In this document: positions 1 to 64,000 of the stretch, in pieces | Layout of the letters: the number at the start of each line of letters is the position of its first letter | Position numbering within the stretch: the first letter of the stretch is position 1 | Assembly (NCBI GenBank): GCA_964556685.1 | Contig: CAZKWX010000001.1 | Coordinates: 11,417-75,416 of the forward strand | Length of the DNA stretch: 64,000 nt | Direction of reading: 5' to 3' | From: an uncultured Bdellovibrionales bacterium | GTDB taxonomy: Bacteria; Patescibacteriota; Minisyncoccia; Moranbacterales; DUUL01 | Position numbers and translations under genes: made by a program | Notes under the pieces: generated by a model | Databases searched by the model: none | Told to the model about the DNA's origin: nothing | The model's input: the letters and a program-made list of their open reading frames with translations, nothing else

Positions 1-93
1 TGTAAAACTTGGATTTTGAAATTGATTTGTCATTTGGATTTTCTAATTTGGCATTTCCGAGAATGCTATTTTAGTTATTGGGGGGATATTTTT

Positions 94-1014
94 ATGGCTA
101 ACACACATGAAGCAAAACAAGAGGTGAAACAGCACGCTGGGCAGCTCAGTGATGTGCGAACGGCTGCCCACACGGAGTTACAAGAGCAAGTGCAAGGGCA
201 TGGCGAAGGCGAAGGTGCGCAGCATGAGTCAACGTTGTTTGCCGAGCCCATCACTGTTGTTAAAAGCTTTGTTGTTTCCAATTCATATTTAACCAGCTTG
301 ATGACCGTGATTGTCCTGGTGGTGCTCTTTGTGGCCGCTGGACGGAAAATTAAAAGCGTCCCTCGAGGAGTTCAAAATTTATTTGAAATCATCCTCGAAG
401 GCGCCATGAACTTTTCTGATTCAATCACGGGTGATCGAGAAAAGACTGAGAGATTTCTACCGTTAGTTCTTAGTCTTTTTTTGTTTATTTTGGTGAGTAA
501 TTGGATGGGAATTTTGCCGGGGATTAGCACCATTGGTTTTGTTCAGGAAGGGACAGGACATGAGGTTTTCGTTCCATTCTTCCGAGGGGCAACGGCTGAT
601 TTGAACACGACTTTAGCATTAGCACTGGTAGCTATCGTTGCCACTCACGTGTTTGGCGTGATGACTGTGGGCGGATGGAACTATCTGAACAGATTCATCA
701 ACATCAAAGCTATCGCTGAGATTCCAAGAAAATTTCCCAAAGATAGAAGCGTGATATATATCAATCCCATCAAAGCTTTTGTCAGTCTGATTGAAATCAT
801 TGGAGAATTTGCCAAAATTGCTTCACTGTCCTTTCGATTATTTGGGAATATTTTTGCCGGAGAAGTATTGCTTATTTCTATTACAATTTTGTTTGCATTT
901 TTGCTACCGATTCCATTTATGTTTTTGGAAATTCTAGTGGGCGTAATTCAGGCTATGGTATTTTCAGTTTTGATTTTAGTGTTTTTGACAATGTCGACGA
1001 GTAAAGCGCATTAG
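94..1014 (+). CDS. atpB: F0F1 ATP synthase subunit a
   Basis: Polytopic membrane protein. C-terminal LFGNIFAGEVLL motif is typical of subunit a. First gene of the atp block. The tool ORF starts at TTG 16; the first ATG is at 94. Confidence 0.85.
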   Translation: MANTHEAKQEVKQHAGQLSDVRTAAHTELQEQVQGHGEGEGAQHESTLFAEPITVVKSFVVSNSYLTSLMTVIVLVVLFVAAGRKIKSVPRGVQNLFEIILEGAMNFSDSITGDREKTERFLPLVLSLFLFILVSNWMGILPGISTIGFVQEGTGHEVFVPFFRGATADLNTTLALALVAIVATHVFGVMTVGGWNYLNRFINIKAIAEIPRKFPKDRSVIYINPIKAFVSLIEIIGEFAKIASLSFRLFGNIFAGEVLLISITILFAFLLPIPFMFLEILVGVIQAMVFSVLILVFLTMSTSKAH

Positions 1015-1111
1015 AGTATAATACAAATTTACAAATGAATGCGAATGCTGCGAATATGCGAATAGTTATTAATAGTTAATTTCTCATAACATTTTGCAAA
1101 ACCGACGTTAA

Positions 1112-1372
<261 letters not shown>

Positions 1373-1704
1373 TGCTTTTACCTGGTCCCGCCTAGGCGGG
1401 ATCGGAATAAAAGTGGTAGAAAGATGGCTACGAAATACGAATTGAGTACGCCTGCCTGCCGATAGGCGTTGTGTTTTTCCTCCTTTAGCAAAGGAGGTGT
1501 CACGTCGCTTGCGACGTGATGGAGGATTTGAAAAGTTAGTAGGCCAAGATTTCAAATCTCCCTAGAAATTATGACTTGCTGCGCTCGTCTATAATTTCTT
1601 TCCCTCTTTGCTAAAGAGGGATGGGGAAAAAAGTTCGAACTAAGATTAACGTTGATAGAAAGATTCGTATATTAGTGTTTGATTAGTAATTAGTAGAGAA
1701 TACC

Positions 1705-2205
1705 ATGGAACAAATTTTCAACACATTTCATATCGACTGGAAATTATTGATTGCGCAAGCAATTAATTTTGCCATTGTAGTAGCCGTGCTTTATAAATTT
1801 GCCTACAAGCCTCTCATGAAGCACATGAAGGAAAGGACCAATAAGATTGATCAAGGGCTGAAAGATGCAGAAAATGCAAGAAAACAACTGGAAAAAGCTC
1901 AAGACGAGAAAGAAGCTGAGATTGTAAAAGCGAAAAAAGAGGCTAGGCTGATTTTGGAAGGGGCTCAGAAGCAAGCTGAAAAAAATAAAGGTGCAACGGT
2001 GGCCGAGGCAAAAGAAGAAGCAGAAAAAGTCGTCCAACAAGCCAAAAAGCAAATCGAAGGAGAGAAAGAAAAAATGCTTGTCGAAGTTCGATCTGAAGTT
2101 GGCCAGTTAGTCGTGGCCGCTACTGAAAAAGTGGTGGATGAAAAAATCGACGACAAAAAAGATAGGAAGTTAGTCGAAGAGGCAGTAAGAGATATTAGTA
2201 GATGA
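1705..2205 (+). CDS. atpF: F0F1 ATP synthase subunit b
   Basis: N-terminal TM helix followed by a long charged coiled coil (K/E/A rich). Position between atpE and atpH. Confidence 0.8.
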   Translation: MEQIFNTFHIDWKLLIAQAINFAIVVAVLYKFAYKPLMKHMKERTNKIDQGLKDAENARKQLEKAQDEKEAEIVKAKKEARLILEGAQKQAEKNKGATVAEAKEEAEKVVQQAKKQIEGEKEKMLVEVRSEVGQLVVAATEKVVDEKIDDKKDRKLVEEAVRDISR

Positions 2206-2345
2206 TGAATTACGTGTAGTTAGAAGAATTGTAAGTCTTTAATTTACGGATTACAGATCAATTACAAATATACAGATAGATTAAAAAATTAGATATCGCC
2301 TAAATCTGTATATCTGTACAAATTTGTAATCAGTAAAGAGTCCAT

Positions 2346-2750
2346 ATGAAAGTTTCACCAAAGCAATATGCAAAATTGATATATGAGACAACCGAAGGTC
2401 TAAAAAAAGATCAGGTTTCTGGTGAATTAATAAAGATTGCTGAACTTGTCAAAAAGAACCGAGATGAAAGAAAAATGAGAAGCATCGAAATGGAATTTGA
2501 AAAACTCTTGAAGGAGAGAGAAGGCTTGGTTGATGCAAGCGTGGTGAGCTCAAAAGAGTTAAGCAAAGTTAAACTGGGAGAAATTCAGAAAAAAATTGCT
2601 AGTCAAAAGGGAACCAAGAAAGAAAAAGTTAAGTTGGAAAATATTGTTGATGAGAATATTAAAGGAGGTTTAGTGGTCAGAATTGAAAATGAAATTTTAG
2701 ATGCAAGTGTGTTGAATAGAGTCAATAAACTTAGTGCAAACTTAAGCTAA
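2346..2750 (+). CDS. atpH: F0F1 ATP synthase subunit delta (short form)
   Basis: C-terminal IKGGLVVRIENEILDASVLNRVNKL matches the delta/OSCP C-terminal motif (iGGi...D.Sv...L). Sits between atpF and atpA. Shorter than the typical delta. Confidence 0.65.
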   Translation: MKVSPKQYAKLIYETTEGLKKDQVSGELIKIAELVKKNRDERKMRSIEMEFEKLLKEREGLVDASVVSSKELSKVKLGEIQKKIASQKGTKKEKVKLENIVDENIKGGLVVRIENEILDASVLNRVNKLSANLS

Positions 2751-2777
2751 ATATAATTCCAATTAAATTAAAATATA

Positions 2778-4340
2778 ATGGACAAAGATTTTATTATCGA
2801 ACAACTGAAAAAGCAAATTTCTGAAACTGACACCTCGGCGGAAACTAAAAAGGTCGGCACAGTGGTGGAAGTGGGCGATGGAATTGCCAGGATTGTCGGT
2901 CTTGATGATGCGATGATGGCAGAAATGATTCGGTTTAACGTTGAGAAGGGCAAATCAGAGGATGACTTGTTTGGCGTTGCGATGAACCTGGAAGAAGGCC
3001 AGGTTGGCGTCATCATCATTGGAGATGACTCAAAGATCAAAGAAGGCACGGAAGTTCAATCAACTGGAAAAATTCTATCAGTCCCAGTGAATGAAAAGAT
3101 GATTGGTCGAGTGATCAATCCAATTGGACAGGCCATTGATGGGGAAGATCAAATTGTGGCAGAAGAATTCTATCCTTTGGAGAAAATTGCTCCAGGAGTG
3201 ATGACTCGAGAGGGAGTGAAAGAACCAGTTCAGACTGGAATTAAAGCCATCGATGCCATGATTCCCATTGGACGAGGGCAAAGAGAACTGATCATTGGTG
3301 ATCGGCAGACCGGAAAAACTGCCATTGCTGTTGACACAATCATCAACCAAAAAGGGCAAGACATGATCTGCATCTATGTGGCGGTGGGACAAAAGAAATC
3401 AAAAGTGGCTCAAATCGTGGCCAAGCTCAAAGAGCACGAAGCCATGGATCATACCATTGTAGTGGTGGCAGGGGCTTCAGATCCAGCGGCCTATTCATAT
3501 TTCGCACCCTATGCTGGCTGTGCTATTGGGGAATATTTCATGGATCAAGGAAAAGACGTGCTTGTCGTTTATGATGATCTTTCAAAGCATGCTTGGGCCT
3601 ATCGACAAGTCTCGCTTCTTTTGAGACGACCACCTGGACGAGAAGCCTATCCGGGAGATGTTTTCTATTTGCACTCAAGACTCTTGGAAAGAGCCGCCAA
3701 GCTGAACGAAGACAATGGAGGTGGATCATTGACGGCACTTCCGATTATTGAAACTCAAGCCGGTGATATCTCGGCCTACATTCCAACCAACGTAATCTCG
3801 ATCACTGATGGACAGATTTTTTTGGAATCAGACCTTTTTTATCAAGGCATTCGGCCGGCGCTCAATGTGGGGCTTTCTGTTTCTCGAGTGGGATCAGCCG
3901 CTCAGACCAAGGCGATGAAAAAAGTGGCCGGGAAGGTGAAATTGGAACTGGCTCAATTCCGAGAACTGGAAGCTTTCACAAAATTTGGATCAGATCTGGA
4001 TAAAAAAACTAAGCAGAGAATTGATCGAGGCTATCGCACAGTGGAGATTCTGAAACAGACTCAATATGCTTCGATGTCGATGGAAGACCAGGTGTTGTTG
4101 ATGTGGTCGTTGACCAATGGATATTTGGATGATGTGGAAGTGGAAAAAGTCAAAGAATGGGAGGAGGATCTTTTGAAATATGCTCACGAAGCAGCTAAGG
4201 ACATTTTGGATGAAATTGGCAAGAAGAAAAAGTTGGACGAAAAGTTGGAAGAAAAAATGAAAGGACTGGTAGAAGATTACAAATCGACAAGAAATGATGG
4301 AAGTAAGGAGGGAGACGAGGGCAAGCAGAATAAGGAATAA
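2778..4340 (+). CDS. atpA: F0F1 ATP synthase subunit alpha
   Basis: Walker [19 protein letters not shown]. Alpha-specific C-terminal region. ~520 aa. Confidence 0.95.
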
Positions 4341-4443
4341 TTATCAATAATCAATAAACAATTATCATTCAATAATCAATGATCAATTTCAAAATGAAAA
4401 TTCATTGATAACTGATAATTGTAAATTGAAAATTTTATAAGAT

Positions 4444-5424
4444 ATGGCGAAAGGAGCTAAAGAAATACAACGAAGAATAAAATCAGTTGGCAACACTCGA
4501 AAAATCACTCGAGCGATGGAAATGGTGGCCGCTGCCAAGATGAAGAAGGAAGTTTCTCGCGTTTTGGCTATTCGGGCATATGCTCATAGCGCCCAGATGG
4601 TTTTAACATATCTATCTCGAGCATTTGCTAAACAGAAGCATGGTTTGTTAGAAGTACGAGAAGTCAAGAGAATCTTAGTGGTCTTAATTACATCGAACCG
4701 GGGACTATGCGGTGCTTACAACACTCAGGTGATAAAAAGACTCATAGACCAAGTGGAAAACCCAAAACTTCTGAAAATCAACCGAGTCGGAACAAAGAGA
4801 ATCGAATCAACAGTGCCGGATGATCAGATTGAGTTTGACTTTATCGCAGTGGGAAAGAAAGGCTTTGAACAACTCAATGCACGAGGAAAAAATGTGATTG
4901 CTGAATTTGAAGATTTGAATTACACACCAACACCAGATTCTGTTTGGCCATTAGCCAAGATTGCTATTGATGACTATCAGAATGCAAATTATGACAAAGT
5001 AGTAGTAGCCTACACCGACTTCAAGAACTCTCTGATTCAAGAACCAAAGCTGCGTCAGATTTTGCCGATTTCAAAGATTGACTTGGAAAAGCAAATTGAG
5101 GAAATGAGTTCTGGGATTTCTGGTGATGAAATTCAGGAAACAGAATCAAAGGAAGAAGAGCAGATTGATTATACGATTGAACCAGATCCGCAAGTTGTGG
5201 TGAAACATATGTTGCCGAGGTTGGTGGAAATGCAGCTTTATCATGCCATTTTAGAATCTAATGCTTCACGAGAATCGGCTCGGATGATGGCTATGAAAAA
5301 TGCTAATGAAGCAGCAGGAGAAATGATACAGCTGTTGCAATATTCATATAACCAGATTCGCCAGATGGGAATTACTCAAGAGATTGCGGAGATCACTTCG
5401 GGAAGAACGGCACTTGAGGATTAG
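4444..5424 (+). CDS. atpG: F0F1 ATP synthase subunit gamma
   Basis: N-terminal IQRRIKSVGNTRKITRAMEMVAAAKMKK and C-terminal NQIRQMGITQEIAEI coiled-coil motifs characteristic of gamma. Confidence 0.9.
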   Translation: MAKGAKEIQRRIKSVGNTRKITRAMEMVAAAKMKKEVSRVLAIRAYAHSAQMVLTYLSRAFAKQKHGLLEVREVKRILVVLITSNRGLCGAYNTQVIKRLIDQVENPKLLKINRVGTKRIESTVPDDQIEFDFIAVGKKGFEQLNARGKNVIAEFEDLNYTPTPDSVWPLAKIAIDDYQNANYDKVVVAYTDFKNSLIQEPKLRQILPISKIDLEKQIEEMSSGISGDEIQETESKEEEQIDYTIEPDPQVVVKHMLPRLVEMQLYHAILESNASRESARMMAMKNANEAAGEMIQLLQYSYNQIRQMGITQEIAEITSGRTALED

Positions 5425-5518
5425 TTTTTATAAGCTAGTTATACGCTTTAATACTATCGCCAGTATTACGCCAGCGTATCACCAGCGTTTAGTCAAGGTG
5501 TATTACTGGCTTATATTT

Positions 5519-6073
5519 ATGTTGGAAGTTGAAGCTAAAATTAGAGTAAAAGACCTGGAAACCGCTAGAAAGAATCTCAAAAAGCTGGGAGCCAAAAAAG
5601 TGGAAGAAAAAGTCCAAATTGATAAAGTGTATGGGCGAGATTCTGATTTAGACGACGAGCATAAGGTAATTGAAGGAAGATTCAGCGCCAGGATTAGAAA
5701 GACTAACAAAGTCTGCCGGATTGATTTTAAGGAGATTTTGCGAGGCAAACCAGGCGACGAACATAACATTGAACTGAGTGACATTGATGAGGGTGATAAG
5801 TTTTTACAAAAATTGGATTATAAAGAGGCCTTCACATCGGAGAAGAAAAGGGAAATCTATGGATATGAAAGTTTTGAAATTTGCTTGGATGACTTTCCAA
5901 AACTTGGCTATTTCATTGAAGCAGAAAAAAAGATTGAAGAAGGAGAAAGCAAGGAAGATGCGTATAAAAGTTGTGTGGAAGTTTTGAAGAAAATTGATCC
6001 AAGGGGAGAGATTGAAAACAAAAAATATGGGGATTTGATTCAGGAAGTGATTAATGAGAAAGGGAAGTTTTAA
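5519..6073 (+). CDS. CYTH-domain protein (class IV adenylyl cyclase / triphosphate tunnel metalloenzyme-like)
   Basis: N-terminal MLEVEAKIRV carries the ExExK signature of CYTH. Acidic clusters downstream. The tool ORF 5384 start overlaps the atpG tail; the in-frame ATG at 5519 is preferred. Confidence 0.55.
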   Translation: MLEVEAKIRVKDLETARKNLKKLGAKKVEEKVQIDKVYGRDSDLDDEHKVIEGRFSARIRKTNKVCRIDFKEILRGKPGDEHNIELSDIDEGDKFLQKLDYKEAFTSEKKREIYGYESFEICLDDFPKLGYFIEAEKKIEEGESKEDAYKSCVEVLKKIDPRGEIENKKYGDLIQEVINEKGKF

Positions 6074-6080
6074 CACACAT

Positions 6081-6157
6081 GTCATCTCGACCGAAGCGAA
6101 GTGGAGAGATCTCATGACAACTCACGAGATTCCTCGACTACGCCCGGAATGACAGTG
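6081..6157. repeat. MITE-like element, family B (ATGTCAT..CGA ... TCG..ATGAC terminal inverted repeats)
   Basis: Shares the GAGATCTCATGACAA / GAGATTCCTCGACTACGC core with copies at 34258, 43219 and 60996. Confidence 0.7.
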
Positions 6158-6165
6158 AATTAATT

Positions 6166-6654
6166 ATGAAAAAGTACAATAAAACAGTTCAAGACATTAA
6201 AACGCTGCTGGAGAAAAATGATATCGAATACAAGTTCTTTGAGCACAAACCAGTCAGGACTAGTGAAGAGGCAGTGAAAGTAAGGCCAGATTATAGTTTG
6301 CAACAAGGAGCCAAAGCTATGATTGTCAAGCCCAAAATTAATGGCGAAAGAACATTCGTGATGCTGGTTTTGCCGGGAGACAAGCGATTTGACAACAAGA
6401 AGGTGAAAAAAGTTTTGGACGCTAAAGATGTTACTTTCGCATCCGAAGAAGAAGTCGCCAAATTGACAAATGGAGTAATCCCAGGAGGAGTTCCACCGTT
6501 TGGTAATTTGTTTGGACTGAAAGTGGTTGCTGATCCTGATTTATTTAAAAATGATGAAATAGTTTTTAACTGTGGTGATCAGAGCGCTTCAATTGCAATG
6601 AAGAGTGAAGACTATGAACGAATTGTCAAACCAGAAATTGTCGAGATAACTTAG
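6166..6654 (+). CDS. YbaK/ProX-type aminoacyl-tRNA deacylase domain protein
   Basis: ~160 aa. GVIPGGVPPFGNLFG and CG..SASI motifs resemble the YbaK/EbsC trans-editing domain. Confidence 0.6.
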   Translation: MKKYNKTVQDIKTLLEKNDIEYKFFEHKPVRTSEEAVKVRPDYSLQQGAKAMIVKPKINGERTFVMLVLPGDKRFDNKKVKKVLDAKDVTFASEEEVAKLTNGVIPGGVPPFGNLFGLKVVADPDLFKNDEIVFNCGDQSASIAMKSEDYERIVKPEIVEIT

Positions 6655-6718
6655 GAGCAATTTGAAATTTGAAGTTTGTAATTTTTATTCAATTTATAAT
6701 TAATCAATTTCGAATTGA

Positions 6719-8134
<1,416 letters not shown>

Positions 8135-8139
8135 GAGGT

Positions 8140-8212
8140 AAGATCTAGGATTTAAGAATAAATTCAAATCCCCCACCTCGAGTACGAGGCACCCCCTTTA
8201 CTAAAGGGGGAA
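8140..8212. repeat. Element related to family G (TTCAAATCCC ... CCCCCTTT ACT AAAGGGGG hairpin)
   Basis: Begins GATTTAAGAATAAATTCAAATCCCCC like the 1545 and 9030 copies. Ends in the CCYCTT-N3-AAGRGG hairpin module. Confidence 0.55.
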
Positions 8213-8256
8213 ATAAAGAAATGCTGTAGTGGTACGACATGCTATATTGAAAAATA

Positions 8257-8288
8257 GTATATACCAACGTATATACGAATGTATATAC
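8257..8288. repeat. GTATATAC x3 array (family D)
   Basis: gtatatac-caac-gtatatac-gaat-gtatatac: three copies of the palindromic 8-mer at 12-bp phase. Confidence 0.8.
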
Positions 8289-8307
8289 AAATTAAGCAAG
8301 TATCTTT

Positions 8308-9006
8308 ATGGTATTGCTCGGACTTACAACTTCAAAAAGATCAAATTGGCAGCAGAAAATAAGAGAAGCGTCATATTATAATATTGAAAAAATATCACTT
8401 TTCCCTACGTATTCACGGATATCTGAAAGAAAAAAACTCTACGAAGCGATTGATGGGAGTACCATTGTTGAAATACCTCATGTGCATCTGTGCCATGATA
8501 TAGAATTGTGGGAGCTAGATTATTTTGTTAAAGAATACAATACCCAAATTTTTAACATACACACTGAGAGATTATTTCCGCTGGAGAATGATATTTCAAA
8601 GTATAATTCCAAGATATTCGTTGAAAATGCAGGACTACCCACAGAGAATGAATTAAAGAAATTCGGTGGTTTCTGTATAGATTTTGCACATTGGGAAGAC
8701 TATATAAGATTAGAGGGAGAAAAGTACAATCCAGAAGAGGATAAAATCAGGGACTGGATGAAGAAGTATGATGTTGGTTGTGGTCACGTGTCAGCAATTT
8801 CAGAAGAAATACACGAAGATGAGGGCATTCCAGGAAGAATGTGTTATGCCTCGCATTGGATGAATAGTCTGGATGATATAAAATATATGAAAAAATATGT
8901 CAAGTATGTTTCTAAATATGTTAGTATTGAGTTGGATAATCCTTTCAAGGAACAACTCAAGGTGAAGAAATACTTAGAGAAAATTCTATATAAAAGGATC
9001 AATTGA
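8308..9006 (+). CDS. hypothetical protein, possibly xylose-isomerase-like TIM-barrel (sugar phosphate isomerase/epimerase) fold
   Basis: Conserved H/E/D-containing segments (IFVENAG, CIDFAHWED, CGHV). Inserted between atpD and atpC. Weak assignment. Confidence 0.3.
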   Translation: MVLLGLTTSKRSNWQQKIREASYYNIEKISLFPTYSRISERKKLYEAIDGSTIVEIPHVHLCHDIELWELDYFVKEYNTQIFNIHTERLFPLENDISKYNSKIFVENAGLPTENELKKFGGFCIDFAHWEDYIRLEGEKYNPEEDKIRDWMKKYDVGCGHVSAISEEIHEDEGIPGRMCYASHWMNSLDDIKYMKKYVKYVSKYVSIELDNPFKEQLKVKKYLEKILYKRIN

Positions 9007-9029
9007 TGAAGTGAAGAGCAAGAATTAGG

Positions 9030-9118
9030 AATTAAGATTTAAGAGTTCAAATCCCTCTGAAGAATATGACTCGCATAGCTCGTCTATATTTTTCTTCTCC
9101 CTTTGCTAAAAGGAGAAG
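9030..9118. repeat. Family G element (GATTTAAGAGTTCAAATCCCTC ... GCTCGTCTATA ... CTCCCTTTGCTAAAAGGAGAAG)
   Basis: Near-identical architecture to 1545-1622. Contains a tRNA T-loop-like GTTCAAATCC but no tRNA cloverleaf. Confidence 0.65.
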
Positions 9119-9214
9119 ATTGGAAAGAAAAGGAATAAATAACTATACAACGTTGCTGTGTCGAGAAATAGTACTTGCCATAGTAAGTACGTCCGAGCAC
9201 GTATTAGAATCATT

Positions 9215-9871
9215 ATGATCAGAAAAAATGTCCCATTTTATGCCAATACGGCAGACAATACACACTGCTTTCAGGCTTCTTTGAAAATGGTAATGAAGTA
9301 TTTTTGGCCAAATAGGAATTATTCATGGAAAAAATTAGATAAAATCACCGCAAAAATTCCTGGACTATGGACCTGGCCAATGGCAGGACTGATCTGGTTA
9401 CAAAAACAAGGAATTGAAATTGCGATGGTTGAAGCTTTTGACTATTCAAGATTCATAAAACTAGGAGGAGAATATTTAATTGAGGAATTTGGGAAAGAAG
9501 TAGGGGAAGCCCAGATCAAACACAGTAATATAGACCAAGAAATAAGATTTGCGAAAGAATTTTTGGAGAGAATTAAAATTGAAAAACGAATTCCCAAATT
9601 AAAAGACATAAAAAGATTTTTAAAGAAAGGTTATGTCATTATATGTAATGTTAATTCTCGCAAATTAGCAAAGAAAGAAGGGTATGTCGGTCATTTTATC
9701 GTTATTTTTAATTTTAATGATAAATATCTTTTTCTTCATAACCCTGGTCTTCCACCCCAAAAAAATCAAAGAGTAAGTTTTAAGCAATTTGAAAAAGCTT
9801 GGGCTTATCCGAATGAAAGAGCAAAAGGAATAATAGCGTTAAGAATTAACATTACTAACCAAGATATTTAA
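9215..9871 (+). CDS. C39-like papain-fold cysteine peptidase domain protein
   Basis: NTHCFQASLKMVMKYFW (Cys motif) and GHFIVIF (His motif) resemble Peptidase_C39-like domains. The tool ORF starts at GTG 9158; the in-frame ATG is at 9215. Confidence 0.4.
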   Translation: MIRKNVPFYANTADNTHCFQASLKMVMKYFWPNRNYSWKKLDKITAKIPGLWTWPMAGLIWLQKQGIEIAMVEAFDYSRFIKLGGEYLIEEFGKEVGEAQIKHSNIDQEIRFAKEFLERIKIEKRIPKLKDIKRFLKKGYVIICNVNSRKLAKKEGYVGHFIVIFNFNDKYLFLHNPGLPPQKNQRVSFKQFEKAWAYPNERAKGIIALRINITNQDI

Positions 9872-9984
9872 TAAATTTTGGACCACAACGCCTCGAAATA
9901 AAACGCCGCATCTATGACAGAGCAAGAAATAAAGGGGCGTAGTACTGGCGATTTAAGCAGGGCGTTCTACTGGCATATACAACA

Positions 9985-10428
9985 ATGAAAAAAATCAACC
10001 TAAAAATAACCACTCCGGAACGAGTGGTGCTAGAAAAAGAAGTTGATCAAGTAACTCTGCCGACTAAGGGAGGGGAGATTACGATTTTGCCTGATCACGT
10101 GCCATTGCTTTCTACCATTACGGCTGGGATCATTGTGGCCAAGATCGACGAACAAATTTCTCCTATGGCGATTTCAGGCGGTTTTTTGGAATATCACAAC
10201 AATCAAGTGACGGTTTTGGCTGACACAGCAGAAAGGGTTGAAGAAATAGATTTGGATCGAGCAGAAGAAGCTCGAAAAAGAGCCGAAAAATTGAAACAGG
10301 AAACCAGGAAAACGCTTGACGAAGGACAATATGCTGCGGTGGTCTCGCAAATTGAGAAACAACTTGCTAGAATAAAAGCAGCCCAAAAATATCGACCTCG
10401 TAGCAGTTCGACATTGGGCGATGAATAG
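9985..10428 (+). CDS. atpC: F0F1 ATP synthase subunit epsilon
   Basis: N-terminal beta-sandwich (ITTPERVVLEKEVDQVTLPTKGGEITILPDHVPL) plus C-terminal helical hairpin. Last atp gene. Confidence 0.85.
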   Translation: MKKINLKITTPERVVLEKEVDQVTLPTKGGEITILPDHVPLLSTITAGIIVAKIDEQISPMAISGGFLEYHNNQVTVLADTAERVEEIDLDRAEEARKRAEKLKQETRKTLDEGQYAAVVSQIEKQLARIKAAQKYRPRSSSTLGDE

Positions 10429-11965
10429 AAATAAAAGACAAATTTTGATAAAAAAAATACCAACTTGGGTTTTGATCTCATTAGCCCTGATTTTGGCTTT
10501 GGGGCTGTTTTTACGTGTCTATAAACTTGGCCAACAATCACTCATAGCTGATGAATATTTGGGGATGAACATTAGCTATGGCTACAATCAAACAGGGGAA
10601 TGGACATTCTGGGATTTCAACAAACAAAAATTGATGGAGTGGGATTATAATCGAGCTCAAATTTATTATTGGCAAGTAGCTCAAGTTTTCAACTTTTTTG
10701 AGCCAACCGAAGCCAACTCTCGCTTGATAAGCGTGATGTGGGGAATGATCGGATTACTTTCAATTTTTTTGATTGCTTTTTGGGTGACAAAAAATTATGT
10801 TGTTGCGCTGATTTCAACCTTGCTTTTGGCAGTGAGTGTTTCTTCACTGACTTTTGATCGAAAGCTGAGAATGTATTCAATGTTTGTTCCGATATACCTT
10901 TGGCTATCCTATTTTTTATATATGTTTATAGAATCTCAGCCGAAAAGGGGGCCAAACTTTATCAAAAATATATCAGAAAAAACCAAACTTAATTGGAATT
11001 TCTTTCTGCCCGCTATTCTATTGGGACTTATATCAGTAGCAACGCATTTACTGGCAGTTAATATTGGAATAGTGTTGTTAGTCTACTTGCTAGTTATGGC
11101 TTGGAAGGCTCGCAAAAAAGAAAAAGCCTGGGCCAATCGATATTCCTATTACCTTATAGTTTTTTTGCTGCTCATTATTATTGGAATGAATTTCAGTTAT
11201 GCTCAACTAGCGTTGAAAGAATTTTCTTTCTGGATAAACAATTGGAGTTACCTATCAAAAGCCAGCTTGGATTATAGTCACATGTTTTTGGCCGGACTCT
11301 TCTTGGTGGCCGGAATATATTGGCTGATTAAAAATAATTCAAAGAAAGGAATTTGGATTGTTGTCTCATATTTAACAATTCTTTTCTTGGCAATTATGGT
11401 TTGGAGAAGAAGCGCTGGGCATCAGTATCTGCTTTTCACCCAACCTTTCAAGATTATGATCATCGCTGGTGGAATCTATTTTATTTCAGATGTTCTTTCT
11501 AAAGAAGTTTTCAATGGCTCAAGGAGGTGGTTTTGGGGACTGATTACAACCTTTTTAATATTGCTGATTAATTTTTCGTTCTTTTCCTCAAAGGAAAGCT
11601 TTTATGCTGGTCCCAAAAGTTGGTCCCACACAAACTATCGTGAGGGATATGATTATTATCATAAGCACCGAAAAGCTAACAGCGCAGTCATCATTCGTCC
11701 AGCGGTGACCTATTACCTGAAGGGCGTGAACACCGATGTCATTGAATACAATGAGGATGACAAGCTTCAGCTAGAAGAAATACTCAGCGCTCAAAGTAAG
11801 TATGATGAAATTTGGTTTATCTATTCAAAAGACACCTATGTAAGTGGAGATGCCAAGGATCATATTCGAGAGAACTTTGAACTAATCGAAACTAAATATA
11901 CTAACAAGAAATTGCAAATTAGAAGGTGGCAGAAAGAAGATACAAAAAATAACGCCAGCTCATGA
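10421..11965 (+). CDS. GT-C family membrane glycosyltransferase (PMT/ArnT-like, GT39/GT83-like), paralog 1
   Basis: ~12 TM helices. DE motif in the first extracytoplasmic loop (SLIADEYLGMN). Overlaps the atpC stop by 8 nt. Confidence 0.6.
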   Translation: MNRNKRQILIKKIPTWVLISLALILALGLFLRVYKLGQQSLIADEYLGMNISYGYNQTGEWTFWDFNKQKLMEWDYNRAQIYYWQVAQVFNFFEPTEANSRLISVMWGMIGLLSIFLIAFWVTKNYVVALISTLLLAVSVSSLTFDRKLRMYSMFVPIYLWLSYFLYMFIESQPKRGPNFIKNISEKTKLNWNFFLPAILLGLISVATHLLAVNIGIVLLVYLLVMAWKARKKEKAWANRYSYYLIVFLLLIIIGMNFSYAQLALKEFSFWINNWSYLSKASLDYSHMFLAGLFLVAGIYWLIKNNSKKGIWIVVSYLTILFLAIMVWRRSAGHQYLLFTQPFKIMIIAGGIYFISDVLSKEVFNGSRRWFWGLITTFLILLINFSFFSSKESFYAGPKSWSHTNYREGYDYYHKHRKANSAVIIRPAVTYYLKGVNTDVIEYNEDDKLQLEEILSAQSKYDEIWFIYSKDTYVSGDAKDHIRENFELIETKYTNKKLQIRRWQKEDTKNNASS

Positions 11966-12963
11966 AGATGTCTAACAAAAGAAAGGTCACTCTGATTTTG
12001 ATGGCGATTCTACTGATAGCTGTCGGAGTCAACCTATATTTATGGAAAAGTGGCGGTGGGGGAGAGAATAATCCTGGAATTCTTAAAATCGGTTTCATCA
12101 CGGATGTTCACTGCTATTCAAAACTTAACAAAGAGACCAACGAGTGGGAGATCAACTGGAGATGCAAACAGCCATTCGATGCCTTCATCAAACAAATGAA
12201 TGAAGAGTTTGGGCCTGATTTCGTAGTTGAAGGTGGAGATTTCGTTGACGGAAGAGATCGTCTAGAGGATGATGGATTTTTAAAGGCCAAAGATTTTTAT
12301 GATCAAATTCGTGCTCCGAAATATCATGTGCTAGGAAATCATGAAACCGACAACATGACCAAAGATTGCTGGAAGGAGATCGTAGGTTACGACAGCACCT
12401 ATTATTATTTTGACATCAAAGATTATCGAATGATTGTTCTGGATGCCAACAATGTTCAAACCGAAGAAGGCATTGTTGACATGAGTCCTAAAACGCCTCA
12501 TTCCTATCGGGGCTTGATGACTGATGAGCAAATGAATTGGTTGAAGAGCTTGTTTGAAGAGTCAAGCGATAAAAAAGTAATTGTGTTTATTCATGAGCCG
12601 CCATTTGATGAAACACCGGGAAGATTGAAAGAGGATCATTTTATTAACCCAAAACCATTGAGAGATTTATTTTCGCAGCATAGAGTCCTGGCAGTGTTCA
12701 GTGGGCACACAGAGGAAATGTGTGACGTGACAATAGACGGAGTGCGATATTTTTCACTCCAAGGATTCCATAAGGGAAATTCACTTTTACCCAAAGAGCA
12801 AAGGTTTAAAGATCAAGGAGCTTTTTATCAAGTGATATTAGATGAAAAAGAGGCAGACGTTGAAATGTTTTATAGTGATGGAAGAGACACGGAATATAAG
12901 TCGATGGAGATAAATCAAGATACAGCGTATTGCAATAACGACGCATTGCCAGAACAGGAATGA
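11962..12963 (+). CDS. calcineurin-like metallophosphoesterase, TM-anchored (paralog A)
   Basis: N-terminal TM helix, then GFITDVHC, GGDFVDGRD, GNHE and GHTE metallophosphoesterase motifs. Confidence 0.75.
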   Translation: MKMSNKRKVTLILMAILLIAVGVNLYLWKSGGGGENNPGILKIGFITDVHCYSKLNKETNEWEINWRCKQPFDAFIKQMNEEFGPDFVVEGGDFVDGRDRLEDDGFLKAKDFYDQIRAPKYHVLGNHETDNMTKDCWKEIVGYDSTYYYFDIKDYRMIVLDANNVQTEEGIVDMSPKTPHSYRGLMTDEQMNWLKSLFEESSDKKVIVFIHEPPFDETPGRLKEDHFINPKPLRDLFSQHRVLAVFSGHTEEMCDVTIDGVRYFSLQGFHKGNSLLPKEQRFKDQGAFYQVILDEKEADVEMFYSDGRDTEYKSMEINQDTAYCNNDALPEQE

Positions 12964-12977
12964 TATTATAAAGAATA

Positions 12978-15116
12978 ATGAAAGAGGTTGATTCAACTAA
13001 AGGGAGAAATAAAAAACCGATTATTTTATTTATCGGTATCGTGATTGCAATAGTGGCTGGAATATTCATATTTAGATCTGACAGAGAATCTTTGAGGATC
13101 GTTTTTGTCACGGATTGGGAATATGGAGAGATGAAAAGAATTGGCAGCAAAGCAAGTGGCTCGGCTGATGAAGAGCTGAAGAAGGTTGTCAAAAGCGCTC
13201 ATCGAGGCATCAACCCAGACCTGGCAATTGGAGGAGGAGACTATATCAACGGCGCAAAAATTGACGAAAAAAAGGCCACAGAGCAACTAAAGCTAGAGAG
13301 AGATATTTTCGAAAAGATAAAGTCCGAAAAAGTATATTTGTTGGGAGATCATGATTTAAAGAAAATTCCACTGCAGCAAGCAGAAGAAATTTTGGGAGTA
13401 AAATATCAAAACAATAGGATCGACAAGAAAGGATATAGGGTGGTATTTCTTAATAGTCAAGAGATTTTTAGAGGCGAGGGTGAGAGGCTAGAAAAAGAGC
13501 TAGCTTGGCTCAAGGCTCAATTGAAAGATGGATTGCCTGTAATAATTTTTTCTCATTTCAACATAATCGCAACGCCCCAAAAGGACAAATGGAAACGAGC
13601 AGCTGGAAATTCTGACAAGATCAGAGAGGTTTTACAAAACCATCCCAATGTAGTAGCAGTTATTATGGGCGAAGGACTGAGAGATTATGCGGTTAGAGAA
13701 AAGGGTATTGTATATGTCTCAATTCCTGGATTGGTTGAGCAAGATTATGTAGGGAGCTATGCTGAAATTCAGGCGACAAAGAAAGATAATTTGGCAGAAA
13801 TTAAAGTTATCCGTCGAGGAATTGACCCGATCGAATACATTATATTCAAAGACTTAACAGATATATACTCAGCTAAGATTGAAGCAAAGGGAGAAGAGAA
13901 AATTGCAGAAATTTTGTGGAACGAATTGGGCGTCCAAAAAGAGGGAAATGTGATGGCCAGCGAAAGCCAGGGGACCGAAAGCAGCCTGAGTGTTTCAGAA
14001 AACGGAAAAGTGTTTGTTGCATATGAAGATGGCGAGGATAAGAATAAGGCGAGAATAAGATCAGTTGGGGCAAAAGAAGCTCAGAATCTTGAAGGCCAAA
14101 ATAGTCAACAAGGAAAAATTAGTCAGCAAAAAGGAGGTGATCCTTTTGTTGAAGCAAGCTCGGAAAAAACATACGTTGGATTTATGGATTATCAAAATGG
14201 AGCTCGAGCTAGGATCAGGGAATGGGACGGTGTGGAGTGGAGAGATCTTGCTGATGCGAATCACCCAGAAGGCCTAATTAGTATTTCCAAAGGACACGAG
14301 CCAGTTTTGGCGCTTGATCAATCAAAACAACTCTACGTAGCTTTTAATCAAGGAGCTAATTCAGAAGTTGAATGCGGTGATGAGTTATGTTGGGTTAAGG
14401 TGATGAAATGGAGTGGCGATGTTTGGGAAGATTTAGGAGACCAGAGTTTTGTTCAGCAATCAGTCAATAATCAACCGGGAACCGAAGTGGCCATTGCTGC
14501 ATCAAAAATAGACGAGTCTGTCTACATCGCATTTCAAAATCAATCTCAAAATAACAAAATTCAGGTAAAACAATACGATGGAGAAAGATGGAAGAATATA
14601 TCAAATTTAGATAATAATTTAGCTACGAATATCTCCGGCTTCAGTCCGTCAATTACTACTGGGAAAAATGGGGGATTATACTTAGCTTATGTTGGTGAGA
14701 ATTTTGAAAAGTTATATATTCAAGAATGGGATGGAAACGAATGGCATCCTGTTGGAGATGGAGCAATTTCTTCGGGAAAATGTTCGGAAGTTGATATCGC
14801 AGTGAGTGATTCTGGGATAATATATGCAGCTTATTCGCAGTATAAGAAGAACACAATTATTCCTAAAAAATCTAAGAAAAAAAATTCAGAGGAATATTTT
14901 CCCAGCAGAAGCAATGCCTGGAGGGTTCGAGTGAAAAGGCTAAACGGAGAAAAATGGGAGAGCATTTCTGATGACTTAAATCCAAGCGGATACATATCTC
15001 GGGGAAACGGAAAAGGAGATCCGTCGTTGGATGTGTGGAAGGAAAACATTTATGTTTCATTCACCGATAAAGCCAGTGATTATAAAGTAAAAGTAAAACA
15101 AACTCAAATTAAATAG
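12978..15116 (+). CDS. TM-anchored degenerate metallophosphoesterase-like domain fused to C-terminal beta-propeller-like repeats
   Basis: N-terminal VFVTDWEYG / GGGDYING / LLGDHD / FSHFNI are divergent MPP motifs. The C-terminal ~350 aa hold 5-6 repeats of the form hYhAF ... (E/Q)WDGxxWxxh.D. Confidence 0.6.
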   Translation: MKEVDSTKGRNKKPIILFIGIVIAIVAGIFIFRSDRESLRIVFVTDWEYGEMKRIGSKASGSADEELKKVVKSAHRGINPDLAIGGGDYINGAKIDEKKATEQLKLERDIFEKIKSEKVYLLGDHDLKKIPLQQAEEILGVKYQNNRIDKKGYRVVFLNSQEIFRGEGERLEKELAWLKAQLKDGLPVIIFSHFNIIATPQKDKWKRAAGNSDKIREVLQNHPNVVAVIMGEGLRDYAVREKGIVYVSIPGLVEQDYVGSYAEIQATKKDNLAEIKVIRRGIDPIEYIIFKDLTDIYSAKIEAKGEEKIAEILWNELGVQKEGNVMASESQGTESSLSVSENGKVFVAYEDGEDKNKARIRSVGAKEAQNLEGQNSQQGKISQQKGGDPFVEASSEKTYVGFMDYQNGARARIREWDGVEWRDLADANHPEGLISISKGHEPVLALDQSKQLYVAFNQGANSEVECGDELCWVKVMKWSGDVWEDLGDQSFVQQSVNNQPGTEVAIAASKIDESVYIAFQNQSQNNKIQVKQYDGERWKNISNLDNNLATNISGFSPSITTGKNGGLYLAYVGENFEKLYIQEWDGNEWHPVGDGAISSGKCSEVDIAVSDSGIIYAAYSQYKKNTIIPKKSKKKNSEEYFPSRSNAWRVRVKRLNGEKWESISDDLNPSGYISRGNGKGDPSLDVWKENIYVSFTDKASDYKVKVKQTQIK

Positions 15117-15280
15117 AGAAGTTACGCGATCTAGGTTTAATTTCTCACAAGTAAGGCATTTTTGCCAAACGTTCGCTCCGCTTCCTAAGGTGTCAAAAAT
15201 ACCTTACTTGCGGGAAATTTCCGTTAAGTAAAGCAGGAAAGTGCGCAACTTCTATTAAATAACAATATACACTAAAAAAT

Positions 15281-16300
15281 ATGCCTAAGAAAAATAAATA
15301 CATAATATTTACGCTTATCGCAGTGCTATTGTTAGTGGGAGTTTTTTTGTATCGAACAAAAAATAGTAAGCTGATCAATGAATGGAGTGAAAAAAAGGTA
15401 GAAAAAATAGCTACCGAGCCATTAAAAGTGGGTTTCATCACTGATGCTCATTGCTATTCCAAGCAGGACAAGGACACTGGAGAGTGGACGCTAAATTGGC
15501 GCTGTCAACAGCCACTAGAAATATTCGTGAAAAAAATGAACGAAGATTTTAGGCCAGATGCGGCAATCCAAAGCGGTGATTTTATTGACGGCAAAGATGA
15601 TCATGCCGAAGGGACATTTATTGAAGCTCAAAAAATATTCGATCAATTGACAATGTCAAAATTGAAAGTGGTTGGCAACCATGAAGTTCGAGATTTCACC
15701 AAGCAGAGATGGCTGGAGATGACGGGAAATGAAAAAACCTACTACCATCAGGACATCAAGGGCTATCGCTTGGTGGTTTTGGATGCAAACAACAAACCTG
15801 GTCAGGACGGGTCGTCAGTCGACACTAGCCCGGAACTTGAATATTACCCAGGTTTTATTGACAAGGATCAAATGAAATGGCTCGAAAAACTACTGAAGAA
15901 CTCAAGAGAATACGAAGTGGTAGTTTTTGTCCACCAGCCAACATTTGCCACAGATGCAAAAGAACAAAGAGAATTGTTTGTCGGGGGAGAAGAATTGAGG
16001 AAACTTTTTGCTGAACGAGGAGTGAGGGCAGTTTTTTCTGGCCACATTGAAAGAGTTTGCAATTTTGAAGAAAATGGAGTGGAATATTTTGTGCTCAAAG
16101 GTTTCTGGAAAGAGAATGGGGGACTCAAAGAAGAATTCCAATATAAAAAAGGCGGAAACTTCAGCGAAGTTACAGTTTTGCCAGATGATGTCAAGGTCGA
16201 AATGTATCATCGGGTAGGGAGAGACATGCCCTATGGGAGCAAGGAGATAACACCCGAGAATTATTCCTGTTTTGACGGGGCGACCCTTGCTGACGATTAG
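15281..16300 (+). CDS. calcineurin-like metallophosphoesterase, TM-anchored (paralog B)
   Basis: Clear paralog of 11962..12963 (VGFITDAHCYSK, SGDFIDGKDD, VGNHE, FSGHIE). Confidence 0.75.
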   Translation: MPKKNKYIIFTLIAVLLLVGVFLYRTKNSKLINEWSEKKVEKIATEPLKVGFITDAHCYSKQDKDTGEWTLNWRCQQPLEIFVKKMNEDFRPDAAIQSGDFIDGKDDHAEGTFIEAQKIFDQLTMSKLKVVGNHEVRDFTKQRWLEMTGNEKTYYHQDIKGYRLVVLDANNKPGQDGSSVDTSPELEYYPGFIDKDQMKWLEKLLKNSREYEVVVFVHQPTFATDAKEQRELFVGGEELRKLFAERGVRAVFSGHIERVCNFEENGVEYFVLKGFWKENGGLKEEFQYKKGGNFSEVTVLPDDVKVEMYHRVGRDMPYGSKEITPENYSCFDGATLADD

Positions 16301-16316
16301 ACCGTCCATACATATT

Positions 16317-18077
16317 ATGCAAAAAGTAAAAATCAAAGAGCACTTCAGAAAAAATTGGCACCGGTGGATGCTTTTGGTTATTATTCTGTTGGCTATTTGG
16401 GTGAGGGCTTACAATTATTCTGACTGGCTGCTCATGCGCGCTGATCAAGCCAGAGATGGCTATTATGCAAAAGAAGCATTTGATAACGGGCTAGATCATT
16501 TGCGGCTTTTAGGTCCTAAAGTTGATCTGGCTTATCTTGAAGGGGACAAACTTGAAAGAGGCAACACGCTCCATTTAGCTGGTCCCTTTTATTATTACAT
16601 TCAATATTTTTCCGTGTCTGTCTTTAACACTATGGAACCCTGGGTGGTGGCTTTACCGGATTTAGTGTTTTTTCTATTATCTATTCCTCTTTTCTTTCTT
16701 CTGGCTCGAACATTTTTTTCAAAAACTAACAGTCTTTTATTGACAACCCTATATGCTTTTTCATTTTTCAACATAATTTATTCAAGATTTGCCTGGAATC
16801 CCAACCATTTATATTTTTGGATAGTATTGTTTGTCTTAAGCATGGCCAGGGTGGCAACTGAAAAAGAAAACAAGAAAAAAGGCTGGTGGTTTCTGACAGC
16901 TGTTTTTGGTTTTTTAATTATTTCACAGCTTCATTTCTTGGCCTTGGCTGGTTTTTTTATCGTCGGCATAATTTTCTGGATTATTCTCAGAAAGAGAATA
17001 AAAATCAGCAAAAAATATTGGCTGGCAGCTTTGGCTATCGTGCTTATTTTAAATATTCCTTTGGCAGTTAGTGAATACAAAAACAGAGGTGACAATGTCA
17101 AGCGATATTTAGTGGCCATGACTCGAGAAAGAGAAACGGATGATACACTTTATAAAAAAATTAGCACTACCATGAAGAAGCAGGGAGAATTTTTCTCCAT
17201 CAGTTTGACATCATTTCACGAAGAGGAAATAGCTCCGATTGAAATGATGGGCCTAGTGCTATTTTTGATTTCAATCGGAGCTTTTATTTTCCATTTGGTG
17301 AAAAAGAAGGAAATAACTACTATAAAAAACCAAAAAGTTTTATTTGTGCTGCTGCTTCTTTGGTCAGGTGTTTTCCTTTTGTTGTTTTTTCGAATTTACT
17401 TTAAACTCAACAACGCACGCTATTACATCATGTTAGTCCCAATGAGTTTTCTATTTTTAGGTTTTTGGTTGGCTATGTTGGAAAAGATTAGAAAAAAAGG
17501 CTTAGGAATTTTGATGATGATTGCCGTTTCTCTGACCTTGTTGGCAGGAAACTTGAATGCCACTGCGTACTTTTATGAATCTTTACAAGCTGGCTATAAA
17601 GCAGAAAAGTATTCACGAGATCCAAAATTGGGACCATACAGAGAATTGATAACCTTGGGCGAAATGAGACAAGCTTATATTTTCATGACTGAAGAAGCCA
17701 AAAAAGAAAACAAGGAAGCCTGTTTTCGCAACTCAAACTACCAATACAATTTAGGATTTAAGTATATTGCTGATGTCTATCATTCAGTCGAAGACTTGCG
17801 AAGTTTTAATGTTGAAGACGAAGCGCTTGATTGTAAATATTTCTACACTACCAGGGCGAAGAGAGGAGCAGGAGGCATTGATGAAGAATTTCTCGGAAGA
17901 TTTGAAAGAGGAAAACCCAAGCAATTTGGTGCGATGATTGTTTGGGAAATGAATCTTAAGGAAGGAGAAATAAAGAAAATTCTTGCAAAGAATGTTGAGG
18001 AAGTTGAAAAACCAAAGAAGAAAGATGATGAAAAAAGAATTATAATTTGGAAAGAAGTCTTCAATGGAAAAGAATAA
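16317..18077 (+). CDS. GT-C family membrane glycosyltransferase, paralog 2
   Basis: Polytopic. Shares the N-terminal WxRxYN..DWL..ADQ..D motif with paralogs 3 and 4. The tool ORF starts at TTG 16272; the ATG is at 16317. Confidence 0.6.
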   Translation: MQKVKIKEHFRKNWHRWMLLVIILLAIWVRAYNYSDWLLMRADQARDGYYAKEAFDNGLDHLRLLGPKVDLAYLEGDKLERGNTLHLAGPFYYYIQYFSVSVFNTMEPWVVALPDLVFFLLSIPLFFLLARTFFSKTNSLLLTTLYAFSFFNIIYSRFAWNPNHLYFWIVLFVLSMARVATEKENKKKGWWFLTAVFGFLIISQLHFLALAGFFIVGIIFWIILRKRIKISKKYWLAALAIVLILNIPLAVSEYKNRGDNVKRYLVAMTRERETDDTLYKKISTTMKKQGEFFSISLTSFHEEEIAPIEMMGLVLFLISIGAFIFHLVKKKEITTIKNQKVLFVLLLLWSGVFLLLFFRIYFKLNNARYYIMLVPMSFLFLGFWLAMLEKIRKKGLGILMMIAVSLTLLAGNLNATAYFYESLQAGYKAEKYSRDPKLGPYRELITLGEMRQAYIFMTEEAKKENKEACFRNSNYQYNLGFKYIADVYHSVEDLRSFNVEDEALDCKYFYTTRAKRGAGGIDEEFLGRFERGKPKQFGAMIVWEMNLKEGEIKKILAKNVEEVEKPKKKDDEKRIIIWKEVFNGKE

Positions 18078-19788
18078 TTTTCAAAAAAATTGGCACTGGT
18101 GGGTTTTGGGATCGATTATCGTTCTGGCTTTTTTCGTTCGTGTTTATAATTTTCACGACTGGCTCTATTTTGAGGCTGATCAAGTGCGTAATGCTAACAA
18201 TGCCATCGCCGCTTTTGAAAATGGACCAGGAGAACTTCCTCTGCTGGGGCCCAAAGCAGGGGGAACTGACCTCCATCTAGGACCAATTTCCTATTATTTT
18301 GAATATCTGAGCGCAATCATCACTCAGAGCACCAGACCAGAAGTTTTTGCTTTTCCCAATCTGCTATTTCTCTTGCTGCTTGTGCCTTTGACCTATTATT
18401 TTCTTTCTCACTTTTTTCCAAAAAAAATCAGCCTTTTGGTGGTTCTCGTTTTCTCACTATCATATATGGTCACTCAATATTCTCGTTTTTCTTGGAATCC
18501 AAATGCGATTTTGTTTTGGAGTCTGCTTTTTATGCTTGGGTTATATAAAACATATTCAGAAAAAGAGACTGGAAAGTCAGGCTGGTGGCTTCTTGTTATG
18601 GCTCTGAGCTACGCTGTTGCCAGCCAACTGCACATGGTGGCGTTGCTCGGGTTTCCCTTGATAGCAATTATTTTTTGGATTTTCTATCGACCATTTCACA
18701 TCAAATGGGCTTTTTGGCTAGCTAGTATTGCTCTCTTGTTTTTCTTTTATACTCCGGTGATTGTCAATGATCTGAATACCAGCGGATCCAATACGAAAAA
18801 TTTCTTGCATTCACTCGGAAGCAGGAGTGAAAAGAGAGGATTAATTGAAAGCGGAATTAAAACGGTTGATCTGCACGGAAAATATTACACTTTTGCTACG
18901 CTTTCTTTAAATGAAAAAGAATTTAAATTTTCTCATTGGTTAGGAATCTTATTTGTCATTTTTGGTTTTACACTTATTGTTCTTCATTGGAGAGGGAAGA
19001 TTAAATTGTCTAAAAAATTGCCGCGATCGTTCTTGATTCTTCTTTCTGTTTGGTTTGGTGTTTATCTGCTGATTTATTTTAGGTTAGTCTTCGACTTGGA
19101 TGAACCACGCTTTTGGTTTCCAACTATATTTTTGGCTTTTATTTTACTAGCAATTATTTTTTCCTATTTGTGGAAATATCGATGGGGAAAGCCAGCGGTT
19201 TACGTTATTACAATACTGTTAGTTTTATTGAATCTAACCGCAATCGCTAATTGGTATGGAGGTTTGAAAAACCAGGATGAAAAAAACCGCTTTGGCAGAA
19301 AACCGACAAGCACGACTTTAATTCAAAACGACTTTATTGCTTTGGGCGATATAGAAAAAGCAGCCAGCTTAATTACAGAAAGCTTAAGCGTTGGAAAAGC
19401 GTGCTTTAATACTCCCTCGACATATTTAGCATCTTATAAATTTATATTTAACAGAAACCATTCAGAATTTGAAACAAGAAGAATAGACAAGAGCATTGAA
19501 ATTGGCAATGTCGAAGGTTGTGACGTATTCATTCTGGATCATAGTGGGAACAAGAAAGAAGAGATAGAAGAAAAATTCCTGAAAAAAGGAGCCGAAATTG
19601 AGATTAAAAAAATAGGAACGCAGGGATTAATAACGATTTGGGGAGTCAATGTCATTAGGAATGTGAATGCAGAGAATCTTGAATTAACTCAATCAGACGA
19701 AGATCCTGATGGTATTAAAAAAGAAAAAAAGCCCACAAAAAGGCCTCGGTTGAAGTGGAAAGATATCTTTTCGAAAACCGGAAAGTAG
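18064..19788 (+). CDS. GT-C family membrane glycosyltransferase, paralog 3
   Basis: MEKNNFQKNWHWW..VRVYNFHDWLYFEADQVRN mirrors paralog 2. Overlaps its stop by 14 nt. Confidence 0.6.
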   Translation: MEKNNFQKNWHWWVLGSIIVLAFFVRVYNFHDWLYFEADQVRNANNAIAAFENGPGELPLLGPKAGGTDLHLGPISYYFEYLSAIITQSTRPEVFAFPNLLFLLLLVPLTYYFLSHFFPKKISLLVVLVFSLSYMVTQYSRFSWNPNAILFWSLLFMLGLYKTYSEKETGKSGWWLLVMALSYAVASQLHMVALLGFPLIAIIFWIFYRPFHIKWAFWLASIALLFFFYTPVIVNDLNTSGSNTKNFLHSLGSRSEKRGLIESGIKTVDLHGKYYTFATLSLNEKEFKFSHWLGILFVIFGFTLIVLHWRGKIKLSKKLPRSFLILLSVWFGVYLLIYFRLVFDLDEPRFWFPTIFLAFILLAIIFSYLWKYRWGKPAVYVITILLVLLNLTAIANWYGGLKNQDEKNRFGRKPTSTTLIQNDFIALGDIEKAASLITESLSVGKACFNTPSTYLASYKFIFNRNHSEFETRRIDKSIEIGNVEGCDVFILDHSGNKKEEIEEKFLKKGAEIEIKKIGTQGLITIWGVNVIRNVNAENLELTQSDEDPDGIKKEKKPTKRPRLKWKDIFSKTGK

Positions 19789-19914
19789 TTGTTCAGAAAG
19801 CGGAAATTGGTAATGGAAATTTGAAAATAGAAGATAGATAAATTCAAAAATAAATATGCCAATTTCAAATATCCATTTTCAATTACTGATTTCCAGTTTC
19901 CAAACAGCCAGTTT

Positions 19915-21060
19915 CTATATTTTCACTGGCAATCTCCAGATAACTTTGGTAGCCAAGAAGAAGTTTAACAGGGTAGCGGCAATGACGCCGATGATGGCAG
20001 CGAGAATATAGTGCAGTCCGATTGAAAGCCCGAAAGAAAAAATTGCAAAGTTGAAGAACATTGTGACAACAGAAAAAACATAATAATAGATCACTCGACG
20101 CATGCTCTCTTTTCGATCGGGTGATTTTTTGTCGCTATAAGTGAATAGGGAATTGAAAGCATAGTTCGTCAGGATTGAAACTGCTACTGCGATGATATAA
20201 GCTGGTCTTTCGACTATATTAAAAATTTCTACTAAAATTGCCAAGAGGCCAAGGTTCACAATCACGCCACTAGCTCCGACAATGCAGAATTTAATGAAAC
20301 GTCCGGCCTCAGGAACGGTGCGGAAAAGATGCCAAAGGTGACTAAAAAATTCCAGGCCTTGCTTGAGGGTAGCTTTACTTTGGTCATTTTCTCGAGGAAG
20401 AAATTTCTGTGGAACCAAAGAAACCTTTTTTGGATTTGTGCGCACAAGCAATTCAACTTGGATTTTGAAGCCTCTTGGTTCAAGTTTAACCCTTTCAAGT
20501 AGTTCTCTTTTAAAAAGAAAAAGTCCGGCCAAAGGATCAGAAGTCTTGCGAGTAGGAATGAAAATAATTTGAGTGAACCATTTCATTCCCAAGGAAACAG
20601 CTCGCCGATAGATTCCATAAGGAGTTTTGAGACTGCCTAGTCCTGTAGCGCTTCCTCCTTTCATATAACGAGAAGCGGAAACGAAGTCAGCATCATCACT
20701 GATGGCTTTTCCCAACATTGTTAGCATTACTTCTGGTGGATGTTGCAAGTCTGTGTCCATAGAACCAATATATTTGCCTTGAGATTTTTCAAAGCCAACA
20801 ATGACGGCTGAAGCCAAACCTTCTTTATTACCATAAATAAGCCTTATTTGAGGGTCTTTTTGAACCTCCCGTTCAATGATTTTTGGCGTTTCATCGTCGC
20901 TATCATCAACAAAAATCATTTCATAGTCATATTTGGTATTTGCAAAAACAGCCGTCAGCTTCTCGATTAGCGGTAATACGTTATCCTTTTCATTGAACGT
21001 GGGCAGCACAATGCTGAGCAGTTTTTGATTCTCCATGTTTATTTTTTGTAGTTGACGCAT
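19915..21060 (-). CDS. polyprenyl-phosphate glycosyltransferase (GT2, Dol-P-Man synthase-like) with C-terminal GtrA-like TM domain
   Basis: LSIVLPTFNE, FVDDSDDET and DTDLQHPPE are GT2 motifs. C-terminal 4-TM GtrA-like tail. Alternative ATG at 21036 (MENQK...). Confidence 0.75.
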   Translation of the reverse strand: MRQLQKINMENQKLLSIVLPTFNEKDNVLPLIEKLTAVFANTKYDYEMIFVDDSDDETPKIIEREVQKDPQIRLIYGNKEGLASAVIVGFEKSQGKYIGSMDTDLQHPPEVMLTMLGKAISDDADFVSASRYMKGGSATGLGSLKTPYGIYRRAVSLGMKWFTQIIFIPTRKTSDPLAGLFLFKRELLERVKLEPRGFKIQVELLVRTNPKKVSLVPQKFLPRENDQSKATLKQGLEFFSHLWHLFRTVPEAGRFIKFCIVGASGVIVNLGLLAILVEIFNIVERPAYIIAVAVSILTNYAFNSLFTYSDKKSPDRKESMRRVIYYYVFSVVTMFFNFAIFSFGLSIGLHYILAAIIGVIAATLLNFFLATKVIWRLPVKI

Positions 21061-21075
21061 ATATGCGTCAACTAC
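21048..21075. promoter_or_regulatory. 28-bp perfect palindrome GTAGTTGACGCATAT|ATGCGTCAACTAC at the 5' end of the GT2 gene
   Basis: Perfect inverted repeat. A sibling copy lies inside the GT-C paralog 4 CDS at 22364. Confidence 0.4.
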
Positions 21076-21104
21076 GCTATTATAATTTTCGGTTCAATGA
21101 AGTA

Positions 21105-22907
21105 TTATAAAACATCCTTCCAAAAAAGCCTTTCTGTTTTTCCTGACCCTCCTTCTTCATCTGGAGCTAGCTCTTTTTCTTTTTTAGTTGGTAGTTTTTC
21201 TTTTTGGACTTCCAGCTGAAAAACTTCTAACTGTCCAATTTGTTTCGAATCAACTATTTTAGTATAAGGTTGAATTTTTTTGTTGATAGAATTCTTGCCG
21301 CCAGATTTTGTTACTAAAGCAAAAATAGTGTCGACATTTTCCAAGTCACTCGACCCTCCTGCATAGGAATAGTCTATTTCGTTTTGAAGGGAAAGCAAGT
21401 ACTTCGTTGGCAGCATGTATTCTGCTTTAGTGTTATAAATCAATGTCAATCCGGGATTATTTTTGAGCATATACTCAATAGCTTTTTCAAATTGGCCTAA
21501 GGTAACCCCATCTTGGTTTTTGAGAATCAGTGTTCGGTTAGTATCAAAACTTTTTTCTTGAGAAAGTTCGTTTTCCCTGAACCAAGCGCAGGTGCCGAAA
21601 ATATTTAATAATAAGAAAATTGCTGAAATGATAAAAATTAATGGAAGATAATTTTTCACCACTCTTTTTTCTAGTGCCGAAAACCAAAGAGCGATGATGA
21701 TAAATGGGATGGGGAAAACCGGGACAAAATAACGTGGTCTGAGCAGGTACGAAGTAGTAATAGTAACTAAAAAGAACAGTACTATCCAGATAATGAGCAT
21801 GAAAAGAAAGTTTTTATCATTCTGCTTTGATTTAACCTTGTATTCTTTAATGGCCAGATAAATACCAGAAAAAATGAAAAGTAATCCAAACCCAACAGTT
21901 ATGGGGTCAGCTTTGTGGCCTTTTCGGTGACTGAATGAAGTGGTGATCAGTGAATAACCCTTAGCTTGTTCGCGGAAATTTCGAATGATTTTCTTGTGGA
22001 ACTTTTTGTCCTTTGATTTGGCCTCGAAGGCACCAAAAAAGTTTTTAGTGTTTGAAAAATCAGTCTTGAAATCACTAATAATCACTGGGGAATAAATTAT
22101 TCCGAAAATTAAGAGAGTTGTCAAAACATAAAAAAGAGAATTTTTGGAAGAAAGGATGTTTTTAACGTTTCCTGATTGAGGTTTCACCGCGAGTACTCGC
22201 GGTGAAACCTCTCTTGAGCGGTCCCAAATATAATAAACAATGAAAACTACCGAAATTGCAATTAAAGCAAAGGCGGCATAAAAATGAAGTTGCGATGCGA
22301 CAGCAAAGGCAAAGGCCCAAAGAGCAATCCAGCCAATTTTTTTCCAAAGATTCTTATTTTCTTGTAGATGACGCACATGTGCGTCATCTACAGAAGAAAA
22401 ACGCAATAGAGCATAAATTGTCAATAGCATGAAAAACGGCACGGAATTTGGATTCCAGGAGAAACGGGAATACTGAATAATTAAGAAGGAAAAAGAATAA
22501 AGTAATGTGGCTAAAAGAGCTGGCACTGGCTTGAAATAGAGTCGCAAAAATAAATAGAAGAGTGGAATGACTAGAATCGAAAACAGCAAGTCTGGATAGG
22601 CAAAAACGTCAGGGGACGAAGATTTAAAAATCGCACCAGAGGTCCATTGCATGTAATAGTAGGCTGGTCCTAATCGCAAGAAATCTGTGCCACCAGTTTC
22701 AGTTGAGACTTTCGTAGCCCTTGGTCCCAATAGCGGCAAGTTTTCTGCTCCATTTTCAATGGCTGGTTTCAAAAGGGAAGCATCTCGTGCCTGGTCCCAC
22801 TTAAAAAACAGCCAATCATGATGTTGATAGGTTCGAACCCAAATTGCTCCGGCGATGATCAGAACAAGAGCAACGCCAACCCAGATTTTTGTTTTGTTGT
22901 TATTCAT
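21105..22907 (-). CDS. GT-C family membrane glycosyltransferase, paralog 4
   Basis: MNNNKTKIW...VRTYQHHDWLFFKWDQARD. Same architecture as paralogs 2 and 3. Confidence 0.6.
   Translation of the reverse strand: MNNNKTKIWVGVALVLIIAGAIWVRTYQHHDWLFFKWDQARDASLLKPAIENGAENLPLLGPRATKVSTETGGTDFLRLGPAYYYMQWTSGAIFKSSSPDVFAYPDLLFSILVIPLFYLFLRLYFKPVPALLATLLYSFSFLIIQYSRFSWNPNSVPFFMLLTIYALLRFSSVDDAHVRHLQENKNLWKKIGWIALWAFAFAVASQLHFYAAFALIAISVVFIVYYIWDRSREVSPRVLAVKPQSGNVKNILSSKNSLFYVLTTLLIFGIIYSPVIISDFKTDFSNTKNFFGAFEAKSKDKKFHKKIIRNFREQAKGYSLITTSFSHRKGHKADPITVGFGLLFIFSGIYLAIKEYKVKSKQNDKNFLFMLIIWIVLFFLVTITTSYLLRPRYFVPVFPIPFIIIALWFSALEKRVVKNYLPLIFIISAIFLLLNIFGTCAWFRENELSQEKSFDTNRTLILKNQDGVTLGQFEKAIEYMLKNNPGLTLIYNTKAEYMLPTKYLLSLQNEIDYSYAGGSSDLENVDTIFALVTKSGGKNSINKKIQPYTKIVDSKQIGQLEVFQLEVQKEKLPTKKEKELAPDEEGGSGKTERLFWKDVL
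22364..22391. repeat. 28-bp palindrome GTAGATGACGCACATGTGCGTCATCTAC embedded in-frame in the GT-C paralog 4 CDS
   Basis: Near-copy of the 21048 palindrome. Encodes an extra ...DDAHVRHLQ... segment absent from paralogs 2 and 3 at the aligned position. Confidence 0.5.
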
Positions 22908-23094
22908 TCTTGCTCCAGTCTCTGATTAAAATCGTTTTCTTTTCATCATCAACTTCCAATACGACTTTCTGTTTTTCTCTCCACTTCCATTTTCGAACAA
23001 TTTCAATAGGCAATGTTACACCATAGCTAGTTCCACTAGATGTTTTGGTGATTTTTCGAATGAAATGTTCTTCGATTTTTCTTCTAGTTTTCAT
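22900..23094 (-). CDS. AbrB/SpoVT/MazE-family swapped-hairpin DNA-binding protein
   Basis: YGVTLPIEIVRKWKW...VVLEVDDEKKTILIRD matches the AbrB N-domain (VVIPIELRR..G....L.I.VDDEKIIL). Overlaps the paralog 4 start by 8 nt. Confidence 0.55.
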   Translation of the reverse strand: MKTRRKIEEHFIRKITKTSSGTSYGVTLPIEIVRKWKWREKQKVVLEVDDEKKTILIRDWSKNE

Positions 23095-23103
23095 TTTTTT
23101 GCT

Positions 23104-23125
23104 CCACCTGAGATATCTCAGGTGG
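23104..23125. promoter_or_regulatory. 22-bp perfect palindrome CCACCTGAGAT|ATCTCAGGTGG overlapping the RBS of the AbrB-like gene
   Basis: The left arm CCACC is the complement of the GGTGG Shine-Dalgarno of the minus-strand gene starting at 23094. Confidence 0.4.
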
Positions 23126-23162
23126 AAAATATTTTAATGCCTAAGAATGCCTTATTTTGGGG

Positions 23163-24626
23163 TTATTTAGAGGTCTTCTTTTTTAGGGAGTCACGAAACA
23201 TGGTCCAATCTTCTTGCTTGATTTCTTTGAAAATATACAAGAACAACAAATATACAGCAAATAAAATTCCGCCCCAAAGGATGAACATAAATTTTCCTTG
23301 AGGAAGAAAAGAGATGGCGATGAAATAAATCACGATACTAGCTAGAAAGTATTTTAGTAACTTTATATAGTTAATAAACTTGGCCACATTCTTCTGGGAA
23401 AAATAAATTATGACAAACATGACCAAAAGGGAAGTGATTGAGGTGGCGACAGCAGCTCCCATAATGCCATATTGCTGAATCAAAAAGAAACCTAGTATTG
23501 TGTTGGTGACCATGCCAGAAAAAGTGATCCACATTGGAATTCGATTCTTGCCAGCGCCATTGAGAACAAAAGCCAGGGCATAGAAAACCGTCAGGAATCC
23601 AACTCCAAAAGCAAGGATCTGCATTGGCAAATAAGCGGGAATGAAATTTTCGCCATAGAAAAACAAAACGGCCGAAGGTGCGAAAGCGGAGAGCAGAAAT
23701 ACAAAAGGAATCAGCAGCATGAACAAAAAGCGCATCGATTTGTTCATCAGATTTTTTGTTTCTTTGTTCAATCCTTGAGAAGTGGTTTCGGAAATTTTTG
23801 GCAGTAAAATTAAGGTGAGGAAATAGAAAAGATAGAAGGGAATGCGGGCGAGCGTGATGGCCGCGTTGTAGAATCCAGTTAGGGAGTCGTCTTGCAGAAT
23901 TCCTTTGACCATGAAGAGATCGATCGAAATCATGATCTCAAAGAATATCATGAATAAAGTTATTGGCCAGGCAAATTTGATCAGCTTTTTCCAAGTGATT
24001 TCTGATTTTGATTGTATATTTTTCGACTTTAGTTTTTTGTATGGATCAGCAATGAATGCGACGATGAACACGGCCAAAGGAGCCAAAAAGTGGCCCACAA
24101 CGGCTCCAGGGACTGCGAAAATCACAGCTAGTGGAATGATAAAGACCACCTTAGCAAAAGAGCGGAAAAACTTCAGGAATGCTTGTTTTTGGAATTGTTG
24201 AATGCCAACAAAATAATAGACATAGAAGCTGGCCAGAGCGAAAGCTGGGATGATGAGAGAGGAAAGCTGGAAAAGAGGCGTCAGAGTGGGGTCATTAAGA
24301 AGCGTGGCGAAAACAGGCGCCAAAAGGAAATATAAAGTGGTGACGACAACAATCAAAATCAATTGAACTGCCAAAGCATTTTTTCGAATGATGGGAATCT
24401 GATTTTTGTCTTTCTTGAAGATTTCACTCAGATATTTGCTCATTGAAATTGGCACGCCTCGGCCAATCAAAACCACAACCATGGTGGACAAGGTGATGGC
24501 CAAAGCATAGCGACCATAATCTGCCGGACCCAAAACCCGGCCCAAAACTGAGTGGACAATGTAACCAGAAATAGCAAAGGCCATTTCTGCTAGGAGCAAC
24601 CAAATTGAAGCACGGACTAGGGACAT
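23163..24626 (-). CDS. MOP-superfamily polysaccharide flippase (Wzx/MurJ-like)
   Basis: ~14 TM helices, 487 aa. Typical polysaccharide biosynthesis protein topology. Confidence 0.7.
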   Translation of the reverse strand: MSLVRASIWLLLAEMAFAISGYIVHSVLGRVLGPADYGRYALAITLSTMVVVLIGRGVPISMSKYLSEIFKKDKNQIPIIRKNALAVQLILIVVVTTLYFLLAPVFATLLNDPTLTPLFQLSSLIIPAFALASFYVYYFVGIQQFQKQAFLKFFRSFAKVVFIIPLAVIFAVPGAVVGHFLAPLAVFIVAFIADPYKKLKSKNIQSKSEITWKKLIKFAWPITLFMIFFEIMISIDLFMVKGILQDDSLTGFYNAAITLARIPFYLFYFLTLILLPKISETTSQGLNKETKNLMNKSMRFLFMLLIPFVFLLSAFAPSAVLFFYGENFIPAYLPMQILAFGVGFLTVFYALAFVLNGAGKNRIPMWITFSGMVTNTILGFFLIQQYGIMGAAVATSITSLLVMFVIIYFSQKNVAKFINYIKLLKYFLASIVIYFIAISFLPQGKFMFILWGGILFAVYLLFLYIFKEIKQEDWTMFRDSLKKKTSK

Positions 24627-24631
24627 CTGGA

Positions 24632-24683
24632 ATGTATTAGGTATTAATACTTTGTCATTCCCGTGAAGGCGGGAATCTATTAG
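24632..24683. repeat. Family F element (TATTAGGTATTA..TTGTCATTCCCG-loop-CGGGAATCTATTAG)
   Basis: Reverse-complement copy of the element at 55193-55250. Confidence 0.6.
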
Positions 24684-24899
24684 TCAGTGTTTTTTAAAGA
24701 CGTATTCTATATTAACAATAAAATCTTCTCCTTCTTCAATTATATCTATTTGTTTATCAATCACTTCATATCGCCCAGCCTTTTCAGAACTATCCTTTTT
24801 AAAGCTTAAAATATCTCCAATGGATAGAGGCATTCCTCCTTGAATAGAGACAACCTCTTCTTTTCCATCAATAATTATTTTTGTATTTTTCTTGATCAT
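24684..24899 (-). CDS. hypothetical small protein
   Basis: 71-aa ORF in an operon-like arrangement downstream of the Tmk-like gene. No recognisable motif. Confidence 0.3.
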   Translation of the reverse strand: MIKKNTKIIIDGKEEVVSIQGGMPLSIGDILSFKKDSSEKAGRYEVIDKQIDIIEEGEDFIVNIEYVFKKH

Positions 24900-24903
24900 T
24901 TTT

Positions 24904-25497
24904 CTAATTATTTATTACTGATTGGAGTTCTTCGAAAACTTCATCCCGGCTTTGTTCGCCATCGATCACAGTCATTTTCCACCGCTTACAAAAAATTCTG
25001 TAAAGCTTCCTTTTATCGTGCAGATAATCAGGGCTCTGATCAATCGATTTTTCACGATTAAGAACGGCATCGGGTGAAACGTCAATGAAAATATAATAAT
25101 CAGGCGGAACAATCTTTTTTTCTGCCGAGCCTAGCAGGCCTTTAATGTTTCTCTCACCCTCTAAGTAGAGGATGTTGACTATTTGATCATAGAAATACCT
25201 GTCGGTGATGACATAGTCGTTGCCAGCTTTTTCCAATCGATCATAATATTTTTTGAATCTCGTTAGGTCAATCAATAATCCAATTTTTCGCAAAAAGATT
25301 TTGAAAAACCCAGCCGAAGTAACCGACTTGCTTTTCTTGTCTTTCGGTCTTCTCCTTAAGGTGGTGTTAGCAATAGAAAAATCAAGCACGTGAAAATATT
25401 GAACGGTTTTTCCGTTTTTCTCGAGATCATCTTTGAGCCTTTCGACTTGAGTGGATTTTCCGGAACCATCAATTCCAGAAATAGAAATGATTTTCAT
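24904..25497 (-). CDS. thymidylate kinase-family P-loop kinase (Tmk-like)
   Basis: GIDGSGKST P-loop and a DRY-like motif (ITDRYFYD) match the dTMP kinase family. Diverges elsewhere. Confidence 0.55.
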   Translation of the reverse strand: MKIISISGIDGSGKSTQVERLKDDLEKNGKTVQYFHVLDFSIANTTLRRRPKDKKSKSVTSAGFFKIFLRKIGLLIDLTRFKKYYDRLEKAGNDYVITDRYFYDQIVNILYLEGERNIKGLLGSAEKKIVPPDYYIFIDVSPDAVLNREKSIDQSPDYLHDKRKLYRIFCKRWKMTVIDGEQSRDEVFEELQSVINN

Positions 25498-26039
25498 TTT
25501 TTATATATTCTAAGCAAATAGGATGCTGCAAATAGCTGAATTGTACCCATGACAAAAAATAGCACTGTGAAAGATGAATAATTCACAATCAGCCCACCAA
25601 CAATAATAGCTATTCCAGCAATAATAATCCATACGCCTTCAGCTAGTCCCCAAGCAAAACCACTTTTCTTCCTAGTTGTGCTTTCTGCGTACAATGCATC
25701 CCAGGTAGGCATGATAAAAGCGGAACCGATGCCAATGCCAGCTTGAACTAACAGTAACTCAATCGGTGAGGAAACTAGCAAATACCCATAAGTAAACAGA
25801 GCTACAATAAAGAAACCAATAATCAGCAGTTTTTCTTTGGAGATGTTTTTATCTGAATATTTTCCAACTAAAATTGTTGTCAGTCCCATTAATATTAAAT
25901 AAACAGCCCAAGCCCATGAAATGTCTAATATGTTGCCTCCAACTTGCTGCCCGAAAACTGCAAAGAGGGGGCCGAGCATTCCTGCGCTCAATGACCATAA
26001 GCCAATGCCTATTAATAATGTTCTTCCGTTTTTGTTCAT
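25494..26039 (-). CDS. MFS-like 6-TM membrane protein (half-size)
   Basis: Six predicted TM helices with MFS-like loops. Only half the usual 12-TM length. ATG at 26039 (the tool ORF starts at GTG 26063). Confidence 0.4.
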   Translation of the reverse strand: MNKNGRTLLIGIGLWSLSAGMLGPLFAVFGQQVGGNILDISWAWAVYLILMGLTTILVGKYSDKNISKEKLLIIGFFIVALFTYGYLLVSSPIELLLVQAGIGIGSAFIMPTWDALYAESTTRKKSGFAWGLAEGVWIIIAGIAIIVGGLIVNYSSFTVLFFVMGTIQLFAASYLLRIYKK

Positions 26040-26070
26040 CGTCAATAAGGTAATACGAAACACCTATCTA

Positions 26071-26208
26071 TCCCTCCCCTTGGTAAAGGGAGGTTGGGAG
26101 GGGTTCGTCAGAATGTCAGGAGTCGCCGACCATTTTAACTAACTCCCCGAGCAAAGCTCATCCGCTTCGCTCCACTCCACTCTTACCAAGAGGGGGAAAA
26201 GAAATGAA
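26071..26208. repeat. Family A composite repeat (GGGTTCGTCAGAATGTCAGGAGTCGCC...CTAACTCCCCGAGCAAAGCTCATCCGCTTCGCTCCACTCTTACCAAGAGGGGGAA)
   Basis: A ~100-nt core recurs at 47141, 54515, 60195 and partially at 30381. It contains three internal hairpins. Confidence 0.75.
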
Positions 26209-26226
26209 TTTCTCAATTTAAAATAG

Positions 26227-27717
26227 TTAATACATCAAAACTGCTACAGGCATCATTTTGGCAACCGGCTTCATGACGCCATTGGTTTTGAGGCCTTCAA
26301 TAGCTTTATCCGGATTTTTATAATGAGCTGCATCCTGTTCGATCACGCCTTTTGAGGCGGCGTTGTAGAGCTTGACTCCTCGACGATTCATTTTGTCAAA
26401 AAGCACTTTTTTATTTTCTGGCACTTCAGATGTTTTGGTTTTAGATTTTCCGGTGCCGTGAGCGGCCGAAAAGTAGGCTGATTCGTTGTCATTTGTCCCA
26501 ACTCCAAAGTAAGCTGGAGTGCTCATAGAAGAAGGCATGAAAACAGGCTCGCCAGTTTGGGCAAATTTTGTTCCTTGCATTCTTTCTGGTCCAAAGGCCC
26601 GGGTGGTGTTCTGACGGTGAATCATCAAATCTTTACCAAAGTGATTTTCTTTTTTTGCATAAACATGGTTCATGTCATAGATCAGATTCAGCGAATCTTT
26701 CTTGCCCAAAATTTCTTCGATGGTTCTCTTGAGATGAAATTGAATCATGGTTCGATTGGCAAAGCCCATATTGGAAGCAGCTCGGTGAGCTGTGAAATAG
26801 TTTCTTCCCAAATCGCTGTCGGCCTTGAAAGAGAAGAATTCTTTTTTGTCTTTATATTTAGGCACTTCGGTTTCAATTGTTCGGTGCCAATCGATTTTGT
26901 TGTTGAGGAAGAAAAATCGTCCCATTTCCAAAATTGCTCTTTGGCTCAGATGTTCCTTGATTTTAGGAGTATAAAAATAGCTGGCATATTGGCCAAATAA
27001 TCCTGATCCTGTGTGAATCCAAAAAACATATTGACCTTTTTTCAGGTTGAATTTTTGAGCAGCGTCTTCGTCTAAAACATCAGTAACTTTCATCAGATCT
27101 ACAAAGTGATTGCCAGCGGCTCCCAAAATTCCCAGGCGGAATTGCCCAAAACGGAAAAACCAGCGAGGGAGAGAATTGTACAAATCTTTTTTGGTCACTT
27201 TTTCATCTTCAAACATGTTGCCCTCAGAGTGGACATTCTTGAACTGCTCGACGTCATCTTGCAACCACTCAGAAAGTGCTCGAGAACCTCTTTGGCAGAT
27301 GTCTAAAACGACTCGAAGGGGAACATAGGTGCCAAAGTATGTTTTGGTAGGAATTACTTCAACTAATTTCTTGAAAAGCTCATCAATTTGTTCTTCTTTC
27401 AAATTTTCCTCGCTAAAGGGCGTGCTCATCAATCGCATCCCGCAATTTGGTGCGGTGTCTAAAAGTTGAGGCATGAAATGATTTTCTGTGGCTACCACAG
27501 TTCCTCCGGCATTTCTCCGGCCAGGCTTCTTATGAACATCAGTCATGGCTGCAACATGCGCAACTACGTAAGAATCAGATGCCACATCAACCAGCTGCCC
27601 TATGGTTTCATCATCAGGCATCAGTTCGTCAGAGACATGAAAAATCACCGGAACTTTTTGATTTCCTGAAGGCTGTAAAATTTTTTTATAATCAGATATT
27701 TTTTCGAATTGATTCAT
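26227..27717 (-). CDS. rtcB: RtcB-family RNA ligase
   Basis: HVAAMTDVHKK, NCGMR, GNHFVD and AAHGTGK motifs characteristic of RtcB. 496 aa. Confidence 0.8.
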   Translation of the reverse strand: MNQFEKISDYKKILQPSGNQKVPVIFHVSDELMPDDETIGQLVDVASDSYVVAHVAAMTDVHKKPGRRNAGGTVVATENHFMPQLLDTAPNCGMRLMSTPFSEENLKEEQIDELFKKLVEVIPTKTYFGTYVPLRVVLDICQRGSRALSEWLQDDVEQFKNVHSEGNMFEDEKVTKKDLYNSLPRWFFRFGQFRLGILGAAGNHFVDLMKVTDVLDEDAAQKFNLKKGQYVFWIHTGSGLFGQYASYFYTPKIKEHLSQRAILEMGRFFFLNNKIDWHRTIETEVPKYKDKKEFFSFKADSDLGRNYFTAHRAASNMGFANRTMIQFHLKRTIEEILGKKDSLNLIYDMNHVYAKKENHFGKDLMIHRQNTTRAFGPERMQGTKFAQTGEPVFMPSSMSTPAYFGVGTNDNESAYFSAAHGTGKSKTKTSEVPENKKVLFDKMNRRGVKLYNAASKGVIEQDAAHYKNPDKAIEGLKTNGVMKPVAKMMPVAVLMY

Positions 27718-27753
27718 TTATGCTATGATAATGAAAAAGAAAGGAGGTTTGTC

Positions 27754-27972
27754 ATGCAAGCACTTAATAATTTCTGCGCAAATTTATCTAAATTCTTTAT
27801 TTTTCCAATAGGAATGGTTTATCTGAGTTTATCATTCGCCTGCCAATCTCGAAGTGCAGGCTTAGGGTCTTGTATCGTGCTAAATTGCTACGCGACTGCC
27901 ATAATTGGCATACTTATAATGATCTACGTCGTATCACCGATGTACACTAGGTATCAAAGAGGGAAAAAATAA
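27754..27972 (+). CDS. small membrane protein (hypothetical)
   Basis: AGGAGG Shine-Dalgarno 7 nt upstream of the ATG at 27754. Two hydrophobic helices. Confidence 0.3.
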   Translation: MQALNNFCANLSKFFIFPIGMVYLSLSFACQSRSAGLGSCIVLNCYATAIIGILIMIYVVSPMYTRYQRGKK

Positions 27973-27996
27973 AATGGAAAACAAATATCAATCTTG

Positions 27997-28019
27997 AGGA
28001 CCCATGAATTCGGGTCCTC
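27997..28019. terminator. hairpin GAGGACCC-ATGAATT-CGGGTCCTC between convergent genes
   Basis: 8-bp GC-rich perfect stem between the 27754(+) and 28025(-) genes. Only a weak U-tract. Confidence 0.4.
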
Positions 28020-28024
28020 AAAGC

Positions 28025-29200
28025 TTATAGGCTCTCATAAACTTCAGCATACTCCTTAGCTGTTTTTTTTATGTCAAAATTTTCCTGGGCAAATTTTCTA
28101 GCATTAGAGCCGATTCGGTCTAGTGTGACTGGGTTGTTTTTTAAATATTCAATTGTCTTAGCCAAAGTTTCAGGATCGGCTTTGGGAACGATAACCCCAT
28201 TTTCTCCATCCCTGACGAACTCTTTTAAAACAGGCAGATCTGAAATAACAACAGCTCTTCCACAAGCCATCGGTTCAACGATAGCATAGGGAATGTCAAA
28301 TTTTCCTTCCATTTTACGCGCTGGGAAAATATTTAAATCAGTCGTATTAAAAAGTCTGGCAATGTCATTAAAATAGTCCAAAAACACCACCTGCTTATCA
28401 TAGCCCGATTTCTTCAGTCTTTCAATCACTGCCTCTTTCTTCTTTTTATCTTCAGGAGATTTTATTCGTACAGTCATAATCAGCTTATATTTCAAATCTT
28501 TTTTCCAAAGAATTTCCATCGCATCAATCACATCATCAACTGTTTTTTCATTCATCTTGGTGTATTCTCCAGTATACTGGAGAAGGAAATCTTCAGAAGA
28601 AAATCCCAATTCTTGAATCAGCTGCTCGTCTTTTGCTGTAGGGGAATATTCTTCTAAATCAATCCCGGGGTATATTGTAGCGGTATTCTCAATGCCTACC
28701 TTATTCAGTTTTTCTTCGGTGTGATTGGATTGAGTGATAACTTTATCAGTGAAGAAAACTTTTCTCAGTTTTTTATTATTCCCACATGTAGAGTTGAGAC
28801 ATTGCCTCGACTCTACGGATGGCAAGGCAGCTACGGTTTGGATGGTTTTGGCCTTAGAAAATGACAAACGTAGTTTTATCATGAATGAAGTCAAAGAGCG
28901 AGGAGTGAAAAGGAAGTGAATAGCGTCTGCGTTCAGCTTGAAGCGATAAAGTCTCATGAGCAATCTCAGCTTTGACCAAGCGCCGAATTTGGTGGAACTA
29001 TAAATTGGTTCTGGTTTTGCTTCGGCCAAATAGCCTTCCTTTTTCTCTTCTTTCTTTTTAATCTCCTTAGCAAACTCTTGGGTGGTCAACACTTCAAACT
29101 CAAAATCACCCTCAACATTTTGAGATAATTCATAGGCTAAATTTTTCGATGCCTCATCCCAGGGTGGAGCCAATGGGCGAGTGTAGAGGAGAATTTTCAA
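28025..29200 (-). CDS. glycosyltransferase family 1 (GT4-like)
   Basis: C-terminal EGKFDIPYAIVEPMACGRAVVISDLPVLKEFV...GENG is the GT1 E-x7-E type motif. Apparent TTG start. Confidence 0.8.
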   Translation of the reverse strand: MKILLYTRPLAPPWDEASKNLAYELSQNVEGDFEFEVLTTQEFAKEIKKKEEKKEGYLAEAKPEPIYSSTKFGAWSKLRLLMRLYRFKLNADAIHFLFTPRSLTSFMIKLRLSFSKAKTIQTVAALPSVESRQCLNSTCGNNKKLRKVFFTDKVITQSNHTEEKLNKVGIENTATIYPGIDLEEYSPTAKDEQLIQELGFSSEDFLLQYTGEYTKMNEKTVDDVIDAMEILWKKDLKYKLIMTVRIKSPEDKKKKEAVIERLKKSGYDKQVVFLDYFNDIARLFNTTDLNIFPARKMEGKFDIPYAIVEPMACGRAVVISDLPVLKEFVRDGENGVIVPKADPETLAKTIEYLKNNPVTLDRIGSNARKFAQENFDIKKTAKEYAEVYESL

Positions 29201-29321
29201 TTTCAGATTTTAAATTTATAATTTCAATTTTGTAATTAATCAGGTTTCGTTTCTTGAAGCTAAGCTTCGCAGCCGTTACTTTATGTAAAAGTTGACTTAG
29301 AATAAAATCTACTTATACTTG

Positions 29322-29452
29322 AGTTGGGCAGGATGGTTAGGTGACGTATACCTTTTACAGAGCGGACTTGGTCCTTTTAAAAGCTGTTAGGTGGGGACTA
29401 AGTTCGTTGTATATCAAACTTGGCCGTTCTGCCCATTTTTTATAGGTCAATG
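29322..29452 (+). ncRNA. candidate structured small RNA (closing stem TGGGCAGGA...TCTGCCCA plus U-tract)
   Basis: ~125-nt intergenic segment whose ends pair (TTGGGCAG / CTGCCCA), followed by TTTTTTAT on the + strand. Internal hairpins GGACTTGGTCC and GGTGACGTATACC. Confidence 0.2.
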
Positions 29453-29874
29453 AAGAAACCTTTCTGGGCCTTTTTTGTTTCCAAGCGTTTTGTGATTTCT
29501 TCAACATTCTTATCTTTATTCCAAATAACTCTAACCAAGGCTTTATGCTCTCCGGATCTCAATGATTCTATTTCTTTTTTCACTTCATTTGGAGTCGCAA
29601 CTGACGACTTTCCACCGCTGGGAATTTCCACTTTTTCAGTGTGGGACAACTGGTCGTCCATGTAATATTCAACCGTGAAAGTTCTTTTTTGCGGTTCGGA
29701 ATTATTGATGAAGAAATCAAGATTGCTTAAATTACTATCTATAGTCTCAAATCCCACCACCACAAAACCACGAGTGGCTTTTTGGTTGAGAACTTTGTCG
29801 CCATGCCGAAACAGGATGCCAACGGCACCGAATATTATGATTAATATTAATACAATTAACAATTTTGACTTCAT
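29440..29874 (-). CDS. N-terminally TM-anchored hypothetical protein
   Basis: Single N-terminal TM helix, then a soluble domain. No motif recognised. Confidence 0.4.
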   Translation of the reverse strand: MKSKLLIVLILIIIFGAVGILFRHGDKVLNQKATRGFVVVGFETIDSNLSNLDFFINNSEPQKRTFTVEYYMDDQLSHTEKVEIPSGGKSSVATPNEVKKEIESLRSGEHKALVRVIWNKDKNVEEITKRLETKKAQKGFFIDL

Positions 29875-29880
29875 TTTTCT

Positions 29881-29960
29881 TGTTTTTCTTCCCCTCTTCT
29901 TAAGAGGGGACTGAATTCATTGGTTTTGAATTCAGGGAGTTCGTCGGGAGGCTGTTATGT
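29881..29960. repeat. hairpin-module repeat (CCCCTCTT-CTT-AAGAGGGG + CTGAATTCA-TTGGTTTT-GAATTCAG)
   Basis: The TGAATTCA-N-TGAATTCA hairpin module recurs at ~36518, ~47164 and ~58785. Confidence 0.6.
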
Positions 29961-29979
29961 TTACCAAGTATTATATTCC

Positions 29980-30363
29980 TTAATTATCCAGTCCTAATTC
30001 TTCTCTAATTTTGAACAAAATCCCGTCTAAATTATTATATATTTCATTGTTCCAAAATCTGACAGCCTTAATTCTTTGTGTTTTTAAAAATTCAGACCTA
30101 TTCTTGTCACTTTCTCTGCTACTTTCATAAGCATGTTGATCCCCATCTAATTCTATGGCCAGTCTCTTTCTAGGACAATAAAAATCTAAAATGTATTTTC
30201 CTATACTGTATTGCCGATAAAATTTGTATCCCTCAATTTGTTTATTTCTTAACTGTTGCCATAATTTTCCTTCAGCGTCAGTCTGATTTTTTCGAAAAGC
30301 TCGGGGCAATTGTTTAGATCTTTTTTGATTGTGTCGATTAGACAACATCTTTTTATTTATCAT
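29980..30363 (-). CDS. DUF559 / Vsr-like endonuclease-fold protein
   Basis: YRQYSIGKYILDFYCPRKRLAIELDGDQH matches the DUF559 (very-short-patch-repair endonuclease-like) core. ATG at 30363. Confidence 0.6.
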   Translation of the reverse strand: MINKKMLSNRHNQKRSKQLPRAFRKNQTDAEGKLWQQLRNKQIEGYKFYRQYSIGKYILDFYCPRKRLAIELDGDQHAYESSRESDKNRSEFLKTQRIKAVRFWNNEIYNNLDGILFKIREELGLDN

Positions 30364-30380
30364 TGACAACTGCCAGATAG

Positions 30381-30418
30381 CTAACTCCCCCTAACCCCCT
30401 CTTGCCAAGAGGGGGAAT
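30381..30418. repeat. partial family A element (CTAACTCCCCCTAACCCCCTCTTGCCAAGAGGGGGAA)
   Basis: Matches the 3' half of family A. Confidence 0.55.
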
Positions 30419-30430
30419 TCATATAATTTA

Positions 30431-32422
30431 CTAATTTCGCTTATAAATCACTGTGTTAGTTGAAGCATATACCTTAGAGAAATTATTTGAATTGTCAAAT
30501 TGGGCGTTGTCATAACCTTTTTTGAGCATGATGTATTTCACTCCGGTTTCGTCGTAACACTGCACTCCACGCTCGGTGTCTGGCTGAATAACCATGTCTC
30601 TAGTGCAGGTTTCTCGTTTCTTGTATATGTCGTCATAGCGTTTGTCGAAAGTCCGCGAAAGCGGATATTTATATCCCCGCATAAAAAATATTTTTATCCA
30701 CGAGTCTCCGGCCAAATGAGTATGGTCCTTGAGAACTTGTTCATCTTTAGTGGTTCGATCAGCCAAATACATTGAGGCCAAATAGGTTTGAAAAACTTCC
30801 TGATTTTTTCTGGGATCATGGTCACGAGCTGAGTCAGAAATGTCGGAAAAACCAGAAATAAATCCAGTTCCGAAGATGACTAGCCCGACAAGAATGGCCA
30901 ATGCCTTGGAAAGTCTTCGAGCAGAGAGGGCAAAAATTAGTACAACAGAAATGGCTGCCAAAATCGACATAGGGTAAGTGATGTAGCTAACGATTCTGTT
31001 GGAAGGAATGTCAACCTTCAAAAAGGTAGGTTTAACACTCATCAAAATGATCATGACAGTCCAAGCGAGCAAAAATCCCAGCGATGCCAAGATAAGAATG
31101 TTTTTCTTCTCATTGCCATCTTTGCCAGATTTTTTGAAGACAAAAAGCATAACTAGTGCGATGACGGCCAATCCGATCATTCCATAGAGAAATCTCCAAG
31201 GTCCAGCGCTGAGTATCACTGCTCCGATGGTCAGTCCAGTTCGAGTGGCCTTGACGGGTGTGCCCACGGCGGTGTCAATTGCTTCAGGATTGAGATAGGA
31301 TGGCTCGCGAACAAAGAAAAAGAAGAGGATCAATAAAATTACCAGGATCATGTTGCGGAAGGCAAAAAACGGTTTCGCATAAACTAGGAGGGCAGAAAAA
31401 AACTTTTTCAAATTGAAACGATAATAAATCAAAAGCGCTACGAGTAAAACTACCAAAAATCCAACCAGAGCATATAAAAATATATAACTGGAAAGATGAT
31501 GAGTATAGACCATAGTGGCTACAGCCAGAATAAAAGCCATGGCTAAGTTGCGACTCTTGAATTTCAGTGTTGTGACAAAAAGATAGATTACGAAAGGGAT
31601 GAAGAAGTTGCCAATGATGTTGCCAATCACGCCGCCAGAAACAAATTTGGCTCCCGGAGATGAAATTGCATAAAAAGTACCAGTGATGAGCAGAACAAAG
31701 AATGCAATATTTTTTGCCGTTCTTTTTTTGGTAAAATATTCACTCAAACGATAGGCTAAAATAAATATGGCCAGTAATGAAAAAATATTGATTAGAAACA
31801 AAGTGACAACCGGCATGGCACTGACAAAGGGAATCTTCGTCAATGCAGCAACCGAAGCAAAAACGATGTGTTCACCGATAATGAAATCTGGTTGGCCATC
31901 ATAGTCAGGCAGTGTTCCATTGGTGGTGATGTAACTGGACCAATACATGTGATGGCCCATGTCGGTGGTTTGGGGCATGATGCCGCGAGAAACATAGAAA
32001 CCACGAATGGCGACAGCGAACAATAGAATCAAAATAAATATTAAAATCTGCCGATAGGAGAAATGCCGCAAAGAGGAGAAGTAATCTTCTTTCGGTGTCA
32101 TCCCGGACTTGCCGTGCCCGCTCTTTGGAGGGATCCGGGATCCATTCTCTCTAGTCCTAAGTTTATAAACACCCCAGCAAAGAGCAGAGAACAGCAATAT
32201 GACCATCAAAATCCATTTTCCTGTGATGGGAATGCTGCCAAAATCCATCAGCATGACCAGAAAGTTGGTGGCAGTCAGACTCAGTCCGAAAGAAATGACT
32301 AACTTTTCCAATGCAGAAAACCGGTTTTGAAAGCGACCCAAAATAGCTAACATAAAAAAGAATCCCGGAATAAAAAGGACCAAAAAAATTGATAAATAAA
32401 GTTTTATTATGGGTATTAGCAT
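30431..32422 (-). CDS. large polytopic membrane protein with C-terminal extracytoplasmic domain (possible GT-C-like glycosyltransferase / polymerase)
   Basis: ~13 TM helices plus a ~150-aa soluble C-terminal domain. Sits in the glycan cluster. Family assignment uncertain. Confidence 0.45.
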   Translation of the reverse strand: MLIPIIKLYLSIFLVLFIPGFFFMLAILGRFQNRFSALEKLVISFGLSLTATNFLVMLMDFGSIPITGKWILMVILLFSALCWGVYKLRTRENGSRIPPKSGHGKSGMTPKEDYFSSLRHFSYRQILIFILILLFAVAIRGFYVSRGIMPQTTDMGHHMYWSSYITTNGTLPDYDGQPDFIIGEHIVFASVAALTKIPFVSAMPVVTLFLINIFSLLAIFILAYRLSEYFTKKRTAKNIAFFVLLITGTFYAISSPGAKFVSGGVIGNIIGNFFIPFVIYLFVTTLKFKSRNLAMAFILAVATMVYTHHLSSYIFLYALVGFLVVLLVALLIYYRFNLKKFFSALLVYAKPFFAFRNMILVILLILFFFFVREPSYLNPEAIDTAVGTPVKATRTGLTIGAVILSAGPWRFLYGMIGLAVIALVMLFVFKKSGKDGNEKKNILILASLGFLLAWTVMIILMSVKPTFLKVDIPSNRIVSYITYPMSILAAISVVLIFALSARRLSKALAILVGLVIFGTGFISGFSDISDSARDHDPRKNQEVFQTYLASMYLADRTTKDEQVLKDHTHLAGDSWIKIFFMRGYKYPLSRTFDKRYDDIYKKRETCTRDMVIQPDTERGVQCYDETGVKYIMLKKGYDNAQFDNSNNFSKVYASTNTVIYKRN

Positions 32423-32467
32423 TGATTACTACACTAATTATACGCCAAAATTAGGGAAAAACAACAT

Positions 32468-32496
32468 TTGACAAAATACTTATAAAATGATATAAT
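32468..32496 (+). promoter_or_regulatory. consensus sigma70-type promoter TTGACA-17-TATAAT
   Basis: TTGACA at 32468-32473, 17-nt spacer, TATAAT at 32491-32496. Lies ~85 nt upstream of the ATG at 32584. Flanked by the 11-bp inverted repeat AAACAACATTT / AAATGTTGTTT. Confidence 0.5.
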
Positions 32497-32583
32497 CATA
32501 GAATATAATAAATGTTGTTTTTTTTAAATAATCTCTCAATAGCGACGCAAAATAAACCAACAGAAATCAGTGAGGAAAGGAGA

Positions 32584-33015
32584 ATGGCCATGCAAAGGTT
32601 TATTGTCAAGCAAGGAAATTTTGAGGTAATGGAGTTTCCCGGTGAAAGTTTCTGTAAGGTGCCAGGCGCCGTTCATAATGGACAGCATTGGCAGGCACCG
32701 GGCAAGATTCTTGTTCAACTAGAGTCTGATGACGAAAGAGGGGCGGTATTCTCATTGTTTCATCCCAAAACGAATGGCGTTACAACTGGCCATGTTGACA
32801 TCATCTTCGCAATTCATGGGAAAAATGCGGAGTTGAGACGATATTCCGGGATGAAAAAAATATCATTAAGAAGTGCGCTCTTCAAGATGTTTTGGCCAGA
32901 TGGGCCGAACCATCTCATCGAGACCTTACGTTCATTGGGTGGTAGTTTCATCAAGAACCATCAGGCTACCCGTTTCGGACGAATCGTTATTTTGGCCGCT
33001 AACAGTTTGAATTAA
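32584..33015 (+). CDS. hypothetical protein
   Basis: GAGGAAAGGAG Shine-Dalgarno before the ATG at 32584. 143 aa. No recognised motif. Confidence 0.45.
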   Translation: MAMQRFIVKQGNFEVMEFPGESFCKVPGAVHNGQHWQAPGKILVQLESDDERGAVFSLFHPKTNGVTTGHVDIIFAIHGKNAELRRYSGMKKISLRSALFKMFWPDGPNHLIETLRSLGGSFIKNHQATRFGRIVILAANSLN

Positions 33016-33032
33016 TAAGCGGCATGAACAAA

Positions 33033-33077
33033 AAAGGTCCCGTCGACAGACAATTTGTCGATGGGCCTTTATCTTTT
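33033..33077 (+). terminator. rho-independent terminator
   Basis: GGTCCCGTCGAC-loop-GTCGATGGGCC stem followed by TTTATCTTTT. Lies 18 nt after the stop of 32584..33015. Confidence 0.6.
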
Positions 33078-33084
33078 AGAAAGA

Positions 33085-34194
33085 TTAATATTTCTTCATC
33101 TCATCCAAGTACCTTTGGCAAATTTGGTCCCAAGTAAAGTTTTCTTCTACGTACTGTCCTGCGCGTTTGCCGAATGCTCGAGTGAAGGCATCACCGGCAT
33201 CAAGAATTTTATTTATTTTTCCCAGCCAATGGTCAACATTTTCTGGATCAACCAAGAAGCCATTTTCCCCATCTTTAATTGCGTCAGCCAAACCTTCAAG
33301 ATTGGAAGCGACTACTACTCGTTCACAAGTTCCTGCTTCAATGGCGTTGATGCCAAAGCCTTCCATTGATCCGGGCACCTTGATGTTAGGCGAAACCACC
33401 AAATCAACCGTGTTGAGCAAAATTTTCAGGTCTTTTTGTGGTAGGGAGGGAAGGAGCTTCACCCGATCTTCCAAGCTATTTTGGATTATTGCTTGCTCAC
33501 AATTGAGAAAATCATCCGGGTCGCCAGCAGTATTCTTGTGCACTCGGTGTCCAGTGGCAATCATCACAACATTTTCAGCCAGCTTGGGCATGATATTTTC
33601 AATAAACCAACTGGTTCCTTTGTGGGGAACAAAGCGAGCTAATCTCAAAATTACTTTTTTGTTGTCTAATTTCTTTCCGAAAAGCTCAGCCAGTTCATCA
33701 CGATTATGGGATTCTCTTAATTCATTTGGATTGACACCATTGGGAATGAAAGTGCATAAATCTTGATCAATATCAACTTTGATGGCTTCGTCAATAGTCG
33801 TGGTACCAACCGTGAAAAGTTGATCCATCTTTTTCAAGGATGGAATGTTAGTCTTAGCGTAAATCTTTGACAGTAAACCATCTTTTCTGGCATAGACGAT
33901 ATCCAAGCCATGAACAACGCAAAAGAATTTTTTATTTTTATAAAAAGGCTTCAAGGCGGCACCAATGGGTGCTAAAATTCCACTGCCGAAAAGGCATGCA
34001 TCATATTTTCTCAACTGGAATAAGGCTATGAAAAAAGTCATTGGAACAAAAACAGGCAACCACCATTTGCCTTTCCCGTTTGTGATTATTTTTGTCTCGG
34101 TGATTTTCTGCAAACCACGAGACAGATCCCTGTTTTGATTTTCTATGCCTCCAACCAAAGGAGGGTAGGAATGTGATATAAAAAGTATCTTCAT
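33085..34194 (-). CDS. glycosyltransferase family 1 (GT4-like)
   Basis: MKILFISHSYPPLVGGIE N-terminus. C-terminal EGFGINAIEAGTCERVVVASNLEGL...GENG motif. Confidence 0.8.
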   Translation of the reverse strand: MKILFISHSYPPLVGGIENQNRDLSRGLQKITETKIITNGKGKWWLPVFVPMTFFIALFQLRKYDACLFGSGILAPIGAALKPFYKNKKFFCVVHGLDIVYARKDGLLSKIYAKTNIPSLKKMDQLFTVGTTTIDEAIKVDIDQDLCTFIPNGVNPNELRESHNRDELAELFGKKLDNKKVILRLARFVPHKGTSWFIENIMPKLAENVVMIATGHRVHKNTAGDPDDFLNCEQAIIQNSLEDRVKLLPSLPQKDLKILLNTVDLVVSPNIKVPGSMEGFGINAIEAGTCERVVVASNLEGLADAIKDGENGFLVDPENVDHWLGKINKILDAGDAFTRAFGKRAGQYVEENFTWDQICQRYLDEMKKY

Positions 34195-34202
34195 TTTAAA
34201 TC

Positions 34203-34246
34203 TGGCGACCCAAATATACGAATTAACACTCGAATGTTACGAATGG
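34203..34246. repeat. Family C element (GGCGACCCAAATATACGAATTAACACTCGAAT...)
   Basis: Begins 9 nt upstream of the GT1 start codon. Related copies at 63471 (abutting the pyrG start) and 60881. Confidence 0.6.
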
Positions 34247-34257
34247 GTTAAATGAAA

Positions 34258-34392
34258 TGTCATTCCGAGCGTAGTCACGTCGTTCTAGAATGACAGTGAC
34301 GTAGTCGAGGAATCTCGAGAATTTTAATTAGATTTCTCCACTTCGCTACGCGGAGCCTGCACTGAGCAAGGCCGAATGTGGTCGAAATGACA
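34258..34392. repeat. MITE-like element family B (long copy)
   Basis: ATGTCATTCCGAGCGTAGTC ... GTCGAAATGACAT terminal inverted repeats. Internal GAGGAATCTCGAGA and CTCCACTTCGCTACGC cores. Confidence 0.7.
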
Positions 34393-34394
34393 TA

Positions 34395-35393
34395 TTATTG
34401 ACTTTGCTTTCTTTTTTCGTAGATATCCTTCCTGCGACGATAGATCGAATCCTCGGTCAACTGACGATTAGATTTAATCATATCAGCCACTAGGGCAAAA
34501 ACTAAAAATTGAATGCCTAAGAGCAACGAAAGGGAAGAAAAAACAATCAGATTGATGTAGGGGGTAATTTTAAAGGAAGTGAAATAATTAATGAAAAAGA
34601 CGATAAAGCCAAAAGTTCCGATTGTTCCAAAAAATATTCCCGGCCAACCAAAAAATTTCATTGGTCGAACATCGCGGATGGCTTTCAGAATGAGTTTAAA
34701 GCTAGTAGAGACAAACTTCCAAATAGATTTGGTAATTCTTCCTTGCCGGCCAGAAAAATAGGTAACTTTGACTGGAATCCATTTGAGTCTAAGATTTTTT
34801 CCAATGGCATCAATAATTGTTTCTTGAGTATAAGTGAAATATAAGTTTGTCAAATTGAGTCGCAAAAGAGTTTCACTGTTAAGGGCCCGAAAGCCACAGG
34901 TCAAATCATCAGTTTTCTGATTGAGAAAAAAGCCAATTAATCTGGCTGCTAATTTGTTAAGGAAACTTCGAATCCATGGAATATTTTCCGCTTTCAGTTT
35001 TCCAAAGCGATTAGCAATTGCCATATCAGCCTCTTGTTTTATTACCGGAGATAGAAGTTTGGGAATGTCTTCTGGATTAAACTGGCCATCAGCGTCTACG
35101 TTGACCATGAAATCAGTCCCGTTTTTTAATGCGCTTTCAACGGCTTGGCGAAATGAATAGGCCAATCTTCGATTGGGCTTGTAGGAAACAATAATATCAA
35201 CCCCAGCTTCTTTGGCAACTTCAACAGATCGATCAGTCGATCCATCATCCACAATTTGAATTAATTTTTCCGTGATCACGCTACCGGCTCCACTGGAGTA
35301 AAAATCATTACTAAAACTTCTCTTTATCCTGGCCACAGTTTGGCCTAGTTTTTCTTCTTCATTATAGACGGGGAGATTTACAATAAGTTTCAT
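34395..35393 (-). CDS. glycosyltransferase family 2 (Dpm1/Dpg1-like) with C-terminal TM helices
   Basis: VNLPVYNEE, VDDGSTD and VDADGQ GT2 motifs. Two C-terminal TM helices. Confidence 0.8.
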   Translation of the reverse strand: MKLIVNLPVYNEEEKLGQTVARIKRSFSNDFYSSGAGSVITEKLIQIVDDGSTDRSVEVAKEAGVDIIVSYKPNRRLAYSFRQAVESALKNGTDFMVNVDADGQFNPEDIPKLLSPVIKQEADMAIANRFGKLKAENIPWIRSFLNKLAARLIGFFLNQKTDDLTCGFRALNSETLLRLNLTNLYFTYTQETIIDAIGKNLRLKWIPVKVTYFSGRQGRITKSIWKFVSTSFKLILKAIRDVRPMKFFGWPGIFFGTIGTFGFIVFFINYFTSFKITPYINLIVFSSLSLLLGIQFLVFALVADMIKSNRQLTEDSIYRRRKDIYEKRKQSQ

Positions 35394-35607
35394 GGGTAGT
35401 AGTTTGTAGTTGCGTTGAGATTAAAAAATATAACAACATTTAAACTTGCCTTTCTAAGGCATTATCACTATAATTATACTCCAAAAGATAATAAGTTACA
35501 ATATTCAACCCAAACAGTCAAGCACTTTTATATTGTTTTTTAAAAATAGCGGAGTACACTTTTGAATAATAAAATCACTTTTTCGGCAATGAAAGAGAGG
35601 TGTTCAA

Positions 35608-36219
35608 GTGACTATAATTCACGATTATCAGCCAAGCAATAAGGAAAAGTTAATAAGCGTGCTATTTCCAAAACTAGCACCTCCAAAACTGTCATTTTCC
35701 AGAAGAATGTGTAGGGAATTACTGGATGAATTCGGAGTGATTCTTGAGGATGAATTACTACCGCTTGGGGGAAAGGAAGAACATATCGTAAGTGCTTTTT
35801 TCGGAGTTTGTGGGAGGCAAGAGGAAACAATGAGGCAGATTTCAAATGAACTTGAAATCTGCTACACACACGTTTCAAGGTTGAAAACGAGAACTCTTTT
35901 TCAGTTAAGACATCGTGCAGGAAAAGAATTTATGGATGTCATAGCTAGGATATCAAAACAATGGGAAGGATTGAAAAAAGAGGTAACGGATTTAAGAAAA
36001 ATTAATTATCCATTCCCGGAAAAAATCTCGGTTTCAGGCCTCTTGTCCAAAGAAATTGTTGACATTCTTGAAGAAAAAAAAGTGTTTAACCTGAAAAAGT
36101 TAGCAACGTGCCCATTCTGGAAATTTAAAAGAATTGGCAAAAAACGCCAGAGAATAATAAAAAGTGTTCTAAAAAAACACATGCTTTATCCAGGTATGGA
36201 AGAGGAGGATTTCAGGTAA
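35608..36219 (+). CDS. putative transcription regulator: sigma-70 region-4-like HTH fused to an RNAP alpha-CTD-like helix-hairpin-helix domain
   Basis: EEHIVSAFFGVCGRQEETMRQISNELEICYTHVSRLKTRTLFQLR fits the sigma region 4 pattern. The C-terminal LLSKEIVDILEEKKVFNLKKLATCPFWKFKRIGKKRQRIIKSVL fits an alpha-CTD/HhH pattern. Confidence 0.45.
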   Translation: MTIIHDYQPSNKEKLISVLFPKLAPPKLSFSRRMCRELLDEFGVILEDELLPLGGKEEHIVSAFFGVCGRQEETMRQISNELEICYTHVSRLKTRTLFQLRHRAGKEFMDVIARISKQWEGLKKEVTDLRKINYPFPEKISVSGLLSKEIVDILEEKKVFNLKKLATCPFWKFKRIGKKRQRIIKSVLKKHMLYPGMEEEDFR

Positions 36220-36338
36220 AAAAGTTATCAAGATGTATAGTGGGTAAAATTTTAGATCATAAAACCGGGAGTCGTCGACACGATTAGCCGGTTTTTTGCT
36301 TGAAAAAAATACTCCATAGAGAACTCTATGGAGGACAC

Positions 36339-36370
36339 GTATATACGAACGTATATACGTTGGTATATAC
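36339..36370. repeat. GTATATAC x3 array (family D)
   Basis: gtatatac-gaac-gtatatac-gttg-gtatatac. Preceded by the perfect palindrome CTCCATAGAG-AA-CTCTATGGAG. Confidence 0.8.
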
Positions 36371-36419
36371 TAGTCTCAACTCGCTAGCATAGCTATGCAC
36401 TTTGGCAACTACTTATTTA

Positions 36420-36585
36420 AGTTTCCTCCCCTTGCTAAGGGTAGAGAATTGCGAATGAGTAATTCTTAAGGAGGGGTTAGTCTAAATGGCAGTAGTCGCC
36501 GGTCATACAGACGAACTCCCCTGAATTCATTACTAATAAATTCAGCACCCTCTTACTAAGAGGGGGGGGGAGCAAGAAGAAAAAA
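36420..36585. repeat. cluster of hairpin modules (CCTCCCCTT...AAGGAGGGG, CTGAATTCATT..AAATTCAG, CCCTCTTACTAAGAGGGGGGGG)
   Basis: Same module types as at 29881, 47141 and 58770. Confidence 0.55.
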
Positions 36586-37878
36586 TTATTTCCTTCCAAT
36601 CCCATGATATTTGATTCCCAGCTTTTTTATTGCTTCGTGATCCAAACAATTTCTTCCATCAACAATTGCCAGAATTTTGTTCTTCTTAAAATCCTCTGGC
36701 TTCAAATCCAGAAACTCTTGGTGATGAGTGGCCAAAATGACTGCCTTTGATTTTTGTAAAGCTTCTTTCGGTGACTTTGCGTCAGACATTCTGGGAAAAT
36801 AGGGATCGAATCTGATGACTTTAGCTCCTCTTTTTTCTAAGATTTTGATCATTTGCAAAGAGGGTGATTCACGAAGATCGTCTACGTTTTCTTTATAAGA
36901 AAGTCCCAAGATGGTTATAGGAGTTCCTTTGATTGGCAATTTGACCTTATTGAGAAGATTTTGCAGAATATCAACTGTATAATGAGGCATGAAACGGTTT
37001 ATTTCTCGTGCTTTGCGCAAAAAGTGATGATCAAACCCAGCCTTTTTCGCTCGCTCAATCAAATAATAGGGATCAACCGGAATACAATGACCACCCACGC
37101 CACAGCTCTGACGGAAGGCCATGAATCCAAACGGCTTAGTGGCGGCTCCGTCAATCACGTCTTTGAGATCAATGTCCATCTGATCAAAACTTTGAGCCAA
37201 CTCATTGACAAAGGCGATGTTGATGTCGCGAAAAGAATTCTCCACCACTTTGACCGCTTCAGCTTCCCTGATTGACTTCATTGGTTTAATTTCTGCATCA
37301 ATAATTGACTCATAGAACTCTTTGGCTATTTTCAATCCTGTTTTCGAAAGAGCACCAACTACTCGAGCAATATTGCTCACGTCATAACCGGCGCTAACAG
37401 AAACTTTTCCCGGGTCAATTCTTTCTGGACAGTGAGCTAAATAATAATCTCGTCCCTCTTTCAAGCCAGCATCCGCAAATATAGGTTCCACTATTTCTTC
37501 GCAAACACCGGGATTAATAGTGGATTCAACGATAACTAGTTGGCCCTTTTTTCGGTTTTTTATGATCAATTCCACGGCTGATTTGATTGGATCAAGAATG
37601 GGATAGAACTGCTCATCGACCGGGGTAGGCACACAAATAATCACCACATCAGATTTTTTTATACTCAAGCCGCTTGAGGAAACTGAAATCTTTTTCAACA
37701 AACTTTTTCGTTTCTCGATGAACTCATCTTTCAGAGGACTTTGCCCTTTTTTGACAATAGCTATTTTTTTCTTGTCTAAATCAATCCCAAAAACTTTGTG
37801 ACCCTTTTCTACACATCGGACTGCTAGTGGCAAACCTACATAGCCAAGACCAATGATAGCAATGGTTTTATTTTCCAT
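36586..37878 (-). CDS. UDP-glucose/GDP-mannose dehydrogenase family nucleotide-sugar dehydrogenase
   Basis: N-terminal IAIIGLGYVGLPLAV Rossmann fold. Catalytic region GFMAFRQSCGVGGHCIPVDPYYL. 430 aa. Confidence 0.85.
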   Translation of the reverse strand: MENKTIAIIGLGYVGLPLAVRCVEKGHKVFGIDLDKKKIAIVKKGQSPLKDEFIEKRKSLLKKISVSSSGLSIKKSDVVIICVPTPVDEQFYPILDPIKSAVELIIKNRKKGQLVIVESTINPGVCEEIVEPIFADAGLKEGRDYYLAHCPERIDPGKVSVSAGYDVSNIARVVGALSKTGLKIAKEFYESIIDAEIKPMKSIREAEAVKVVENSFRDINIAFVNELAQSFDQMDIDLKDVIDGAATKPFGFMAFRQSCGVGGHCIPVDPYYLIERAKKAGFDHHFLRKAREINRFMPHYTVDILQNLLNKVKLPIKGTPITILGLSYKENVDDLRESPSLQMIKILEKRGAKVIRFDPYFPRMSDAKSPKEALQKSKAVILATHHQEFLDLKPEDFKKNKILAIVDGRNCLDHEAIKKLGIKYHGIGRK

Positions 37879-37933
37879 TTACGTTTTATAATTTTTTATA
37901 ATAATTCAATTCACTTCTTTATTCTAGTCTTAG

Positions 37934-39610
37934 ATGAATATTATATCAAGACTAAAAAGTCCGGTAGCATATTTGACACAACTTCACAATTCTTGCCATA
38001 TATTTCAATTCATGGTAGTATCTATAATTGATACATTAGACTTAACCATTTTTGTGAAGTCAGTTCGATTTATACGTGAAGTTATAGAAAACTCACTCAT
38101 CACAATAATTATGGGAGCAGTGGCCTTTGCGCTGATTCTGGTGACCACTTTGAATTTCACCGCCGCTACTCTTGTTTTTGTGCTTTTTATATTTCTGGCC
38201 ATACTCCAGCACAGTTTTTCACGAGGATGGCTATTTTTGTTAGTTATTGCTCTTTTGTTGCCATCGATTGGAATTGGTACCAGCTATTTCGCAATTCATG
38301 AAATTTTTCTGACCATCCTGGCCGTGATTGGTCTCATTTCCATCGGGATTGAGAATAAAAAAATTCCCATTAACAAGATTTCTTACTATTTCTTTTTACT
38401 CATCATTATCGGTGGTAGCATCATCGTTTTTGGCAGCGCTTTTGAACAAGTAATCGATCCCAGTGTCTGGATTCTGATAGTGACATTGGCCTTGATCTGG
38501 GCGTTGCTAATTGCTTTTCAATACTTTTTTCAAACTCAAAAAAGATTGCAAAGGTTTTTCTTGGCGTTAATCACTGTAGGTGTGTTGCATTCAGCTTTTG
38601 GTATTTTGGCCTACATATTTGACTGGCAGACATCATTGGGAATGGGAATTTCAAGTGGGAAATTCGAACATCTGATTTTTGCCGATGCCTCCATTCGAGT
38701 GAATGGATTTCTGGGAGACGGTTTTGTGATGAGAGTGGGGGACAGTGCCTTGGCACCACTCTTACTGATCACCATTCCTGTCGCCATTGGATTGTTGCTG
38801 AGTTTTCAGAAAGAAAAAAAATCTCCCGCGAAGAAAACATTCGACACGAAACGGGACAGACTTTTTGATTCAATTCACCTCGCCAGAACGAAGGAAGAAC
38901 TTCGAAGAAAAATCGTAGTCATTTCCCAGAAAACCAATGTTAAAGATCTTCAAAAAGAGTTGCCCATGATTTTTAACAAAAAGACTCTCATTATTGGTTT
39001 CATCTTGCTTCAAGCGGTGGCCTTAATCCTGACGTTTTCCTATAGTGCCTTGGTGATATTGACGATCGGACTCTTTGCTATTGGACTATTGTTACGCAAC
39101 AAGTCCCTGCTTTCCATCGCTGCTTCAATATTAATTGTTTTGTCCATTGCATTTCCAGGTTTTCGATCTTCGTTAATCAATGAATCAACTGCCAATTTGA
39201 CTCAATGGTTTTCTGGTTTTGAGCAAGTAAGTAAATCATGGGCTTTTGGAAATGGCTGGAGAGTTGAACTGCAAGAAGGAGAGTCGTCCGGTATTAGCGC
39301 AGAGCACATCTACAACTCCTATCTTTACATCTGGAATATTTTAGGCCTGGCCGGGCTGTTGGTTTTTCTGGCAATGTTAGTCCAATATTTTATTGAAATT
39401 AGAAATGCCTACATTAGATCTGATGGATGGCAGAGAATTTGGCTGATTGTTATTTTGGCAGTCTTTATTGAGTTTGCTTTGTTGGGTCTAACTAACAATG
39501 CATTGCTTTTTGGTCCCGCGGCACTAATTTTCTGGCTACTCTATGGAGCCATTCAAAATCTCAAAAAGAGAAAAGTTGAGTTTGGCCTGACTGAAACCAA
39601 AATTTTTTAG
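37934..39610 (+). CDS. O-antigen ligase/polymerase-like (Wzy_C domain) membrane protein
   Basis: Polytopic. C-terminal AEHIYNSYLYIWNILGLAGL matches the H-x2-N-x-Y-L O-antigen ligase motif. A large internal loop is present. Confidence 0.5.
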   Translation: MNIISRLKSPVAYLTQLHNSCHIFQFMVVSIIDTLDLTIFVKSVRFIREVIENSLITIIMGAVAFALILVTTLNFTAATLVFVLFIFLAILQHSFSRGWLFLLVIALLLPSIGIGTSYFAIHEIFLTILAVIGLISIGIENKKIPINKISYYFFLLIIIGGSIIVFGSAFEQVIDPSVWILIVTLALIWALLIAFQYFFQTQKRLQRFFLALITVGVLHSAFGILAYIFDWQTSLGMGISSGKFEHLIFADASIRVNGFLGDGFVMRVGDSALAPLLLITIPVAIGLLLSFQKEKKSPAKKTFDTKRDRLFDSIHLARTKEELRRKIVVISQKTNVKDLQKELPMIFNKKTLIIGFILLQAVALILTFSYSALVILTIGLFAIGLLLRNKSLLSIAASILIVLSIAFPGFRSSLINESTANLTQWFSGFEQVSKSWAFGNGWRVELQEGESSGISAEHIYNSYLYIWNILGLAGLLVFLAMLVQYFIEIRNAYIRSDGWQRIWLIVILAVFIEFALLGLTNNALLFGPAALIFWLLYGAIQNLKKRKVEFGLTETKIF

Positions 39611-39640
39611 CCAATCAGTCAATCAAAATATTCAAGTCCT

Positions 39641-39666
39641 ACTCTCATATATGCATATATGAGAGT
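39641..39666. promoter_or_regulatory. 26-bp perfect palindrome ACTCTCATATATG|CATATATGAGAGT (family E)
   Basis: Identical copies at 50291 and 50801. A half copy at 47289. Confidence 0.7.
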
Positions 39667-39887
39667 AAAAGTTTTTGTGGTTGTGATGATTTTCAAAACC
39701 CAGAACTTGACCCATTACTCGGTTTTGGGAGCTTGTAACGCGGACCGATGCTGATATAAAGAAACTTAGTTTTCAGGGAAACTAAGTTTCTTGCGGCGTA
39801 CCCTGAGAGAGGAGATAGCTAATACTAGCAAAGTCTTTACAAAAAGGCTTTTTTTGGTTATGCTTGTTAAGTTCTAATTCGTTATAT

Positions 39888-41255
39888 ATGCCAAAGAAAT
39901 ATTCGAAAAAATTTTGGATCAGTTTTTGGCTTATCTCAGCTGTTTTTTTGCTGGGGTGGTTTGTCTTTTTGCAATACAAAAGTAAAGGATATTTGGGATT
40001 GATTTCCTTTTTTAGACCAGCAGCAAAAATTCTTCCCATAGATCAAAAACAAAAGGAGGAATTGGGTGTGGTTTTTGATATCATAGATAAACTGGCTGAC
40101 AGCGAAGAAAAGACTTTTTTAATCTTATTTCAAAACAATAACGAGTTGAGACCAGGCGGTGGCTACATTGGATCGTTTGGAATTCTGAAGATTAAAGACA
40201 AGAAAATAACCTTCGTTGATTCTCATGACACCAATATTTTTGATGATCGAGCGTCCACTGAGATTGAACCACCCTTTCCGATGAAAAAAATGTTACGCAT
40301 TCCAGATTGGGAATTGCGAGACAGCAACTGGTCACCAGACTTTCCAACTAACGCAAAAAAGGCCGAGGAATTCTTTCACCTAGAAGGCGGCCAGGAGCAA
40401 TTTGATGGAGTGATCGCCATTTCCACTGCTCTCCTGCCTTCTTTTTTGGAAATCACCGGGCCAGTCAGTGTCGAAGGATATCCGGGGGAATATAACAGTG
40501 AAAATGCTATTACCAAACTTCAATATCAGGTGGAAAGGGGATATAAGGATCAAGATATTGAAAAAGGAAAACGAAAATATATTATGAAGGATCTTTCGAA
40601 AAAGATCATGGATCGAACTCAGGCGATGAGTTTTTTGGACAAGAAGAAACTAGCCGAAAGAGTGGAGCAGCATTTGGACGAGAAAGATATTTTAATCTAT
40701 TTTAAAGACGAGGAATTGCAAGAAAAGATTCGAACTTTAGGTTGGAGCGGAGAAGTTCAAGATTCAGAAAGCGACTATCTCATGATTGTGGATGCCAATA
40801 TGGGTTCGCTCAAGTCTGATGCAGTGATCGATCGTTCTGTTGAATACACGGTTGATTTTCAAGAAGATATGCCCAAAGCGACTTTGAAAATAACTTATCA
40901 ACACAATGGCAAAAGCCGGGACTGGAAAACCAAAGACTATGACACCTACACTCGGGTTTATGTGCCCAAAGAGAGTTGGCTTCACAATGCTACTGGAGTA
41001 GGCAAAACTCGCTTTGGAGAAGAGCTGGACAAAAAGTATTTTGGATTTTTGCATCAGGTGAAACTGGGTGAGACTAAAACCGTGGTGGTCAACTATGATT
41101 TGCCTGAAAATATTACTGAGGAAAATTACAGCTTGCTTGTTCAAAAACAAGCCGGCTTGAAAAATCTGCCGCTTAAGAGTATTATTATAAAAAAAGGAGG
41201 AGAAAGAGTTGAAAAAAACATTATCATAAAAAATTCCGAAGCTATAGGAGGTTAA
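39888..41255 (+). CDS. DUF4012-domain protein
   Basis: N-terminal TM helix, then the ELRPGGGYIGSFG motif characteristic of DUF4012. The tool ORF starts at 39864; the ATG at 39888 is preferred. Confidence 0.5.
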   Translation: MPKKYSKKFWISFWLISAVFLLGWFVFLQYKSKGYLGLISFFRPAAKILPIDQKQKEELGVVFDIIDKLADSEEKTFLILFQNNNELRPGGGYIGSFGILKIKDKKITFVDSHDTNIFDDRASTEIEPPFPMKKMLRIPDWELRDSNWSPDFPTNAKKAEEFFHLEGGQEQFDGVIAISTALLPSFLEITGPVSVEGYPGEYNSENAITKLQYQVERGYKDQDIEKGKRKYIMKDLSKKIMDRTQAMSFLDKKKLAERVEQHLDEKDILIYFKDEELQEKIRTLGWSGEVQDSESDYLMIVDANMGSLKSDAVIDRSVEYTVDFQEDMPKATLKITYQHNGKSRDWKTKDYDTYTRVYVPKESWLHNATGVGKTRFGEELDKKYFGFLHQVKLGETKTVVVNYDLPENITEENYSLLVQKQAGLKNLPLKSIIIKKGGERVEKNIIIKNSEAIGG

Positions 41256-41256
41256 A

Positions 41257-41409
41257 ATGACAAAAGTGGAATCAGAGGCAGGATTGCCATGGCGAATTAT
41301 AAAGATAGTTGGTGCAGTTGCGATGACAGTGCTACTGCTATGGAAACAATTTCTCGAAATTTTTAAAAGGGCGCTAAAGCAGGAAGGAAATTCAAATGGA
41401 TACTTTTGA
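41257..41409 (+). CDS. small membrane protein (50 aa), hypothetical
   Basis: GGAGGT Shine-Dalgarno 6 nt upstream. One TM helix. Confidence 0.25.
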   Translation: MTKVESEAGLPWRIIKIVGAVAMTVLLLWKQFLEIFKRALKQEGNSNGYF

Positions 41410-41548
41410 GCGTAAATTATATTTAGGATGGCGAGATTCAATTTCATCAGGGATTCGATGTACAATTATGATTATAGGTGCCGCAGCTTTGACACTGATC
41501 TCATCAATAATTTATCGAAAGGAGGGCTGGGGTGATTGGAACGAATAG
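41396..41548 (+). CDS. small membrane protein (50 aa), hypothetical
   Basis: Overlaps the previous small ORF by 14 nt. One TM helix. Followed by a terminator. Confidence 0.2.
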   Translation: MDTFERKLYLGWRDSISSGIRCTIMIIGAAALTLISSIIYRKEGWGDWNE

Positions 41549-41564
41549 AGAATTCAAAAATTTT

Positions 41565-41614
41565 GGGCAGGGGAAGCATAATAAAATGCGAACCTTGCCC
41601 GCCTTTTTATTTTA
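41565..41614 (+). terminator. rho-independent terminator
   Basis: GGGCAGG-loop-CCTTGCCC stem followed by GCCTTTTTATTTT. Confidence 0.5.
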
Positions 41615-41654
41615 GAAACAAATGCTATAATAAAATCGTTCCATAAAAACAAAA

Positions 41655-42200
41655 ATGACTTTTAAAAAAACAAAACTTAAAGACGCTTTTTTAATTGAGC
41701 CCAAAGTTTTTCAAGACGAGAGAGGTTTTTTTCTTGAACCATATTCGAAGAGGGTTTTTAAGGAAAACGAAATCGACATTGACTTTGTTCAAGACAATCA
41801 TTCATTGTCAGTCAAGAAGGGAGTGTTGCGAGGAATGCATTTCCAAGTACCACCCAAAGCTCAAACCAAACTGGTGCGAGTTACTAGAGGATCAGTTTAT
41901 GACGTGATTATTGATTTACGAAAAAATTCTCCCACATTCAAAAAGTGGGAAGGCTTTGAACTGTCAGCTGAAAATTTTTTGATGTTGCTCATTCCTCGAG
42001 GCTTTGCTCATGGCTTTTGCACTCTGGAAGATAACACAGAATTCATGTATAAAGTGGATGAATTTTATGCACCGGAAACAGACAGCGGCTTTGTTTGGAA
42101 CGATCCGGAAATAAATATTGATTGGCCAGTGAAAGACCCGATTCTTTCAGAGAAAGATGGACAACTAAAAAAGTTTAAAGACTTAAATAATCCTTTTTAA
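41655..42200 (+). CDS. rmlC: dTDP-4-dehydrorhamnose 3,5-epimerase
   Basis: RGFFLE, RGMHFQ and cupin-fold motifs. 181 aa. Confidence 0.85.
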   Translation: MTFKKTKLKDAFLIEPKVFQDERGFFLEPYSKRVFKENEIDIDFVQDNHSLSVKKGVLRGMHFQVPPKAQTKLVRVTRGSVYDVIIDLRKNSPTFKKWEGFELSAENFLMLLIPRGFAHGFCTLEDNTEFMYKVDEFYAPETDSGFVWNDPEINIDWPVKDPILSEKDGQLKKFKDLNNPF

Positions 42201-43214
42201 ATGAAACTTCTAATCACTGGTGGAGCCGGTTTCATTGGCTCCAATTTTATTCACTATTGGATGGGGAAATACCCTAAAGACCAAATTGTCAATTTGGATG
42301 TTTTGACATATGCGGGGAATTTGGAAAATTTAAAAAGTTTGGAGGGAAATAAAAAGCATAAGTTCGTTAAGGCTGACATTGTAAATTTCGATGAAATTAA
42401 TCAAATCATAAAAAAGGAAAAGCCAGACATTATTGTTCATTTTGCTGCCGAATCACACGTCGATCGATCAATTTTGGGGCCAGATGCGTTTATGAAAACT
42501 AACATTGAAGGGACACATAATTTACTCAAAAGCGCAAAAGAAAATGGAAACATTCGCTTTCATCACATCTCCACCGATGAAGTATATGGCTCTTTGGGCC
42601 CGGATGACCCAGCTTTCAATGAAAAAACGCCCTATGATCCAAGGAGCCCTTATAGTGCGTCAAAAGCCGCGGCTGATCATTTGGTGATGGCCTATTTTCA
42701 TACTTTCAATCTTCCCGTAACAATTTCAAATTGTTCCAACAATTATGGCCCCTATCAATTTCCAGAAAAATTGATTCCTCTTTTCGTGACCAATCTGCTG
42801 GAAGGGAAGAAAATCCCGCTCTATGGAGATGGAATGAACATCCGCGATTGGCTTTTTGTAAAGGATCATTGCGAAGCAATCGATTTGATAATTCAAAAAG
42901 GAAGACCGGGAAAGACTTATTGTGTTGGAGGGGATTCGGAAAAAACCAATAAAGAAATTACTTTTAAAATTTTGGATCTTATGGGTGAGAAGGAAGACAG
43001 AGTCGAGTATGTGAAAGATCGCAAGGGGCATGATCGGCGTTATGCGATTGATTTTTCAAAGATTAAAAATAAATTGGGCTGGGAACCGAAGGTAACCTTC
43101 GAAGAGGGACTGAAGGAGACAGTCGAGTGGTACAAAAATAATCAAGATTGGTGGAAGCGAGTGAAGAGCGGGGAGTATGAGGAGTATTATGAGAAAAACT
43201 ATGGGAAGAAATAA
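42201..43214 (+). CDS. rmlB: dTDP-glucose 4,6-dehydratase
   Basis: MKLLITGGAGFIGSNF. YSASKAAADH catalytic YxxxK. 337 aa. Confidence 0.9.
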   Translation: MKLLITGGAGFIGSNFIHYWMGKYPKDQIVNLDVLTYAGNLENLKSLEGNKKHKFVKADIVNFDEINQIIKKEKPDIIVHFAAESHVDRSILGPDAFMKTNIEGTHNLLKSAKENGNIRFHHISTDEVYGSLGPDDPAFNEKTPYDPRSPYSASKAAADHLVMAYFHTFNLPVTISNCSNNYGPYQFPEKLIPLFVTNLLEGKKIPLYGDGMNIRDWLFVKDHCEAIDLIIQKGRPGKTYCVGGDSEKTNKEITFKILDLMGEKEDRVEYVKDRKGHDRRYAIDFSKIKNKLGWEPKVTFEEGLKETVEWYKNNQDWWKRVKSGEYEEYYEKNYGKK

Positions 43215-43218
43215 ACTA

Positions 43219-43319
43219 TGTCATCCCGAGCGAAGTCCCGCCTTAGCGGGAAGAAGTCGAGGGATCTCATGACAATAACGAGATCTCTCCACTTCGCTAC
43301 GCTACGGTCGAGATGACAT
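43219..43319. repeat. MITE-like element family B
   Basis: TGTCATCCCGAGCGAAGTC ... GGTCGAGATGACAT inverted termini. Sits between rmlB and rmlD. Confidence 0.7.
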
Positions 43320-43329
43320 TTTAAAAACC

Positions 43330-44184
43330 GTGAAGCGTGTTTTAATAATTGGTGCCAAAGGGATGCTTGGTCAAGATCTGGCCAAGATTTTTTCAGCTGA
43401 CAAAAGCTATGAAGTGATCAGTTGGGATGTTGAGGAAATTAACATCACTGACAGAGATCAAGTCTTCAAAAAAATAGAAGATGAAAAACCAGAAATTATT
43501 ATTAACGCAGCTGCCTATAATGCCGTGGACAAAGCTGAAGAAGATGAGAAGGAATTTGAATTAGCCAAAAAGGTCAACGGAGAAGGGCCAAAGAACTTGG
43601 CTGAAATTGCAAAAAAGATTGATGCGATATTTGTCCATTACGTTTCCGATTATATTTTTGATGGGGAAGTGGGAGATTATTCTGAAGAAGATGTGCCCAG
43701 TCCCATTTCAAGATATGGGGAATCAAAGGCGTTGGGAGAAAATAATGTAAAAAGAGTAGGTGGTAATTTTTACATACTTCGCACATCAAAATTGTTTGGG
43801 AAGCCAGCCCAGTCAGAGTCTGCCAAAAAAAGTTTTTTTGAAGTGATGTTGGATTTAGCTCAAGAAAAAGATGAAATCAAAGTTGTTGACAGTGAAAGAT
43901 CGTGTTTCACTTACACGCCAGATCTTGCTCAGGCGACTAAAGAATTAATTGAGCAAAATTATGACTTCGGGATTTATCATATAATTAATGAGGGAGCAGT
44001 GACTTGGTATGAGGGAGTGTTAGAGCTGTTCAAAAAAGCCAGTATTAAAAATGTCAAAGTTGTTCCGGTTGGATCGGAGGAATTTCCTCGACCGGCCAAA
44101 AGACCGAAGAGTTCTGTGCTCAAAAACACAAAATTTCCTAAATTGAAACACTATGGCGAAGCCCTGGAAGAATGGTTAAAATAG
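43330..44184 (+). CDS. rmlD: dTDP-4-dehydrorhamnose reductase
   Basis: VLIIGAKGMLGQDL Rossmann fold. YGESKALGE YxxxK. GTG start. Confidence 0.8.
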   Translation: MKRVLIIGAKGMLGQDLAKIFSADKSYEVISWDVEEINITDRDQVFKKIEDEKPEIIINAAAYNAVDKAEEDEKEFELAKKVNGEGPKNLAEIAKKIDAIFVHYVSDYIFDGEVGDYSEEDVPSPISRYGESKALGENNVKRVGGNFYILRTSKLFGKPAQSESAKKSFFEVMLDLAQEKDEIKVVDSERSCFTYTPDLAQATKELIEQNYDFGIYHIINEGAVTWYEGVLELFKKASIKNVKVVPVGSEEFPRPAKRPKSSVLKNTKFPKLKHYGEALEEWLK

Positions 44185-44399
44185 TTTGTTTTTAAGCGTT
44201 TTTGTGCTATTGTAAAGACGGAGTTTATGCTCCATCTTTAATGTTAATCCGCGCCCCAAAAGACACTCACTAGTGATTAAACAGACGGGTCTTTTGGAGC
44301 GGGATTCCGCCCCGCAAACAAGCTATCGGGTTAAATATATCATCCAAAGATGTATCCCAGGCTCATTTGCGGAGCTTCATATTAGTAATTCAAAAGCTT

Positions 44400-45338
44400 A
44401 TGACAGTTAAGCAAATTTGTGATTTGGCGACGAAAATTGGCATCAAGAATGATTTTCGAACTAAAGCTGAAATCAATGAATATCTGAAGAAACAGAAAAA
44501 GGAATATGATGATCTTCCCAAGGAAGAGAAAAAATATTTTGATAAGGAGAAATTCAGCAATCCATACTCAGACAGTCGTATTAATTTTGACAGTGGTAAA
44601 AAAATAAAAAAAATAATCAGTGGCATCGATTTGACCATGGGAGGTGTATTGCTGGCAAAAGAACTTCAGGCCGATTTGATTCTCCTCCATCACCCGGTCG
44701 GGTCTGCCTTAGCTAATCTTGACGGAGTGATGGATCTTCAAGTTGATATGATGGAAAAATATGGCGTACCGGTTAATATTGCTGAAAAATTACTTCATAA
44801 AAGAATTTCCGAAGTAGCTCGAGGAGTAAATCCAGTCAATCATCAGGTAACAGTTGATGCTGCTAAATTACTTAACATCAGTTTGGCTAACATTCACACT
44901 CCTGCGGATAACTGCGTGGCAAAATTTGTTGAAGATAAAATTAAAAAAGCAAAGCCTAAGTATGCCTCGGACATTATGAAGGTCTTAAATTCCATTAAAG
45001 AATATCAGGAAGCTAAAAAGCAAGGAGTGGGTCCCAGATTGTTTGTTGGAGACGAGAAGAACCGTTGCGGAAAAGTTGTCGTATCTGAAATGACCGGTGG
45101 CACTGAAGGTTCGAAAGAAATCTATCAGGCTATGGCCAATACTGGTATCGGAACCGTTGTCGGCATGCATCAAAGCGAAGAACACAGGAAAGCGGCTGAA
45201 AAAGCGCATATCAATGTAATTATCGCGGGGCACATTTCCTCTGACTCACTTGGCATGAATTTAATCTTAGACGAACTTGAAAAGAAAGGGATGAAAATCA
45301 TTCCGTTTTCAGGTTTGATTCGTATTAAGCGATGCTAA
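44400..45338 (+). CDS. Nif3-family dinuclear metal centre protein (GTP cyclohydrolase 1 type 2 homolog)
   Basis: ADLILLHHP, NIHTPADN and AGHISSD motifs typical of NIF3/YqfO. The tool ORF starts at TTG 44367. Confidence 0.7.
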   Translation: MTVKQICDLATKIGIKNDFRTKAEINEYLKKQKKEYDDLPKEEKKYFDKEKFSNPYSDSRINFDSGKKIKKIISGIDLTMGGVLLAKELQADLILLHHPVGSALANLDGVMDLQVDMMEKYGVPVNIAEKLLHKRISEVARGVNPVNHQVTVDAAKLLNISLANIHTPADNCVAKFVEDKIKKAKPKYASDIMKVLNSIKEYQEAKKQGVGPRLFVGDEKNRCGKVVVSEMTGGTEGSKEIYQAMANTGIGTVVGMHQSEEHRKAAEKAHINVIIAGHISSDSLGMNLILDELEKKGMKIIPFSGLIRIKRC

Positions 45339-45382
45339 TCCACGAATGACATGCGAATACCACAAATTAAAATGCAGTAAAA

Positions 45383-45751
45383 ATGAAAAGGAGGATAATT
45401 GAAAAGGAATTGTCTTATGAAATTGTTGGTATTTGTTTTGATGTTCATAACGAGCTAGGGAGATTTCTAAGAGAGAAGCAATATGCCGATGAACTCGAAA
45501 AGAGGTTTTTGCAAAAAGGCATGAAGTATGAACGAGAGATTCTGTTAAACAAAATTTGTAAAAGCAACATAGAGGGCAACAAAGTTGATTTTCTGATTGA
45601 AAATAGAATTGTGCTGGAAGTTAAAAGCAAAGAAATTCATTTCAAAAGAAGATTATTATCAATTACAAAGATATTTAAGGTGTGCCAGTTTGCAACTGGG
45701 AATGATAGTAAATTTCAGACAACCGCACCTGAAGCCGAAAAGAGTGATTAA
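45383..45751 (+). CDS. GxxExxY-family (PDDEXK_3) protein
   Basis: ELSYEIVGICFDVHNELGRFLREKQYADEL ... VDFLIENRIVLEVKSKE matches the GxxExxY / PD-(D/E)xK_3 pattern. Confidence 0.6.
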   Translation: MKRRIIEKELSYEIVGICFDVHNELGRFLREKQYADELEKRFLQKGMKYEREILLNKICKSNIEGNKVDFLIENRIVLEVKSKEIHFKRRLLSITKIFKVCQFATGNDSKFQTTAPEAEKSD

Positions 45752-45822
45752 CAAATATTATAAAAAATAATGTCCAAGTATTATTTGCGGTATTCGTATG
45801 TAATTTGTAGCATTCGCATTGC

Positions 45823-47094
45823 ATGAATTTCTCAAAACATATTCTGAAAAATGGAACCCGAGTAGTGCTGGTGCCGATGAAGGACACCCAAACGGTCACC
45901 ATCCTGATTTTGGTGGAAGCCGGTTCAAAGTATGAGACCAAGAACAATAATGGAATCTCGCATTTTATTGAACACATGATGTTCAAGGGAACCAAGAAGC
46001 ATCCAACTGCCAAAAGCCTCACTGAACTATTTGACAATGTTGGTGGAGAATACAATGCTTTCACTGGGAAAGAACAAACTGGATACTTTATCAAGGTTCC
46101 CAAGCAGCATTTTGAAATGGCACTTGAGGTGGTATGCGATTTATACTTAAACTCACTTCTAAAAAGCGTGGAAATAAATAAAGAAAGGGGAGTGATTCTT
46201 CAAGAAGCAGCCATGTATCGTGACACTCCAACGAGGTATGTTTGGGACATTTTTGAAGGATTAATGTATGGAGATCAGCCGGCTGGGTGGGACATCATCG
46301 GAACGGATGAAAATATAAAAGGTTTCAACCGAAAGTTTTTCATTGATTATATGCAGAAGATGTACCTAGCAAAATCTACGGTCGTTTCAATAGCAGGAAA
46401 TGTTGAAGAGGGGAGGGCCCTAGAATTAACAGAGAAGTATTTTAGAACAGATGGGAGCAGAAAGAAAAAGACAACCAAAAAGAAAGTCAAAGAACAGCAG
46501 AACGTTCCTAAAATCAGATTATATCCAAAAAAAACTGATCAAACCCATTTGATGTTGGGCTTTCGTGGGCCACACATGTTCAGCCCAGATCGACATGCAG
46601 CTGTTGTATTGGGAACTGTTTTGGGCGGAGGATTCAGTTCGCGAGCATGTATTAACATTCGAGAAAAGCACGGTCTGACCTATTACATTGAATCCGCCAC
46701 AGAAATGATGACTGATTCCGGATTCATTTTCATGCGAGCTGGTGTGCAACATGAAAATCTTCTGAAAGCGACTCGGCTCATCTTAGAAGAATTTAAAAAA
46801 ATCCGAGATAAAAAAGTTTCTCAAAAGGAACTGAAGAAAGCCAAGGAGTATCTAAAAGGGAAGACATTAATGTCATTGGAATCAACCAATGCTGTGGCAA
46901 GTTTCTTTGGGGATCAGGAACTTTTTCGGAAAAAAATAAAAAGTCCAGAAGAGCTGTTCGAAAAAATTGATGCTGTCACAGCTGAGCAAATTCAAAAAAT
47001 AGTACAGAAGATCGTCAAAAATAACAAAGTAAATTTTGCGGTTATCGGTCCACACAAGGATGAAGCATCACTTAAAAAGATTTTAAGAGTTTAG
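45823..47094 (+). CDS. M16-family zinc metallopeptidase (insulinase-like)
   Basis: HFIEHMMFKGT (HxxEH inverted zincin motif). Downstream E. 423 aa. Confidence 0.8.
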   Translation: MNFSKHILKNGTRVVLVPMKDTQTVTILILVEAGSKYETKNNNGISHFIEHMMFKGTKKHPTAKSLTELFDNVGGEYNAFTGKEQTGYFIKVPKQHFEMALEVVCDLYLNSLLKSVEINKERGVILQEAAMYRDTPTRYVWDIFEGLMYGDQPAGWDIIGTDENIKGFNRKFFIDYMQKMYLAKSTVVSIAGNVEEGRALELTEKYFRTDGSRKKKTTKKKVKEQQNVPKIRLYPKKTDQTHLMLGFRGPHMFSPDRHAAVVLGTVLGGGFSSRACINIREKHGLTYYIESATEMMTDSGFIFMRAGVQHENLLKATRLILEEFKKIRDKKVSQKELKKAKEYLKGKTLMSLESTNAVASFFGDQELFRKKIKSPEELFEKIDAVTAEQIQKIVQKIVKNNKVNFAVIGPHKDEASLKKILRV

Positions 47095-47140
47095 CCTTTT
47101 ATGAACTGTATAATACCTTAAGCTATGAAAAGCCTTTTTG

Positions 47141-47284
47141 TCCCTCCCCTTCGAAAGGGGATGTTGAATTCATTAGTTTTGAATTCAAAGGGGTTCGTCA
47201 GAATGTCAGGAGTCGCCAGCCATTTTGACTAACTCCCCGAGCAAAACTCATCCGCTTTGCTCCACTCTTATCAAGAGGGGGAAG
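47141..47284. repeat. Family A composite repeat (full copy with upstream hairpin modules)
   Basis: CCCTCCCCTTCGAAAGGGGATG, TGAATTCATTAGTTTTGAATTCA, GGGGTTCGTCAGAATGTCAGGAGTCGCC ... CTCTTATCAAGAGGGGGAA. Confidence 0.75.
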
Positions 47285-47288
47285 GTCG

Positions 47289-47306
47289 TATGCATATATG
47301 AGAGTA
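47289..47306. repeat. half copy of family E palindrome (TATGCATATATGAGAGTA)
   Basis: Right arm only, directly abutting the family A copy. Confidence 0.5.
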
Positions 47307-47345
47307 CAGTAAAAGAAATAAGAGTTTTAGTTAATTTTAAATTAT

Positions 47346-48380
47346 ATGGAAACAAGAAAAATTGACATTTCAAGCGGTGTCATTTGGAGAATTATATTGA
47401 TCGCTCTCCTGCTTTGGTTTTTATTTTTCATCCGAGACATTCTGCTATTATTGATTTTAGCTATAGTTGTTGTCAGCGCCGCACTTCCTCTGGTGGACAA
47501 AATGGAATCAAAGAAAATACCCCGCGCATTAGGAACACTAGGAATTTTCTTGGGTTTTATTTTGGTGGTGGCTTTTATTTTCTACTTAATTTTGCCTCAA
47601 TTAGTCGACGAATTTAAACAATTGGGACAAACCTTACCGAAATATTTCGAAGGAATAAATCGTTTTTTTGAAAATGCTTCACAACTGGCAATAACCTATA
47701 ATTTCAGCAACCTGCAAGATATAATTGACAGAAGTTCGGAAGCTCTGGCTAGTTCTGCTTCGAGTTTCTTCTCTAGTACGGTAGGATTTCTTGGAGGGTT
47801 CCTGAAGATTATCATAATTTTTTCACTTTCTTTCTATATGTTGGTGAAGAGGAATGGTACTCAGAATTTTATCAAGCAAGTTACTCCAGCTAAGCATCAA
47901 GAATATGTGACAGATTTAATCAATCGAATTCAAAGAAAGATGGGTCGTTGGTTGGTAGGGCAGATCGCTCTCATTTTCATTGTCTTTGGGTTGTACTATT
48001 TAGCCTTGACTTTACTGGGTGTTCCATTTGCTCTGGCCTTGGCAATTTTCGGAGGATTGCTGGAAATTATTCCATACTTGGGTCCAATCATAGCGGCTAT
48101 TCCAGCGATATTACTGGCTTTCACTGTCTCTCCCCTGACAGCGCTGCTGGTTGCCGCAGCCTATTTTTTGATTCAACAGATGGAAAATCATCTCTTCACG
48201 CCATTGATTATGAGGAAAGCCGTTGGTCTTAATCCGGTTATAGTTATTTTAGCTCTTTTGGTAGGAGCAAAAATAGCCGGAATTTTAGGGGTAATTCTAG
48301 CAGTTCCCGTGACTACAGCAATTGGAGTTTTCATTAAAGACTTAATGGAGAAAAAAGAAGCAGCAGAAGCTGATGCGTAA
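47346..48380 (+). CDS. AI-2E family transporter (PerM/UPF0118)
   Basis: 8-TM topology. Typical AI-2E organisation. 344 aa. Confidence 0.7.
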   Translation: METRKIDISSGVIWRIILIALLLWFLFFIRDILLLLILAIVVVSAALPLVDKMESKKIPRALGTLGIFLGFILVVAFIFYLILPQLVDEFKQLGQTLPKYFEGINRFFENASQLAITYNFSNLQDIIDRSSEALASSASSFFSSTVGFLGGFLKIIIIFSLSFYMLVKRNGTQNFIKQVTPAKHQEYVTDLINRIQRKMGRWLVGQIALIFIVFGLYYLALTLLGVPFALALAIFGGLLEIIPYLGPIIAAIPAILLAFTVSPLTALLVAAAYFLIQQMENHLFTPLIMRKAVGLNPVIVILALLVGAKIAGILGVILAVPVTTAIGVFIKDLMEKKEAAEADA

Positions 48381-48403
48381 ATCAACTCATAACTACACTT
48401 TCA

Positions 48404-49105
48404 ATGTCTAGTATTCTTGGAGTTGAAATTGGAACAGAAAGAAAAAAAGAAATATTTGATTTTGTCGATGAAGCCTTGGGAGGCGATAAGCAGAAATATA
48501 TAGTCACTCTTAATCCAGAAATTCTGCTCAAAGCTGAAGGGAATGAAAATTATAGAAATATTCTCAATAGAGCTGATCTGAAACTCATAGATGGGTTCGG
48601 TATTAAGCTAGTTTCATGGATAAAGAAACTTAAGACAGGAGGAAGAATTGCAGGAGTGGATCTGGCTGAATATATTGTAAAAAAATCAAAAGAAAATAAT
48701 TACAAAATAGGGATTGTAATAAGAAAAGATGGTTTAAGTAGTAGGGAAGAGGCGGAAAATTTTTTTAAAGATTATAACAATTTTGAAATAATTGAAATAG
48801 GGACAGAAAAAAACTACCATTTAAATGGTATATATAATGGTAGGATAGATGTGCTGATAGTTTGTTTGGGTGCGCCATATCAAGAAAAATTCATTTGGCA
48901 AGCCAGAAAACAAAATATGTATGCCAGATTGGCAATCGGAGCCGGAGGGACAATAGATTTTTGGACGGGAAAACAAAAAAGAGCACCAAAGTGGATGCAA
49001 GAAGCAGGACTGGAGTGGCTTTGGCGCTTTCTCAACCAGCCGAATAGATTTTTCAGAATGTTTAACGCTACAGTCGTGTTTTTATGGAAAAGTATTGTGA
49101 ACTAG
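48404..49105 (+). CDS. WecB/TagA/CpsF-family glycosyltransferase (GT26)
   Basis: DGFGIKLVS, DVLIVCLGAPYQEKFI and LEWLWRFLNQPNRFFRM motifs. Confidence 0.8.
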   Translation: MSSILGVEIGTERKKEIFDFVDEALGGDKQKYIVTLNPEILLKAEGNENYRNILNRADLKLIDGFGIKLVSWIKKLKTGGRIAGVDLAEYIVKKSKENNYKIGIVIRKDGLSSREEAENFFKDYNNFEIIEIGTEKNYHLNGIYNGRIDVLIVCLGAPYQEKFIWQARKQNMYARLAIGAGGTIDFWTGKQKRAPKWMQEAGLEWLWRFLNQPNRFFRMFNATVVFLWKSIVN

Positions 49106-49106
49106 C

Positions 49107-49634
49107 ATGAAAAAGAAGACCCAATTAGACAACTTTGAAAATAAATGTTTCGCGGAGGCTATTAAAATGGCCAAGAAGGCTTATGAAAATGGAAATTATC
49201 CTGTAGGCGCAGTAGTTGCCGCAGAGGAAGAGATTATTAGTCAGGCAAGCAATGAGATAAAATCTTCCGGATCGATTGTTAGTCATGCCGAAAACATAGC
49301 CATTACGCAAAAAGGGAGGGAACTGTTGCAAGCGTCTGAAGCCAATAAAGAAATAAGTTTATTTTCTACGCTCGAACCTTGTCTACAGTGCTTGGGAGCA
49401 GCGACCATGAATGGCGTTAAGAAAATTTATTTTATTCAAAAAGATCCAAATGGTGGGGCTTGTGGTATCAAGTATGATAATATCGGACTATATTATAAAG
49501 AATTCTGGCCAGAAATATTTCACGCACCAATCTCAGACGAGCCTTTGAAATTAATGCTTAGATTTTTCCACGAAGAGATTGATCAGGGAAATACGAAGTG
49601 GCCCAATAGGATGTTAAAATTATTAGAGAAATAA
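49107..49634 (+). CDS. CMP/dCMP-type (cytidine/deoxycytidylate) deaminase
   Basis: HAE ... PCLQC zinc-binding motifs. 175 aa. A TadA-like tRNA adenosine deaminase cannot be excluded. Confidence 0.65.
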   Translation: MKKKTQLDNFENKCFAEAIKMAKKAYENGNYPVGAVVAAEEEIISQASNEIKSSGSIVSHAENIAITQKGRELLQASEANKEISLFSTLEPCLQCLGAATMNGVKKIYFIQKDPNGGACGIKYDNIGLYYKEFWPEIFHAPISDEPLKLMLRFFHEEIDQGNTKWPNRMLKLLEK

Positions 49635-49636
49635 AA

Positions 49637-50224
49637 ATGAAAAGAAAAATAGTTTTAGCATCACAATCACCCAGAAGAAAGCAGCTCTTAGAGCAAATTG
49701 GTTTGAACGATTTTGAAGTGAGAGAAAGTGAATATGAGGAAGACATGACGATTAATAAGGCCCCAGAGGAACTAGTTAAATTGCTAGCCTTAGAAAAGAC
49801 AAGAGATGTAGCTAAGCATTATGATGATGCAATAATAATCGGGGGAGACACCGTGATTGAATTTGAAGGGAAAGTTTTAGGCAAACCAGCAGACAAAACC
49901 GCAGCGAGAAAACTATTAAAAAAATTGTCTGGCAACAAGAATCGTGCGCTATCAGGACTAGCAATTATCGATACAAAAGCAAAAAAAGAAGTAGTTGATG
50001 TTGGAGAAGCTCAAGTTGAATTTCGAAAGCTATCCGGAGAAGAAATAGACACTTACATTTCCACAGGTGAACCTTTGGAAATGGCCGGCGGCTATGGTTT
50101 AATGAATAGAGGAGCAGTTTTAATAAAAGGAATAGAAGGAGACATGTATGGGGTGATCGCTTTTCCTTTAAATAAACTATATCTACATTTAAAAAAATTA
50201 GGAGTGGACGTTTTGAAAATGTAA
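49637..50224 (+). CDS. maf: Maf-like nucleoside triphosphate pyrophosphatase
   Basis: IVLASQSPRRKQLL N-terminus. GGDTV and GKP motifs. 195 aa. Confidence 0.85.
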   Translation: MKRKIVLASQSPRRKQLLEQIGLNDFEVRESEYEEDMTINKAPEELVKLLALEKTRDVAKHYDDAIIIGGDTVIEFEGKVLGKPADKTAARKLLKKLSGNKNRALSGLAIIDTKAKKEVVDVGEAQVEFRKLSGEEIDTYISTGEPLEMAGGYGLMNRGAVLIKGIEGDMYGVIAFPLNKLYLHLKKLGVDVLKM

Positions 50225-50290
50225 TGGAGGAGAAAACTCATTGTCTATCTAATTGCTCTTTGCTCCACAGTTTCTTGATTTAGCACACAT

Positions 50291-50316
50291 ACTCTCATAT
50301 ATGCATATATGAGAGT
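50291..50316. promoter_or_regulatory. 26-bp perfect palindrome (family E), ~55 nt upstream of the TrpR-like gene
   Basis: ACTCTCATATATGCATATATGAGAGT. Candidate operator or attenuator. Confidence 0.7.
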
Positions 50317-50370
50317 GGATGATAGAATTGTAATGCAAGGTATTTCTTATAAAATTTCTTATAAAAAAAT

Positions 50371-50787
50371 ATGGCAAAAAGAAGAGTATACGAAGTAGAT
50401 CAAAAAGAACGATATCGGATGTTGAATGATTTTTTTGAAATGGTTGCTGGAATAAAAACAAAAAAGGAGGCCGCAAACTTTTTCAAGGACATGCTAACCC
50501 CAAGCGAATCGCTGATGATTACTCGTAGAATTGAAATTGCCAAGATGTTAATCACGGGACATACTTTTGATGAAATAAAAGACATTCTTAAAGTTGGCAC
50601 TAACACAGTCAATAGTGTCAACCGTTGGTTGTTTACAGGCTTTGGTGGATATTTAAATGAAATAAAGAAAAGTAATAATAAAAGTAGTCTGAAAAATAGT
50701 ATGCCAAAAAGTGAGTGGGATAGTATAAAGAAAAAATACCCAGCCCACTTTATGATTTTTAATCTAGTCGATAAATTTAAAAAATAA
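50371..50787 (+). CDS. TrpR-related YerC/YecD-family DNA-binding protein
   Basis: LNDFFEMV...EAANFFKDMLTPSESLMITRRIEIAKMLITGHTFDEIKDILKVGTNTVNSVNRWL matches the YerC/YecD (Trp-repressor-like) fold pattern. Confidence 0.6.
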   Translation: MAKRRVYEVDQKERYRMLNDFFEMVAGIKTKKEAANFFKDMLTPSESLMITRRIEIAKMLITGHTFDEIKDILKVGTNTVNSVNRWLFTGFGGYLNEIKKSNNKSSLKNSMPKSEWDSIKKKYPAHFMIFNLVDKFKK

Positions 50788-50800
50788 CAATAAACATTTT

Positions 50801-50826
50801 ACTCTCATATATGCATATATGAGAGT
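50801..50826. promoter_or_regulatory. 26-bp perfect palindrome (family E), between the TrpR-like stop and the gltX start
   Basis: 13 nt after the stop at 50787 and ~27 nt before the gltX ATG. Confidence 0.7.
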
Positions 50827-50853
50827 AAAACAGAAGGAGAGTTTTGAATTTAG

Positions 50854-52374
50854 ATGGATAAAAAAAATAGTAAGAAAAAAAAGGATAAGAAAAAAGGGGG
50901 AGAGATTCGAACGCGTTTTGCGCCATCTCCCACTGGGTTTGTTCACGTGGGAAATTTGCGCACTGTTTTGTATAGTTATTTGATGGCTAAAAAAAATAAA
51001 GGCAGTTTTTTGTTGCGAGTGGAAGACACTGATCAAGATAGACGAGTGGAAGGCGCCATGGAAAAAATGCTTGAAAGTTTGCGCTGGGTTGGCATTGAGC
51101 CTGATGAAGGCGTACTTTTGGATAAAGATGGCAAAGTTCAACAAAAAGGTGAGCATGGGCCTTACATTCAATCAGAGAGGCTCAAAATCTACCAGGAGCA
51201 CGTTCTCGGGCTTCTTTCGAAAGGAAAGGTCTATCACTGCTTTTGCACGGAGAATCGTTTGAAAGAGCTGCGAGAAGAGCAACAAAAGAACAAGCAAGCA
51301 CCCAAATATGACGGGTTTTGCCGCAATTTATCAAAGGAAGAGAAAGATGAAAAAATAAAAAATGGAAAAGATTACGTAATAAGGTTAAAAGTTCCCAAAA
51401 ACGAAACCATAGAATTCAAGGATGAAGTCTTCGGAAAAATAAAAATAGATTCAAACACGATTGATGACCAAGTGCTTTTGAAATCAGATGGTTTTCCGAC
51501 TTATCATTTAGCGGTGGTTGTCGATGACCATTTGATGGACATCACTCATATTACTCGAGGTGAAGACTGGCTGCCCAGCACACCAAAACATGTATTATTA
51601 TACCAAGCATTTGGCTGGGAAATTCCGACAATAATTCATTTACCAAATGTTTTGGGACAAAACGGAAAGAAACTTTCCAAGAGGGAAGGGGATGTTGGCG
51701 TTGAAGACTTTCGAAGAAAGGGCTATCTTCCGGAAGCACTGATTAACTTTCTGGCGCTGCTTGGCTGGAATCCAAAGACTGAGCAAGAACACTTCTCCTT
51801 GAATGAGTTGGTGAAAAAATTTGATGTTAACGGTTTGCATAAGGCCGGAGCAGTGTTTGATTATAAAAAACTAGATTGGATGAATAGCCATTACATCAAG
51901 CAAAAAGATGATGCTGCGCTGTTTGGATTATGTCGACCATATCTAAAAAAATATTTAGAGGAAAATAAATTTTCTGCTGCTGATGAATTACTTCAAAAAA
52001 TAGTTACAATCGAAAAAGAGAGAATTAAAAAACTTTCGGAGATCATTGATGACATTAATTATTATTTTACTGAGCCAAAATATGAAAAAGAAATGCTTTG
52101 GTGGAAAAAAATGACTGACGAGGAGCTTGAAAAATCTCTGAAACAATCGCTTGAAGTGCTTAAGAAGTTAAAAGAAAAAGATTACACCATTGAAAAACTC
52201 CAAGAAAAACTATTTGAGGCGGCTGGTGATAAGAAAGGCGAGCTTCTTTGGCCGCTACGAGTTGCTTTGACTGGAGAAGAGAAAAGTCCCAGTCCATTTG
52301 AAGTGGCTTGGATTTTAGGGAAAGAAAAAGCAACAAAAAGAGTGAAAAACGCGCTAAAACTTGTGCAAAAATAA
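50854..52374 (+). CDS. gltX: glutamyl-tRNA synthetase
   Basis: HIGH-type motif PSPTGFVHVGNLRT. KLSKR (KMSKS-type). N-terminal Lys-rich extension. Confidence 0.9.
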   Translation: MDKKNSKKKKDKKKGGEIRTRFAPSPTGFVHVGNLRTVLYSYLMAKKNKGSFLLRVEDTDQDRRVEGAMEKMLESLRWVGIEPDEGVLLDKDGKVQQKGEHGPYIQSERLKIYQEHVLGLLSKGKVYHCFCTENRLKELREEQQKNKQAPKYDGFCRNLSKEEKDEKIKNGKDYVIRLKVPKNETIEFKDEVFGKIKIDSNTIDDQVLLKSDGFPTYHLAVVVDDHLMDITHITRGEDWLPSTPKHVLLYQAFGWEIPTIIHLPNVLGQNGKKLSKREGDVGVEDFRRKGYLPEALINFLALLGWNPKTEQEHFSLNELVKKFDVNGLHKAGAVFDYKKLDWMNSHYIKQKDDAALFGLCRPYLKKYLEENKFSAADELLQKIVTIEKERIKKLSEIIDDINYYFTEPKYEKEMLWWKKMTDEELEKSLKQSLEVLKKLKEKDYTIEKLQEKLFEAAGDKKGELLWPLRVALTGEEKSPSPFEVAWILGKEKATKRVKNALKLVQK

Positions 52375-52426
52375 AGATTTGTTATAATGTTGACTTAAAT
52401 ACCCCGGACAGATCCCGGGAGATTAG

Positions 52427-53713
52427 ATGGGAAACAAAAAGAAAAACTTAAGTATAGCCATTCTGAGTGTCTTGATTGTGACAAGTCTTTTTTTGGTGGG
52501 AGAAAAAACCAAAATTCAACCTATTCAAGCGCTTAGCGACAGAGAAGAGTTAGAAAAGTTAGAAAGAAAGTCAACGGAATATCAGCAGATAATTAATCAG
52601 AAGCAACAGCAACAGACAACATTGGAAAATCAACTAAAATTGATGGACGTTCAAGTGGACAGATTTGGCAATGAAGTTGACATTGTTAAGCAAGACATCG
52701 AACGCTATAAATCGGAAATAGAGCAAACTCAACAACAACTCGAGGCTGCCACCAAAGAATATGAAGAAGTGCGAGCTAGACTGGAAGAATCGATCAGACT
52801 CTATGACCAGATTGATCAAGAGTTCGCTCTGGAATATTTGACTAGTGATGGAGATCTTTCATTGGTGCTTAATCAATCAGAATATCTGGATCAAACTGCT
52901 CAGCGAGTGGCTCAAGTTCTGAACGAGACAGAAGCTCAAAAACAAAAACTGGAGGAAAAGAAAAATGACTATGACAACAAGCGAGCAGATCTTGAAAAGA
53001 GGGAAGCCGAGTTGGGAGAACAGATTTTCTATCTGAATAATGAAAAAATGACCAAAAATGTTCTGCTTGATCAAACGGAAGGAGAGGAAGCGAAATACAA
53101 AAAACTGCTTAGCCGAGTCGAAAAACAAAAGAAGGAATTGTTGGGAGACATTGATTCTTTGTCATCTGAGAAACGAGGAGAACTCGATAAGATTTTAGCC
53201 AAAGCACCCAAACCCAAGAGCGGCTTAGCGTCTACTAGTTGGTATTACGCTCAGGATGATAAAAAGTGGGCTTACAAAAGAATTGGCCTGTCTTCATCGT
53301 TGATGAAAGATTATGGCTGTGCGGTCACTGCGTTAGCCATGGTATTCACTCATTACGGAGAAAAAATTTCTCCTGGTAAGCTTGCGTCTCAGCCAATATT
53401 CTATCGAGACTTGATTGTTTGGCCAAGCACTTGGAAAGGAGTTGATTTGAATTCAAGCATTAACCATGGAAATATTGACTGGAGTCGCGTCAAGAAAGAA
53501 GTTAAGAAAGATCGTCCAGTGATTGTGTTTGTCCGTTCAAGAACCGGGGCAGGGCACTACGTTGTCGTTCATGGAAGAGATAAAAAAGGAAAGTATGTTG
53601 TCCATGATCCATTGTTTGGTGCCAATATCTATCTCGACACAACCGAAAAATTAGTTGGGGCCATTTTTGATACTTCTACAACCGTTGACCAAATGATCAT
53701 TTATAATGATTAG
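52427..53713 (+). CDS. secreted coiled-coil protein with C-terminal C39-like papain-fold peptidase domain (PcsB-like architecture)
   Basis: Signal/TM helix, a ~200-aa Q/E/K-rich coiled coil, then DYGCAVTALAMVFTHYG (Cys) ... GAGHYVVVHG (His) ... HDP. Confidence 0.5.
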   Translation: MGNKKKNLSIAILSVLIVTSLFLVGEKTKIQPIQALSDREELEKLERKSTEYQQIINQKQQQQTTLENQLKLMDVQVDRFGNEVDIVKQDIERYKSEIEQTQQQLEAATKEYEEVRARLEESIRLYDQIDQEFALEYLTSDGDLSLVLNQSEYLDQTAQRVAQVLNETEAQKQKLEEKKNDYDNKRADLEKREAELGEQIFYLNNEKMTKNVLLDQTEGEEAKYKKLLSRVEKQKKELLGDIDSLSSEKRGELDKILAKAPKPKSGLASTSWYYAQDDKKWAYKRIGLSSSLMKDYGCAVTALAMVFTHYGEKISPGKLASQPIFYRDLIVWPSTWKGVDLNSSINHGNIDWSRVKKEVKKDRPVIVFVRSRTGAGHYVVVHGRDKKGKYVVHDPLFGANIYLDTTEKLVGAIFDTSTTVDQMIIYND

Positions 53714-53812
53714 AAAAATTTAGAAAAATTTTTCGGCTAGAAGGTACTGGGAAGTTCGGTGTGTGTTAAAAAAAATGCCAAAGAAAACTTCTCTAAAAAA
53801 TTCGTAAAAAAT

Positions 53813-53847
53813 GTGGCCCAAGTGGGGGAGACCCCATTTTTTTATTC
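53813..53847 (+). terminator. hairpin plus T-tract (GTGGCCCAAGTGGGGGAGACCCCATTTTTTTAT)
   Basis: GGGG-AGA-CCCC stem followed by seven T. Confidence 0.45.
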
Positions 53848-54089
53848 CCGTTTAAAAACCCTGAAAAAAATGTTAGAATTGAGCCACACCCAGACGTAGG
53901 GTAGTAGCTCTGGCGTTTAGTCATTTGAAGTCCTAAAGTTTCTCTTGAGTGAAATTCTGATCAAAGTTAATATATTATATGAGGGGCTGAATGAACCTAG
54001 GATTAAATAGGCATAATGTCGTAAAATATACATTGTGCGACGCACTGTGTTATCTAAGATAAGCTAAGTTCTCATTAAAACACTTTCCC

Positions 54090-54503
54090 ATGCACTCTTC
54101 TCCCGTTCCACAAGGTTTCTCCAAATCTTTTTATATCATCGGAGTTTTAATTTTGATTATTTTTGTATTTTTGGCCTACCACTACGTTCCCTCTCGCAGG
54201 TATGTTGAATTTATTGGCGAAGGATCATCAATGGAACCAACTCTTTTTCACGGCGACACTCTCATAGTTGACCCCCGAGCACTCCCCCAGGAAAATGATC
54301 TGATTGTCTTTAATTGCAAAACCTGTGAAAAGAATAATGAGGAAATTATGACTAAACGGCTCTACGAAATAAATTCTGAAGGATGCTATTGGCTATTGGG
54401 TGACAATCGAGAAAATTCATTTGACTCAAAAGACTATGGATGGTTATGTGAAGATGATATAGAATATCATGGGGTGGTGAAAGAAATAGTTAATGAACAG
54501 TGA
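54090..54503 (+). CDS. lepB: signal peptidase I (S26 family)
   Basis: N-terminal TM helix. SMEPTL catalytic Ser box. KRL (Lys box). GDNRENSFDSKDYGW box E. Confidence 0.7.
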   Translation: MHSSPVPQGFSKSFYIIGVLILIIFVFLAYHYVPSRRYVEFIGEGSSMEPTLFHGDTLIVDPRALPQENDLIVFNCKTCEKNNEEIMTKRLYEINSEGCYWLLGDNRENSFDSKDYGWLCEDDIEYHGVVKEIVNEQ

Positions 54504-54514
54504 GCACCGGCCTT

Positions 54515-54575
54515 CTAACTAACTCCCCGAGCAAAGCTCATCCGCTTCGCTCCACTCTTACCAAGAGGGGGAAAA
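54515..54575. repeat. family A element (3' portion)
   Basis: CTAACTAACTCCCCGAGCAAAGCTCATCCGCTTCGCTCCACTCTTACCAAGAGGGGGAAAAG. Confidence 0.7.
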
Positions 54576-54582
54576 GAACATA

Positions 54583-54620
54583 AAAAAATAGAAGCGCCGT
54601 GTTGCGTTGTGGCGCCTCTA
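54583..54620 (-). terminator. rho-independent terminator of the GNAT gene
   Basis: Minus strand reads AGAGGCGCC-loop-GGCGCTTCT followed by ATTTTTTTAT. Confidence 0.55.
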
Positions 54621-54642
54621 TGATCATAAAAATATTGACTTA

Positions 54643-55080
54643 CTATTGTTGTAGCTCGAGGTAGAACCAGCCGGTGTTGCCGATTTCATGAAAACCCAAA
54701 GAGTTATAAGCTGCTCTAGCTCCCAATCTTTCATCTTTTAGATCGCTTTTCAAAAACAACATTTCTATACCGAAAGCTTCCGCTAAGTTCTTCAGATGAA
54801 TCGTTAAAACACTTCCCAAACCTTGACGCCTATACTGTTTGTCTATGACCATGTCTTCCAAAAGCGCCCCCTTACCAAGACCGTCCATAGCGTTTGCATG
54901 TCCCGAGAGAATTCCAAAGCCTACAACCTCAGTTTTCGCAAGCATAACGTATGGAAAACAATGGCAGTCCGCAATGAGCTCCTTTGGTTCAAATTTCGCC
55001 TTTCTGCTACTGAGCTGTTTCAGCAGCATAGCAACACGATCTGCGTGACATAATTCAAAAGGTGCTATTTTATAACCCAT
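54643..55080 (-). CDS. GNAT-family N-acetyltransferase
   Basis: QYRRQGLGSVL acetyl-CoA binding motif. Strong GGGAGGAGG Shine-Dalgarno before the ATG at 55080. Confidence 0.7.
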   Translation of the reverse strand: MGYKIAPFELCHADRVAMLLKQLSSRKAKFEPKELIADCHCFPYVMLAKTEVVGFGILSGHANAMDGLGKGALLEDMVIDKQYRRQGLGSVLTIHLKNLAEAFGIEMLFLKSDLKDERLGARAAYNSLGFHEIGNTGWFYLELQQ

Positions 55081-55192
55081 GACAAGCCTCCTCCCTCTCA
55101 CGGTATATGATTATTACACTGGACCTCCATAGTAAGGCATGTTAATTATAAGTCAAGAATGAAGCACCATCCCGCATGTTTAAAATATTAAA

Positions 55193-55250
55193 ACTAATAG
55201 ATTCCCGCCTACGCGGGAATGACAAGCTATATATACTTAATACCTAATAC
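55193..55250. repeat. Family F element (CTAATAGATTCCCGCC-loop-CGGGAATGACAAGCTATATATACTTAATACCTAATAC)
   Basis: Mirror of 24632-24683. Immediately upstream of the Cas4-like gene. Confidence 0.6.
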
Positions 55251-55271
55251 AAAATACTTGATACTAACTTC

Positions 55272-56399
55272 ATGAATACCTCTTTTTCTGCCCTGGACAC
55301 GTTCCGCACTTGTCCACTCAAATACAAATATCAACAGATAGATAAGATTAAAACTCCGAAAAGTCCGGAAGCAATTTTTGGGTCGCTGATGCATGATACG
55401 ATGAAATTCATCCACACTGGTCAATTTATTATGCCTACTCAGAAAGAAGCCTTGCACCACTTCTCCACCAACTGGGAACCTGATGTTTTTGAAGATGAAG
55501 TCAAAGAGCGAGCTGCTTTTGCTCAAGGAGTGAACATCGTTCAGAAGTATTATAAGAAAAATGACCCAAACAAGTTTCAAATCGTGGATCTGGAATCACG
55601 TTTCACCATTGAGATTGAAAATAAAAATAAAAAAGAGACCCATTTGGTCTCTGGCTTCATTGATCGGATCGATAAGATCGAGGATGGATTCGAAATCATT
55701 GACTACAAGACATCTCGCAAGCTTCCGCCGCAAAAAATGATTGACAGCAACCTCCAGTTATTAATTTATTTGTTAGCTTTCTTAAAAAGATATCCCAATG
55801 AAGAAAAAAATCTTGGGAAAGTGAAGCTTTCTCTCTATTTTCTTCAACACGGAACCAAACTTTCTGCTCAAAAGAACCCAGACCAACTTCAAGCTGGCAT
55901 CAAAGAAGTTTTAGACATCATTGATCAGATTGAAAATTTAGACTATCCACCTATGGTCACTCCGTTGTGCGATTGGTGCGGTTATCAAAAAATGTGTCCC
56001 ATGTGGAAACACAAATTCAAGGATGAACGAAAATCAGATGCTGAAAAAGAGAAAATTATTGATGAATATGTTGCTCTTGCTGAGGATATAAAAACTAATC
56101 GCAAAAAATTAGGTGAGCTCCAACGAGAAATGTTGGAAATCATGGAAATTGAAGAAGTCGAACGGCTTTTTGGAAAAGATAAAATTGTATCTAAAACTCA
56201 TCGACAAACATTCACCTATGATGAGAAAAAATTAAAACAGATCCTTTTGGATCTGGGCAAATGGGACGATGTAGTCAAGGTTGACGGCGTAAAACTGAGA
56301 AAAATTATGGAAACTTTGCCAATTGACAAAAAGAAAGAGATAGAAGACACTAAAGAACTGAAATCAGAGAGCTTTAGCTTATCAGTAAAAAAACAATAA
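55272..56399 (+). CDS. Cas4/RecB-like PD-(D/E)xK nuclease with C-terminal Cys cluster (stand-alone)
   Basis: N-terminal CPLKYKY. GFIDRID...EIIDYKTS (D ... ExK). C-terminal CDWCGYQKMCP (C-x2-C-x5-C). No cas genes or CRISPR nearby. Confidence 0.55.
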   Translation: MNTSFSALDTFRTCPLKYKYQQIDKIKTPKSPEAIFGSLMHDTMKFIHTGQFIMPTQKEALHHFSTNWEPDVFEDEVKERAAFAQGVNIVQKYYKKNDPNKFQIVDLESRFTIEIENKNKKETHLVSGFIDRIDKIEDGFEIIDYKTSRKLPPQKMIDSNLQLLIYLLAFLKRYPNEEKNLGKVKLSLYFLQHGTKLSAQKNPDQLQAGIKEVLDIIDQIENLDYPPMVTPLCDWCGYQKMCPMWKHKFKDERKSDAEKEKIIDEYVALAEDIKTNRKKLGELQREMLEIMEIEEVERLFGKDKIVSKTHRQTFTYDEKKLKQILLDLGKWDDVVKVDGVKLRKIMETLPIDKKKEIEDTKELKSESFSLSVKKQ

Positions 56400-56429
56400 C
56401 AATTGTTTGTTTAGAAAAGGAGGAATGGT

Positions 56430-56705
56430 ATGGAGATACAACAGCTGTTTGAAAAACTTCGTGAGATGATCAACAAGGGAGAGCCTTTTTTCGATCTACT
56501 TGCACAGGCATTTAAAGCGATGGATGATGAGAAGTGGCCGGAGAATGACGCGGGGCAAATCAAGCATCTTCGACAGAACCTGGCTACCACTATCGAAGCT
56601 CACCTAGCTGAGGCTTTGACTAGGGCTGGTTATTCTGACGAAGAAACAGTCAAAAAAACCACGATCTTTATCCAGATGCTGTTTAGCTTCCCTCCCTCAA
56701 GATAG
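56430..56705 (+). CDS. hypothetical protein
   Basis: Strong AAGGAGG Shine-Dalgarno. 91 aa. Lies 30 nt downstream of the nuclease gene. Confidence 0.45.
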   Translation: MEIQQLFEKLREMINKGEPFFDLLAQAFKAMDDEKWPENDAGQIKHLRQNLATTIEAHLAEALTRAGYSDEETVKKTTIFIQMLFSFPPSR

Positions 56706-56855
56706 CCTTCCTCTTACGCAATAATCAACGCCCACCACTTATCAAGCCCGGTGGGCGTTATGTATTCAAATGGGGTTTGATTATATTGTAAAGCATGCGC
56801 TGGGTGCTTTTTTTACCTTTTTTTCTAGTTATTTTATAATTTTATAAAAAACTTT

Positions 56856-56889
56856 GCGGAAGACCTTCTGGTCTTCCGCTTTTGGTTTA
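56856..56889. terminator. bidirectional rho-independent terminator GCGGAAGACC-TTCT-GGTCTTCCGC
   Basis: Perfect 10-bp GC-rich stem. TTTTGGTTT on the + strand and AAAGTTTTTTAT on the - strand. Confidence 0.75.
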
Positions 56890-56920
56890 AACAGCTTGAG
56901 CGAGCAATAGGTTGACAAAC

Positions 56921-57124
56921 CTACTTTTCGGCTATAACGAGTCTGTCAACGTGTATTGGAAACCTCTCAATTATTTCTCCGTTTGTTATGTCTCTTATTT
57001 TTAAGAGAGGCCCAATGCTTAAGTCGAAACGTGACTTCCCAATTACTCTCCCGATCTGCCATTCATCTTGTTGACTACCAGGACTGCAAGGAACAACTAA
57101 ACTGAATAGGGGTATTTTTACCAT
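56921..57124 (-). CDS. hypothetical small protein (67 aa)
   Basis: AAGGAGG Shine-Dalgarno 6 nt upstream of the ATG. Confidence 0.35.
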   Translation of the reverse strand: MVKIPLFSLVVPCSPGSQQDEWQIGRVIGKSRFDLSIGPLLKIRDITNGEIIERFPIHVDRLVIAEK

Positions 57125-57149
57125 GGTGACCTCCTTACTCTTTTGCAGA

Positions 57150-57300
57150 AAATTTCTATTTCTTTCTCCAATCCCTTATTTCCAGCAATCCCCTGCCTTT
57201 GTCCTTGATGGACATTTTTTGTCGTTCTTTCCAGCCGTATTTATCAACAATATCTCTTGGGATTGTCAGAGAACAACTATATCGCGTGCCATTGTATTGA
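57150..57300. repeat. ~150-nt leader element, copy 1 (upstream of the 56921..57124 gene)
   Basis: Shares TTCTCCAATC...TTCCAGCAATCCCCTGC and CCTTTGTCCTT...TGTTCTTTCCAG..TATTT.TCAAC...TTGGGA.TG with copy 2. Confidence 0.6.
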
Positions 57301-57322
57301 ATGTTTAATTAGAACACTCAGA

Positions 57323-57571
57323 TTACAGGATTTTAATGAATAACCATTCTGGCTGACTTGTTTTTGCGAGATCCATGGTTGCCTCTTCCATTTCAGGGTG
57401 ATCTATATTTGAAGGAATAGTCTTTTCGACGATAAGTTTATCATCATCCCCCCTGCTCAAGGTAATAATCATTCCGGGTCCTTTTGCTTCTGATAATTCC
57501 TTGATCCTGTCATAGGTTAGTTGCATGATTTTTTCCTCCTTAATTTCTTTTATTGTGCTTTTATTAAGCAA
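57323..57571 (-). CDS. hypothetical small protein (82 aa)
   Basis: AAGGAGG Shine-Dalgarno 8 nt upstream of the ATG. Confidence 0.35.
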   Translation of the reverse strand: MLNKSTIKEIKEEKIMQLTYDRIKELSEAKGPGMIITLSRGDDDKLIVEKTIPSNIDHPEMEEATMDLAKTSQPEWLFIKIL

Positions 57572-57667
57572 TTACTAACCCCTAAAAGCATTTTGTCAAA
57601 AAACAATTTCCATAAAGTTCACATAACTTTGTGTGTGGTTTATGCTATCAAAGAACAATGCTAAAAA

Positions 57668-57950
57668 TGAGCCTGGTCACTATTTCCTTCTCCAATCTCT
57701 CACTTCCAACAATCCCCTGCTCCCGGTTGAATACTGCTTCTATCGTCGCAATTCAACGGGACAGGCCTTTATCTTCTCCGCCAATCCTTTATCTCGAGAA
57801 GACCACGACCTTTGTCCTTTACGGTGAATTTCTGATGTTCTTTCCAGTCATATTTTTCAACGAATTCTTTGGGAATGACCAAGGCATAGCTGTGAGACGA
57901 CATCTTGAGCAGTTTTCTTGTAGGCGTTTTCATTCGAATAAAATTAAGAT
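57668..57950. repeat. leader element, copy 2, with ~90-nt internal partial duplication
   Basis: Same blocks as copy 1, split by an insert (TCCCGGTTGAATACTGC...TTCTCCGCCAATCCTTTATCTC...) that re-iterates the 5' block. Confidence 0.6.
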
Positions 57951-58010
57951 TTTATTCGCGCAGATCGACGCTGACTAAACGCAGACTCACGCGGAATGTT
58001 TGATCAAGCC

Positions 58011-58042
58011 GTATATACAGTCGTATATACGTGGGTATATAC
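58011..58042. repeat. GTATATAC x3 array (family D)
   Basis: gtatatac-agtc-gtatatac-gtgg-gtatatac. Lies 10 nt downstream of the stop of the HAD gene on the other strand. Confidence 0.8.
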
Positions 58043-58052
58043 TTTTATACAG

Positions 58053-58667
58053 TTATCTCTCTGGATTATATTTTAATGACTCAATGTCTTTGCTGAATTT
58101 ATCAAAATCAACATACTGAACAAATTTGATTCCCAGCTTCTCTGAATTTTTTTTATTCTTCAAATTGTTATCAAAAAAAATACATTCATCCCCTTTATGT
58201 TCAATCACATCCAACCCCTTCTTAAAAAATTCAATGTCCGGTTTGATTAATCCCAAATTAAAAGAATAGACACATTTATCAAAAAATTTCTCATAGTCAA
58301 CCTTCTTTCTGTGTTCCTTGACTTCCATTCTGCTCATGTTTGAAAAAATGTAAAGCCTAAATTTTCCAAACAGCTGATTTTCAATGAATTTCAATATTTT
58401 TTCATTTGTTTCGATATGCTCATTAAAAAACTTGGCATAGAAATCTTCCTCTGATATGTCTTTTGCAGAAATGCCAATATCAGAAATAAAATTGGCATAA
58501 AATTCATGCTCGTCGATTTTATCAATGTCTCTCAAGTCCCGCCACTTTTTCCAAGCAGGTTCAATTTCCCCGTTTGGGTGAAACGTATTTTTTAGCCAAG
58601 CATTAAATGATTTATCGTCATATATCCTGATGACGCCACCAACGTCAAATAATATTATGTTTCTCAT
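58053..58667 (-). CDS. HAD-superfamily hydrolase
   Basis: ILFDVGGVI (DxG motif I). S/T motif II. K and FFDN motif IV. Confidence 0.65.
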   Translation of the reverse strand: MRNIILFDVGGVIRIYDDKSFNAWLKNTFHPNGEIEPAWKKWRDLRDIDKIDEHEFYANFISDIGISAKDISEEDFYAKFFNEHIETNEKILKFIENQLFGKFRLYIFSNMSRMEVKEHRKKVDYEKFFDKCVYSFNLGLIKPDIEFFKKGLDVIEHKGDECIFFDNNLKNKKNSEKLGIKFVQYVDFDKFSKDIESLKYNPER

Positions 58668-58684
58668 GTCTGATTGTGATTTTC

Positions 58685-58716
58685 GTATATACGAACGTAT
58701 ATACGTGGATATATAT
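58685..58716. repeat. GTATATAC array (two perfect copies plus a degenerate ATATATAT)
   Basis: gtatatac-gaac-gtatatac-gtgg-atatatat. Lies 18 nt upstream of the HAD start. Confidence 0.75.
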
Positions 58717-58898
58717 GTTTAAACTTCGTATGTCTTCTTCAGAGTTGCTTTTGTTAATAGTGATCACCAGCCCTTCGACTAACTCCCCTGAATTCAAAAC
58801 TAATGAATTCAGTCCCCTCTTAACAAGAGGGGAAATAGAATTTCCGCCGGAGTTTGTGCCGCACTTGCCGTATCCGCCTTTGGAGGAATGCGGTGCGG

Positions 58899-58918
58899 GA
58901 ATATACGAACGTATATAC
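58899..58918. repeat. GTATATAC array (two copies)
   Basis: gaatatac-gaac-gtatatac. Confidence 0.65.
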
Positions 58919-58977
58919 GCTTTGGCACGTCTCAGTCAACCACCCCTTCACCCCTCCTTTCTAAGGAGGGGAAATAT

Positions 58978-59685
58978 CTAATCTTCAATTATTGTTCCTT
59001 GGAATTTTTCTCCTTTGAATATCTTTTCAAGATTTTTTATGTTGCGACCTTCAGCTATGATAACCTTTAGACCCGTTTTTTGAGCATGTTTGGCTGCTAC
59101 TGGATCGAATGGCACATTGGCTCCCGGATCCCACTTATTTCCCACCAACTTACGAAATTCTTTCCAGTTCATGTTTTCGAATTTTTTGGCATCTTTATAC
59201 TTGTTGGGATCTTTATCACAAACATATTTTACATTGGAAAGATTGATGAGAGTTTTAGCATCCAGTCTTTCGGCCAGGATTGTTGCTACATAGTCGGTGG
59301 ACCAACCTGGTCGCCAACCAGCTGCAACCATGATGCCCTCTCCTTTTTTGAAATGTTTTTTCAGGTCCTCTTTGGTGCGAGGATTTTTGTTTATCCGGGG
59401 GTGAGCATAATCTCTGAAGATAGTTTTAATGAGATGGCCATTGAGTCTGGTTGAATGAACCCCAATCCAGTCACGGTCATCATTAGTCAGGTGGGCAGCC
59501 TTGCTGGCTGCTTGTTGATATTTTCTGGCCGTCTTTCCTCCTCCGGTGATGAGAACGAATTTTCTTCCATTTTTGATTTCCTTGATGATCAGCGCTCTGA
59601 ATTTCTTCAAGAATCTCCAATCAATTTTATCGGGAACGATCAGGGAGCCGCCCAGTGAGATTACTATGATTTCTTTTTTGGACAT
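58978..59685 (-). CDS. pyrH: amino-acid-kinase-family UMP kinase (archaeal type)
   Basis: IIVISLGGSLI N-terminus. VLITGGGKTARKY. IGVHSTRLNGHL. ~235 aa. Confidence 0.6.
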   Translation of the reverse strand: MSKKEIIVISLGGSLIVPDKIDWRFLKKFRALIIKEIKNGRKFVLITGGGKTARKYQQAASKAAHLTNDDRDWIGVHSTRLNGHLIKTIFRDYAHPRINKNPRTKEDLKKHFKKGEGIMVAAGWRPGWSTDYVATILAERLDAKTLINLSNVKYVCDKDPNKYKDAKKFENMNWKEFRKLVGNKWDPGANVPFDPVAAKHAQKTGLKVIIAEGRNIKNLEKIFKGEKFQGTIIED

Positions 59686-59701
59686 TTGATTTATTTTTTA
59701 A

Positions 59702-60148
59702 TTACCATGAAATATTTTTTGATCTGAAAAAAATTCTCGAACACAATGATCCCTCTTTTGCTGACTGAGTCAGCTCATCTGCTCGATCACTCCATCTTTG
59801 TTTAATGTATTGAGTGATACCCTTTTCGGTTTGTGGGACATTTGGTTCTCCTTTTATTATCGTTGCTGCATAGTCTCTCATAACAAGTATATAATCTCCC
59901 CTGTCGCTGGTGTCCTCTCCAATCAGTTCATCAATTTCAACAGTGACGCCAAGTTTGGTTGAGGCAGCTCTCCTTGCAATATCTTCCCATTTTTCTTCGG
60001 GATTCTTTTTTGATGCCGCTGGAAATCCCCAGTAACCAGGCATGCTGGCATCATCTAGTGGTCTTTTTACTATTAGGTATTTTGACTTATCCTCATTATA
60101 AATCACGAGAGCTGCTGAACAAACAACGGGTTTCGAATTATTTGTCAT
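59702..60148 (-). CDS. NUDIX-family hydrolase
   Basis: GYWGFPAASKKNPEEKWEDIARRAASTKLGV approximates the Nudix box G-x5-E-x7-REUxEExGU. Confidence 0.5.
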   Translation of the reverse strand: MTNNSKPVVCSAALVIYNEDKSKYLIVKRPLDDASMPGYWGFPAASKKNPEEKWEDIARRAASTKLGVTVEIDELIGEDTSDRGDYILVMRDYAATIIKGEPNVPQTEKGITQYIKQRWSDRADELTQSAKEGSLCSRIFFRSKNISW

Positions 60149-60194
60149 AATGCTTTTTTAAATTAGGAAATATTTATTCATTTTTCCTTAAAAC

Positions 60195-60254
60195 ATCAGG
60201 AGTCACCAGCCATTTTGACTAACTCCCCCTAGCCCCCTCTTACCAAGAGGGGGA
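60195..60254. repeat. family A element (short variant)
   Basis: CAGGAGTCACCAGCCATTTTGACTAACTCCCCCTAGCCCCCTCTTACCAAGAGGGGGAAC. Confidence 0.65.
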
Positions 60255-60318
60255 ACTATTGAACATTTGTAATTCACGTATTCGCGTCACTCGCATTCAT
60301 TCGCGGATTAGCATCGCA

Positions 60319-60768
60319 TTAATGGCAGCATTTGGCTGGAACGTAGCCCTTGTTTTTTGCATCCTCTTCGGAAGAAAAACAGACTCGATTCTCTGTTTTG
60401 ATCCTCGCGGCCCATTGGCATGATGGCAAGTGATATTTATCTGAATTTTTGCTGCCAACCAAGAGACATTCCTGATCTTGCTGAGCACCTTCATTATTAT
60501 TAACCGTATTTTGACCAACGTCAATTCCCTTCCTTTCCAACGCTTCTCCAAGTGTTTTGATTTTTTCCTGGGCGGGATTGGCTGCAGCCAGTTGATTGAG
60601 TTGGACATCAATTTTGGCCACTTGATTTTGCTTTTCGTGAGTTTGACCGGCCCGAAAACTTACTACTGCCACCAAAATCAAAGCCAAAACAGTCAAAATT
60701 TTTTGATCATGTTTTTGCCAAAATATCCTTATTTTATCTCCTAATGTCTTTTTATTTTGAGTTGACAA
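60319..60768 (-). CDS. TM-anchored protein with C-terminal Cys/His-rich putative metal-binding domain
   Basis: N-terminal TM helix. C-terminal CLLVGSKNSDKYHLPSCQWAARIKTENRVCFSSEEDAKNKGYVPAKCCH. Apparent TTG start. Confidence 0.4.
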   Translation of the reverse strand: MSTQNKKTLGDKIRIFWQKHDQKILTVLALILVAVVSFRAGQTHEKQNQVAKIDVQLNQLAAANPAQEKIKTLGEALERKGIDVGQNTVNNNEGAQQDQECLLVGSKNSDKYHLPSCQWAARIKTENRVCFSSEEDAKNKGYVPAKCCH

Positions 60769-60880
60769 ATCGGATTCTATACGATATTATTTACCTTAGT
60801 TTCTCGCATAGGAATAGTACCCTATGCGCGCGGATGTACGCAGACTTAACGCTGACACACGCGGGTAATTTATTTATTTA

Positions 60881-60960
60881 GGCGACCCTAATTTACCTGC
60901 CCGCAATGCTGCGCATGCAAAGCAGGCGGGCGAATGAATATTCGAATAACTCGAATGGAG
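60881..60960. repeat. family C-related element (GGCGACCCTAATTTACCTGCCCGC...CGAATGAATATTCGAATAACTCGAATGG)
   Basis: Shares the GGCGACCC head and CGAAT/ATTCG-rich body with 34203 and 63471. Confidence 0.5.
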
Positions 60961-60995
60961 GTGCTCGATTACGTGGATTATAACATATATTTAAT

Positions 60996-61076
60996 GTCAT
61001 TTCGACTGGAGCGTAGCGGAATGGAGAAATCTCGTTTTATTCATGAGATTCCTCGACTACGCTCGGAATGACAGCA
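60996..61076. repeat. MITE-like element family B
   Basis: GTCATTTCGACTGGAGCGTAGCGGAATGGAGAAATCTC ... GAGATTCCTCGACTACGCTCGGAATGACAG. Directly upstream of rpmA. Confidence 0.7.
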
Positions 61077-61082
61077 GGACTA

Positions 61083-61355
61083 ATGGCGCATAGAAAAGCT
61101 GGGGGCTCAACTGAACTTGGACGAGATTCTAAACCCAAATATCTTGGGGTGAAGCGTTTTGGTGGCCAAAAAGTTAAAAGCGGTGAAATTCTCATTCGTC
61201 AAAGAGGATCGAAATTCCGAGCCGGAAAAAATACGAAAATTACTTCCGACGACACCATTATCGCGGTCAAAGATGGTGAAGTTAGTTTTGTTACAAAAAA
61301 GATTAAAAAGTTTACTGGAAACCTGGAAACAGCGAAGATTGTTGAAGTGGTATAG
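61083..61355 (+). CDS. rpmA: 50S ribosomal protein L27
   Basis: MAHRKAGGSTELGRDSKPKYLGVKRFGGQKV..G.ILIRQRGSKF matches the L27 signature. C-terminal extension. ATG at 61083. Confidence 0.85.
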   Translation: MAHRKAGGSTELGRDSKPKYLGVKRFGGQKVKSGEILIRQRGSKFRAGKNTKITSDDTIIAVKDGEVSFVTKKIKKFTGNLETAKIVEVV

Positions 61356-61517
61356 AGTTTACGGATTACCCTACTTCGCTCTGACAAGCTACGAAGGGCA
61401 GGCAGATTGTTACAGATATACAGATAGAAAACGCTCTGTTCTAGGAGCTGTTTTTTTGTTGTTTTTTAAAAGAAAATCGCTCGATCAGGAGCGATTTCCC
61501 GTCGAACGATTAGATTC

Positions 61518-61733
61518 TTATGATATGTTTTTGAAATAGGTTCTCCTTGGCTCTTTTGTAAAGAGTGTCACGTAGAGAAACCCCTCCGCATCAACTCCAG
61601 CATGTCCTTCCAAGAAATCTTTGTAGATCTGAAACAATTTCTCAACCTCAACCTGTTCGTTTTCGCTTGTGTCAAAAATAGTGCCGTTGCTTTCCTTCCA
61701 TTTGTTGAGAACCTCTCTTAGCGTTGACTTCAT
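61518..61733 (-). CDS. hypothetical small protein
   Basis: 71-aa ORF between rpmA and pyrG. No motif. Confidence 0.25.
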   Translation of the reverse strand: MKSTLREVLNKWKESNGTIFDTSENEQVEVEKLFQIYKDFLEGHAGVDAEGFLYVTLFTKEPRRTYFKNIS

Positions 61734-61830
61734 TTTAAAATTCCTTTCTTTGAAAAATGATTTACAGTTACAATAAATTAACTAAAAAGCATAGCATAAT
61801 ACTACGCTTTTGTCAAGTCTTTAGGGATTT

Positions 61831-63465
61831 TTATTTCTTCGCTGCTTTGATAAATTCAAAGAAAAGCGGATTCGGCTTGAGTGGTCTTGAAGTAAATTCT
61901 GGATGAAATTGAGAGCCTAGCATGAAAGGATGAATGTCTCTACGAAGTTCAGCGATTTCCATAAGTCGTCGATCAGGTGAGATTCCCGAAAAAACAAAGC
62001 CTTCGTTTTGCAAACGCTTGATATATTTCAGATTCACTTCATAGCGATGACGATGCCTCTCTTTGATTTTTTGTTTTTTGTAGGCAGCGTATGCAATAGT
62101 TCTTTTCTTTATGTTGCAAGGATAGTTGCCTAGCCTCATTGTGGCGCCATAGTTGCTTTCTTCCATGTTTTTCTTTTGTTCAGGCATGAGGTCAATCACA
62201 GGATACTTTGATTTCGGTTTGATTTCCGTTGTGTGAGCTTCTTTCAAGCCAACTACATGACGAGCAAATTCAACAGTCATGAGCTGCATCCCATAGCAAA
62301 GTCCAAGGTATGGAATTTTATTTTCTCTAACATACTTTATTGCCTTTATTTTTCCTTCTACTCCGCGAGATCCAAACCCTCCTGGAACAATCACCCCATC
62401 GCACTTATCGAGCTCTGCTAATTTAGACGAATCTTTTTCATAAACTTCTGAATTCAACCAGATTATTTCTGGATTCAGGTTGTGAGCCCACGCAGCGTGG
62501 TTAATTGATTCAATCACGGAAATATAGGTGTCCCTGCAAGATTTTGAATTAAAATACTTACCAACTATTCCGATTCGAACAATGTTTTTTAACTTCTTAA
62601 TCTTCTTGGATAGCTTGATCCAATTCTGCATGTTAGTTTTTCTGGGCTTGAGACCCATCGAATTCAAAACAACGTTTCCGAAATTTTCTTTTTCAAAATT
62701 GACTGGGATGTCATAAATCGAATCAACATCTGGAGCCGACATTATTCTTTCTTTTGGCTGGCTGCAAACAGTGCTAATGGTTTGCTTGATGTCATCGGTA
62801 ACAGGCAAGTTTGCTCTGCAAAGAATAAAATCAGGAGAAATACCAGCAGAGTTCAAGGTTCGGATTGCATATTGAGTAGGCTTTGATTTTTGTTCTCCCA
62901 AAAGCCTTGGGGTAGGAAGATAGCTGGCCATAACAAAGAAAACGTTCTTTGGGTCTTTAATTTTCATCATTCTGGAGGCTTCCAGGAACAAAAGGAGTTG
63001 ATATTCTCCAATCGTTCCTCCAAATTCAACTATTGTTATTTCTGCTCTATTTTTCCTTTGACACTCCTTGATTCTTCGAATTATTTCATTAGGTACGTCA
63101 GGATAGACCTCAACGTCCTCACCGCCATACTCGAGATTTCTCTCTCGCTTGATCACCTCCCGATAAACTTGTCCCGTAGTTATATAGTTATCACATGTGC
63201 AGGTTTGATTCGTAAACCTTTCATAATTTCCAAGATCTTGATCGGCTTCAATCCCGTCGGAACCAACAAAAACCTCCCCATGTTCTGCTGGTCGAATTGT
63301 TCCAGCATCAACGTTCACGTACATGTCACACTTTATATTTGCAACCCGATAACCCTTTGAGTTTAAAATTTTTCCAATTGAAGCAGCCGCAACTCCTTTT
63401 CCAACAGATGACATGACTCCCCCAACAACAAAGATGAACTTTTTTACGCTTTTTGTTTTTTTCAT
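61831..63465 (-). CDS. pyrG: CTP synthase
   Basis: N-terminal synthetase domain (FVVGGVMSSVGKGVAAASIGKIL). C-terminal class-I glutamine amidotransferase (GLCYGMQ, HPEF). Confidence 0.95.
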   Translation of the reverse strand: MKKTKSVKKFIFVVGGVMSSVGKGVAAASIGKILNSKGYRVANIKCDMYVNVDAGTIRPAEHGEVFVGSDGIEADQDLGNYERFTNQTCTCDNYITTGQVYREVIKRERNLEYGGEDVEVYPDVPNEIIRRIKECQRKNRAEITIVEFGGTIGEYQLLLFLEASRMMKIKDPKNVFFVMASYLPTPRLLGEQKSKPTQYAIRTLNSAGISPDFILCRANLPVTDDIKQTISTVCSQPKERIMSAPDVDSIYDIPVNFEKENFGNVVLNSMGLKPRKTNMQNWIKLSKKIKKLKNIVRIGIVGKYFNSKSCRDTYISVIESINHAAWAHNLNPEIIWLNSEVYEKDSSKLAELDKCDGVIVPGGFGSRGVEGKIKAIKYVRENKIPYLGLCYGMQLMTVEFARHVVGLKEAHTTEIKPKSKYPVIDLMPEQKKNMEESNYGATMRLGNYPCNIKKRTIAYAAYKKQKIKERHRHRYEVNLKYIKRLQNEGFVFSGISPDRRLMEIAELRRDIHPFMLGSQFHPEFTSRPLKPNPLFFEFIKAAKK

Positions 63466-63470
63466 TTATT

Positions 63471-63570
63471 TAAGGCGACCCAAATTTACGAATTGACACT
63501 CGAATTTACGAATGAATTTCATTCGAGTCATTCGGATGAGAATTCGTATATTAGGATCGCATATTAAGAT
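63471..63570. repeat. Family C element (GGCGACCCAAATTTACGAATTGACACTCGAATTTACGAATGAATTTCATTCGAGTCATTCGGATGAGAATTCG...)
   Basis: Begins 6 nt upstream of the pyrG start codon. Same position relative to the start as the copy before GT1 at 34203. Confidence 0.6.
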
Positions 63571-63627
63571 TCAAAACAAAAACCGCTCCCCTAACAAAAA
63601 AGCGGCTCCTGAGTAGTTCTTAATCCG

Positions 63628-64000
63628 CTACTCAGCCTCCACAATTACTTTAATTTCAACCTCAATCCCATGATCGAGATTTATTTTAATCTTATGCTCC
63701 CCGATTTCTTTTATTGGATCGACTAAAATTATATATTTTTCTTCTAATTTCACTCCTTGGGCAGCCAATGCTTCTACGATCTCCTTGGCAACAACTGAAC
63801 CAAATAGTTTGTCGTCTTCTGCTTTTGACTTGATGACCACTTCACGCCCGTCAAGGTCTTCGGCGATTTCTTGAGCTTTTGCTAAATCTTCTTTCTCCTT
63901 TTCCGTTTGTTCTTTCTTGGCTTCTTCAGCTTTAGCTATGCTCTCAGGAGTGGCTGGTTCAGCTAAACCATTGGGAATTAAAAAATTTCTGGCAAATCCA
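63628..64000 (-). CDS. rplI: 50S ribosomal protein L9 (5' end beyond the window)
   Basis: The frame is open to the window edge. It encodes ...GFARNFLIPNGLAEPAT...KAEEAKKEQ...KLFGSVVAKEIVEALAAQGVKL, matching the L9 N-domain, linker helix and C-domain. Confidence 0.75.
   Translation of the reverse strand, partial: GFARNFLIPNGLAEPATPESIAKAEEAKKEQTEKEKEDLAKAQEIAEDLDGREVVIKSKAEDDKLFGSVVAKEIVEALAAQGVKLEEKYIILVDPIKEIGEHKIKINLDHGIEVEIKVIVEAE

Follow-up and report, generated by a model that had tools for sequence, protein, structure and literature searches.

Three-component transmembrane glycosylation combines a GT-A synthase of the GtrB/CsbB type, a GtrA or Wzx flippase and a GT-C enzyme, as in CsbB-GtcA-YfhO, GtlA-GtcA-GtlB and GacI-GacK-GacL (PMC8035078). 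The main text of this 2021 review does not contain the words 'phosphoesterase' or 'phosphodiesterase'. The Bacillus subtilis metallophosphoesterase UpsH (YpbG) frees undecaprenyl phosphate from UndPP-linked teichoic and teichuronic acid intermediates; UshA frees it from UndP-sugars and thereby releases carrier sequestered in the UndP-sugars of CsbB-type synthases if GT-C transfer becomes limiting (PMC11898649). Pentofuranose three-component systems and the mycobacterial DPA pathway employ a polyprenyl-phosphoribose synthase, a phosphatase (a HAD PRP domain or Rv3807c) and a GT-C enzyme (PMC11127046).

Here we analyse a 64,000-nt stretch (the window) of contig CAZKWX010000001.1 (GCA_964556685.1) from the Moranbacteria (Patescibacteria, candidate phyla radiation), in which GT-C genes are interspersed with genes for metallophosphoesterases (MPPs).

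Results

Organization of the locus

Positions 10421-24626 encode four GT-C enzymes, three MPPs, a homologue of Dol-P-Man synthase (DPMS), an AbrB/MazE-like protein and a MOP/Wzx flippase, and all open reading frames listed in a first-pass annotation were present at the coordinates it gave (Table 1). When the entire window was scanned, every GT-C and MPP profile match fell inside 10.4-22.9 kb, and the clustering is therefore not due to chance. Wall-polymer genes are also found in the window, namely for a TagA/WecG-type enzyme, Rml enzymes and GT4/GT2 enzymes.

Table 1. Features of the Moranbacteria locus (positions within the window)
Feature	Position	Strand	Description
GTC1	10421..11965	+	514 aa, GT-C fold, family GTC_A (without Pfam model)
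MPP1	11962..12963	+	333 aa, N-terminal anchor and calcineurin-like domain, metal-ligand motifs complete
MPP2	12978..15116	+	712 aa, anchor, degenerate MPP domain and repeats
MPP3	15281..16300	+	339 aa, membrane-anchored, catalytic motifs intact
GTC2	16317..18077	+	586 aa, family GTC_B, Pfam PMT_2 above threshold
GTC3	18064..19788	+	574 aa, family GTC_B, by paralogy and homologues
Polyprenyl-phosphate-hexose synthase, archaeal DPMS type	19915..21060	-	GT2 catalytic domain and 4-helix GtrA/DPMS membrane domain (Pfam)
GTC4	21105..22907	-	600 aa, family GTC_B, Pfam PMT at threshold
SpoVT/AbrB/MazE-like DNA-binding protein	22900..23094	-	64 aa
MOP-superfamily flippase	23163..24626	-	Polysacc_synt / MurJ / SpoVB-like
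Tmk-family kinase	24904-25497	-	
Half-size MFS protein	25494-26063	-	189 aa

Two GT-C families

The first-pass annotation described four GT-C paralogs with one common motif. All four polytopic proteins can indeed be assigned to GT-C, but they fall into two families, and the motif is confined to GTC2-4. GTC2 exceeds the Pfam threshold for PMT_2 (34.7 bits; threshold 26.1), and GTC4 barely reaches that for PMT (22.9 bits; threshold 22.7). GTC3, which has no significant Pfam match, belongs to GT-C as judged by its paralogy to GTC2 and GTC4 (27-31% identity) and by homologues (E values 1e-115 to 1e-38) that carry PMT_2/PMT domains and the name 'glycosyltransferase family 39'. The three proteins of this family, GTC_B, share the motif W/F-x-R-x-Y-N/Q...DW...(A/W)DQ(A/V)R (DQ motif), with D43, Q44 and R46 invariant in 16 aligned sequences. 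The likely start of GTC2 is the ATG at 16317, the NCBI gene call yielding the identical product, and its stop overlaps the start of GTC3 by 14 nt.

For GTC1 there is no Pfam match. The best 37 PDB matches of its AlphaFold2 model (pLDDT 92.6, pTM 0.91) are all GT-C enzymes (probability 0.96-1.00; best TMq 0.59), including AglB, ArnT, STT3, PglB, ALG9, DPY19, Pmt4 and AftA, and by its predicted structure GTC1 is thus a GT-C enzyme. About 11 transmembrane helices, an inside N-terminus and a C-terminal outer domain of ~120 aa make up its layout, and the first outer loop carries D44-E45, invariant in an alignment of 45 sequences, within the motif L-R-x-Y-K-L-G...IADEY (DE motif). Its identity to the other three GT-Cs is 17-23%, and a clean profile-profile comparison of the two families gives a probability of 72% (E 3e-5); on these sequence comparisons, GTC_A and GTC_B are two distinct, remotely related GT-C families. 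At its start GTC1 overlaps atpC, and its last 4 nt are shared with the start of MPP1, which was counted as translational coupling.

Synthase, regulator, flippase and bystanders

Over its full length the synthase aligns with P. furiosus DPMS (5mlz; 7e-55), which together with the Pfam domains bears out its earlier description as a Dol-P-Man-synthase-like GT2 with a GtrA tail. The proposed logic of a polyprenyl-P-sugar synthase combined with GT-C enzymes is likewise supported by Pfam, by the fold matches of GTC1 and by the DPMS match. The ORF regarded as AbrB-type and coupled to GTC4 is AbrB/MazE-like and shares 8 nt with the start of GTC4; 9 nt upstream of this ORF lies a perfect 10+10 palindrome (23103-23126).

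The MOP gene adjoins the GT-C pair in most Moranbacteria, and its product is a candidate flippase for a lipid-linked sugar or a polyprenyl-PP-linked polymer. The assignments as Wzx, Tmk and half-size MFS proteins were all confirmed, but Tmk and the half-MFS probably stand outside the system as bystanders. The Wzx-Tmk-RtcB-GT4 block is syntenic across dozens of Moranbacteria, with or without MPPs, and Tmk and RtcB are therefore read as conserved neighbours, not pathway members; the half-MFS has no counterpart among 90 related loci.

The metallophosphoesterases

MPP1, MPP2 and MPP3 exceed the threshold of Pfam Metallophos, with 61, 26 and 45 bits, respectively, and each possesses a single N-terminal hydrophobic segment with Lys/Arg before it. 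The first-pass description as three membrane-anchored metallophosphoesterases thus holds for fold and anchor, but MPP2 is probably catalytically dead. In MPP1 the metal-ligand motifs are D48-x-H50, G92-D93, G125-N126-H127, H211 and G248-H249-x-E251, the invariant GHxE in place of GHxH being the hallmark of the family. The MPP domain fused to GTC_A elsewhere is orthologous to MPP1, and the 'second' member of the tandem MPP pair in relatives is orthologous to MPP3, which is 41% identical to MPP1. Since none of the metal ligands varies among 30 family members or in any GT-C::MPP fusion, the family is read as enzymatically active, and MPP1- and MPP3-type proteins are predicted to be active enzymes. 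In the degenerate domain of MPP2 (residues ~39-300), DxH is changed to DxE, GNHE to GDHD and GHxE to GExL, with the loss of four of the eight key catalytic-motif residues. Its C-terminal region of ~400 aa (residues ~330-712) consists of about 6-7 repeats of ~55 aa, possibly forming a beta-propeller, and MPP2 is probably a pseudoenzyme that acts as a non-catalytic binding partner.

The closest solved relatives of the MPP domain are GpdQ (E 2.5e-12), Rv0805 (E 1e-10) and the ADPRibase-Mn-like 2nxf, the last being the top fold match (Foldseek E ~1e-10 for the closest structures). These relatives point to a phosphodiesterase class, within which specificity is not readable from sequence. In agreement with the location first proposed, anchors and fusions predict that the MPP domains are extracytoplasmic, a topology based on hydropathy and homology (Lys/Arg-preceded anchor; acidic first outer loop and ~11 helices in GTC1). 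Only ~12 residues separate the anchor of MPP1 from the first strand, and this short tether, together with the linker-free fusions, indicates that the catalytic domain is held near the membrane.

GT-C::MPP fusions and gene neighbourhood

Among 1.84 billion cluster representatives scanned, full-length GT-C::MPP fusions make up no fewer than 12 separate protein clusters, three with GTC_A and nine with GTC_B. In all of them the MPP is C-terminal and has lost its own membrane anchor, no hydrophobic segment being present within 110 aa before the MPP domain in any fusion. Four GTC1 homologues with Metallophos measure 821-835 aa, and in the GTC_A fusions the C-terminal domain of the GT-C leads without a linker into a GFxTDxH motif. 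The predicted model of a fusion protein has a pTM of 0.76. Fusions are also found in species-representative genomes (loci L017, L018, L087, L030, L031 and L049), and single fusion proteins recur on multiple contigs (P0126 on 11, P0371 on 25), so that they are not assembly artefacts.

The gene order GTC_A-MPP-MPP-GTC_B x3-DPMS-GTC_B is kept in close relatives with differing flanks, and the window's layout behind the ATP synthase operon is seen again in L011 and L013-L015. The MPP genes are thus conserved neighbours of the GT-Cs in all close relatives, which, like the GT-C assignment of the polytopic proteins, speaks against a refutation of the first-pass annotation, but they are not universal: an MPP lies within 10 kb at 20 of 48 Moranbacteria loci with adequate flanks (~40%). 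At the other 28 the GTC_B-GTC_A-Wzx core is still there, which marks the MPP as accessory and GT-C function as possible without it. In a more distant relative, an MPP of 36% identity directly follows a GTC_B gene.

Where a DPMS-type synthase lies within 10 kb, an MPP is present too (seven of seven species loci); without the synthase this holds for 20 of 73 loci (Fisher p = 2.8e-4, uncorrected for phylogeny). This co-occurrence ties the MPP to the polyprenyl-P-hexose branch. It also bears on a reading that we regard as unlikely, in which some GT-Cs would work like oligosaccharyltransferases or ligases on MOP-flipped polyprenyl-PP-glycans and the MPP would convert the released polyprenyl-PP into polyprenyl-P, as UppP/PAP2 enzymes do. 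AglB, STT3 and PglB are among the best structural matches of GTC1, the conserved GT4-GTC_B-GTC_A core beside a MOP flippase would suit a PP-linked pathway, and the top fold match 2nxf fits as well, for the MPPs LpxH and ADPRibase-Mn cleave pyrophosphates. However, the monophosphate-donor enzyme ArnT matches GTC1 equally well, most loci that share the core lack an MPP, and the synthase that the MPPs accompany belongs to a pathway giving polyprenyl-P, not polyprenyl-PP.

The synteny is partly phylogenetic inertia, as the unrelated Tmk and RtcB are equally conserved neighbours. The MPPs might also have no functional link to the GT-Cs and only share a syntenic region with them, serving as phosphodiesterases in nutrient scavenging or on cyclic nucleotides; their best NCBIfam matches, albeit weak, are the cyclic-nucleotide phosphodiesterases SpdA and CpdA, and one MPP homologue of 31% identity has no GT-C neighbour. 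Fusion in at least 12 independent clusters, to two GT-C families, on many contigs, in constant order and with invariable loss of the anchor renders this explanation highly improbable.

Discussion

Overall, we consider it fairly probable that the locus represents a multi-component extracytoplasmic glycosylation system of the 'three-component type' in the Moranbacteria cell envelope, with a physically coupled phosphodiesterase as an additional component. The DPMS-type GT2, as its strong homology suggests, would put a hexose on polyprenyl phosphate at the cytoplasmic face, and the lipid-linked sugar would then be flipped, with the MOP protein as the candidate. From the fold and the invariant acidic residue of the first outer loop, we infer that GTC1 and GTC2-4 would move the sugar onto surface acceptors outside the membrane. 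MPP1 and MPP3, of the GHxE subfamily, would cleave a membrane-proximal phosphodiester or pyrophosphate at the outer face beside the GT-Cs, and MPP2, having lost catalytic residues and gained a repeat domain, would probably be a substrate-binding partner. The substrate we prefer is the phosphate bond joining a sugar or glycan to lipid, as in a polyprenyl-P-sugar, a polyprenyl-PP-linked intermediate or a phospholipid-anchored glycolipid. UpsH sets a functional precedent for an MPP that works on carrier-lipid-linked glycans (PMC11898649). On the other hand, a hydrolase fused to the very GT-C whose donor it cleaves would look futile unless it is acceptor-gated.

Nearly as likely, the MPPs may take a phosphodiester-linked substituent off the acceptor glycan; the suggestion of the first-pass annotation, that phosphodiesters of a lipid-linked or surface glycan are remodelled, is one of two roughly equal possibilities. 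More specifically, we tentatively entertain that MPPs cleave phosphodiester-linked groups of a GT-C-glycosylated surface polymer and so expose or trim acceptor sites, the targets being glycerol-phosphate, sugar-1-phosphate or phosphocholine-type substituents or teichoic-acid-like backbone bonds. The closest solved relative, GpdQ, is a glycerophosphodiesterase, and the fused MPP follows the C-terminal outer domain of the GT-C, which in ArnT, PglB and AglB usually handles the acceptor. Comparable jobs are done in the MPP superfamily by PhoD (teichoic acid) and PGAP5 (GPI anchor), the window encodes wall-polymer enzymes, and the MPP2 repeat domain could bind polymer. Yet no phosphodiester-adding gene (LtaS/GacH-type, LicD-type or CDP-glycerol-related) was detected among the window ORFs scanned, and the very short tether holds the catalytic domain at the membrane surface, not in the wall.

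As in three-component systems, a polyprenyl-P-sugar synthase, a flippase candidate and GT-Cs whose first outer loop bears an acidic motif are clustered, and several GT-C paralogs are present, as in B. subtilis (YfhO, YkcB, YkoS). Unlike in these systems, the synthase follows the archaeal DPMS type and has a GtrA-like domain fused to it, there are two GT-C families, one without a Pfam model, and dedicated outward-facing MPPs occur, GT-C-fused in relatives. UpsH shares the MPP fold and acts on a carrier-lipid-linked glycan, but it is proposed to work at the cytoplasmic face and belongs to the COG1408 subgroup with canonical HxH (PMC11898649). It is stress-induced and neither clustered nor fused with a GT-C, whereas the Moranbacteria MPPs are predicted to lie outside and are GpdQ/Icc-like with GHxE. 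The pentofuranose and DPA phosphatases are likewise integral, sometimes fused, partners of a GT-C pathway; in contrast to the MPPs, they are cytoplasmic HAD or other non-MPP proteins (Rv3807c) that take the 5-phosphate off the lipid-linked ribose donor and, where fused, are joined to the synthase. The Moranbacteria synthase, a GT2, yields no phosphorylated sugar, and in relatives it is the GT-C to which the MPP is joined, on the outer side. Enterobacter aerogenes GpdQ and the Mycobacterium tuberculosis class III phosphodiesterase Rv0805 have the same five-motif binuclear metal site but are soluble or peripheral, lack a GT-C link, carry GHxH for GHxE and are only ~17% identical. In the eukaryotic GPI pathway, Dol-P-Man synthase, the Dol-P-Man-dependent GT-C mannosyltransferases PIG-M/V/B/Z and the membrane-bound MPP PGAP5/Cdc1, which cleaves off a side branch of ethanolamine phosphate, share one lipid-anchored glycan on the non-cytoplasmic side. 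Its proteins are neither clustered nor fused, and the likeness is an analogy at the superfamily level only.

In line with the view that the co-clustering is not a described module, we found no description of a module that pairs a GT-C with an outward-facing MPP phosphodiesterase, the two being fused in relatives. If the preferred lipid-linked substrate is correct, the MPPs would free or recycle the carrier lipid, or edit a lipid-linked intermediate.

Layout of the cluster

All open reading frames (ORFs) claimed for this region in the first-pass annotation are present in the sequence, and the minus-strand genes from the Wzx-like flippase (MOP protein) to the synthase converge with the plus-strand block GTC1-GTC3 of putative GT-C glycosyltransferases and membrane-anchored calcineurin-like phosphoesterases (MPPs).

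Features of the glycosylation cluster and its surroundings
Feature	Position	Strand	Remarks
atpD	6758-8134		ATP synthase operon (6758-10428)
Unknown protein, 232 aa	8308-9006		between atpD and atpC
C39-peptidase / Guanylate_cyc_2-like protein, 237 aa	9158-9871		between atpD and atpC
ATP-synthase epsilon (atpC)	9985-10428	+	directly 5′ of GTC1
GTC1	10421-11965	+	
MPP1	11962-12963	+	overlaps GTC1 by 4 nt; Pfam Metallophos
MPP2	12978-15116	+	Pfam Metallophos
MPP3	15281-16300	+	Pfam Metallophos
GTC2	16317-18077	+	Pfam PMT_2
GTC3	18064-19788	+	overlaps GTC2 by 14 nt
GT2+GtrA synthase	19915-21060	-	Pfam Glycos_transf_2 + GtrA_DPMS_TM
GTC4	21105-22907	-	8-nt overlap with AbrB-like ORF; Pfam PMT at threshold
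AbrB/MazE-like protein, 64 aa	22900-23094	-	MazE_antitoxin/AbrB
Palindrome	23103-23126		
MOP flippase	23163-24626	-	Polysacc_synt/MurJ
Half-size MFS protein, 189 aa	25494-26063	-	stop overlaps Tmk start
GT4	28025-29200		
DUF559 / REase_MTES_1575 endonuclease-like	29980-30369	-	116 bits; amid glycosyltransferase block
Membrane protein, 663 aa	30431-32422		weak DUF1616; syntenic in loci L017/L087
GT4	33085-34194		
GT2	34395-35393		
UDP-glucose dehydrogenase	36586-37878		
Unknown protein, 558 aa	37934-39610		
DUF4012 protein	39864-41255		
RmlC/RmlB/RmlD	41655-44184		
PD-(D/E)XK nuclease-like ORF	45383-45751		
TagA/WecG-type transferase	48404-49105		
Second C39-like protein	52427-53713		

The earlier assignments of the flippase, the AbrB-type regulator, the Tmk-like kinase and the half-size MFS protein agree with Pfam (Polysacc_synt/MurJ, MazE_antitoxin/AbrB, Thymidylate_kin and the first half of MFS_1, respectively), and Tmk and the half-MFS protein were rejected as pathway members on synteny grounds. 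The latter matches only positions 1-166 of the 347-position MFS_1 profile and has no counterpart among 90 related loci, where RtcB is directly followed by Tmk. The half-MFS gene is a remnant or else encodes a half-transporter restricted to this lineage. Upstream, two ORFs interrupt the ATP synthase operon, and in loci L011 and L013-L015 from related genomes atpC directly follows atpD. A perfect 10+10 palindrome, TCCACCTGAG-ATAT-CTCAGGTGGA, lies downstream of the MOP flippase stop codon and precedes the AbrB/MazE-like ORF by 9 nt; it could serve this small DNA-binding protein as an operator or act as a terminator hairpin. Scans of the cluster found barely more promoters (64 versus 40) and terminators (19 versus 14) than in shuffled controls and were left out of the operon definition. 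No tRNA or Rfam element was detected in the 64-kb window.

Two families of GT-C glycosyltransferases

The polytopic proteins had been described as four GT-C paralogues. Their GT-C nature is borne out by a structure model of GTC1, by Pfam matches of GTC2 and GTC4 and by the homologues of GTC3, and the polytopic core, long first outer loop and C-terminal outer domain of the fold are present. As paralogues, however, only GTC2-4 form one set (GTC_B), whereas GTC1 represents a separate family, GTC_A. GTC1 and GTC3 gave no significant match in the Pfam search. Searches of PDB sequences with GTC_A and GTC_B alignment profiles returned nothing meaningful; the profiles were too weak, and the assignment required structure prediction. 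The GTC1 model, computed with 44 homologues, reached a pLDDT of 92.6 and a pTM of 0.91, and all 37 of its best PDB matches belong to GT-C enzymes, among them AglB, ArnT, STT3, PglB, ALG9/12, DPY19, Pmt4, AftA, Emb, ALG6 and PIG-M-like proteins; unrelated transporters appear only at E > 0.07. GTC2 matches PMT_2 with 34.7 bits (cutoff 26.1) and GTC4 matches PMT with 22.9 bits (cutoff 22.7). GTC3 is placed by its 27-31% identity to GTC2 and GTC4 and by homologues carrying PMT_2 or PMT (28-40% identity over ~90% or more of its length), some of which are named 'glycosyltransferase family 39'.

GTC2-4 share 27-31% pairwise identity and the motif W/F-x-R-x-Y-N...DW...DQ-x-R, in which Asp43, Gln44 and Arg46 are invariant among 16 GTC_B sequences. 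GTC_A instead displays ...LRxYKLG...IADEY, with Asp44 and Glu45 invariant in 45 sequences, and both families thus carry an acidic residue of the DxD/DE type in the first extracytoplasmic loop. Profile-profile comparison relates the two families at a probability of only 72% (E 3e-5). Among the 50 GTC_A homologues listed, none bears a Pfam domain of the GT-C type, and Metallophos, in four proteins, is the single precomputed Pfam hit.

Regarding topology, GTC1 has a Lys/Arg-rich N terminus, an acidic 62-residue first loop and further Lys/Arg-rich loops alternating with others, which fits ~11 helices; we infer that its N terminus is inside and its C terminus outside. In each MPP, Lys/Arg residues precede the only hydrophobic segment, which is N-terminal, and the MPP domain is predicted to be extracytoplasmic.

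Putatively active and eroded phosphoesterases

Metallophos is found in all three proteins previously described as metallophosphoesterases, but only MPP1 and MPP3 (61 and 45 bits; 41% identical) display all five motifs of PF00149, namely D-x-H, G-D, G-N-H-E, H and G-H-x-E. These metal-ligand motifs are invariant in 30 members of the MPP1/MPP3 family, whose mark is the last motif, GHxE in place of GHxH, the final His being replaced by an invariant Glu. The nearest solved relatives are the phosphodiesterases GpdQ (2.5e-12), Rv0805 (1e-10) and the ADPRibase-Mn-like protein 2nxf, followed by purple acid phosphatases. Although closest to the class III cyclic-nucleotide phosphodiesterase/GpdQ group (Icc, CpdA, Rv0805), the MPPs are, as judged from sequence, not members of it, because they score below the NCBIfam cutoffs (SpdA, 49 bits versus 400; CpdA, 29 bits versus 225) and carry GHxE as motif V.

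MPP2 has the homologous fold (Pfam, 26.4 bits; family profile, 83 bits), but its motifs are eroded to DxE, GD, GDHD, H and GExL, and motif V is also lost in its orthologues from four other genomes, reading GDSS or GNSS. MPP2 is thus likely to be a pseudoenzyme and binding partner. It further contains about 6-7 repeats of ~55 residues with the pattern ...G-x-hYhAF...V-x-x-W/Y-DG-x-x-W, which possibly form a β-propeller, as the repeat pattern suggests. Pfam and PDB searches with the repeat region matched no family and gave sub-threshold or spurious hits only; weak matches of the C-terminal region comprise ISOA1-3_C over 34 residues and the Rax2 propeller (E 0.024). In loci L043, L053 and L070 the MPP directly following GTC_A is of a third type with the motifs DxE and GHxP, nearer to MPP2 (30-32% identity) than to MPP1, and L028 and L051 encode additional variants (GDHD; GDxH or GExH). 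The MPP family thus displays repeated erosion of the catalytic motifs.

Conservation of the gene neighbourhood

MPP1 homologues originate from Moranbacteria/Patescibacteria. The order GTC_A-MPP-MPP-GTC_B x3-DPMS-GTC_B recurs in three other genomes with unrelated flanks, and in one other genome the cluster follows the ATP synthase operon, as in the window, and includes an MPP2-type gene. An MPP of 36% identity is encoded directly 3′ of a GTC_B gene within a cluster of five PMT_2 genes, and one of 31% identity has no GT-C neighbour.

Scanning one genome per species, with annotation by our own profiles, recovered 80 GTC_A loci, nearly all from Moranbacteria, the most frequent arrangement being GT4-GTC_B-GTC_A facing Wzx-Tmk-RtcB-GT4. 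GTC_B and a MOP flippase each occur in 39 of the 48 loci flanked by 5 kb or more on both sides, and an MPP lies within 10 kb in 20 of these 48; in 14 of the 20 it directly neighbours a GT-C gene or is fused to one. Every adequately flanked locus with at least 45% identity to GTC1 includes MPPs. In L019, L024 (from a 1.3-Mb contig), L042 and L052 the GTC_A gene, 39-44% identical to GTC1, is solitary: the surrounding 7-10 kb contain no GTC_B, MPP, DPMS-type or MOP flippase gene. Genes of the GTC_A family thus also occur outside such clusters. Of the 80 species-representative loci, about 35 (L012, L019, L021-L023 and others) are titled 'uncultured Bdellovibrionales bacterium'; their gene order is of the Moranbacteria type and their proteins are 30-54% identical. 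The taxon given for these TPA assemblies looks wrong.

GT-C::MPP fusion proteins

The four GTC1 homologues carrying Metallophos (821-835 aa) are fusions in which the C-terminal GT-C domain continues straight into GFxTDxH and the MPP anchor is missing. Searching 1.84 billion cluster representatives with a profile yielded 147 clusters at E ≤ 1e-30, including at least 12 of full-length GT-C::MPP fusions; GTC_A is the partner in 3 of them and GTC_B in 9. In 12 of 12 the GT-C part is N-terminal and the MPP C-terminal, with no hydrophobic stretch among the 110 residues that precede the MPP. The MPP domains of the GTC_A fusions and those of the GTC_B fusions fall into separate clades (~30% identity), both with GHxE. 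Two of the fusion proteins were encountered on 11 and 25 contigs, respectively, and the fusions checked are named 'hypothetical protein' at NCBI; no solved structure spanning GT-C and MPP was found. Assembly or frameshift artefacts were rejected in view of the many contigs, the consistent deletion of the anchor and the two GT-C families involved. The proteins of L062 (912 aa; 2843-5581, minus strand) and L072 (941 aa; 2932-5757, minus strand) combine a divergent C-terminal MPP (~610-915) with an N-terminal part of ~600 residues that stayed below the thresholds of our GT-C profiles, and may represent another, more divergent type of fusion comparable to L031 (904 aa, GTC_B plus divergent MPP).

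The fusions place the MPP domain on the same side as the C-terminal soluble domain of the GT-C enzyme. Together with the invariant catalytic residues, they suggest that an active phosphodiesterase would work next to the GT-C at the outer face, and the MPP1 tether of ~12 residues and the absence of a linker in the fusions suggest that it would do so close to the membrane. We conclude that the GT-C/MPP coupling is real; a merely coincidental neighbourhood, for which one might cite the MPP without a GT-C neighbour, is hardly credible next to the fusions.

Synthase, candidate flippase and wider glycan region

The synthase aligns over its full length with the dolichol-phosphate-mannose synthase of P. 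furiosus (5mlz; E 7.4e-55; residues 13-375 of 381 versus 24-372 of 374), including the 4-helix membrane domain, and matches Glycos_transf_2 (101 bits) and GtrA_DPMS_TM (73 bits). This similarity assigns it to the polyprenyl/dolichyl-phosphate hexose synthases of DPMS type III. With this synthase in the cluster, the putative GT-C donor is a polyprenyl-phosphate-linked sugar, which would be transferred outside the membrane. An MPP is present in 7 of 7 species loci with a DPMS-type synthase within 10 kb and in 20 of 73 without one nearby (Fisher p = 2.8e-4; the loci are not phylogenetically independent). Of a putative three- or multi-component transmembrane glycosylation system, the cluster encodes the synthase and the GT-C enzymes; the GtrA-like domain resides within the synthase, and the MOP protein is a candidate flippase that could equally be of the MurJ/SpoVB or the Wzx type.

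Envelope-glycan genes run far past the cluster, to about 49 kb (26227-49105). The GT4, GT2, UDP-glucose dehydrogenase, RmlC/B/D and TagA/WecG-type genes indicate that the organism probably also makes a rhamnose-containing polyprenyl-PP-linked wall polymer.

Discussion

With the corrections made here, most of the initial observation holds, and its interpretation, phosphodiester remodelling with a lipid-linked or surface glycan as the putative substrate, is reasonable. As far as we searched, the literature holds no description of GT-C/MPP coupling. In B. subtilis, ykoQ is probably an uncharacterized metallophosphoesterase gene adjoining a GT-C/GT2 pair; our search returned nothing usable on the ykoQ-ykoS-ykoT link. 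Phosphatase partners known in GT-C pathways are HAD PRP domains and Rv3807c (PMC11127046). These are cytoplasmic, have other folds and act on the sugar 5-phosphate of the donor. They are analogous to the MPPs, not equivalent to them.

We tentatively favour a lipid-phosphate-linked candidate substrate, with the MPP releasing the carrier or editing the lipid-linked intermediate, for which B. subtilis UpsH and UshA (PMC11898649) are a precedent. By description, UpsH-type MPPs, with a cytoplasmic catalytic domain acting on UndPP-linked polymers, are nonetheless set apart from the predicted extracytoplasmic MPPs. Removal of phosphodiester substituents from the acceptor glycan is an alternative almost as probable as this lipid-linked substrate, and dephosphorylation of polyprenyl-PP an unlikely one.

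More speculatively, and with quite small likelihood, GT-C::MPP proteins may constitute an unrecognized class of bifunctional extracytoplasmic enzymes that mechanistically couple glycosyl transfer from polyprenyl-phosphate donors to lipid-phosphate cleavage. One possibility is that the MPP would generate the acceptor by removing the head group of a membrane phospholipid scavenged from the host, on which the GT-C enzymes would then build a lipoglycan outside the cell; acid sphingomyelinase similarly removes the head group from a membrane lipid. Another is that the MPP would free the finished glycan from its lipid. By either route, if it exists, lipid-auxotrophic CPR bacteria could assemble glycolipids or glycopolymers at their surface independently of lipid synthesis in the cytoplasm.

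For annotation, the results provide two handles: GTC_A, a GT-C family without a Pfam model that occurs in at least 80 Moranbacteria species, and the GHxE subfamily of metallophosphoesterases. The fusions of about 830 aa offer a compact target for expression and assay. CPR bacteria are uncultured and host-dependent, with reduced genomes, and knowledge of their envelope assembly is sparse. Glycosylation by GT-C enzymes outside the cytoplasm has been described as requiring a synthase, a flippase and a transferase; the recurrent, independently fused phosphodiesterase points to an extra chemical step at the outer face, missing from current models, which could be carrier-lipid release or phosphodiester editing.

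Follow-up and report, generated by a model that had tools for sequence, protein, structure and literature searches.

A metallophosphoesterase-fold domain with an altered ligand set fused to a seven-bladed beta-propeller

Background

One gene in the 64-kb stretch of DNA analyzed here (the window, meaning the whole stretch) encodes a protein in which a domain related to metallophosphoesterases (MPPs) is followed by a repeat array, and it lies between two genes for canonical MPPs. The locus raises the question of whether this protein is a degenerate copy of its neighbors, a working enzyme with an unusual metal site, or a protein in which the MPP fold serves another purpose. A first-pass annotation had described an MPP-fold domain, changed at its metal ligands and joined to a propeller-like repeat array, and had suggested a non-catalytic or altered paralog of the flanking MPPs. 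The first of these descriptions is borne out by our analysis; the second holds only as to the altered ligands, because the nearest kin belong to a separate MPP subfamily.

The envelopes of Patescibacteria (CPR) are almost uncharacterized, and the locus suggests that they contain a conserved module for glycosylation outside the cytoplasm, membrane-anchored phosphoesterases included.

Results and discussion

Architecture of the protein

The fusion gene and its first two segments are as follows.

12978..15116, + strand: fusion ORF, 712 aa plus stop, ATG start; predicted transmembrane anchor, MPP-like domain and seven-bladed propeller
12978..13073, + strand: N-terminal tail and hydrophobic helix; residues 1-13 are basic (5 K/R), helix at 14-32
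13074..13898, + strand: MPP-fold (calcineurin-like phosphoesterase) domain of the "DWE type", residues 33-307, recognized by Pfam PF00149, a PDB profile and Foldseek

Public data contain an identical protein (P0001), encoded on a 165-kb contig. The AF2 model of the full-length protein has a pLDDT of 91.6 and a pTM of 0.79, and places the hydrophobic helix at residues 13-32. This helix is presumably a signal-anchor: under the positive-inside rule, the basic tail would remain in the cytoplasm and the rest of the protein would lie outside it.

A metallophosphoesterase fold with an altered ligand set

The Pfam Metallophos model (PF00149; gathering threshold, 21.5 bits) matches residues 39-231 with 26.4 bits over profile positions 1-186 of 191, whereas the flanking MPPs score 61.2 and 45.0 bits. 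When a profile of the N-domain was compared with PDB sequences, it reached Rv0805 (1e-7) and GpdQ (9e-7), and the nearest folds found by Foldseek were 2nxf, GpdQ and Rv0805 (target TM, 0.53-0.67). More specific assignments fail: the NCBIfam equivalogs CpdA and SpdA give 22.7 and 23.5 bits against cut-offs of 225 and 400, and the GHxH motif of class III cyclic-nucleotide/glycerophospho-diesterases reads GEGL. The four MPP blocks picked out on first reading are present, namely VFVTDWEYG (residues 42-50), GGGDYING (85-92), LLGDHD (121-126) and FSHFNI (191-196). The ligand positions are as follows.

13113..13121, + strand: block I, D46-W47-E48; Glu at the canonical His position, invariant in fused and unfused DWE-type proteins
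13239..13241, + strand: block II, bridging Asp D88 in GGGDY; invariant
13347..13352, + strand: block III, D124-H125; canonical Asn-His, freely variable among fused proteins
13554..13556, + strand: block IV, His H193; invariant
13671..13679, + strand: block V/VI, E232-G233-L234; canonical H-x-H, first His gone in 14/14 fused proteins

Ligands were scored from alignments with both flanking MPPs and with GpdQ; the residue numbers of GpdQ and the assignment of ligands to two metal sites follow the arrangement in those structures. The canonical signature D-x-H / G-D / G-N-H / H / G-H / G-H-x-H is not found in the N-domain. Three of seven ligands are kept (D46, D88 and H193), three are replaced by a carboxylate (H to E48, N to D124, H to E232) and one is lost (H to L234), and the catalytic H125 is retained. 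The flanking MPPs have six of the seven, with Glu at the last position. A plain paralog with all seven ligands is thus not what the alignments reveal. The predicted loss of His and Asn ligands is real at four of seven positions, but two of these changes are old features of a subfamily.

That subfamily, which we define from 56 unfused proteins by a D-W-E block I and a GGDY block II, contains the close stand-alone relatives of the N-domain (E values down to 1e-86). The fusion protein carries both features (D46-W47-E48 and G86-G87-D88-Y89), and an HMM of the subfamily, whose alignment had included this protein, scores it at 318 bits. The N-domain is 29-37% identical to stand-alone DWE-type MPPs and only 21-23% identical to the flanking MPPs, which rules out a degenerate paralog of the latter. 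Both the His-to-Glu change in block I and the missing last His are common to 56/56 unfused members, and so appear to be old, conserved subfamily traits, not decay. The GNHD of block III and the GH of block V, which characterize unfused members, read GDHD and GE in the fusion protein. GE occurs in none of the 56. GDHD occurs in three, so N124D seems to be tolerated; it is found in unfused, apparently intact members (P0198, P0200, P0203 and L025) in which the other ligand positions are kept.

Site-specific change in the propeller-fused branch

The comparison of fused with unfused proteins separates old traits from recent ones. Unfused DWE-type proteins keep D-E-D-N(D)-H-H-H in 22/22 and 56/56 cases (two sets), always with N, rarely D, and then H at positions 124-125. 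Among 14 fused proteins, position 124 is N in four, K in five, A in two, and D, G or S in one each; position 125 is H, R or K in three each, Q or N in two each, and A in one. Position 232, which is His in all unfused proteins (22/22) and in all 57 proteins of a larger set, is N in 11 fused proteins, D in two and E in one. D46, E48, D88 and H193 are invariant across the same 14 proteins. Judged from these alignments, decay is limited to the propeller-fused branch, where it affects N124 and H232 of the second metal site as well as H125, the catalytic His. Because fused N-domains do not have longer branches than unfused ones (0.34 versus 0.36), the change is local. The C-domain is at least as well conserved as the N-domain among fused proteins (30-44% versus 28-34% identity).

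The window protein appears to be the least decayed fused member; N124D and H232E are its only changes at the decaying positions. It may still bind two metals through the carboxylates D124 and E232. With a metal-capable residue at six of seven ligand positions and the catalytic His retained, it may also still be an enzyme. Thus, a somewhat unlikely alternative is that the N-domain still works as a phosphoesterase, its metal site shifted toward carboxylates (D46, E48, D88, D124, H193 and E232, plus H125), and that the propeller targets this enzyme to a polymeric envelope substrate in the manner of a carbohydrate-binding module. Harder metals, for example Mn2+, Mg2+ or Ca2+, might suit such a site better. 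The intact unfused proteins with N124D are consistent with activity, as are the four invariant residues, the two closest fused relatives (L001 and L002, with GNHD intact and Asp as residue 232) and the full-length pTM, which fits a fixed two-domain unit. Within the fused clade, however, K, A, G, S, R or Q take the place of N124 and H125, so hydrolysis cannot be what these proteins have in common as a conserved function. The universal loss of the block V His argues in the same direction, as do a Pfam score lower than those of the flanking MPPs (under half of the higher one) and the canonical MPP genes on both sides that could supply catalysis.

We therefore prefer the reading that, with the second site and H125 no longer under selection, the fused MPP domain is most likely a weak or non-hydrolytic pedestal that binds phosphate and metal, and not a canonical enzyme. 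The invariance of D46, E48, D88 and H193 argues against a purely structural pedestal.

The seven-bladed propeller

The C-terminal half comprises the following elements.

13911..13934, + strand: strand "ILWNELGV" with conserved W314, residues 312-319
13935..14096, + strand: blade 1, residues 320-373; W-x-G-x-x-W motif degenerate; conserved E334
14097..14255, + strand: blade 2, residues 374-426; motif REWDGVEWRDLAD; D388 (D or N in the family)
14256..14441, + strand: blade 3, residues 427-488; motif MKWSGDVWEDLGD; invariant E441-P442; B-C loop with C472 and C477
14442..14606, + strand: blade 4, residues 489-543; motif KQYDGERWKNISN; invariant E503
14607..14759, + strand: blade 5, residues 544-594; motif QEWDGNEWHPVGD; S556-P557 where other blades are acidic
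14760..14972, + strand: blade 6, residues 595-665; motif KRLNGEKWESISD; invariant E604
14811..14951, + strand: Lys-rich beta-hairpin arm of blade 6, residues 612-658, pI 10.3; strands 615-631 and 640-656
14973..15113, + strand: blade 7, residues 666-712; three strands, the last missing; GKGDP motif with D681

A propeller of six blades, built from five to six repeats of about 50 aa, had been envisaged. The AF2 model (C-domain pLDDT, 91.7; pTM, 0.91) and fold comparison indeed give a beta-propeller, but with seven blades. All five W-x-G-x-x-W units cited earlier exist and two, units 1 and 7, had been missed. In unit 1, the motif reads RSVGAKEAQNLEG in the window protein and KMYDGERWQDLAD in homologues. 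The repeat is far beyond chance: when units 2-5 were used to make a profile, the three units left out scored 32, 29 and 19 bits, whereas the maximum among 300 shuffles of the C-terminal half was 8.1 bits.

Since unit 7 has only three strands, residues 312-319 probably supply its fourth, outer strand and close the propeller as a velcro. DSSP assigns a strand to residues 315-317, and W314 is invariant in an alignment of eight fusion proteins and at least 70% conserved in a family of 18 propellers. Within that family, E334, E441, E503 and E604 never vary and 17/18 members have D681; these acids are absent from the T9SS-type repeats described later. The placement of both the velcro strand and the acid ring was worked out from DSSP strings and from the usual topology of propellers. 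In the Patescibacteria single-propeller form, five blades open their innermost strand with one of these acids, and by that topology the five should encircle one mouth of the central channel.

The repeat could not be named with confidence on first reading, and this still applies, because Pfam and NCBIfam give only sub-threshold or composite matches on the array. No Pfam match to WD40, Kelch, BNR/Asp-box, FG-GAP, NHL, PQQ, Reg_prop or TolB/PD40 was found at E<=0.1 or E<=1, and neither the Asp-box (S-x-D-x-G-x-T-W) nor a GH...WD pattern is present in the fusion protein. ISOA1-3_C (PF21156) totals 29.3 bits, above its cut-off of 27.3, but no single stretch passes and the best spans profile positions 26-58 of 106. 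We treated this match as spurious; its total presumably sums weak hairpin matches from several blades. PF26660 (PH_41, "faint"), a precomputed assignment, was not recovered by a direct Pfam scan at E<=1. BNR_4 (PF15892; gathering threshold, 27.3 bits) does not match the fusion protein; P0007 scores 21.5 bits, and some T9SS relatives pass as whole proteins without any single passing stretch. In searches against PDB sequences, the propeller profile found nothing below an E value of 0.37, and a T9SS-type member found no solved relative. Nevertheless, the repeat profile recovers 7,679 cluster representatives at E<=1e-3. The repeat is thus widespread, not rare, yet uncatalogued, and it is abundant in T9SS surface proteins that also bear SprB, FG-GAP, Laminin_G_3 and HYR domains.

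Foldseek matches of the propeller include GH145 glycosidases, PL42, PL24 and PL25 lyases, and sialidases, and no other non-structural positions are as conserved as the acids, which only the single-propeller subfamily has. These observations would suit a propeller that is itself catalytic, as a cation-dependent lyase or hydrolase that acts on an envelope glycopolymer through the Glu and Asp residues at the channel mouth, with the MPP domain as scaffold. We consider this doubtful. The matches (7-13% identity; TM, 0.4-0.6) reflect generic propeller similarity, the highly regular blades resemble those of lectins and adhesins and not those of most propeller enzymes, giant adhesin-like proteins are made of this repeat too, and no catalytic set of His, Tyr or Arg was identified.

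Recurrence of the fusion

A contig search with the fusion protein alone yielded no matches, and an alignment-based rescan was needed to find its relatives. Separate, adjoining genes for a DWE-type MPP and a propeller occur at two loci (L016 and L017), and a third (L007) has a flank-type MPP followed by a propeller gene. Although loss of a stop codon between such split genes could in principle make a false fusion, there is almost no chance that the protein is spurious, whether through misassembly or a frameshift that joined neighboring genes or as a low-complexity repeat arisen by chance. Recurrence already refutes this reading: the uninterrupted architecture is seen in about 11 independent species-representative genomes (MAGs) and, at 30-39% identity, in further proteins from metagenomes. 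Common changes in the fused set that are not seen in split genes, the statistics of the repeat and the confident AF2 model also speak against it. In a neighbor-joining tree, the fused N-domains form two neighboring basal lineages; the tree does not settle monophyly or the ancestral architecture.

Gene neighborhood

The genes around the fusion are as follows.

10421..11965, + strand: multi-pass membrane protein without a Pfam match; conserved 5' of MPP genes in relatives
11962..12963, + strand: upstream flank-type MPP, canonical, predicted TM-anchored; DVH / GD / GNHE / H / GH-x-E
15281..16300, + strand: downstream flank-type MPP, canonical, 41% identical to the upstream one
16272..19788, + strand: two putative GT-C-like glycosyltransferases (16272..18077 and 18064..19788), membrane proteins
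19915..21060, - strand: GT2 fused to a GtrA/DPMS TM domain; such proteins are expected to make polyprenyl-phosphate sugar
21105..22907, - strand: further PMT-type GT-C, in the block 19915..22907

The upstream MPP gene ends 14 nt before the fusion gene, and each end of ORF 10421..11965 overlaps a neighbor, atpC in one case and the upstream MPP gene in the other. The product of this ORF may be called GT-C-like only from its position in the cluster and from phmmer matches to neighbors at related loci. The product of 16272..18077 matches PMT_2 (34.7 bits), and that of 18064..19788 has only a sub-threshold match to Wzy_C. No tRNA genes were found in the 64-kb window.

GT-C, GT2-GtrA and Wzx neighbors occur in the window, at four other loci (L001, L002, L010 and L011), at both split loci and at loci with a flank-type MPP and a propeller gene, as well as at 10/20 stand-alone DWE loci, one of which (L004) is syntenic with the window. 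The context is not universal: 4/10 fused loci lack it and have another common neighborhood (VTT/DedA, RecG, GT4). Compensation for decay by an adjacent flank-type MPP is only partly tenable, and the four most decayed fused proteins have no such gene within 6 kb.

Proposed role

We propose that the fusion gene encodes an anchored, two-module surface protein in which a weakened MPP pedestal carries a ligand-binding propeller, and regard this proposal as a whole as evenly balanced between right and wrong. The product would be a type-II membrane-anchored, extracytoplasmic protein of a Patescibacteria (Moranbacteria-like) host. Unfused DWE-type members look like working di-metal phosphoesterases in envelope-glycosylation clusters. 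Fused proteins retain D46, E48 and D88, which make up the first metal site, together with H193, while the second site (N124 and H232) and the catalytic H125 have been released from selection. The second module would be a seven-bladed, probably velcro-closed propeller of repeats of about 55 aa, which elsewhere build giant secreted adhesin-like proteins, and a basic hairpin arm is predicted to project from blade 6. The propeller would bind a cell-envelope glycopolymer or a lipid-linked phospho-sugar, possibly through a cation, and would act beside the neighboring canonical MPPs and the GT2-GtrA/GT-C glycosylation machinery. The use of the repeat in T9SS surface proteins and the conserved acids specific to the single-propeller family are in keeping with binding.

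A bolder version, which we consider a long shot, is that the single-propeller form, with its conserved acids and basic arm, is a new cation-dependent module that binds or cleaves a phosphate-containing envelope glycopolymer or lipid-linked intermediate, and that covalent capture of a DWE-type phosphoesterase made the second metal site dispensable. If so, the propeller face and the remaining half of the MPP site would form a new active or recognition pocket in CPR cell-envelope biogenesis.

Returning to the pedestal reading, the fusion is a case of an enzyme domain that decays after fusion, not a new kind of system. It alters no major concept, and its function is one that we infer. The locus does provide a definable MPP subfamily (D-W-E / GGDY / GNHD / H / GH), with GT-C / GT2-GtrA clusters at half or more of the sampled loci. 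It also provides a natural experiment, useful for thinking about the origin of pseudoenzymes, in which the domain keeps its full site when alone or beside a propeller gene and loses one metal site when covalently fused. Finally, the propeller repeat occurs in thousands of proteins, many of them giant and T9SS adhesin-like, and deserves a family definition because it has neither a Pfam or NCBIfam model nor a solved structure.

Comparison with known systems

We found no solved structure of the repeat or of the DWE-type MPP subfamily. Literature searches on the repeat, the "PYVAY" motif or a T9SS propeller repeat, and on MPPs with Patescibacteria/CPR and glycosyltransferases or the DWE-type subfamily, returned nothing relevant. 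The nearest relatives of the N-domain are the stand-alone DWE-type MPPs (for example, P0161 and P0205), which share D-W-E, GGDY, a predicted TM anchor and a similar gene neighborhood (GT-C / GT2 / Wzx). Unlike the fusion, they have GNHD (rarely GDHD), always have GH, and lack the propeller. They are uncharacterized and carry source labels such as "Icc-related phosphoesterase," "CpdA" and "hypothetical."

The di-metal MPPs GpdQ (the glycerophosphodiesterase of Enterobacter aerogenes) and Rv0805 (a class III phosphodiesterase from M. tuberculosis) share the alpha/beta sandwich fold and the order of motif blocks, and in the GpdQ alignment, D46, D88, H193 and positions 232 and 234 fall on ligand motifs. 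However, identity is only 12-16%, and the N-domain has D-x-E for D-x-H, GDH for GNH and GE-x-L for GH-x-H. The fusion protein also has a predicted N-terminal membrane anchor and a 400-aa propeller.

For the propeller, the closest counterpart is an unnamed repeat of about 57 aa in Bacteroidota T9SS cargo (consensus GFS..SLAiD..G.PYVAY.D.....K.TV.KFNG..W..VG), which belongs to the same family by profile and matches the fusion in strand pattern and in the anchors Y-V-A-[YF] and [WF]-x-G-x-x-W. Unlike the fusion, the cargo proteins are giant secreted proteins with long arrays and Por_Secre_tail, SprB, FG-GAP and other domains; their repeats do not open the inner strand with the conserved acid, and the proteins have no link to MPPs. 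The PLL/PHL/BP39L lectins, GH145 (BNR_4), PL42, the PL24/PL25 lyases, Vgb and CylK, seven-bladed propellers whose ligands or substrates are carbohydrates or small molecules, resemble the propeller only at the level of fold (7-14% identity).

Vps29 of the retromer and the B subunits of archaeo-eukaryotic DNA polymerases are MPP folds without catalytic ligands that serve as interaction modules. They share with the fusion protein a concept, without a specific sequence relationship. Unlike them, the fusion protein keeps half of its site (D46, E48, D88 and H193) invariant, would reside at a bacterial cell surface and has its propeller partner covalently attached.

Architecture of the fusion protein

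The open reading frame at 12978..15116 (+ strand, 712 amino acids) lies exactly where the first-pass annotation placed a degenerate metallophosphoesterase (MPP) fused to propeller-like repeats, and contains every peptide quoted there. Pfam detects a Metallophos domain at residues 39-231 (26.4 bits; cut-off, 21.5); the canonical MPPs encoded on either side score 61.2 bits (11962..12963) and 45.0 bits (15281..16300).

The C-terminal repeat array is real, and comprises seven units rather than the five or six originally counted. A profile built from units 2-5 gave 32, 29 and 19 bits for the three units left out of it, and at most 8.1 bits for 300 shuffles. In unit 1, the W-x-G-x-x-W motif is degenerate in the window protein and intact in homologues, and unit 7 lacks its last strand. 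An AlphaFold2 model of residues 308-712, based on an 18-sequence alignment, has 7 x 4 beta-strands (pLDDT 91.7, pTM 0.91), so the propeller that had been suggested was found, with seven blades instead of six. The last repeat has three strands, and the fourth could come from an N-terminal strand (residues 315-317, beside conserved W314); judged from the DSSP string, this strand probably provides velcro closure.

Structural matches to the propeller model (score)
CylK: 34.4 (322 residues aligned, 2.5 A)
Vgb lyase: 30.0
Integrin alpha: about 29
WD40 proteins: 26-29
BP39L / PLL lectins: 27-28

Identity to these matches is 7-14%. Foldseek returned generic propeller matches only (TM 0.4-0.6), namely GH145/BNR_4, PL42, ulvan lyases, sialidases, the LGI1 EPTP domain, AAL, and PLL/PHL lectins. 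A profile search of the PDB found no solved sequence relative of the propeller (best match, E = 0.37).

The full-length model (pLDDT 91.6, pTM 0.79) places a transmembrane helix (13-32) before an alpha/beta MPP sandwich, followed by the propeller. The window protein is thus shown to be transmembrane-anchored and to combine an MPP fold with a propeller of seven blades. In blade 6, a long Lys-rich hairpin (strands 615-631 and 640-656) has a pI of 10.3; that of the propeller is 5.1. This basic arm (14811..14951; residues 612-658, 47 residues) juts from an otherwise acidic propeller. Most fused proteins have it, and the stand-alone propeller protein P0004 does not.

Ancestry of the N-terminal domain

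A word-indexed search of 5.8 billion proteins recovered just three non-self homologues of the whole protein; the existing annotation of one fusion homologue is "metallophosphoesterase" and nothing more. An N-domain profile search found 57 proteins, of which 56 are stand-alone MPPs of 270-420 amino acids. These share 28-37% identity with the window N-domain, versus only 21-23% for the flanking MPPs, which argues against the proposed paralogy with the flanks. The nearest solved relatives are Rv0805 (1e-7) and GpdQ (9e-7) by profile, and 2nxf, GpdQ and Rv0805 by fold.

Ligand positions were read from alignments with GpdQ and with both flanks, whose motifs are DxH, GD, GNHE, H and GH, with Glu at the last position.

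Metal-ligand positions in the window protein
Block I Asp: D46, kept
Block I His: E48
Block II Asp: D88, kept
GNH Asn: D124
GNH catalytic His: H125, kept
Block IV His: H193, kept
Block V His: E232
Last His: L234

Several canonical ligands have therefore changed, as first noticed. However, all 56 stand-alone proteins share D-W-E / GGDY / GNHD / H / GH (GDHD in three) and none has the last His, so two of the apparent losses are ancient, conserved traits of what we newly define as a distinct subfamily, the DWE-type MPPs. The flank-type MPPs (the two in the window, L001 6932..8017 and L007 3616..4728) form their own subfamily, DxH..NWRC..GNHE..GH-x-E, in which the last MPP His is Glu. Their conserved cysteines (in HCY, in NWRC and one C-terminal) are absent from the DWE type and may form disulfides in an extracytoplasmic domain.

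Site decay in fused proteins

We scanned 185,579 species-representative genomes for further loci and classified their genes with three HMMs. The ligand positions sort by architecture.

Ligand positions in DWE-type proteins
Fused to propeller (n=14): D46, E48, D88, H193 invariant; 124 = N4 K5 A2 D1 G1 S1; 125 = H3 R3 K3 Q2 N2 A1; 232 = N11 D2 E1, H in none
Unfused (n=22, including two encoded immediately beside a separate propeller gene): D46, E48, D88, H193 invariant; 124 = N (one D); 125 = H; 232 = H

Decay of the MPP site is thus specific to fused proteins. With sites named and assigned as in the GpdQ and Rv0805 structures, and mapped through the GpdQ alignment, the first metal site survives in fused proteins, and the second site and catalytic His are freed from selection in these proteins only. 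Neighbor-joining branch lengths of the N-domains are similar (fused, 0.34; unfused, 0.36), so the relaxation is local, with no general acceleration. The tree gives no order for the two architectures.

The least decayed fused members are the window protein and those of L001 and L002. Judging by its sequence, the window protein might still be catalytically active: a metal-capable residue occupies six of the seven ligand positions, and H125 is intact. We consider this main alternative to a weakened domain unlikely.

The repeat beyond Patescibacteria fusions

When 1.84 billion cluster representatives were searched exhaustively with a profile, the repeat was present in 7,679 at E<=1e-3, and in 2,851 of these at E<=1e-10. 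Most carriers are large many-copy proteins; a few are 700-amino-acid fusions or 400-amino-acid stand-alone propellers. A T9SS sorting domain occurs in 31 of 50 sampled repeat proteins. The largest matches also carry SprB, FG-GAP, Laminin_G_3, HYR and lamin-tail domains, a composition characteristic of giant surface adhesin-like proteins. The initial impression that the repeat fits no nameable family was borne out: neither Pfam nor NCBIfam has a dedicated model, and sampled proteins only partially match DUF6087, Rax2, BNR_4 and ISOA1-3_C.

Among 18 members of the single-propeller family, conservation outside structural positions is highest at acidic residues that start the innermost strands (E334, E441, E503 and E604 invariant; D681 in 17/18; D or N at 388). 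In T9SS-type repeats, no acidic residue is conserved at this place. Given the usual topology of propellers, the acidic residues of the single-propeller family would be expected to encircle the central channel at one of its mouths.

Genomic context

The fusion gene sits in a same-strand run downstream of atpC; two genes of the opposite strand are listed after it.

10421..11965, +, membrane protein read as GT-C-like, no Pfam hit
11962..12963, +, flank-type MPP
12978..15116, +, fusion
15281..16300, +, flank-type MPP
16272..18077, +, membrane protein read as GT-C-like, matches PMT_2
18064..19788, +, membrane protein read as GT-C-like, no PMT_2 match
21105..22907, -, membrane protein read as GT-C-like
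25494..26063, -, 188 amino acids, first half of the MFS_1 profile only (1-166 of 347)

The opposite strand encodes GT2-GtrA, the PMT-type GT-C protein at 21105..22907, a Wzx-type flippase and GT4. Four large multi-pass GT-C-like proteins (two matching PMT/PMT_2, two assigned from weak matches and context) and one GT2-GtrA gene within 12 kb suggest several acceptor specificities served by one lipid-linked sugar donor. The ORF at 25494..26063, adjoined by a thymidylate kinase gene, could represent a transporter gene that has been truncated or split.

Because atpC overlaps the gene at 10421 and later genes overlap or abut (9985..19788), the envelope cluster and the end of the atp operon appear to share a transcript; a terminator scan gave nothing decisive on the transcription unit. 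The same junction occurs in L001, L002 and L010. The window's F-type ATP synthase operon is itself broken up twice (5384..6654 and 8308..9871); in L001, the genes for gamma, beta and epsilon follow one another directly.

5384..6073, CYTH-domain ORF, between atpG and atpD
6166..6654, YbaK/tRNA_edit ORF, between atpG and atpD
8308..9006, ORF without Pfam match, between atpD and atpC
9158..9871, C39-like/Guanylate_cyc_2 ORF, between atpD and atpC

The window gene order recurs in L001 and L002. L004 is syntenic, with an unfused DWE-type MPP and no propeller, and a larger GT4 / PMT_2 / GT2 cluster occurs at L003 and on the P0004 contig. These neighbourhoods show envelope glycosylation as the setting of the window's branch. 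A propeller gene directly follows a separate DWE-type MPP in L016 and L017 and a flank-type MPP in L007, showing that MPP-propeller linkage is recurrent.

A universal GT-C link is ruled out by four fused loci (L013, L014, L015, L038) that share a different order: CHAP-LysM hydrolase, integrase (tyrosine recombinase), VTT/DedA-family membrane protein, small ORF, fusion, RecG and GT4, then an alpha/beta hydrolase. Their fused proteins are the most decayed (K124, K/N125).

All fused loci come from Patescibacteria, mostly labeled Moranbacteria or Moraniibacteriota. L004/L035 (CAZCNN010000001.1) and others titled "uncultured Bdellovibrionales" are syntenic with the Patescibacteria window (GT-C, DWE-MPP, Wzx, thymidylate kinase, RtcB, GT4), so this label is probably wrong for these MAGs.

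Proposed function and comparison with known systems

By the positive-inside rule, the window protein would be extracytoplasmic. Adhesin-like use of the repeat, regular blades, the acid positions and the basic arm point to the propeller as a putative binding module; that it is instead a catalytic module seems quite improbable. The MPP domain would be weakened and serve chiefly in binding or scaffolding, and the fusion may cooperate with the neighbouring canonical MPPs and the GT2-GtrA/GT-C system. An assembly artefact is excluded, because the fusion recurs across divergent genomes.

The result yields testable predictions and should not surprise a specialist. Both folds are of known kinds, and pseudo-MPPs are also known. 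The novel points are that loss of one metal site tracks fusion exactly, that certain acid positions are particular to the Patescibacteria form of the repeat, and that so abundant a repeat lacks a curated model.

Follow-up and report, generated by a model that had tools for sequence, protein, structure and literature searches.

We have analysed a string of three minus-strand genes in a 64-kb window, i.e., the whole stretch of DNA under study, which belongs to an ultra-small Patescibacteria genome (Table 1). The string is headed by a small abrB-like ORF, whose end overlaps the start of a GT-C glycosyltransferase gene by 8 nt, and a GT2 glycosyltransferase gene comes last. The AF2 model of the GT-C protein, here called paralog 4, has a mean pLDDT of 90.2. 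A gap of 68 nt separates the GT-C stop (21105) from the likely GT2 start (ATG at 21036). Within 2.1 kb, four perfect palindromes of 24-34 bp are found, of which A1 lies in this gap, A2 and B inside the GT-C gene, and C ahead of the AbrB/MazE-fold ORF. A degenerate hairpin, E, lies in a GT4 gene.

Table 1 Genes, palindromes and insertion at the locus, with positions in the window
Feature	Position	Strand	Sequence	Description
GT2 gene	19915..21036	-		GT2 + GtrA-like polyprenyl-phosphate glycosyltransferase, downstream of GT-C; Pfam Glycos_transf_2 + GtrA
A1	21048..21075	.	GTAGTTGACGCATATATGCGTCAACTAC	Perfect 28-bp GTAG...CTAC 'double-foot' palindrome, intergenic
GT-C gene (paralog 4)	21105..22907	-		GT-C fold glycosyltransferase, 600 aa; Pfam PMT/PMT_2
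B	22178..22211	.	GAGGTTTCACCGCGAGTACTCGCGGTGAAACCTC	Perfect 34-bp palindrome, inside GT-C gene
Insertion carrying A2	22362..22394	-		33 nt, 11 codons (SVDDAHVRHLQ), residues 172-182, from homolog/paralog alignment; bordered by CGTTTTTCT on one side and GAAAATAAG on the other
A2	22363..22392 (core 22364-22391)	.	GTAGATGACGCACATGTGCGTCATCTAC (core)	Perfect palindrome over 30 bp, inside GT-C gene
AbrB/MazE-fold ORF	22900..23094	-		64 aa; gene call in Logan contig L027; Pfam PF04014, E = 2.3e-8
C	23103..23126	.	TCCACCTGAGATATCTCAGGTGGA	Perfect 24-bp palindrome, intergenic, 8 nt upstream of AbrB/MazE-fold ORF; listed as context, REP membership not claimed
E	28788..28816	.		Degenerate 29-nt GTAG...CTAC hairpin, 2 mismatches, inside GT4 gene 28025-29200(-)

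Two related double-foot palindromes

The original prediction had reported a 28-bp palindrome upstream of the GT2 gene and a near-copy inside paralog 4. Both were found at these places, and both are perfect, the near-copy even over 30 bp. A1 is upstream of GT2, whose ATG at 21036 is 11 nt past the palindrome; gene callers have chosen an alternative start, the ATG at 21060, inside A1. The two palindromes have a common form, namely a 5' GTAG, an 8-bp stem, a 4-nt centre, the stem again and a 3' CTAC, and their lengths of 28 and 30 bp fall within the 20-40 bp of REP stem-loop palindromes. The REP signature of a 5' GT[AG]G foot with a 3' C[TC]AC is seen in A1, A2 and E. Of the 14 half-site positions 12 are common to A1 and A2, and two positions per arm differ. 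All four differences are compensated, so that each sequence is still a perfect palindrome. A hairpin with a 12-bp stem is predicted for either of them (z = -6.0 for A1 and -5.4 for A2). A1 carries neither a CT beside its foot nor palindromic flanks.

The 18-nt core pattern of this A family has two matches in the window and none in 100 dinucleotide shuffles, while the 12-nt half-site has five matches against a mean of 0.31. In addition, a generic scan of the window for GT[AG]G...C[TC]AC double-foot hairpins gave three hits against a shuffle mean of 0.17, and the third of them, E, was then recognised as an in-frame insertion in the GT4 gene that is specific to the lineage. Overall, two A-family copies and one degenerate relative (E) are visible in the 64 kb. 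An identical A1 is present in three Logan contigs, and an identical A2 in contig L027.

In-frame insertions in glycosyltransferase genes

The segment carrying A2 was predicted to add ~11 residues, SVDDAHVRHLQ, to the protein. Our alignment confirms the indel: the 11 residues form a gap-free insertion that is missing from both compared paralogs and from 119/119 database homologs. No empty site for A2 was seen among the database homologs of the GT-C protein, because the closest of them is just 52-53% identical (BLASTP). In the AF2 model the insert makes up the end of helix 155-175 plus the loop 176-182. Its pLDDT is 67 in the block 171-180 and 77 in the block 181-190, with 97 and 98 in the neighbouring blocks before and after. 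The model thus bears out the inter-helix loop part of the predicted cytoplasmic location; as to the side of the membrane, we infer that this loop between membrane helices faces the cytoplasm and lies away from the catalytic loop, which is extracytoplasmic.

The A2 palindrome has a single stop-free frame, which begins GTA GAT GAC GCA and gives VDDAHVRHLQ, while the remaining two frames carry TAG or TGA. A2 survives in the GT-C gene because the insert of 33 nt is a multiple of 3, because it is read in the sole stop-free frame of the palindrome, and because the 11 residues fall in an inter-helix loop on the probably cytoplasmic side. The insert itself is presumably neutral. The original proposal of a palindromic mini-element tolerated in frame is supported by the confirmed indel, by the AF2 model and by the wider element family described below. 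Nothing positive has emerged for its alternative, a regulatory or recombination site within the gene, though a secondary role of that kind is conceivable.

The same GT-C gene contains a second in-frame insertion, formed by B (EVSPRVLAVKPQ, residues 233-244) and located in the next loop, where the pLDDT is 66 and 61 in the blocks 231-250. B has no GTAG foot, and its sequence is unrelated to the A family. Further copies of B were found neither in the window nor in 17 other loci, viral contigs or plasmids, and C has none in the window or in viral contigs. When the half-sites of B and C were aligned by hand, ~9/13 positions matched with 2 gaps, which we judged not significant, and a kinship of the two was dropped.

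E encodes VESRQCLNST and matches an 8-residue lineage-specific insertion, seen as a gap in the alignment with 119 homologs. Like intragenic REPs, A2 and E thus add residues (11 and 8 aa, respectively) and preserve the frame. With B included, three in-frame insertions lie in two glycosyltransferases within 7 kb. Palindromic inserts are no general habit of the GT-C family, because a 45-aa lineage-specific insert in the homolog P0052 is encoded by DNA that is not palindromic.

Relatives in other genomes and RAYT genes

We have searched for relatives of A1 and A2 with the pattern GTAGNTGACGCANNNNTGCGTCANCTAC. The scan gave one locus in a Leptospiraceae MAG (L001) and 11 metagenome stretches, which represent 9 independent metagenome loci. 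The L001 match might have been a coincidence, but the metagenome scan put it in the same family. Across these loci the core GTAGGTGACGCATATATGCGTCACCTAC is nearly invariant and the free positions remain complementary; L009 bears the A2 arm variant GTAGATGACGCA. The half-sites are nested or arrayed, with palindromic flanks, and a CT directly 5' of GTAG is present in A2 and in 4/10 independent metagenomic copies. The copies elsewhere are often read through in their sole open frame as VGDAYMRHLQ, and in-frame copies occur in unrelated genes, namely those for a kinase-AAA protein (L011) and an MmeI-like enzyme (L024). In plasmids the A core gave short chance matches and nothing more. Five viral-contig matches to the 18-nt core have no GTAG foot and look unrelated.

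In L005/L006 and L007, homologs of RAYT (TnpA_REP) transposases adjoin or surround the palindrome; in L003 one is 7 kb off. For the homologs at A-family loci, the best family is NCBIfam REP_Tyr_transpos (E = 8e-16 to 9e-20), accompanied by Pfam Y1_Tnp, and the examined RAYT loci show the NH[IV]H, WQ and YIxxNP motifs. Many of 120 RAYT homologs contain, directly after the HUH motif, peptides that resemble translated GTAG palindromes, e.g., VGDAYMRHLQ, VGDADLRPLQ and VGNRHACSLQ. At DNA level, four RAYT loci (L006, L020, L023 and L024) have perfect GTAG...CTAC palindromes within the gene, and in 3 of the 4 related copies are also present beside it. The protein of the L020 contig has the source name Patescibacteria. 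That is, related copies adjoin or lie inside RAYT genes in other genomes (L005/L006, L007, L020, L023 and L024), as REPs do. The 64-kb window itself has no RAYT homolog (tblastn, best E = 8).

Identity of the elements and competing explanations

Based on the above analyses, A1 and A2 are likely to be copies of a GTAG 'double-foot' REP, the type tied to RAYT/TnpA_REP transposases of the Y1 (HUH) kind, subclass 2.4 (Bertels group 4). One copy would have landed in the GT-C/GT2 intergenic gap and the other in the GT-C coding sequence. According to published work on TnpA_REP and IS200/IS605, such elements are recognised as single-stranded DNA hairpins through the GTAG foot and the stem and cut at a nearby CT, and would spread by this route; recognition of GTAG plus hairpin and cleavage at CT on ssDNA have been shown in vitro (PMC8266576). 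In this genome, the A elements have presumably been mobilised by a RAYT.

Several other origins or roles have been weighed against this reading. A1 and A2 might be paired operators, one at the GT2 promoter and the other in the gene upstream of it, to which a transcription factor binds as a symmetric dimer to regulate GT-C/GT2, possibly with DNA looping over 1.3 kb. Perfect palindromes with compensated differences are in line with this, and the centres of the A family are themselves palindromic (TATA, CATG and GATC), a property that a hairpin loop does not need and that would also fit duplex recognition by a symmetric dimer. In addition, a TATAAT-like hexamer and the GT2 start lie on either side of A1, the first ORF of the operon codes for a small DNA-binding protein of the AbrB/MazE fold, and in the same genome the perfect D palindromes, which flank a Trp-repressor-family gene, are probable operators. 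However, the A core is dispersed over many unrelated contigs and neighbours, is nested in itself, is read through in ORFs and is linked to RAYT; an operator could do its work without lengthening a protein by 11 codons, and the promoter scan gave no two-hexamer promoter at A1. Moreover, one factor cannot explain the palindrome cluster, because the sequences of A, B and C differ. We therefore regard the operator pair as very unlikely.

It seems quite unlikely, too, that the palindromes are retained mainly as RNA hairpins, which would set the GT-C:GT2 expression by mRNA stability or processing or by translation pausing, their origin being secondary. The folded sense-strand segments have energies of -21.6 to -31.6 kcal/mol (z = -5 to -6), the compensated changes preserve perfect pairing, and the intercistronic location of A1 is one that many REPs share (PMC3733652). 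However, none of the hairpins is followed by a U-tract on the sense strand (the minus strand reads AAAAAAUAAAC after A1 and GCAAAAAAA after C), so they are not intrinsic terminators. A terminator and promoter scan of the window did no better than shuffles, and Rfam gave no match in the window at the gathering score, the best being sub-threshold miRNA-hairpin matches (E = 0.03-0.7). Neither G-U pairs nor other signals specific to RNA are present in A1 or A2, and retention as RNA would leave the family dispersal and the RAYT linkage unexplained. Hairpin effects of the mRNA on expression of the GT-C/GT2 operon would be secondary; they can go along with the REP explanation and do not replace it.

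For local de novo formation, by template switching or fold-back synthesis in replication or repair and with no mobile element, one may point to the perfect loop-less palindromes expected from a strand switch, to the clustering of four of them, and to B and C, which have no relatives in the collections searched. Against this, a strand switch would make only half of the palindrome new, while the alignments show all 11 codons to be extra; and independent events cannot produce the 12/14 half-site positions shared by A1 and A2 or a core common to loci of other organisms. This origin is thus highly improbable for the A elements. The chance of an assembly or sequencing artefact, such as a chimeric junction or linker, is close to nil. 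De Bruijn assemblies do break at B: the Logan contigs contain B, yet every one ends there, and one contig end (L027) has a mismatch inside it, C-to-A (TAA). However, Logan assemblies made independently from four SRA runs reproduce the region including A1, A2, B and C at 99.97-100% identity, so the palindromes are no artefact of a single assembly; the frame is open through 600 aa, and the element type is present in many other datasets. A palindromic mate-pair linker was considered and discarded, since the sequence is not known to match any such linker and independent assemblies reproduce it.

For the REP reading of A1 and A2, the closest known group is subclass 2.4, for which 'double foot' REPs, and REPs lying in frame within tnpA_REP, have been described (Quentin, Siguier, Chandler & Fichant 2018, PMC6006769); the latter arrangement is also that of the RAYT loci examined here. 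A double foot is defined there by a 5' GT[AG]G and a 3' C[TC]AC (PMC6006769). Like A1 and A2, these REPs carry GT[AG]G on the 5' side and the reverse complement of it on the 3' side of a long perfect stem, and both they and the A family are scattered across various phyla. The summary table of that study gives the taxa as 'Cyanobacteria, Bacteroidetes and various phyla' and does not name Patescibacteria. The window differs in having 2-3 copies and no transposase, with glycosyltransferase genes of a Patescibacteria genome as the hosts.

In a survey of GTAG/CGTC-tagged REPs (Di Nocera, De Gregorio & Rocco 2013, PMC3733652), GTAG REPs were found inside genes, sometimes two per ORF. As with A2, GTAG-tagged palindromes of 20-40 bp lie wholly in ORFs and add short peptides; others are near ORF starts, and some have entered another palindrome at its centre, a pattern shared by the metagenome loci of this study. 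In contrast, the tag in that survey is unpaired and at one end, whereas in A1 and A2 it is paired with CTAC, and the intragenic copies there are enriched in replication/repair genes rather than in glycosyltransferases. A REPIN, which consists of two inverted REPs with a spacer between them (Bertels & Rainey 2011, PMC3116915), is also REP-derived, non-autonomous and thought to be moved by RAYT. A1 and A2 do not form one, being single 28-bp units 1.3 kb apart with coding sequence between them, although the collapse of a dimer is a conceivable origin of double-foot REPs (PMC6006769). Palindromic elements of Rickettsia are about 100-150 bp long (RPE-1) and restricted to that genus, and we know of no RAYT partner for them. 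The A elements, of 28-30 bp and in a Patescibacteria host, do not belong to them. The likeness is that Rickettsia elements, as cited in PMC3733652 (Ogata et al. 2000), also lie in frame in still-functional genes, where the added residues are located at the surface or in loops.

The case of A1 and A2 is an example of an already described phenomenon and not a new one. It extends the documented behaviour of REPs, i.e., in-frame insertion tolerated in protein loops, to an ultra-small Patescibacteria genome and to polytopic membrane glycosyltransferases. Since B is a clean in-frame insertion with no GTAG foot, a process other than RAYT-type mobilisation may also make palindromic insertions here. 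It is unlikely that B (perhaps with C) belongs to a hitherto undescribed class of palindromic mini-elements that lack the foot and are compatible with coding, and that hairpin elements preferentially decorate the surface glycosylation genes of these tiny genomes, where they might generate variation in the cell surface or in expression instead of being neutral passengers.

In GT-C enzymes, the inserts point to loop positions that tolerate additions. Since the GTAG foot and the TGA of the stem leave no other frame open, they always read V-[GDE]-x-x-...-L-Q. Peptides like VGDAYMRHLQ, together with assembly breaks at perfect palindromes, can serve annotators of metagenome-assembled genomes as flags.

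Palindromes in the glycosyltransferase genes

We have found the two 28-bp GTAG...CTAC palindromes of 'double-foot' REP type, A1 and A2, exactly at the positions of the original prediction, in a region where every gene lies on the minus strand (see the table). For A2, the perfect palindrome extends to 30 bp (22363-22392). The 18-nt core common to both shows 2 matches in the window but 0 in 100 dinucleotide-preserving shuffles, and the 12-nt half-site GTAGNTGACGCA shows 5 matches against a mean of 0.31. Each arm has two positions where A1 and A2 differ, and all four changes are compensated. The folded segments have predicted hairpin energies between -21.6 and -31.6 kcal/mol. The gap holding A1 is 68 nt long, with 11 nt between A1 and the likely GT2 start downstream of it; as GT2 start, gene callers choose an ATG within A1, at 21060. 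Going by the names of the source organisms of the homologs, the host is a Patescibacteria (Moranbacteria-like) bacterium.

Features discussed in the text, in window coordinates
Feature	Position	Strand	Description
A1	21048-21075		GTAGTTGACGCATATATGCGTCAACTAC; GT-C/GT2 intergenic gap
A2	22364-22391		GTAGATGACGCACATGTGCGTCATCTAC; within GT-C gene
B	22178-22211		perfect, 34 bp, GAGGTTTCACCGCGAGTACTCGCGGTGAAACCTC; in GT-C gene, sequence unrelated to A
C	23103-23126		perfect, 24 bp, TCCACCTGAGATATCTCAGGTGGA; 8 nt upstream of the ATG of the AbrB/MazE-fold ORF
E	28788-28816		degenerate GTAG...CTAC; in GT4 gene
GT2 gene	19915-21036	minus	Glycos_transf_2 and GtrA-like membrane domain
GT-C gene	21105-22907	minus	PMT/PMT_2 match
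AbrB/MazE-fold ORF	22900-23094	minus	64 aa, PF04014; overlaps GT-C start by 8 nt
GT4 gene	28025-29200	minus	
20-bp palindrome	28565-28584		perfect, TTCTCCAGTATACTGGAGAA; in GT4 gene
ACTCTCATATATGCATATATGAGAGT	39640-39667, 50291-50316, 50797-50830		perfect palindrome, three copies
Trp-repressor-family gene	50371-50787		138 aa, PF01371, E = 6.5e-14
Next large gene	50854-52374		
Doubled GTATATAC	8252-8293, 36334-36375, 58010-58042, 58684-58715		palindromic octamer twice, 4-nt spacing, e.g. CGTATATACGAACGTATATACG
Hairpin AAGAAACTTAGTTTTCAGGGAAACTAAGTTTCTT	39759-39792		14-bp arms, 6-nt loop
Seven hairpins	starts 1601, 8192, 29890, 30395, 58813, 58951, 60233		9-bp stems, 1-3-nt loops

It had been proposed that A2 adds about 11 residues to a cytoplasmic loop of the GT-C protein. 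In the multiple alignment, the A2-encoded VDDAHVRHLQ plus one residue corresponds to a clean gap in two in-window paralogs, and exactly 11 residues are missing at this site from every one of the 119 best homologs in the database (identity 38-53%), which bears out the insertion. Actually, after removal of the 33 nt the protein reads RFS/ENKNLWKKIGW, which aligns without gaps to KFIESKKVKQRIGW of the closest homolog. In the AlphaFold2 model (60 homologs as input, mean pLDDT 90.2), residues 172-182 form the end of helix 155-175 and the loop preceding helix 183-207, and residues 171-190 are one of three interior confidence dips, with blocks scoring pLDDT 67 and 77. The loop placement agrees with the model, and the loop would face the cytoplasm because of the helix order, the K/R content of the loops and the outer-face position of the catalytic first loop, which is established for PMT/ArnT-type enzymes.

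The GT-C gene also carries palindrome B, which encodes EVSPRVLAVKPQ (residues 233-244) and so inserts about 11-12 residues not present in any of the aligned homologs; they sit in the next loop, probably cytoplasmic as well. B lacks the GTAG foot, and searches of the window, 17 fetched loci, viral contigs and plasmids gave no relatives. It is a young-looking perfect in-frame insertion. Upstream of the GT-C gene, palindrome C may be the operator of the 64-aa AbrB/MazE-fold ORF; it is an orphan like B, with no relatives in the window or viral contigs.

An assembly artefact can be excluded, since independently assembled contigs from four SRA runs, 99.97-100% identical to the window across 15190-34359, reproduce A1, A2, B and C. 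These palindromes are therefore real. Every one of these Logan contigs breaks at B, simply because a perfect 34-bp palindrome is difficult for de Bruijn assemblers. One Logan contig end carries a C-to-A change in B that would create a TAA stop.

Since a genome hosting double-foot REPs might hold others, we have scanned the window for generic GT[AG]G...C[TC]AC hairpins. Three were found against a shuffle mean of 0.17, namely A1, A2 and a degenerate one, E. It codes VESRQCLNST, at a place where almost all of the 119 homologs show a gap of 8 residues, and E is a third in-frame, REP-like, lineage-specific insert. The occurrence of three insertions in two glycosyltransferase genes over 7 kb may be due simply to which genes this region contains. 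The same GT4 gene contains a 20-bp perfect palindrome coding LQYTGE by eye. This palindrome is probably no insertion, since the stretch resembles the conserved core usual in GT4 proteins, and it may be due to chance.

A palindrome family travelling with RAYTs

Scanning public collections with the pattern GTAGNTGACGCANNNNTGCGTCANCTAC gave one Leptospiraceae MAG locus and 11 metagenome stretches, which together represent 9 independent loci. Their core is nearly always GTAGGTGACGCATATATGCGTCACCTAC, and the positions left unconstrained by the pattern are still complementary; the A2-type arm GTAGATGACGCA occurs in one locus (L009). Copies are nested in each other and set within longer palindromes of 50-110 bp, whose outer arms are variable, and full copies have additional tandem half-sites alongside. 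The longest is a 110-bp perfect palindrome with four half-sites (L002, 1854-1963), and 50-bp perfect ones lie in L001 (71-120), L003 (4276-4325) and L008 (1113-1162). It seems that the element targets the centre of existing palindromes, or grows by inverted duplication.

The palindrome is open in just one reading frame, because the GTAG foot brings a TAG into the second frame and TGACGCA a TGA into the third. Therefore, the reading VGDAYMRHLQ appears wherever the element falls in an ORF, and this is the frame of VDDAHVRHLQ in the window. In L011, for instance, the element is part of a kinase-AAA protein gene whose open frame spans at least 811 aa and runs to the locus end.

Three of the 9 independent loci contain a homolog of the Y1 (HUH) transposases associated with REP hairpins (RAYTs). 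Their best family is the NCBIfam REP-associated tyrosine transposase, whose curated cut-off they do not reach (E = 8e-16 to 9e-20), and they also match Pfam Y1_Tnp. In L005/L006 one palindrome lies ~100 bp upstream of the transposase gene and another in-frame within it; in L007 one lies just downstream, with a related GGGAACGCATATATGCGTCCCC in the 5' part of the gene; in L003 the distance is 7 kb. Among 120 RAYT homologs, many have a hypervariable peptide immediately after MPNHIHGI (VGDAYMRHLQ, VGDADLRPLQ, VGNAYMRSLQ, VGNRHACSLQ, VGTEQCSVPT and others). These peptides look like translated GTAG...CTAC palindromes, as is confirmed at the DNA level in three further RAYT loci: L020 (protein source name Patescibacteria) has GTAGGGAACGCAGATATGCGTTCCCTAC upstream of the gene, a perfect GTAGGGAACAGGCATGCCTGTTCCCTAC inside it and, downstream, a degenerate copy, and L023 and L024 have GTAGGGGACGCA(GATC/TATA)TGCGTCCCCTAC within the gene. 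In L024, a gene for an MmeI-like enzyme carries a further GTAGAGACGCA... copy, again in-frame. No RAYT gene was found within the 64-kb window.

Related RAYT-like genes also occur in cas operons directly upstream of adaptation genes: between cas5 and a cas4-cas1 fusion (L006:2537-3169, L031:2475-2999), and, in a type I-E system, between cas6e and cas1 (L024:8211-8774). A literature search on COG1943 with CRISPR and cas1 found no relevant paper.

Origin of the insertions

Overall, GTAG-footed palindromes encode in-frame, lineage-specific insertions, and A is a member of a sequence family found elsewhere in the company of subclass 2.4-like RAYTs. This picture agrees with what has been published for TnpA_REP subclass 2.4 (the same as RAYT group 4), which is scattered over various phyla (PMC6006769). 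REPs wholly inside ORFs, at times two per ORF, and REPs inserted at the centre of other palindromes have been described (PMC3733652). TnpA_REP enzymes recognise the GTAG motif and hairpin on single-stranded DNA and cleave at CT dinucleotides (PMC8266576); A2 and 4 of 10 independent metagenomic copies have a CT directly 5' of GTAG. Following this literature, RAYTs acting on single-stranded DNA hairpins would spread the REPs, and a REP would survive in a gene only if it has a length divisible by 3, is read in its open frame and lies in a tolerant loop.

An operator pair would suit the perfect symmetry and the position of A1, but is at odds with the dispersal of the family, its linkage to RAYTs, the nesting of copies and their presence in coding sequence. 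De novo template switching cannot give the insertions, as it yields neither insertion of a whole palindrome nor a family common to several genomes. A role as RNA hairpin is compatible with a REP origin and would be secondary to it, though neither a terminator-like tail nor an Rfam match was found at the hairpins. A1 and A2 probably belong to an already documented class of element, and the mini-element tolerated in-frame, as originally predicted, is a correct and well-described observation. Some interest is added by the Patescibacteria host, by the orphan palindrome B and by the fact that one membrane enzyme was hit twice.

Other palindromes in the window

Two copies of the ACTCTCATATATGCATATATGAGAGT palindrome flank the Trp-repressor-family gene, the second being just upstream of the next large gene; these palindromes are probably operators of this regulator. 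The hairpin AAGAAACTTAGTTTTCAGGGAAACTAAGTTTCTT, without a match in Rfam, lies in a long gap before a gene starting at 39864. The doubled GTATATAC looks like a binding-site or promoter motif. Of the seven hairpins with 9-bp stems, which may be the transcription terminators of the organism, four are near CCCCTCTT-N3-AAGAGGGG, the other three being related variants.
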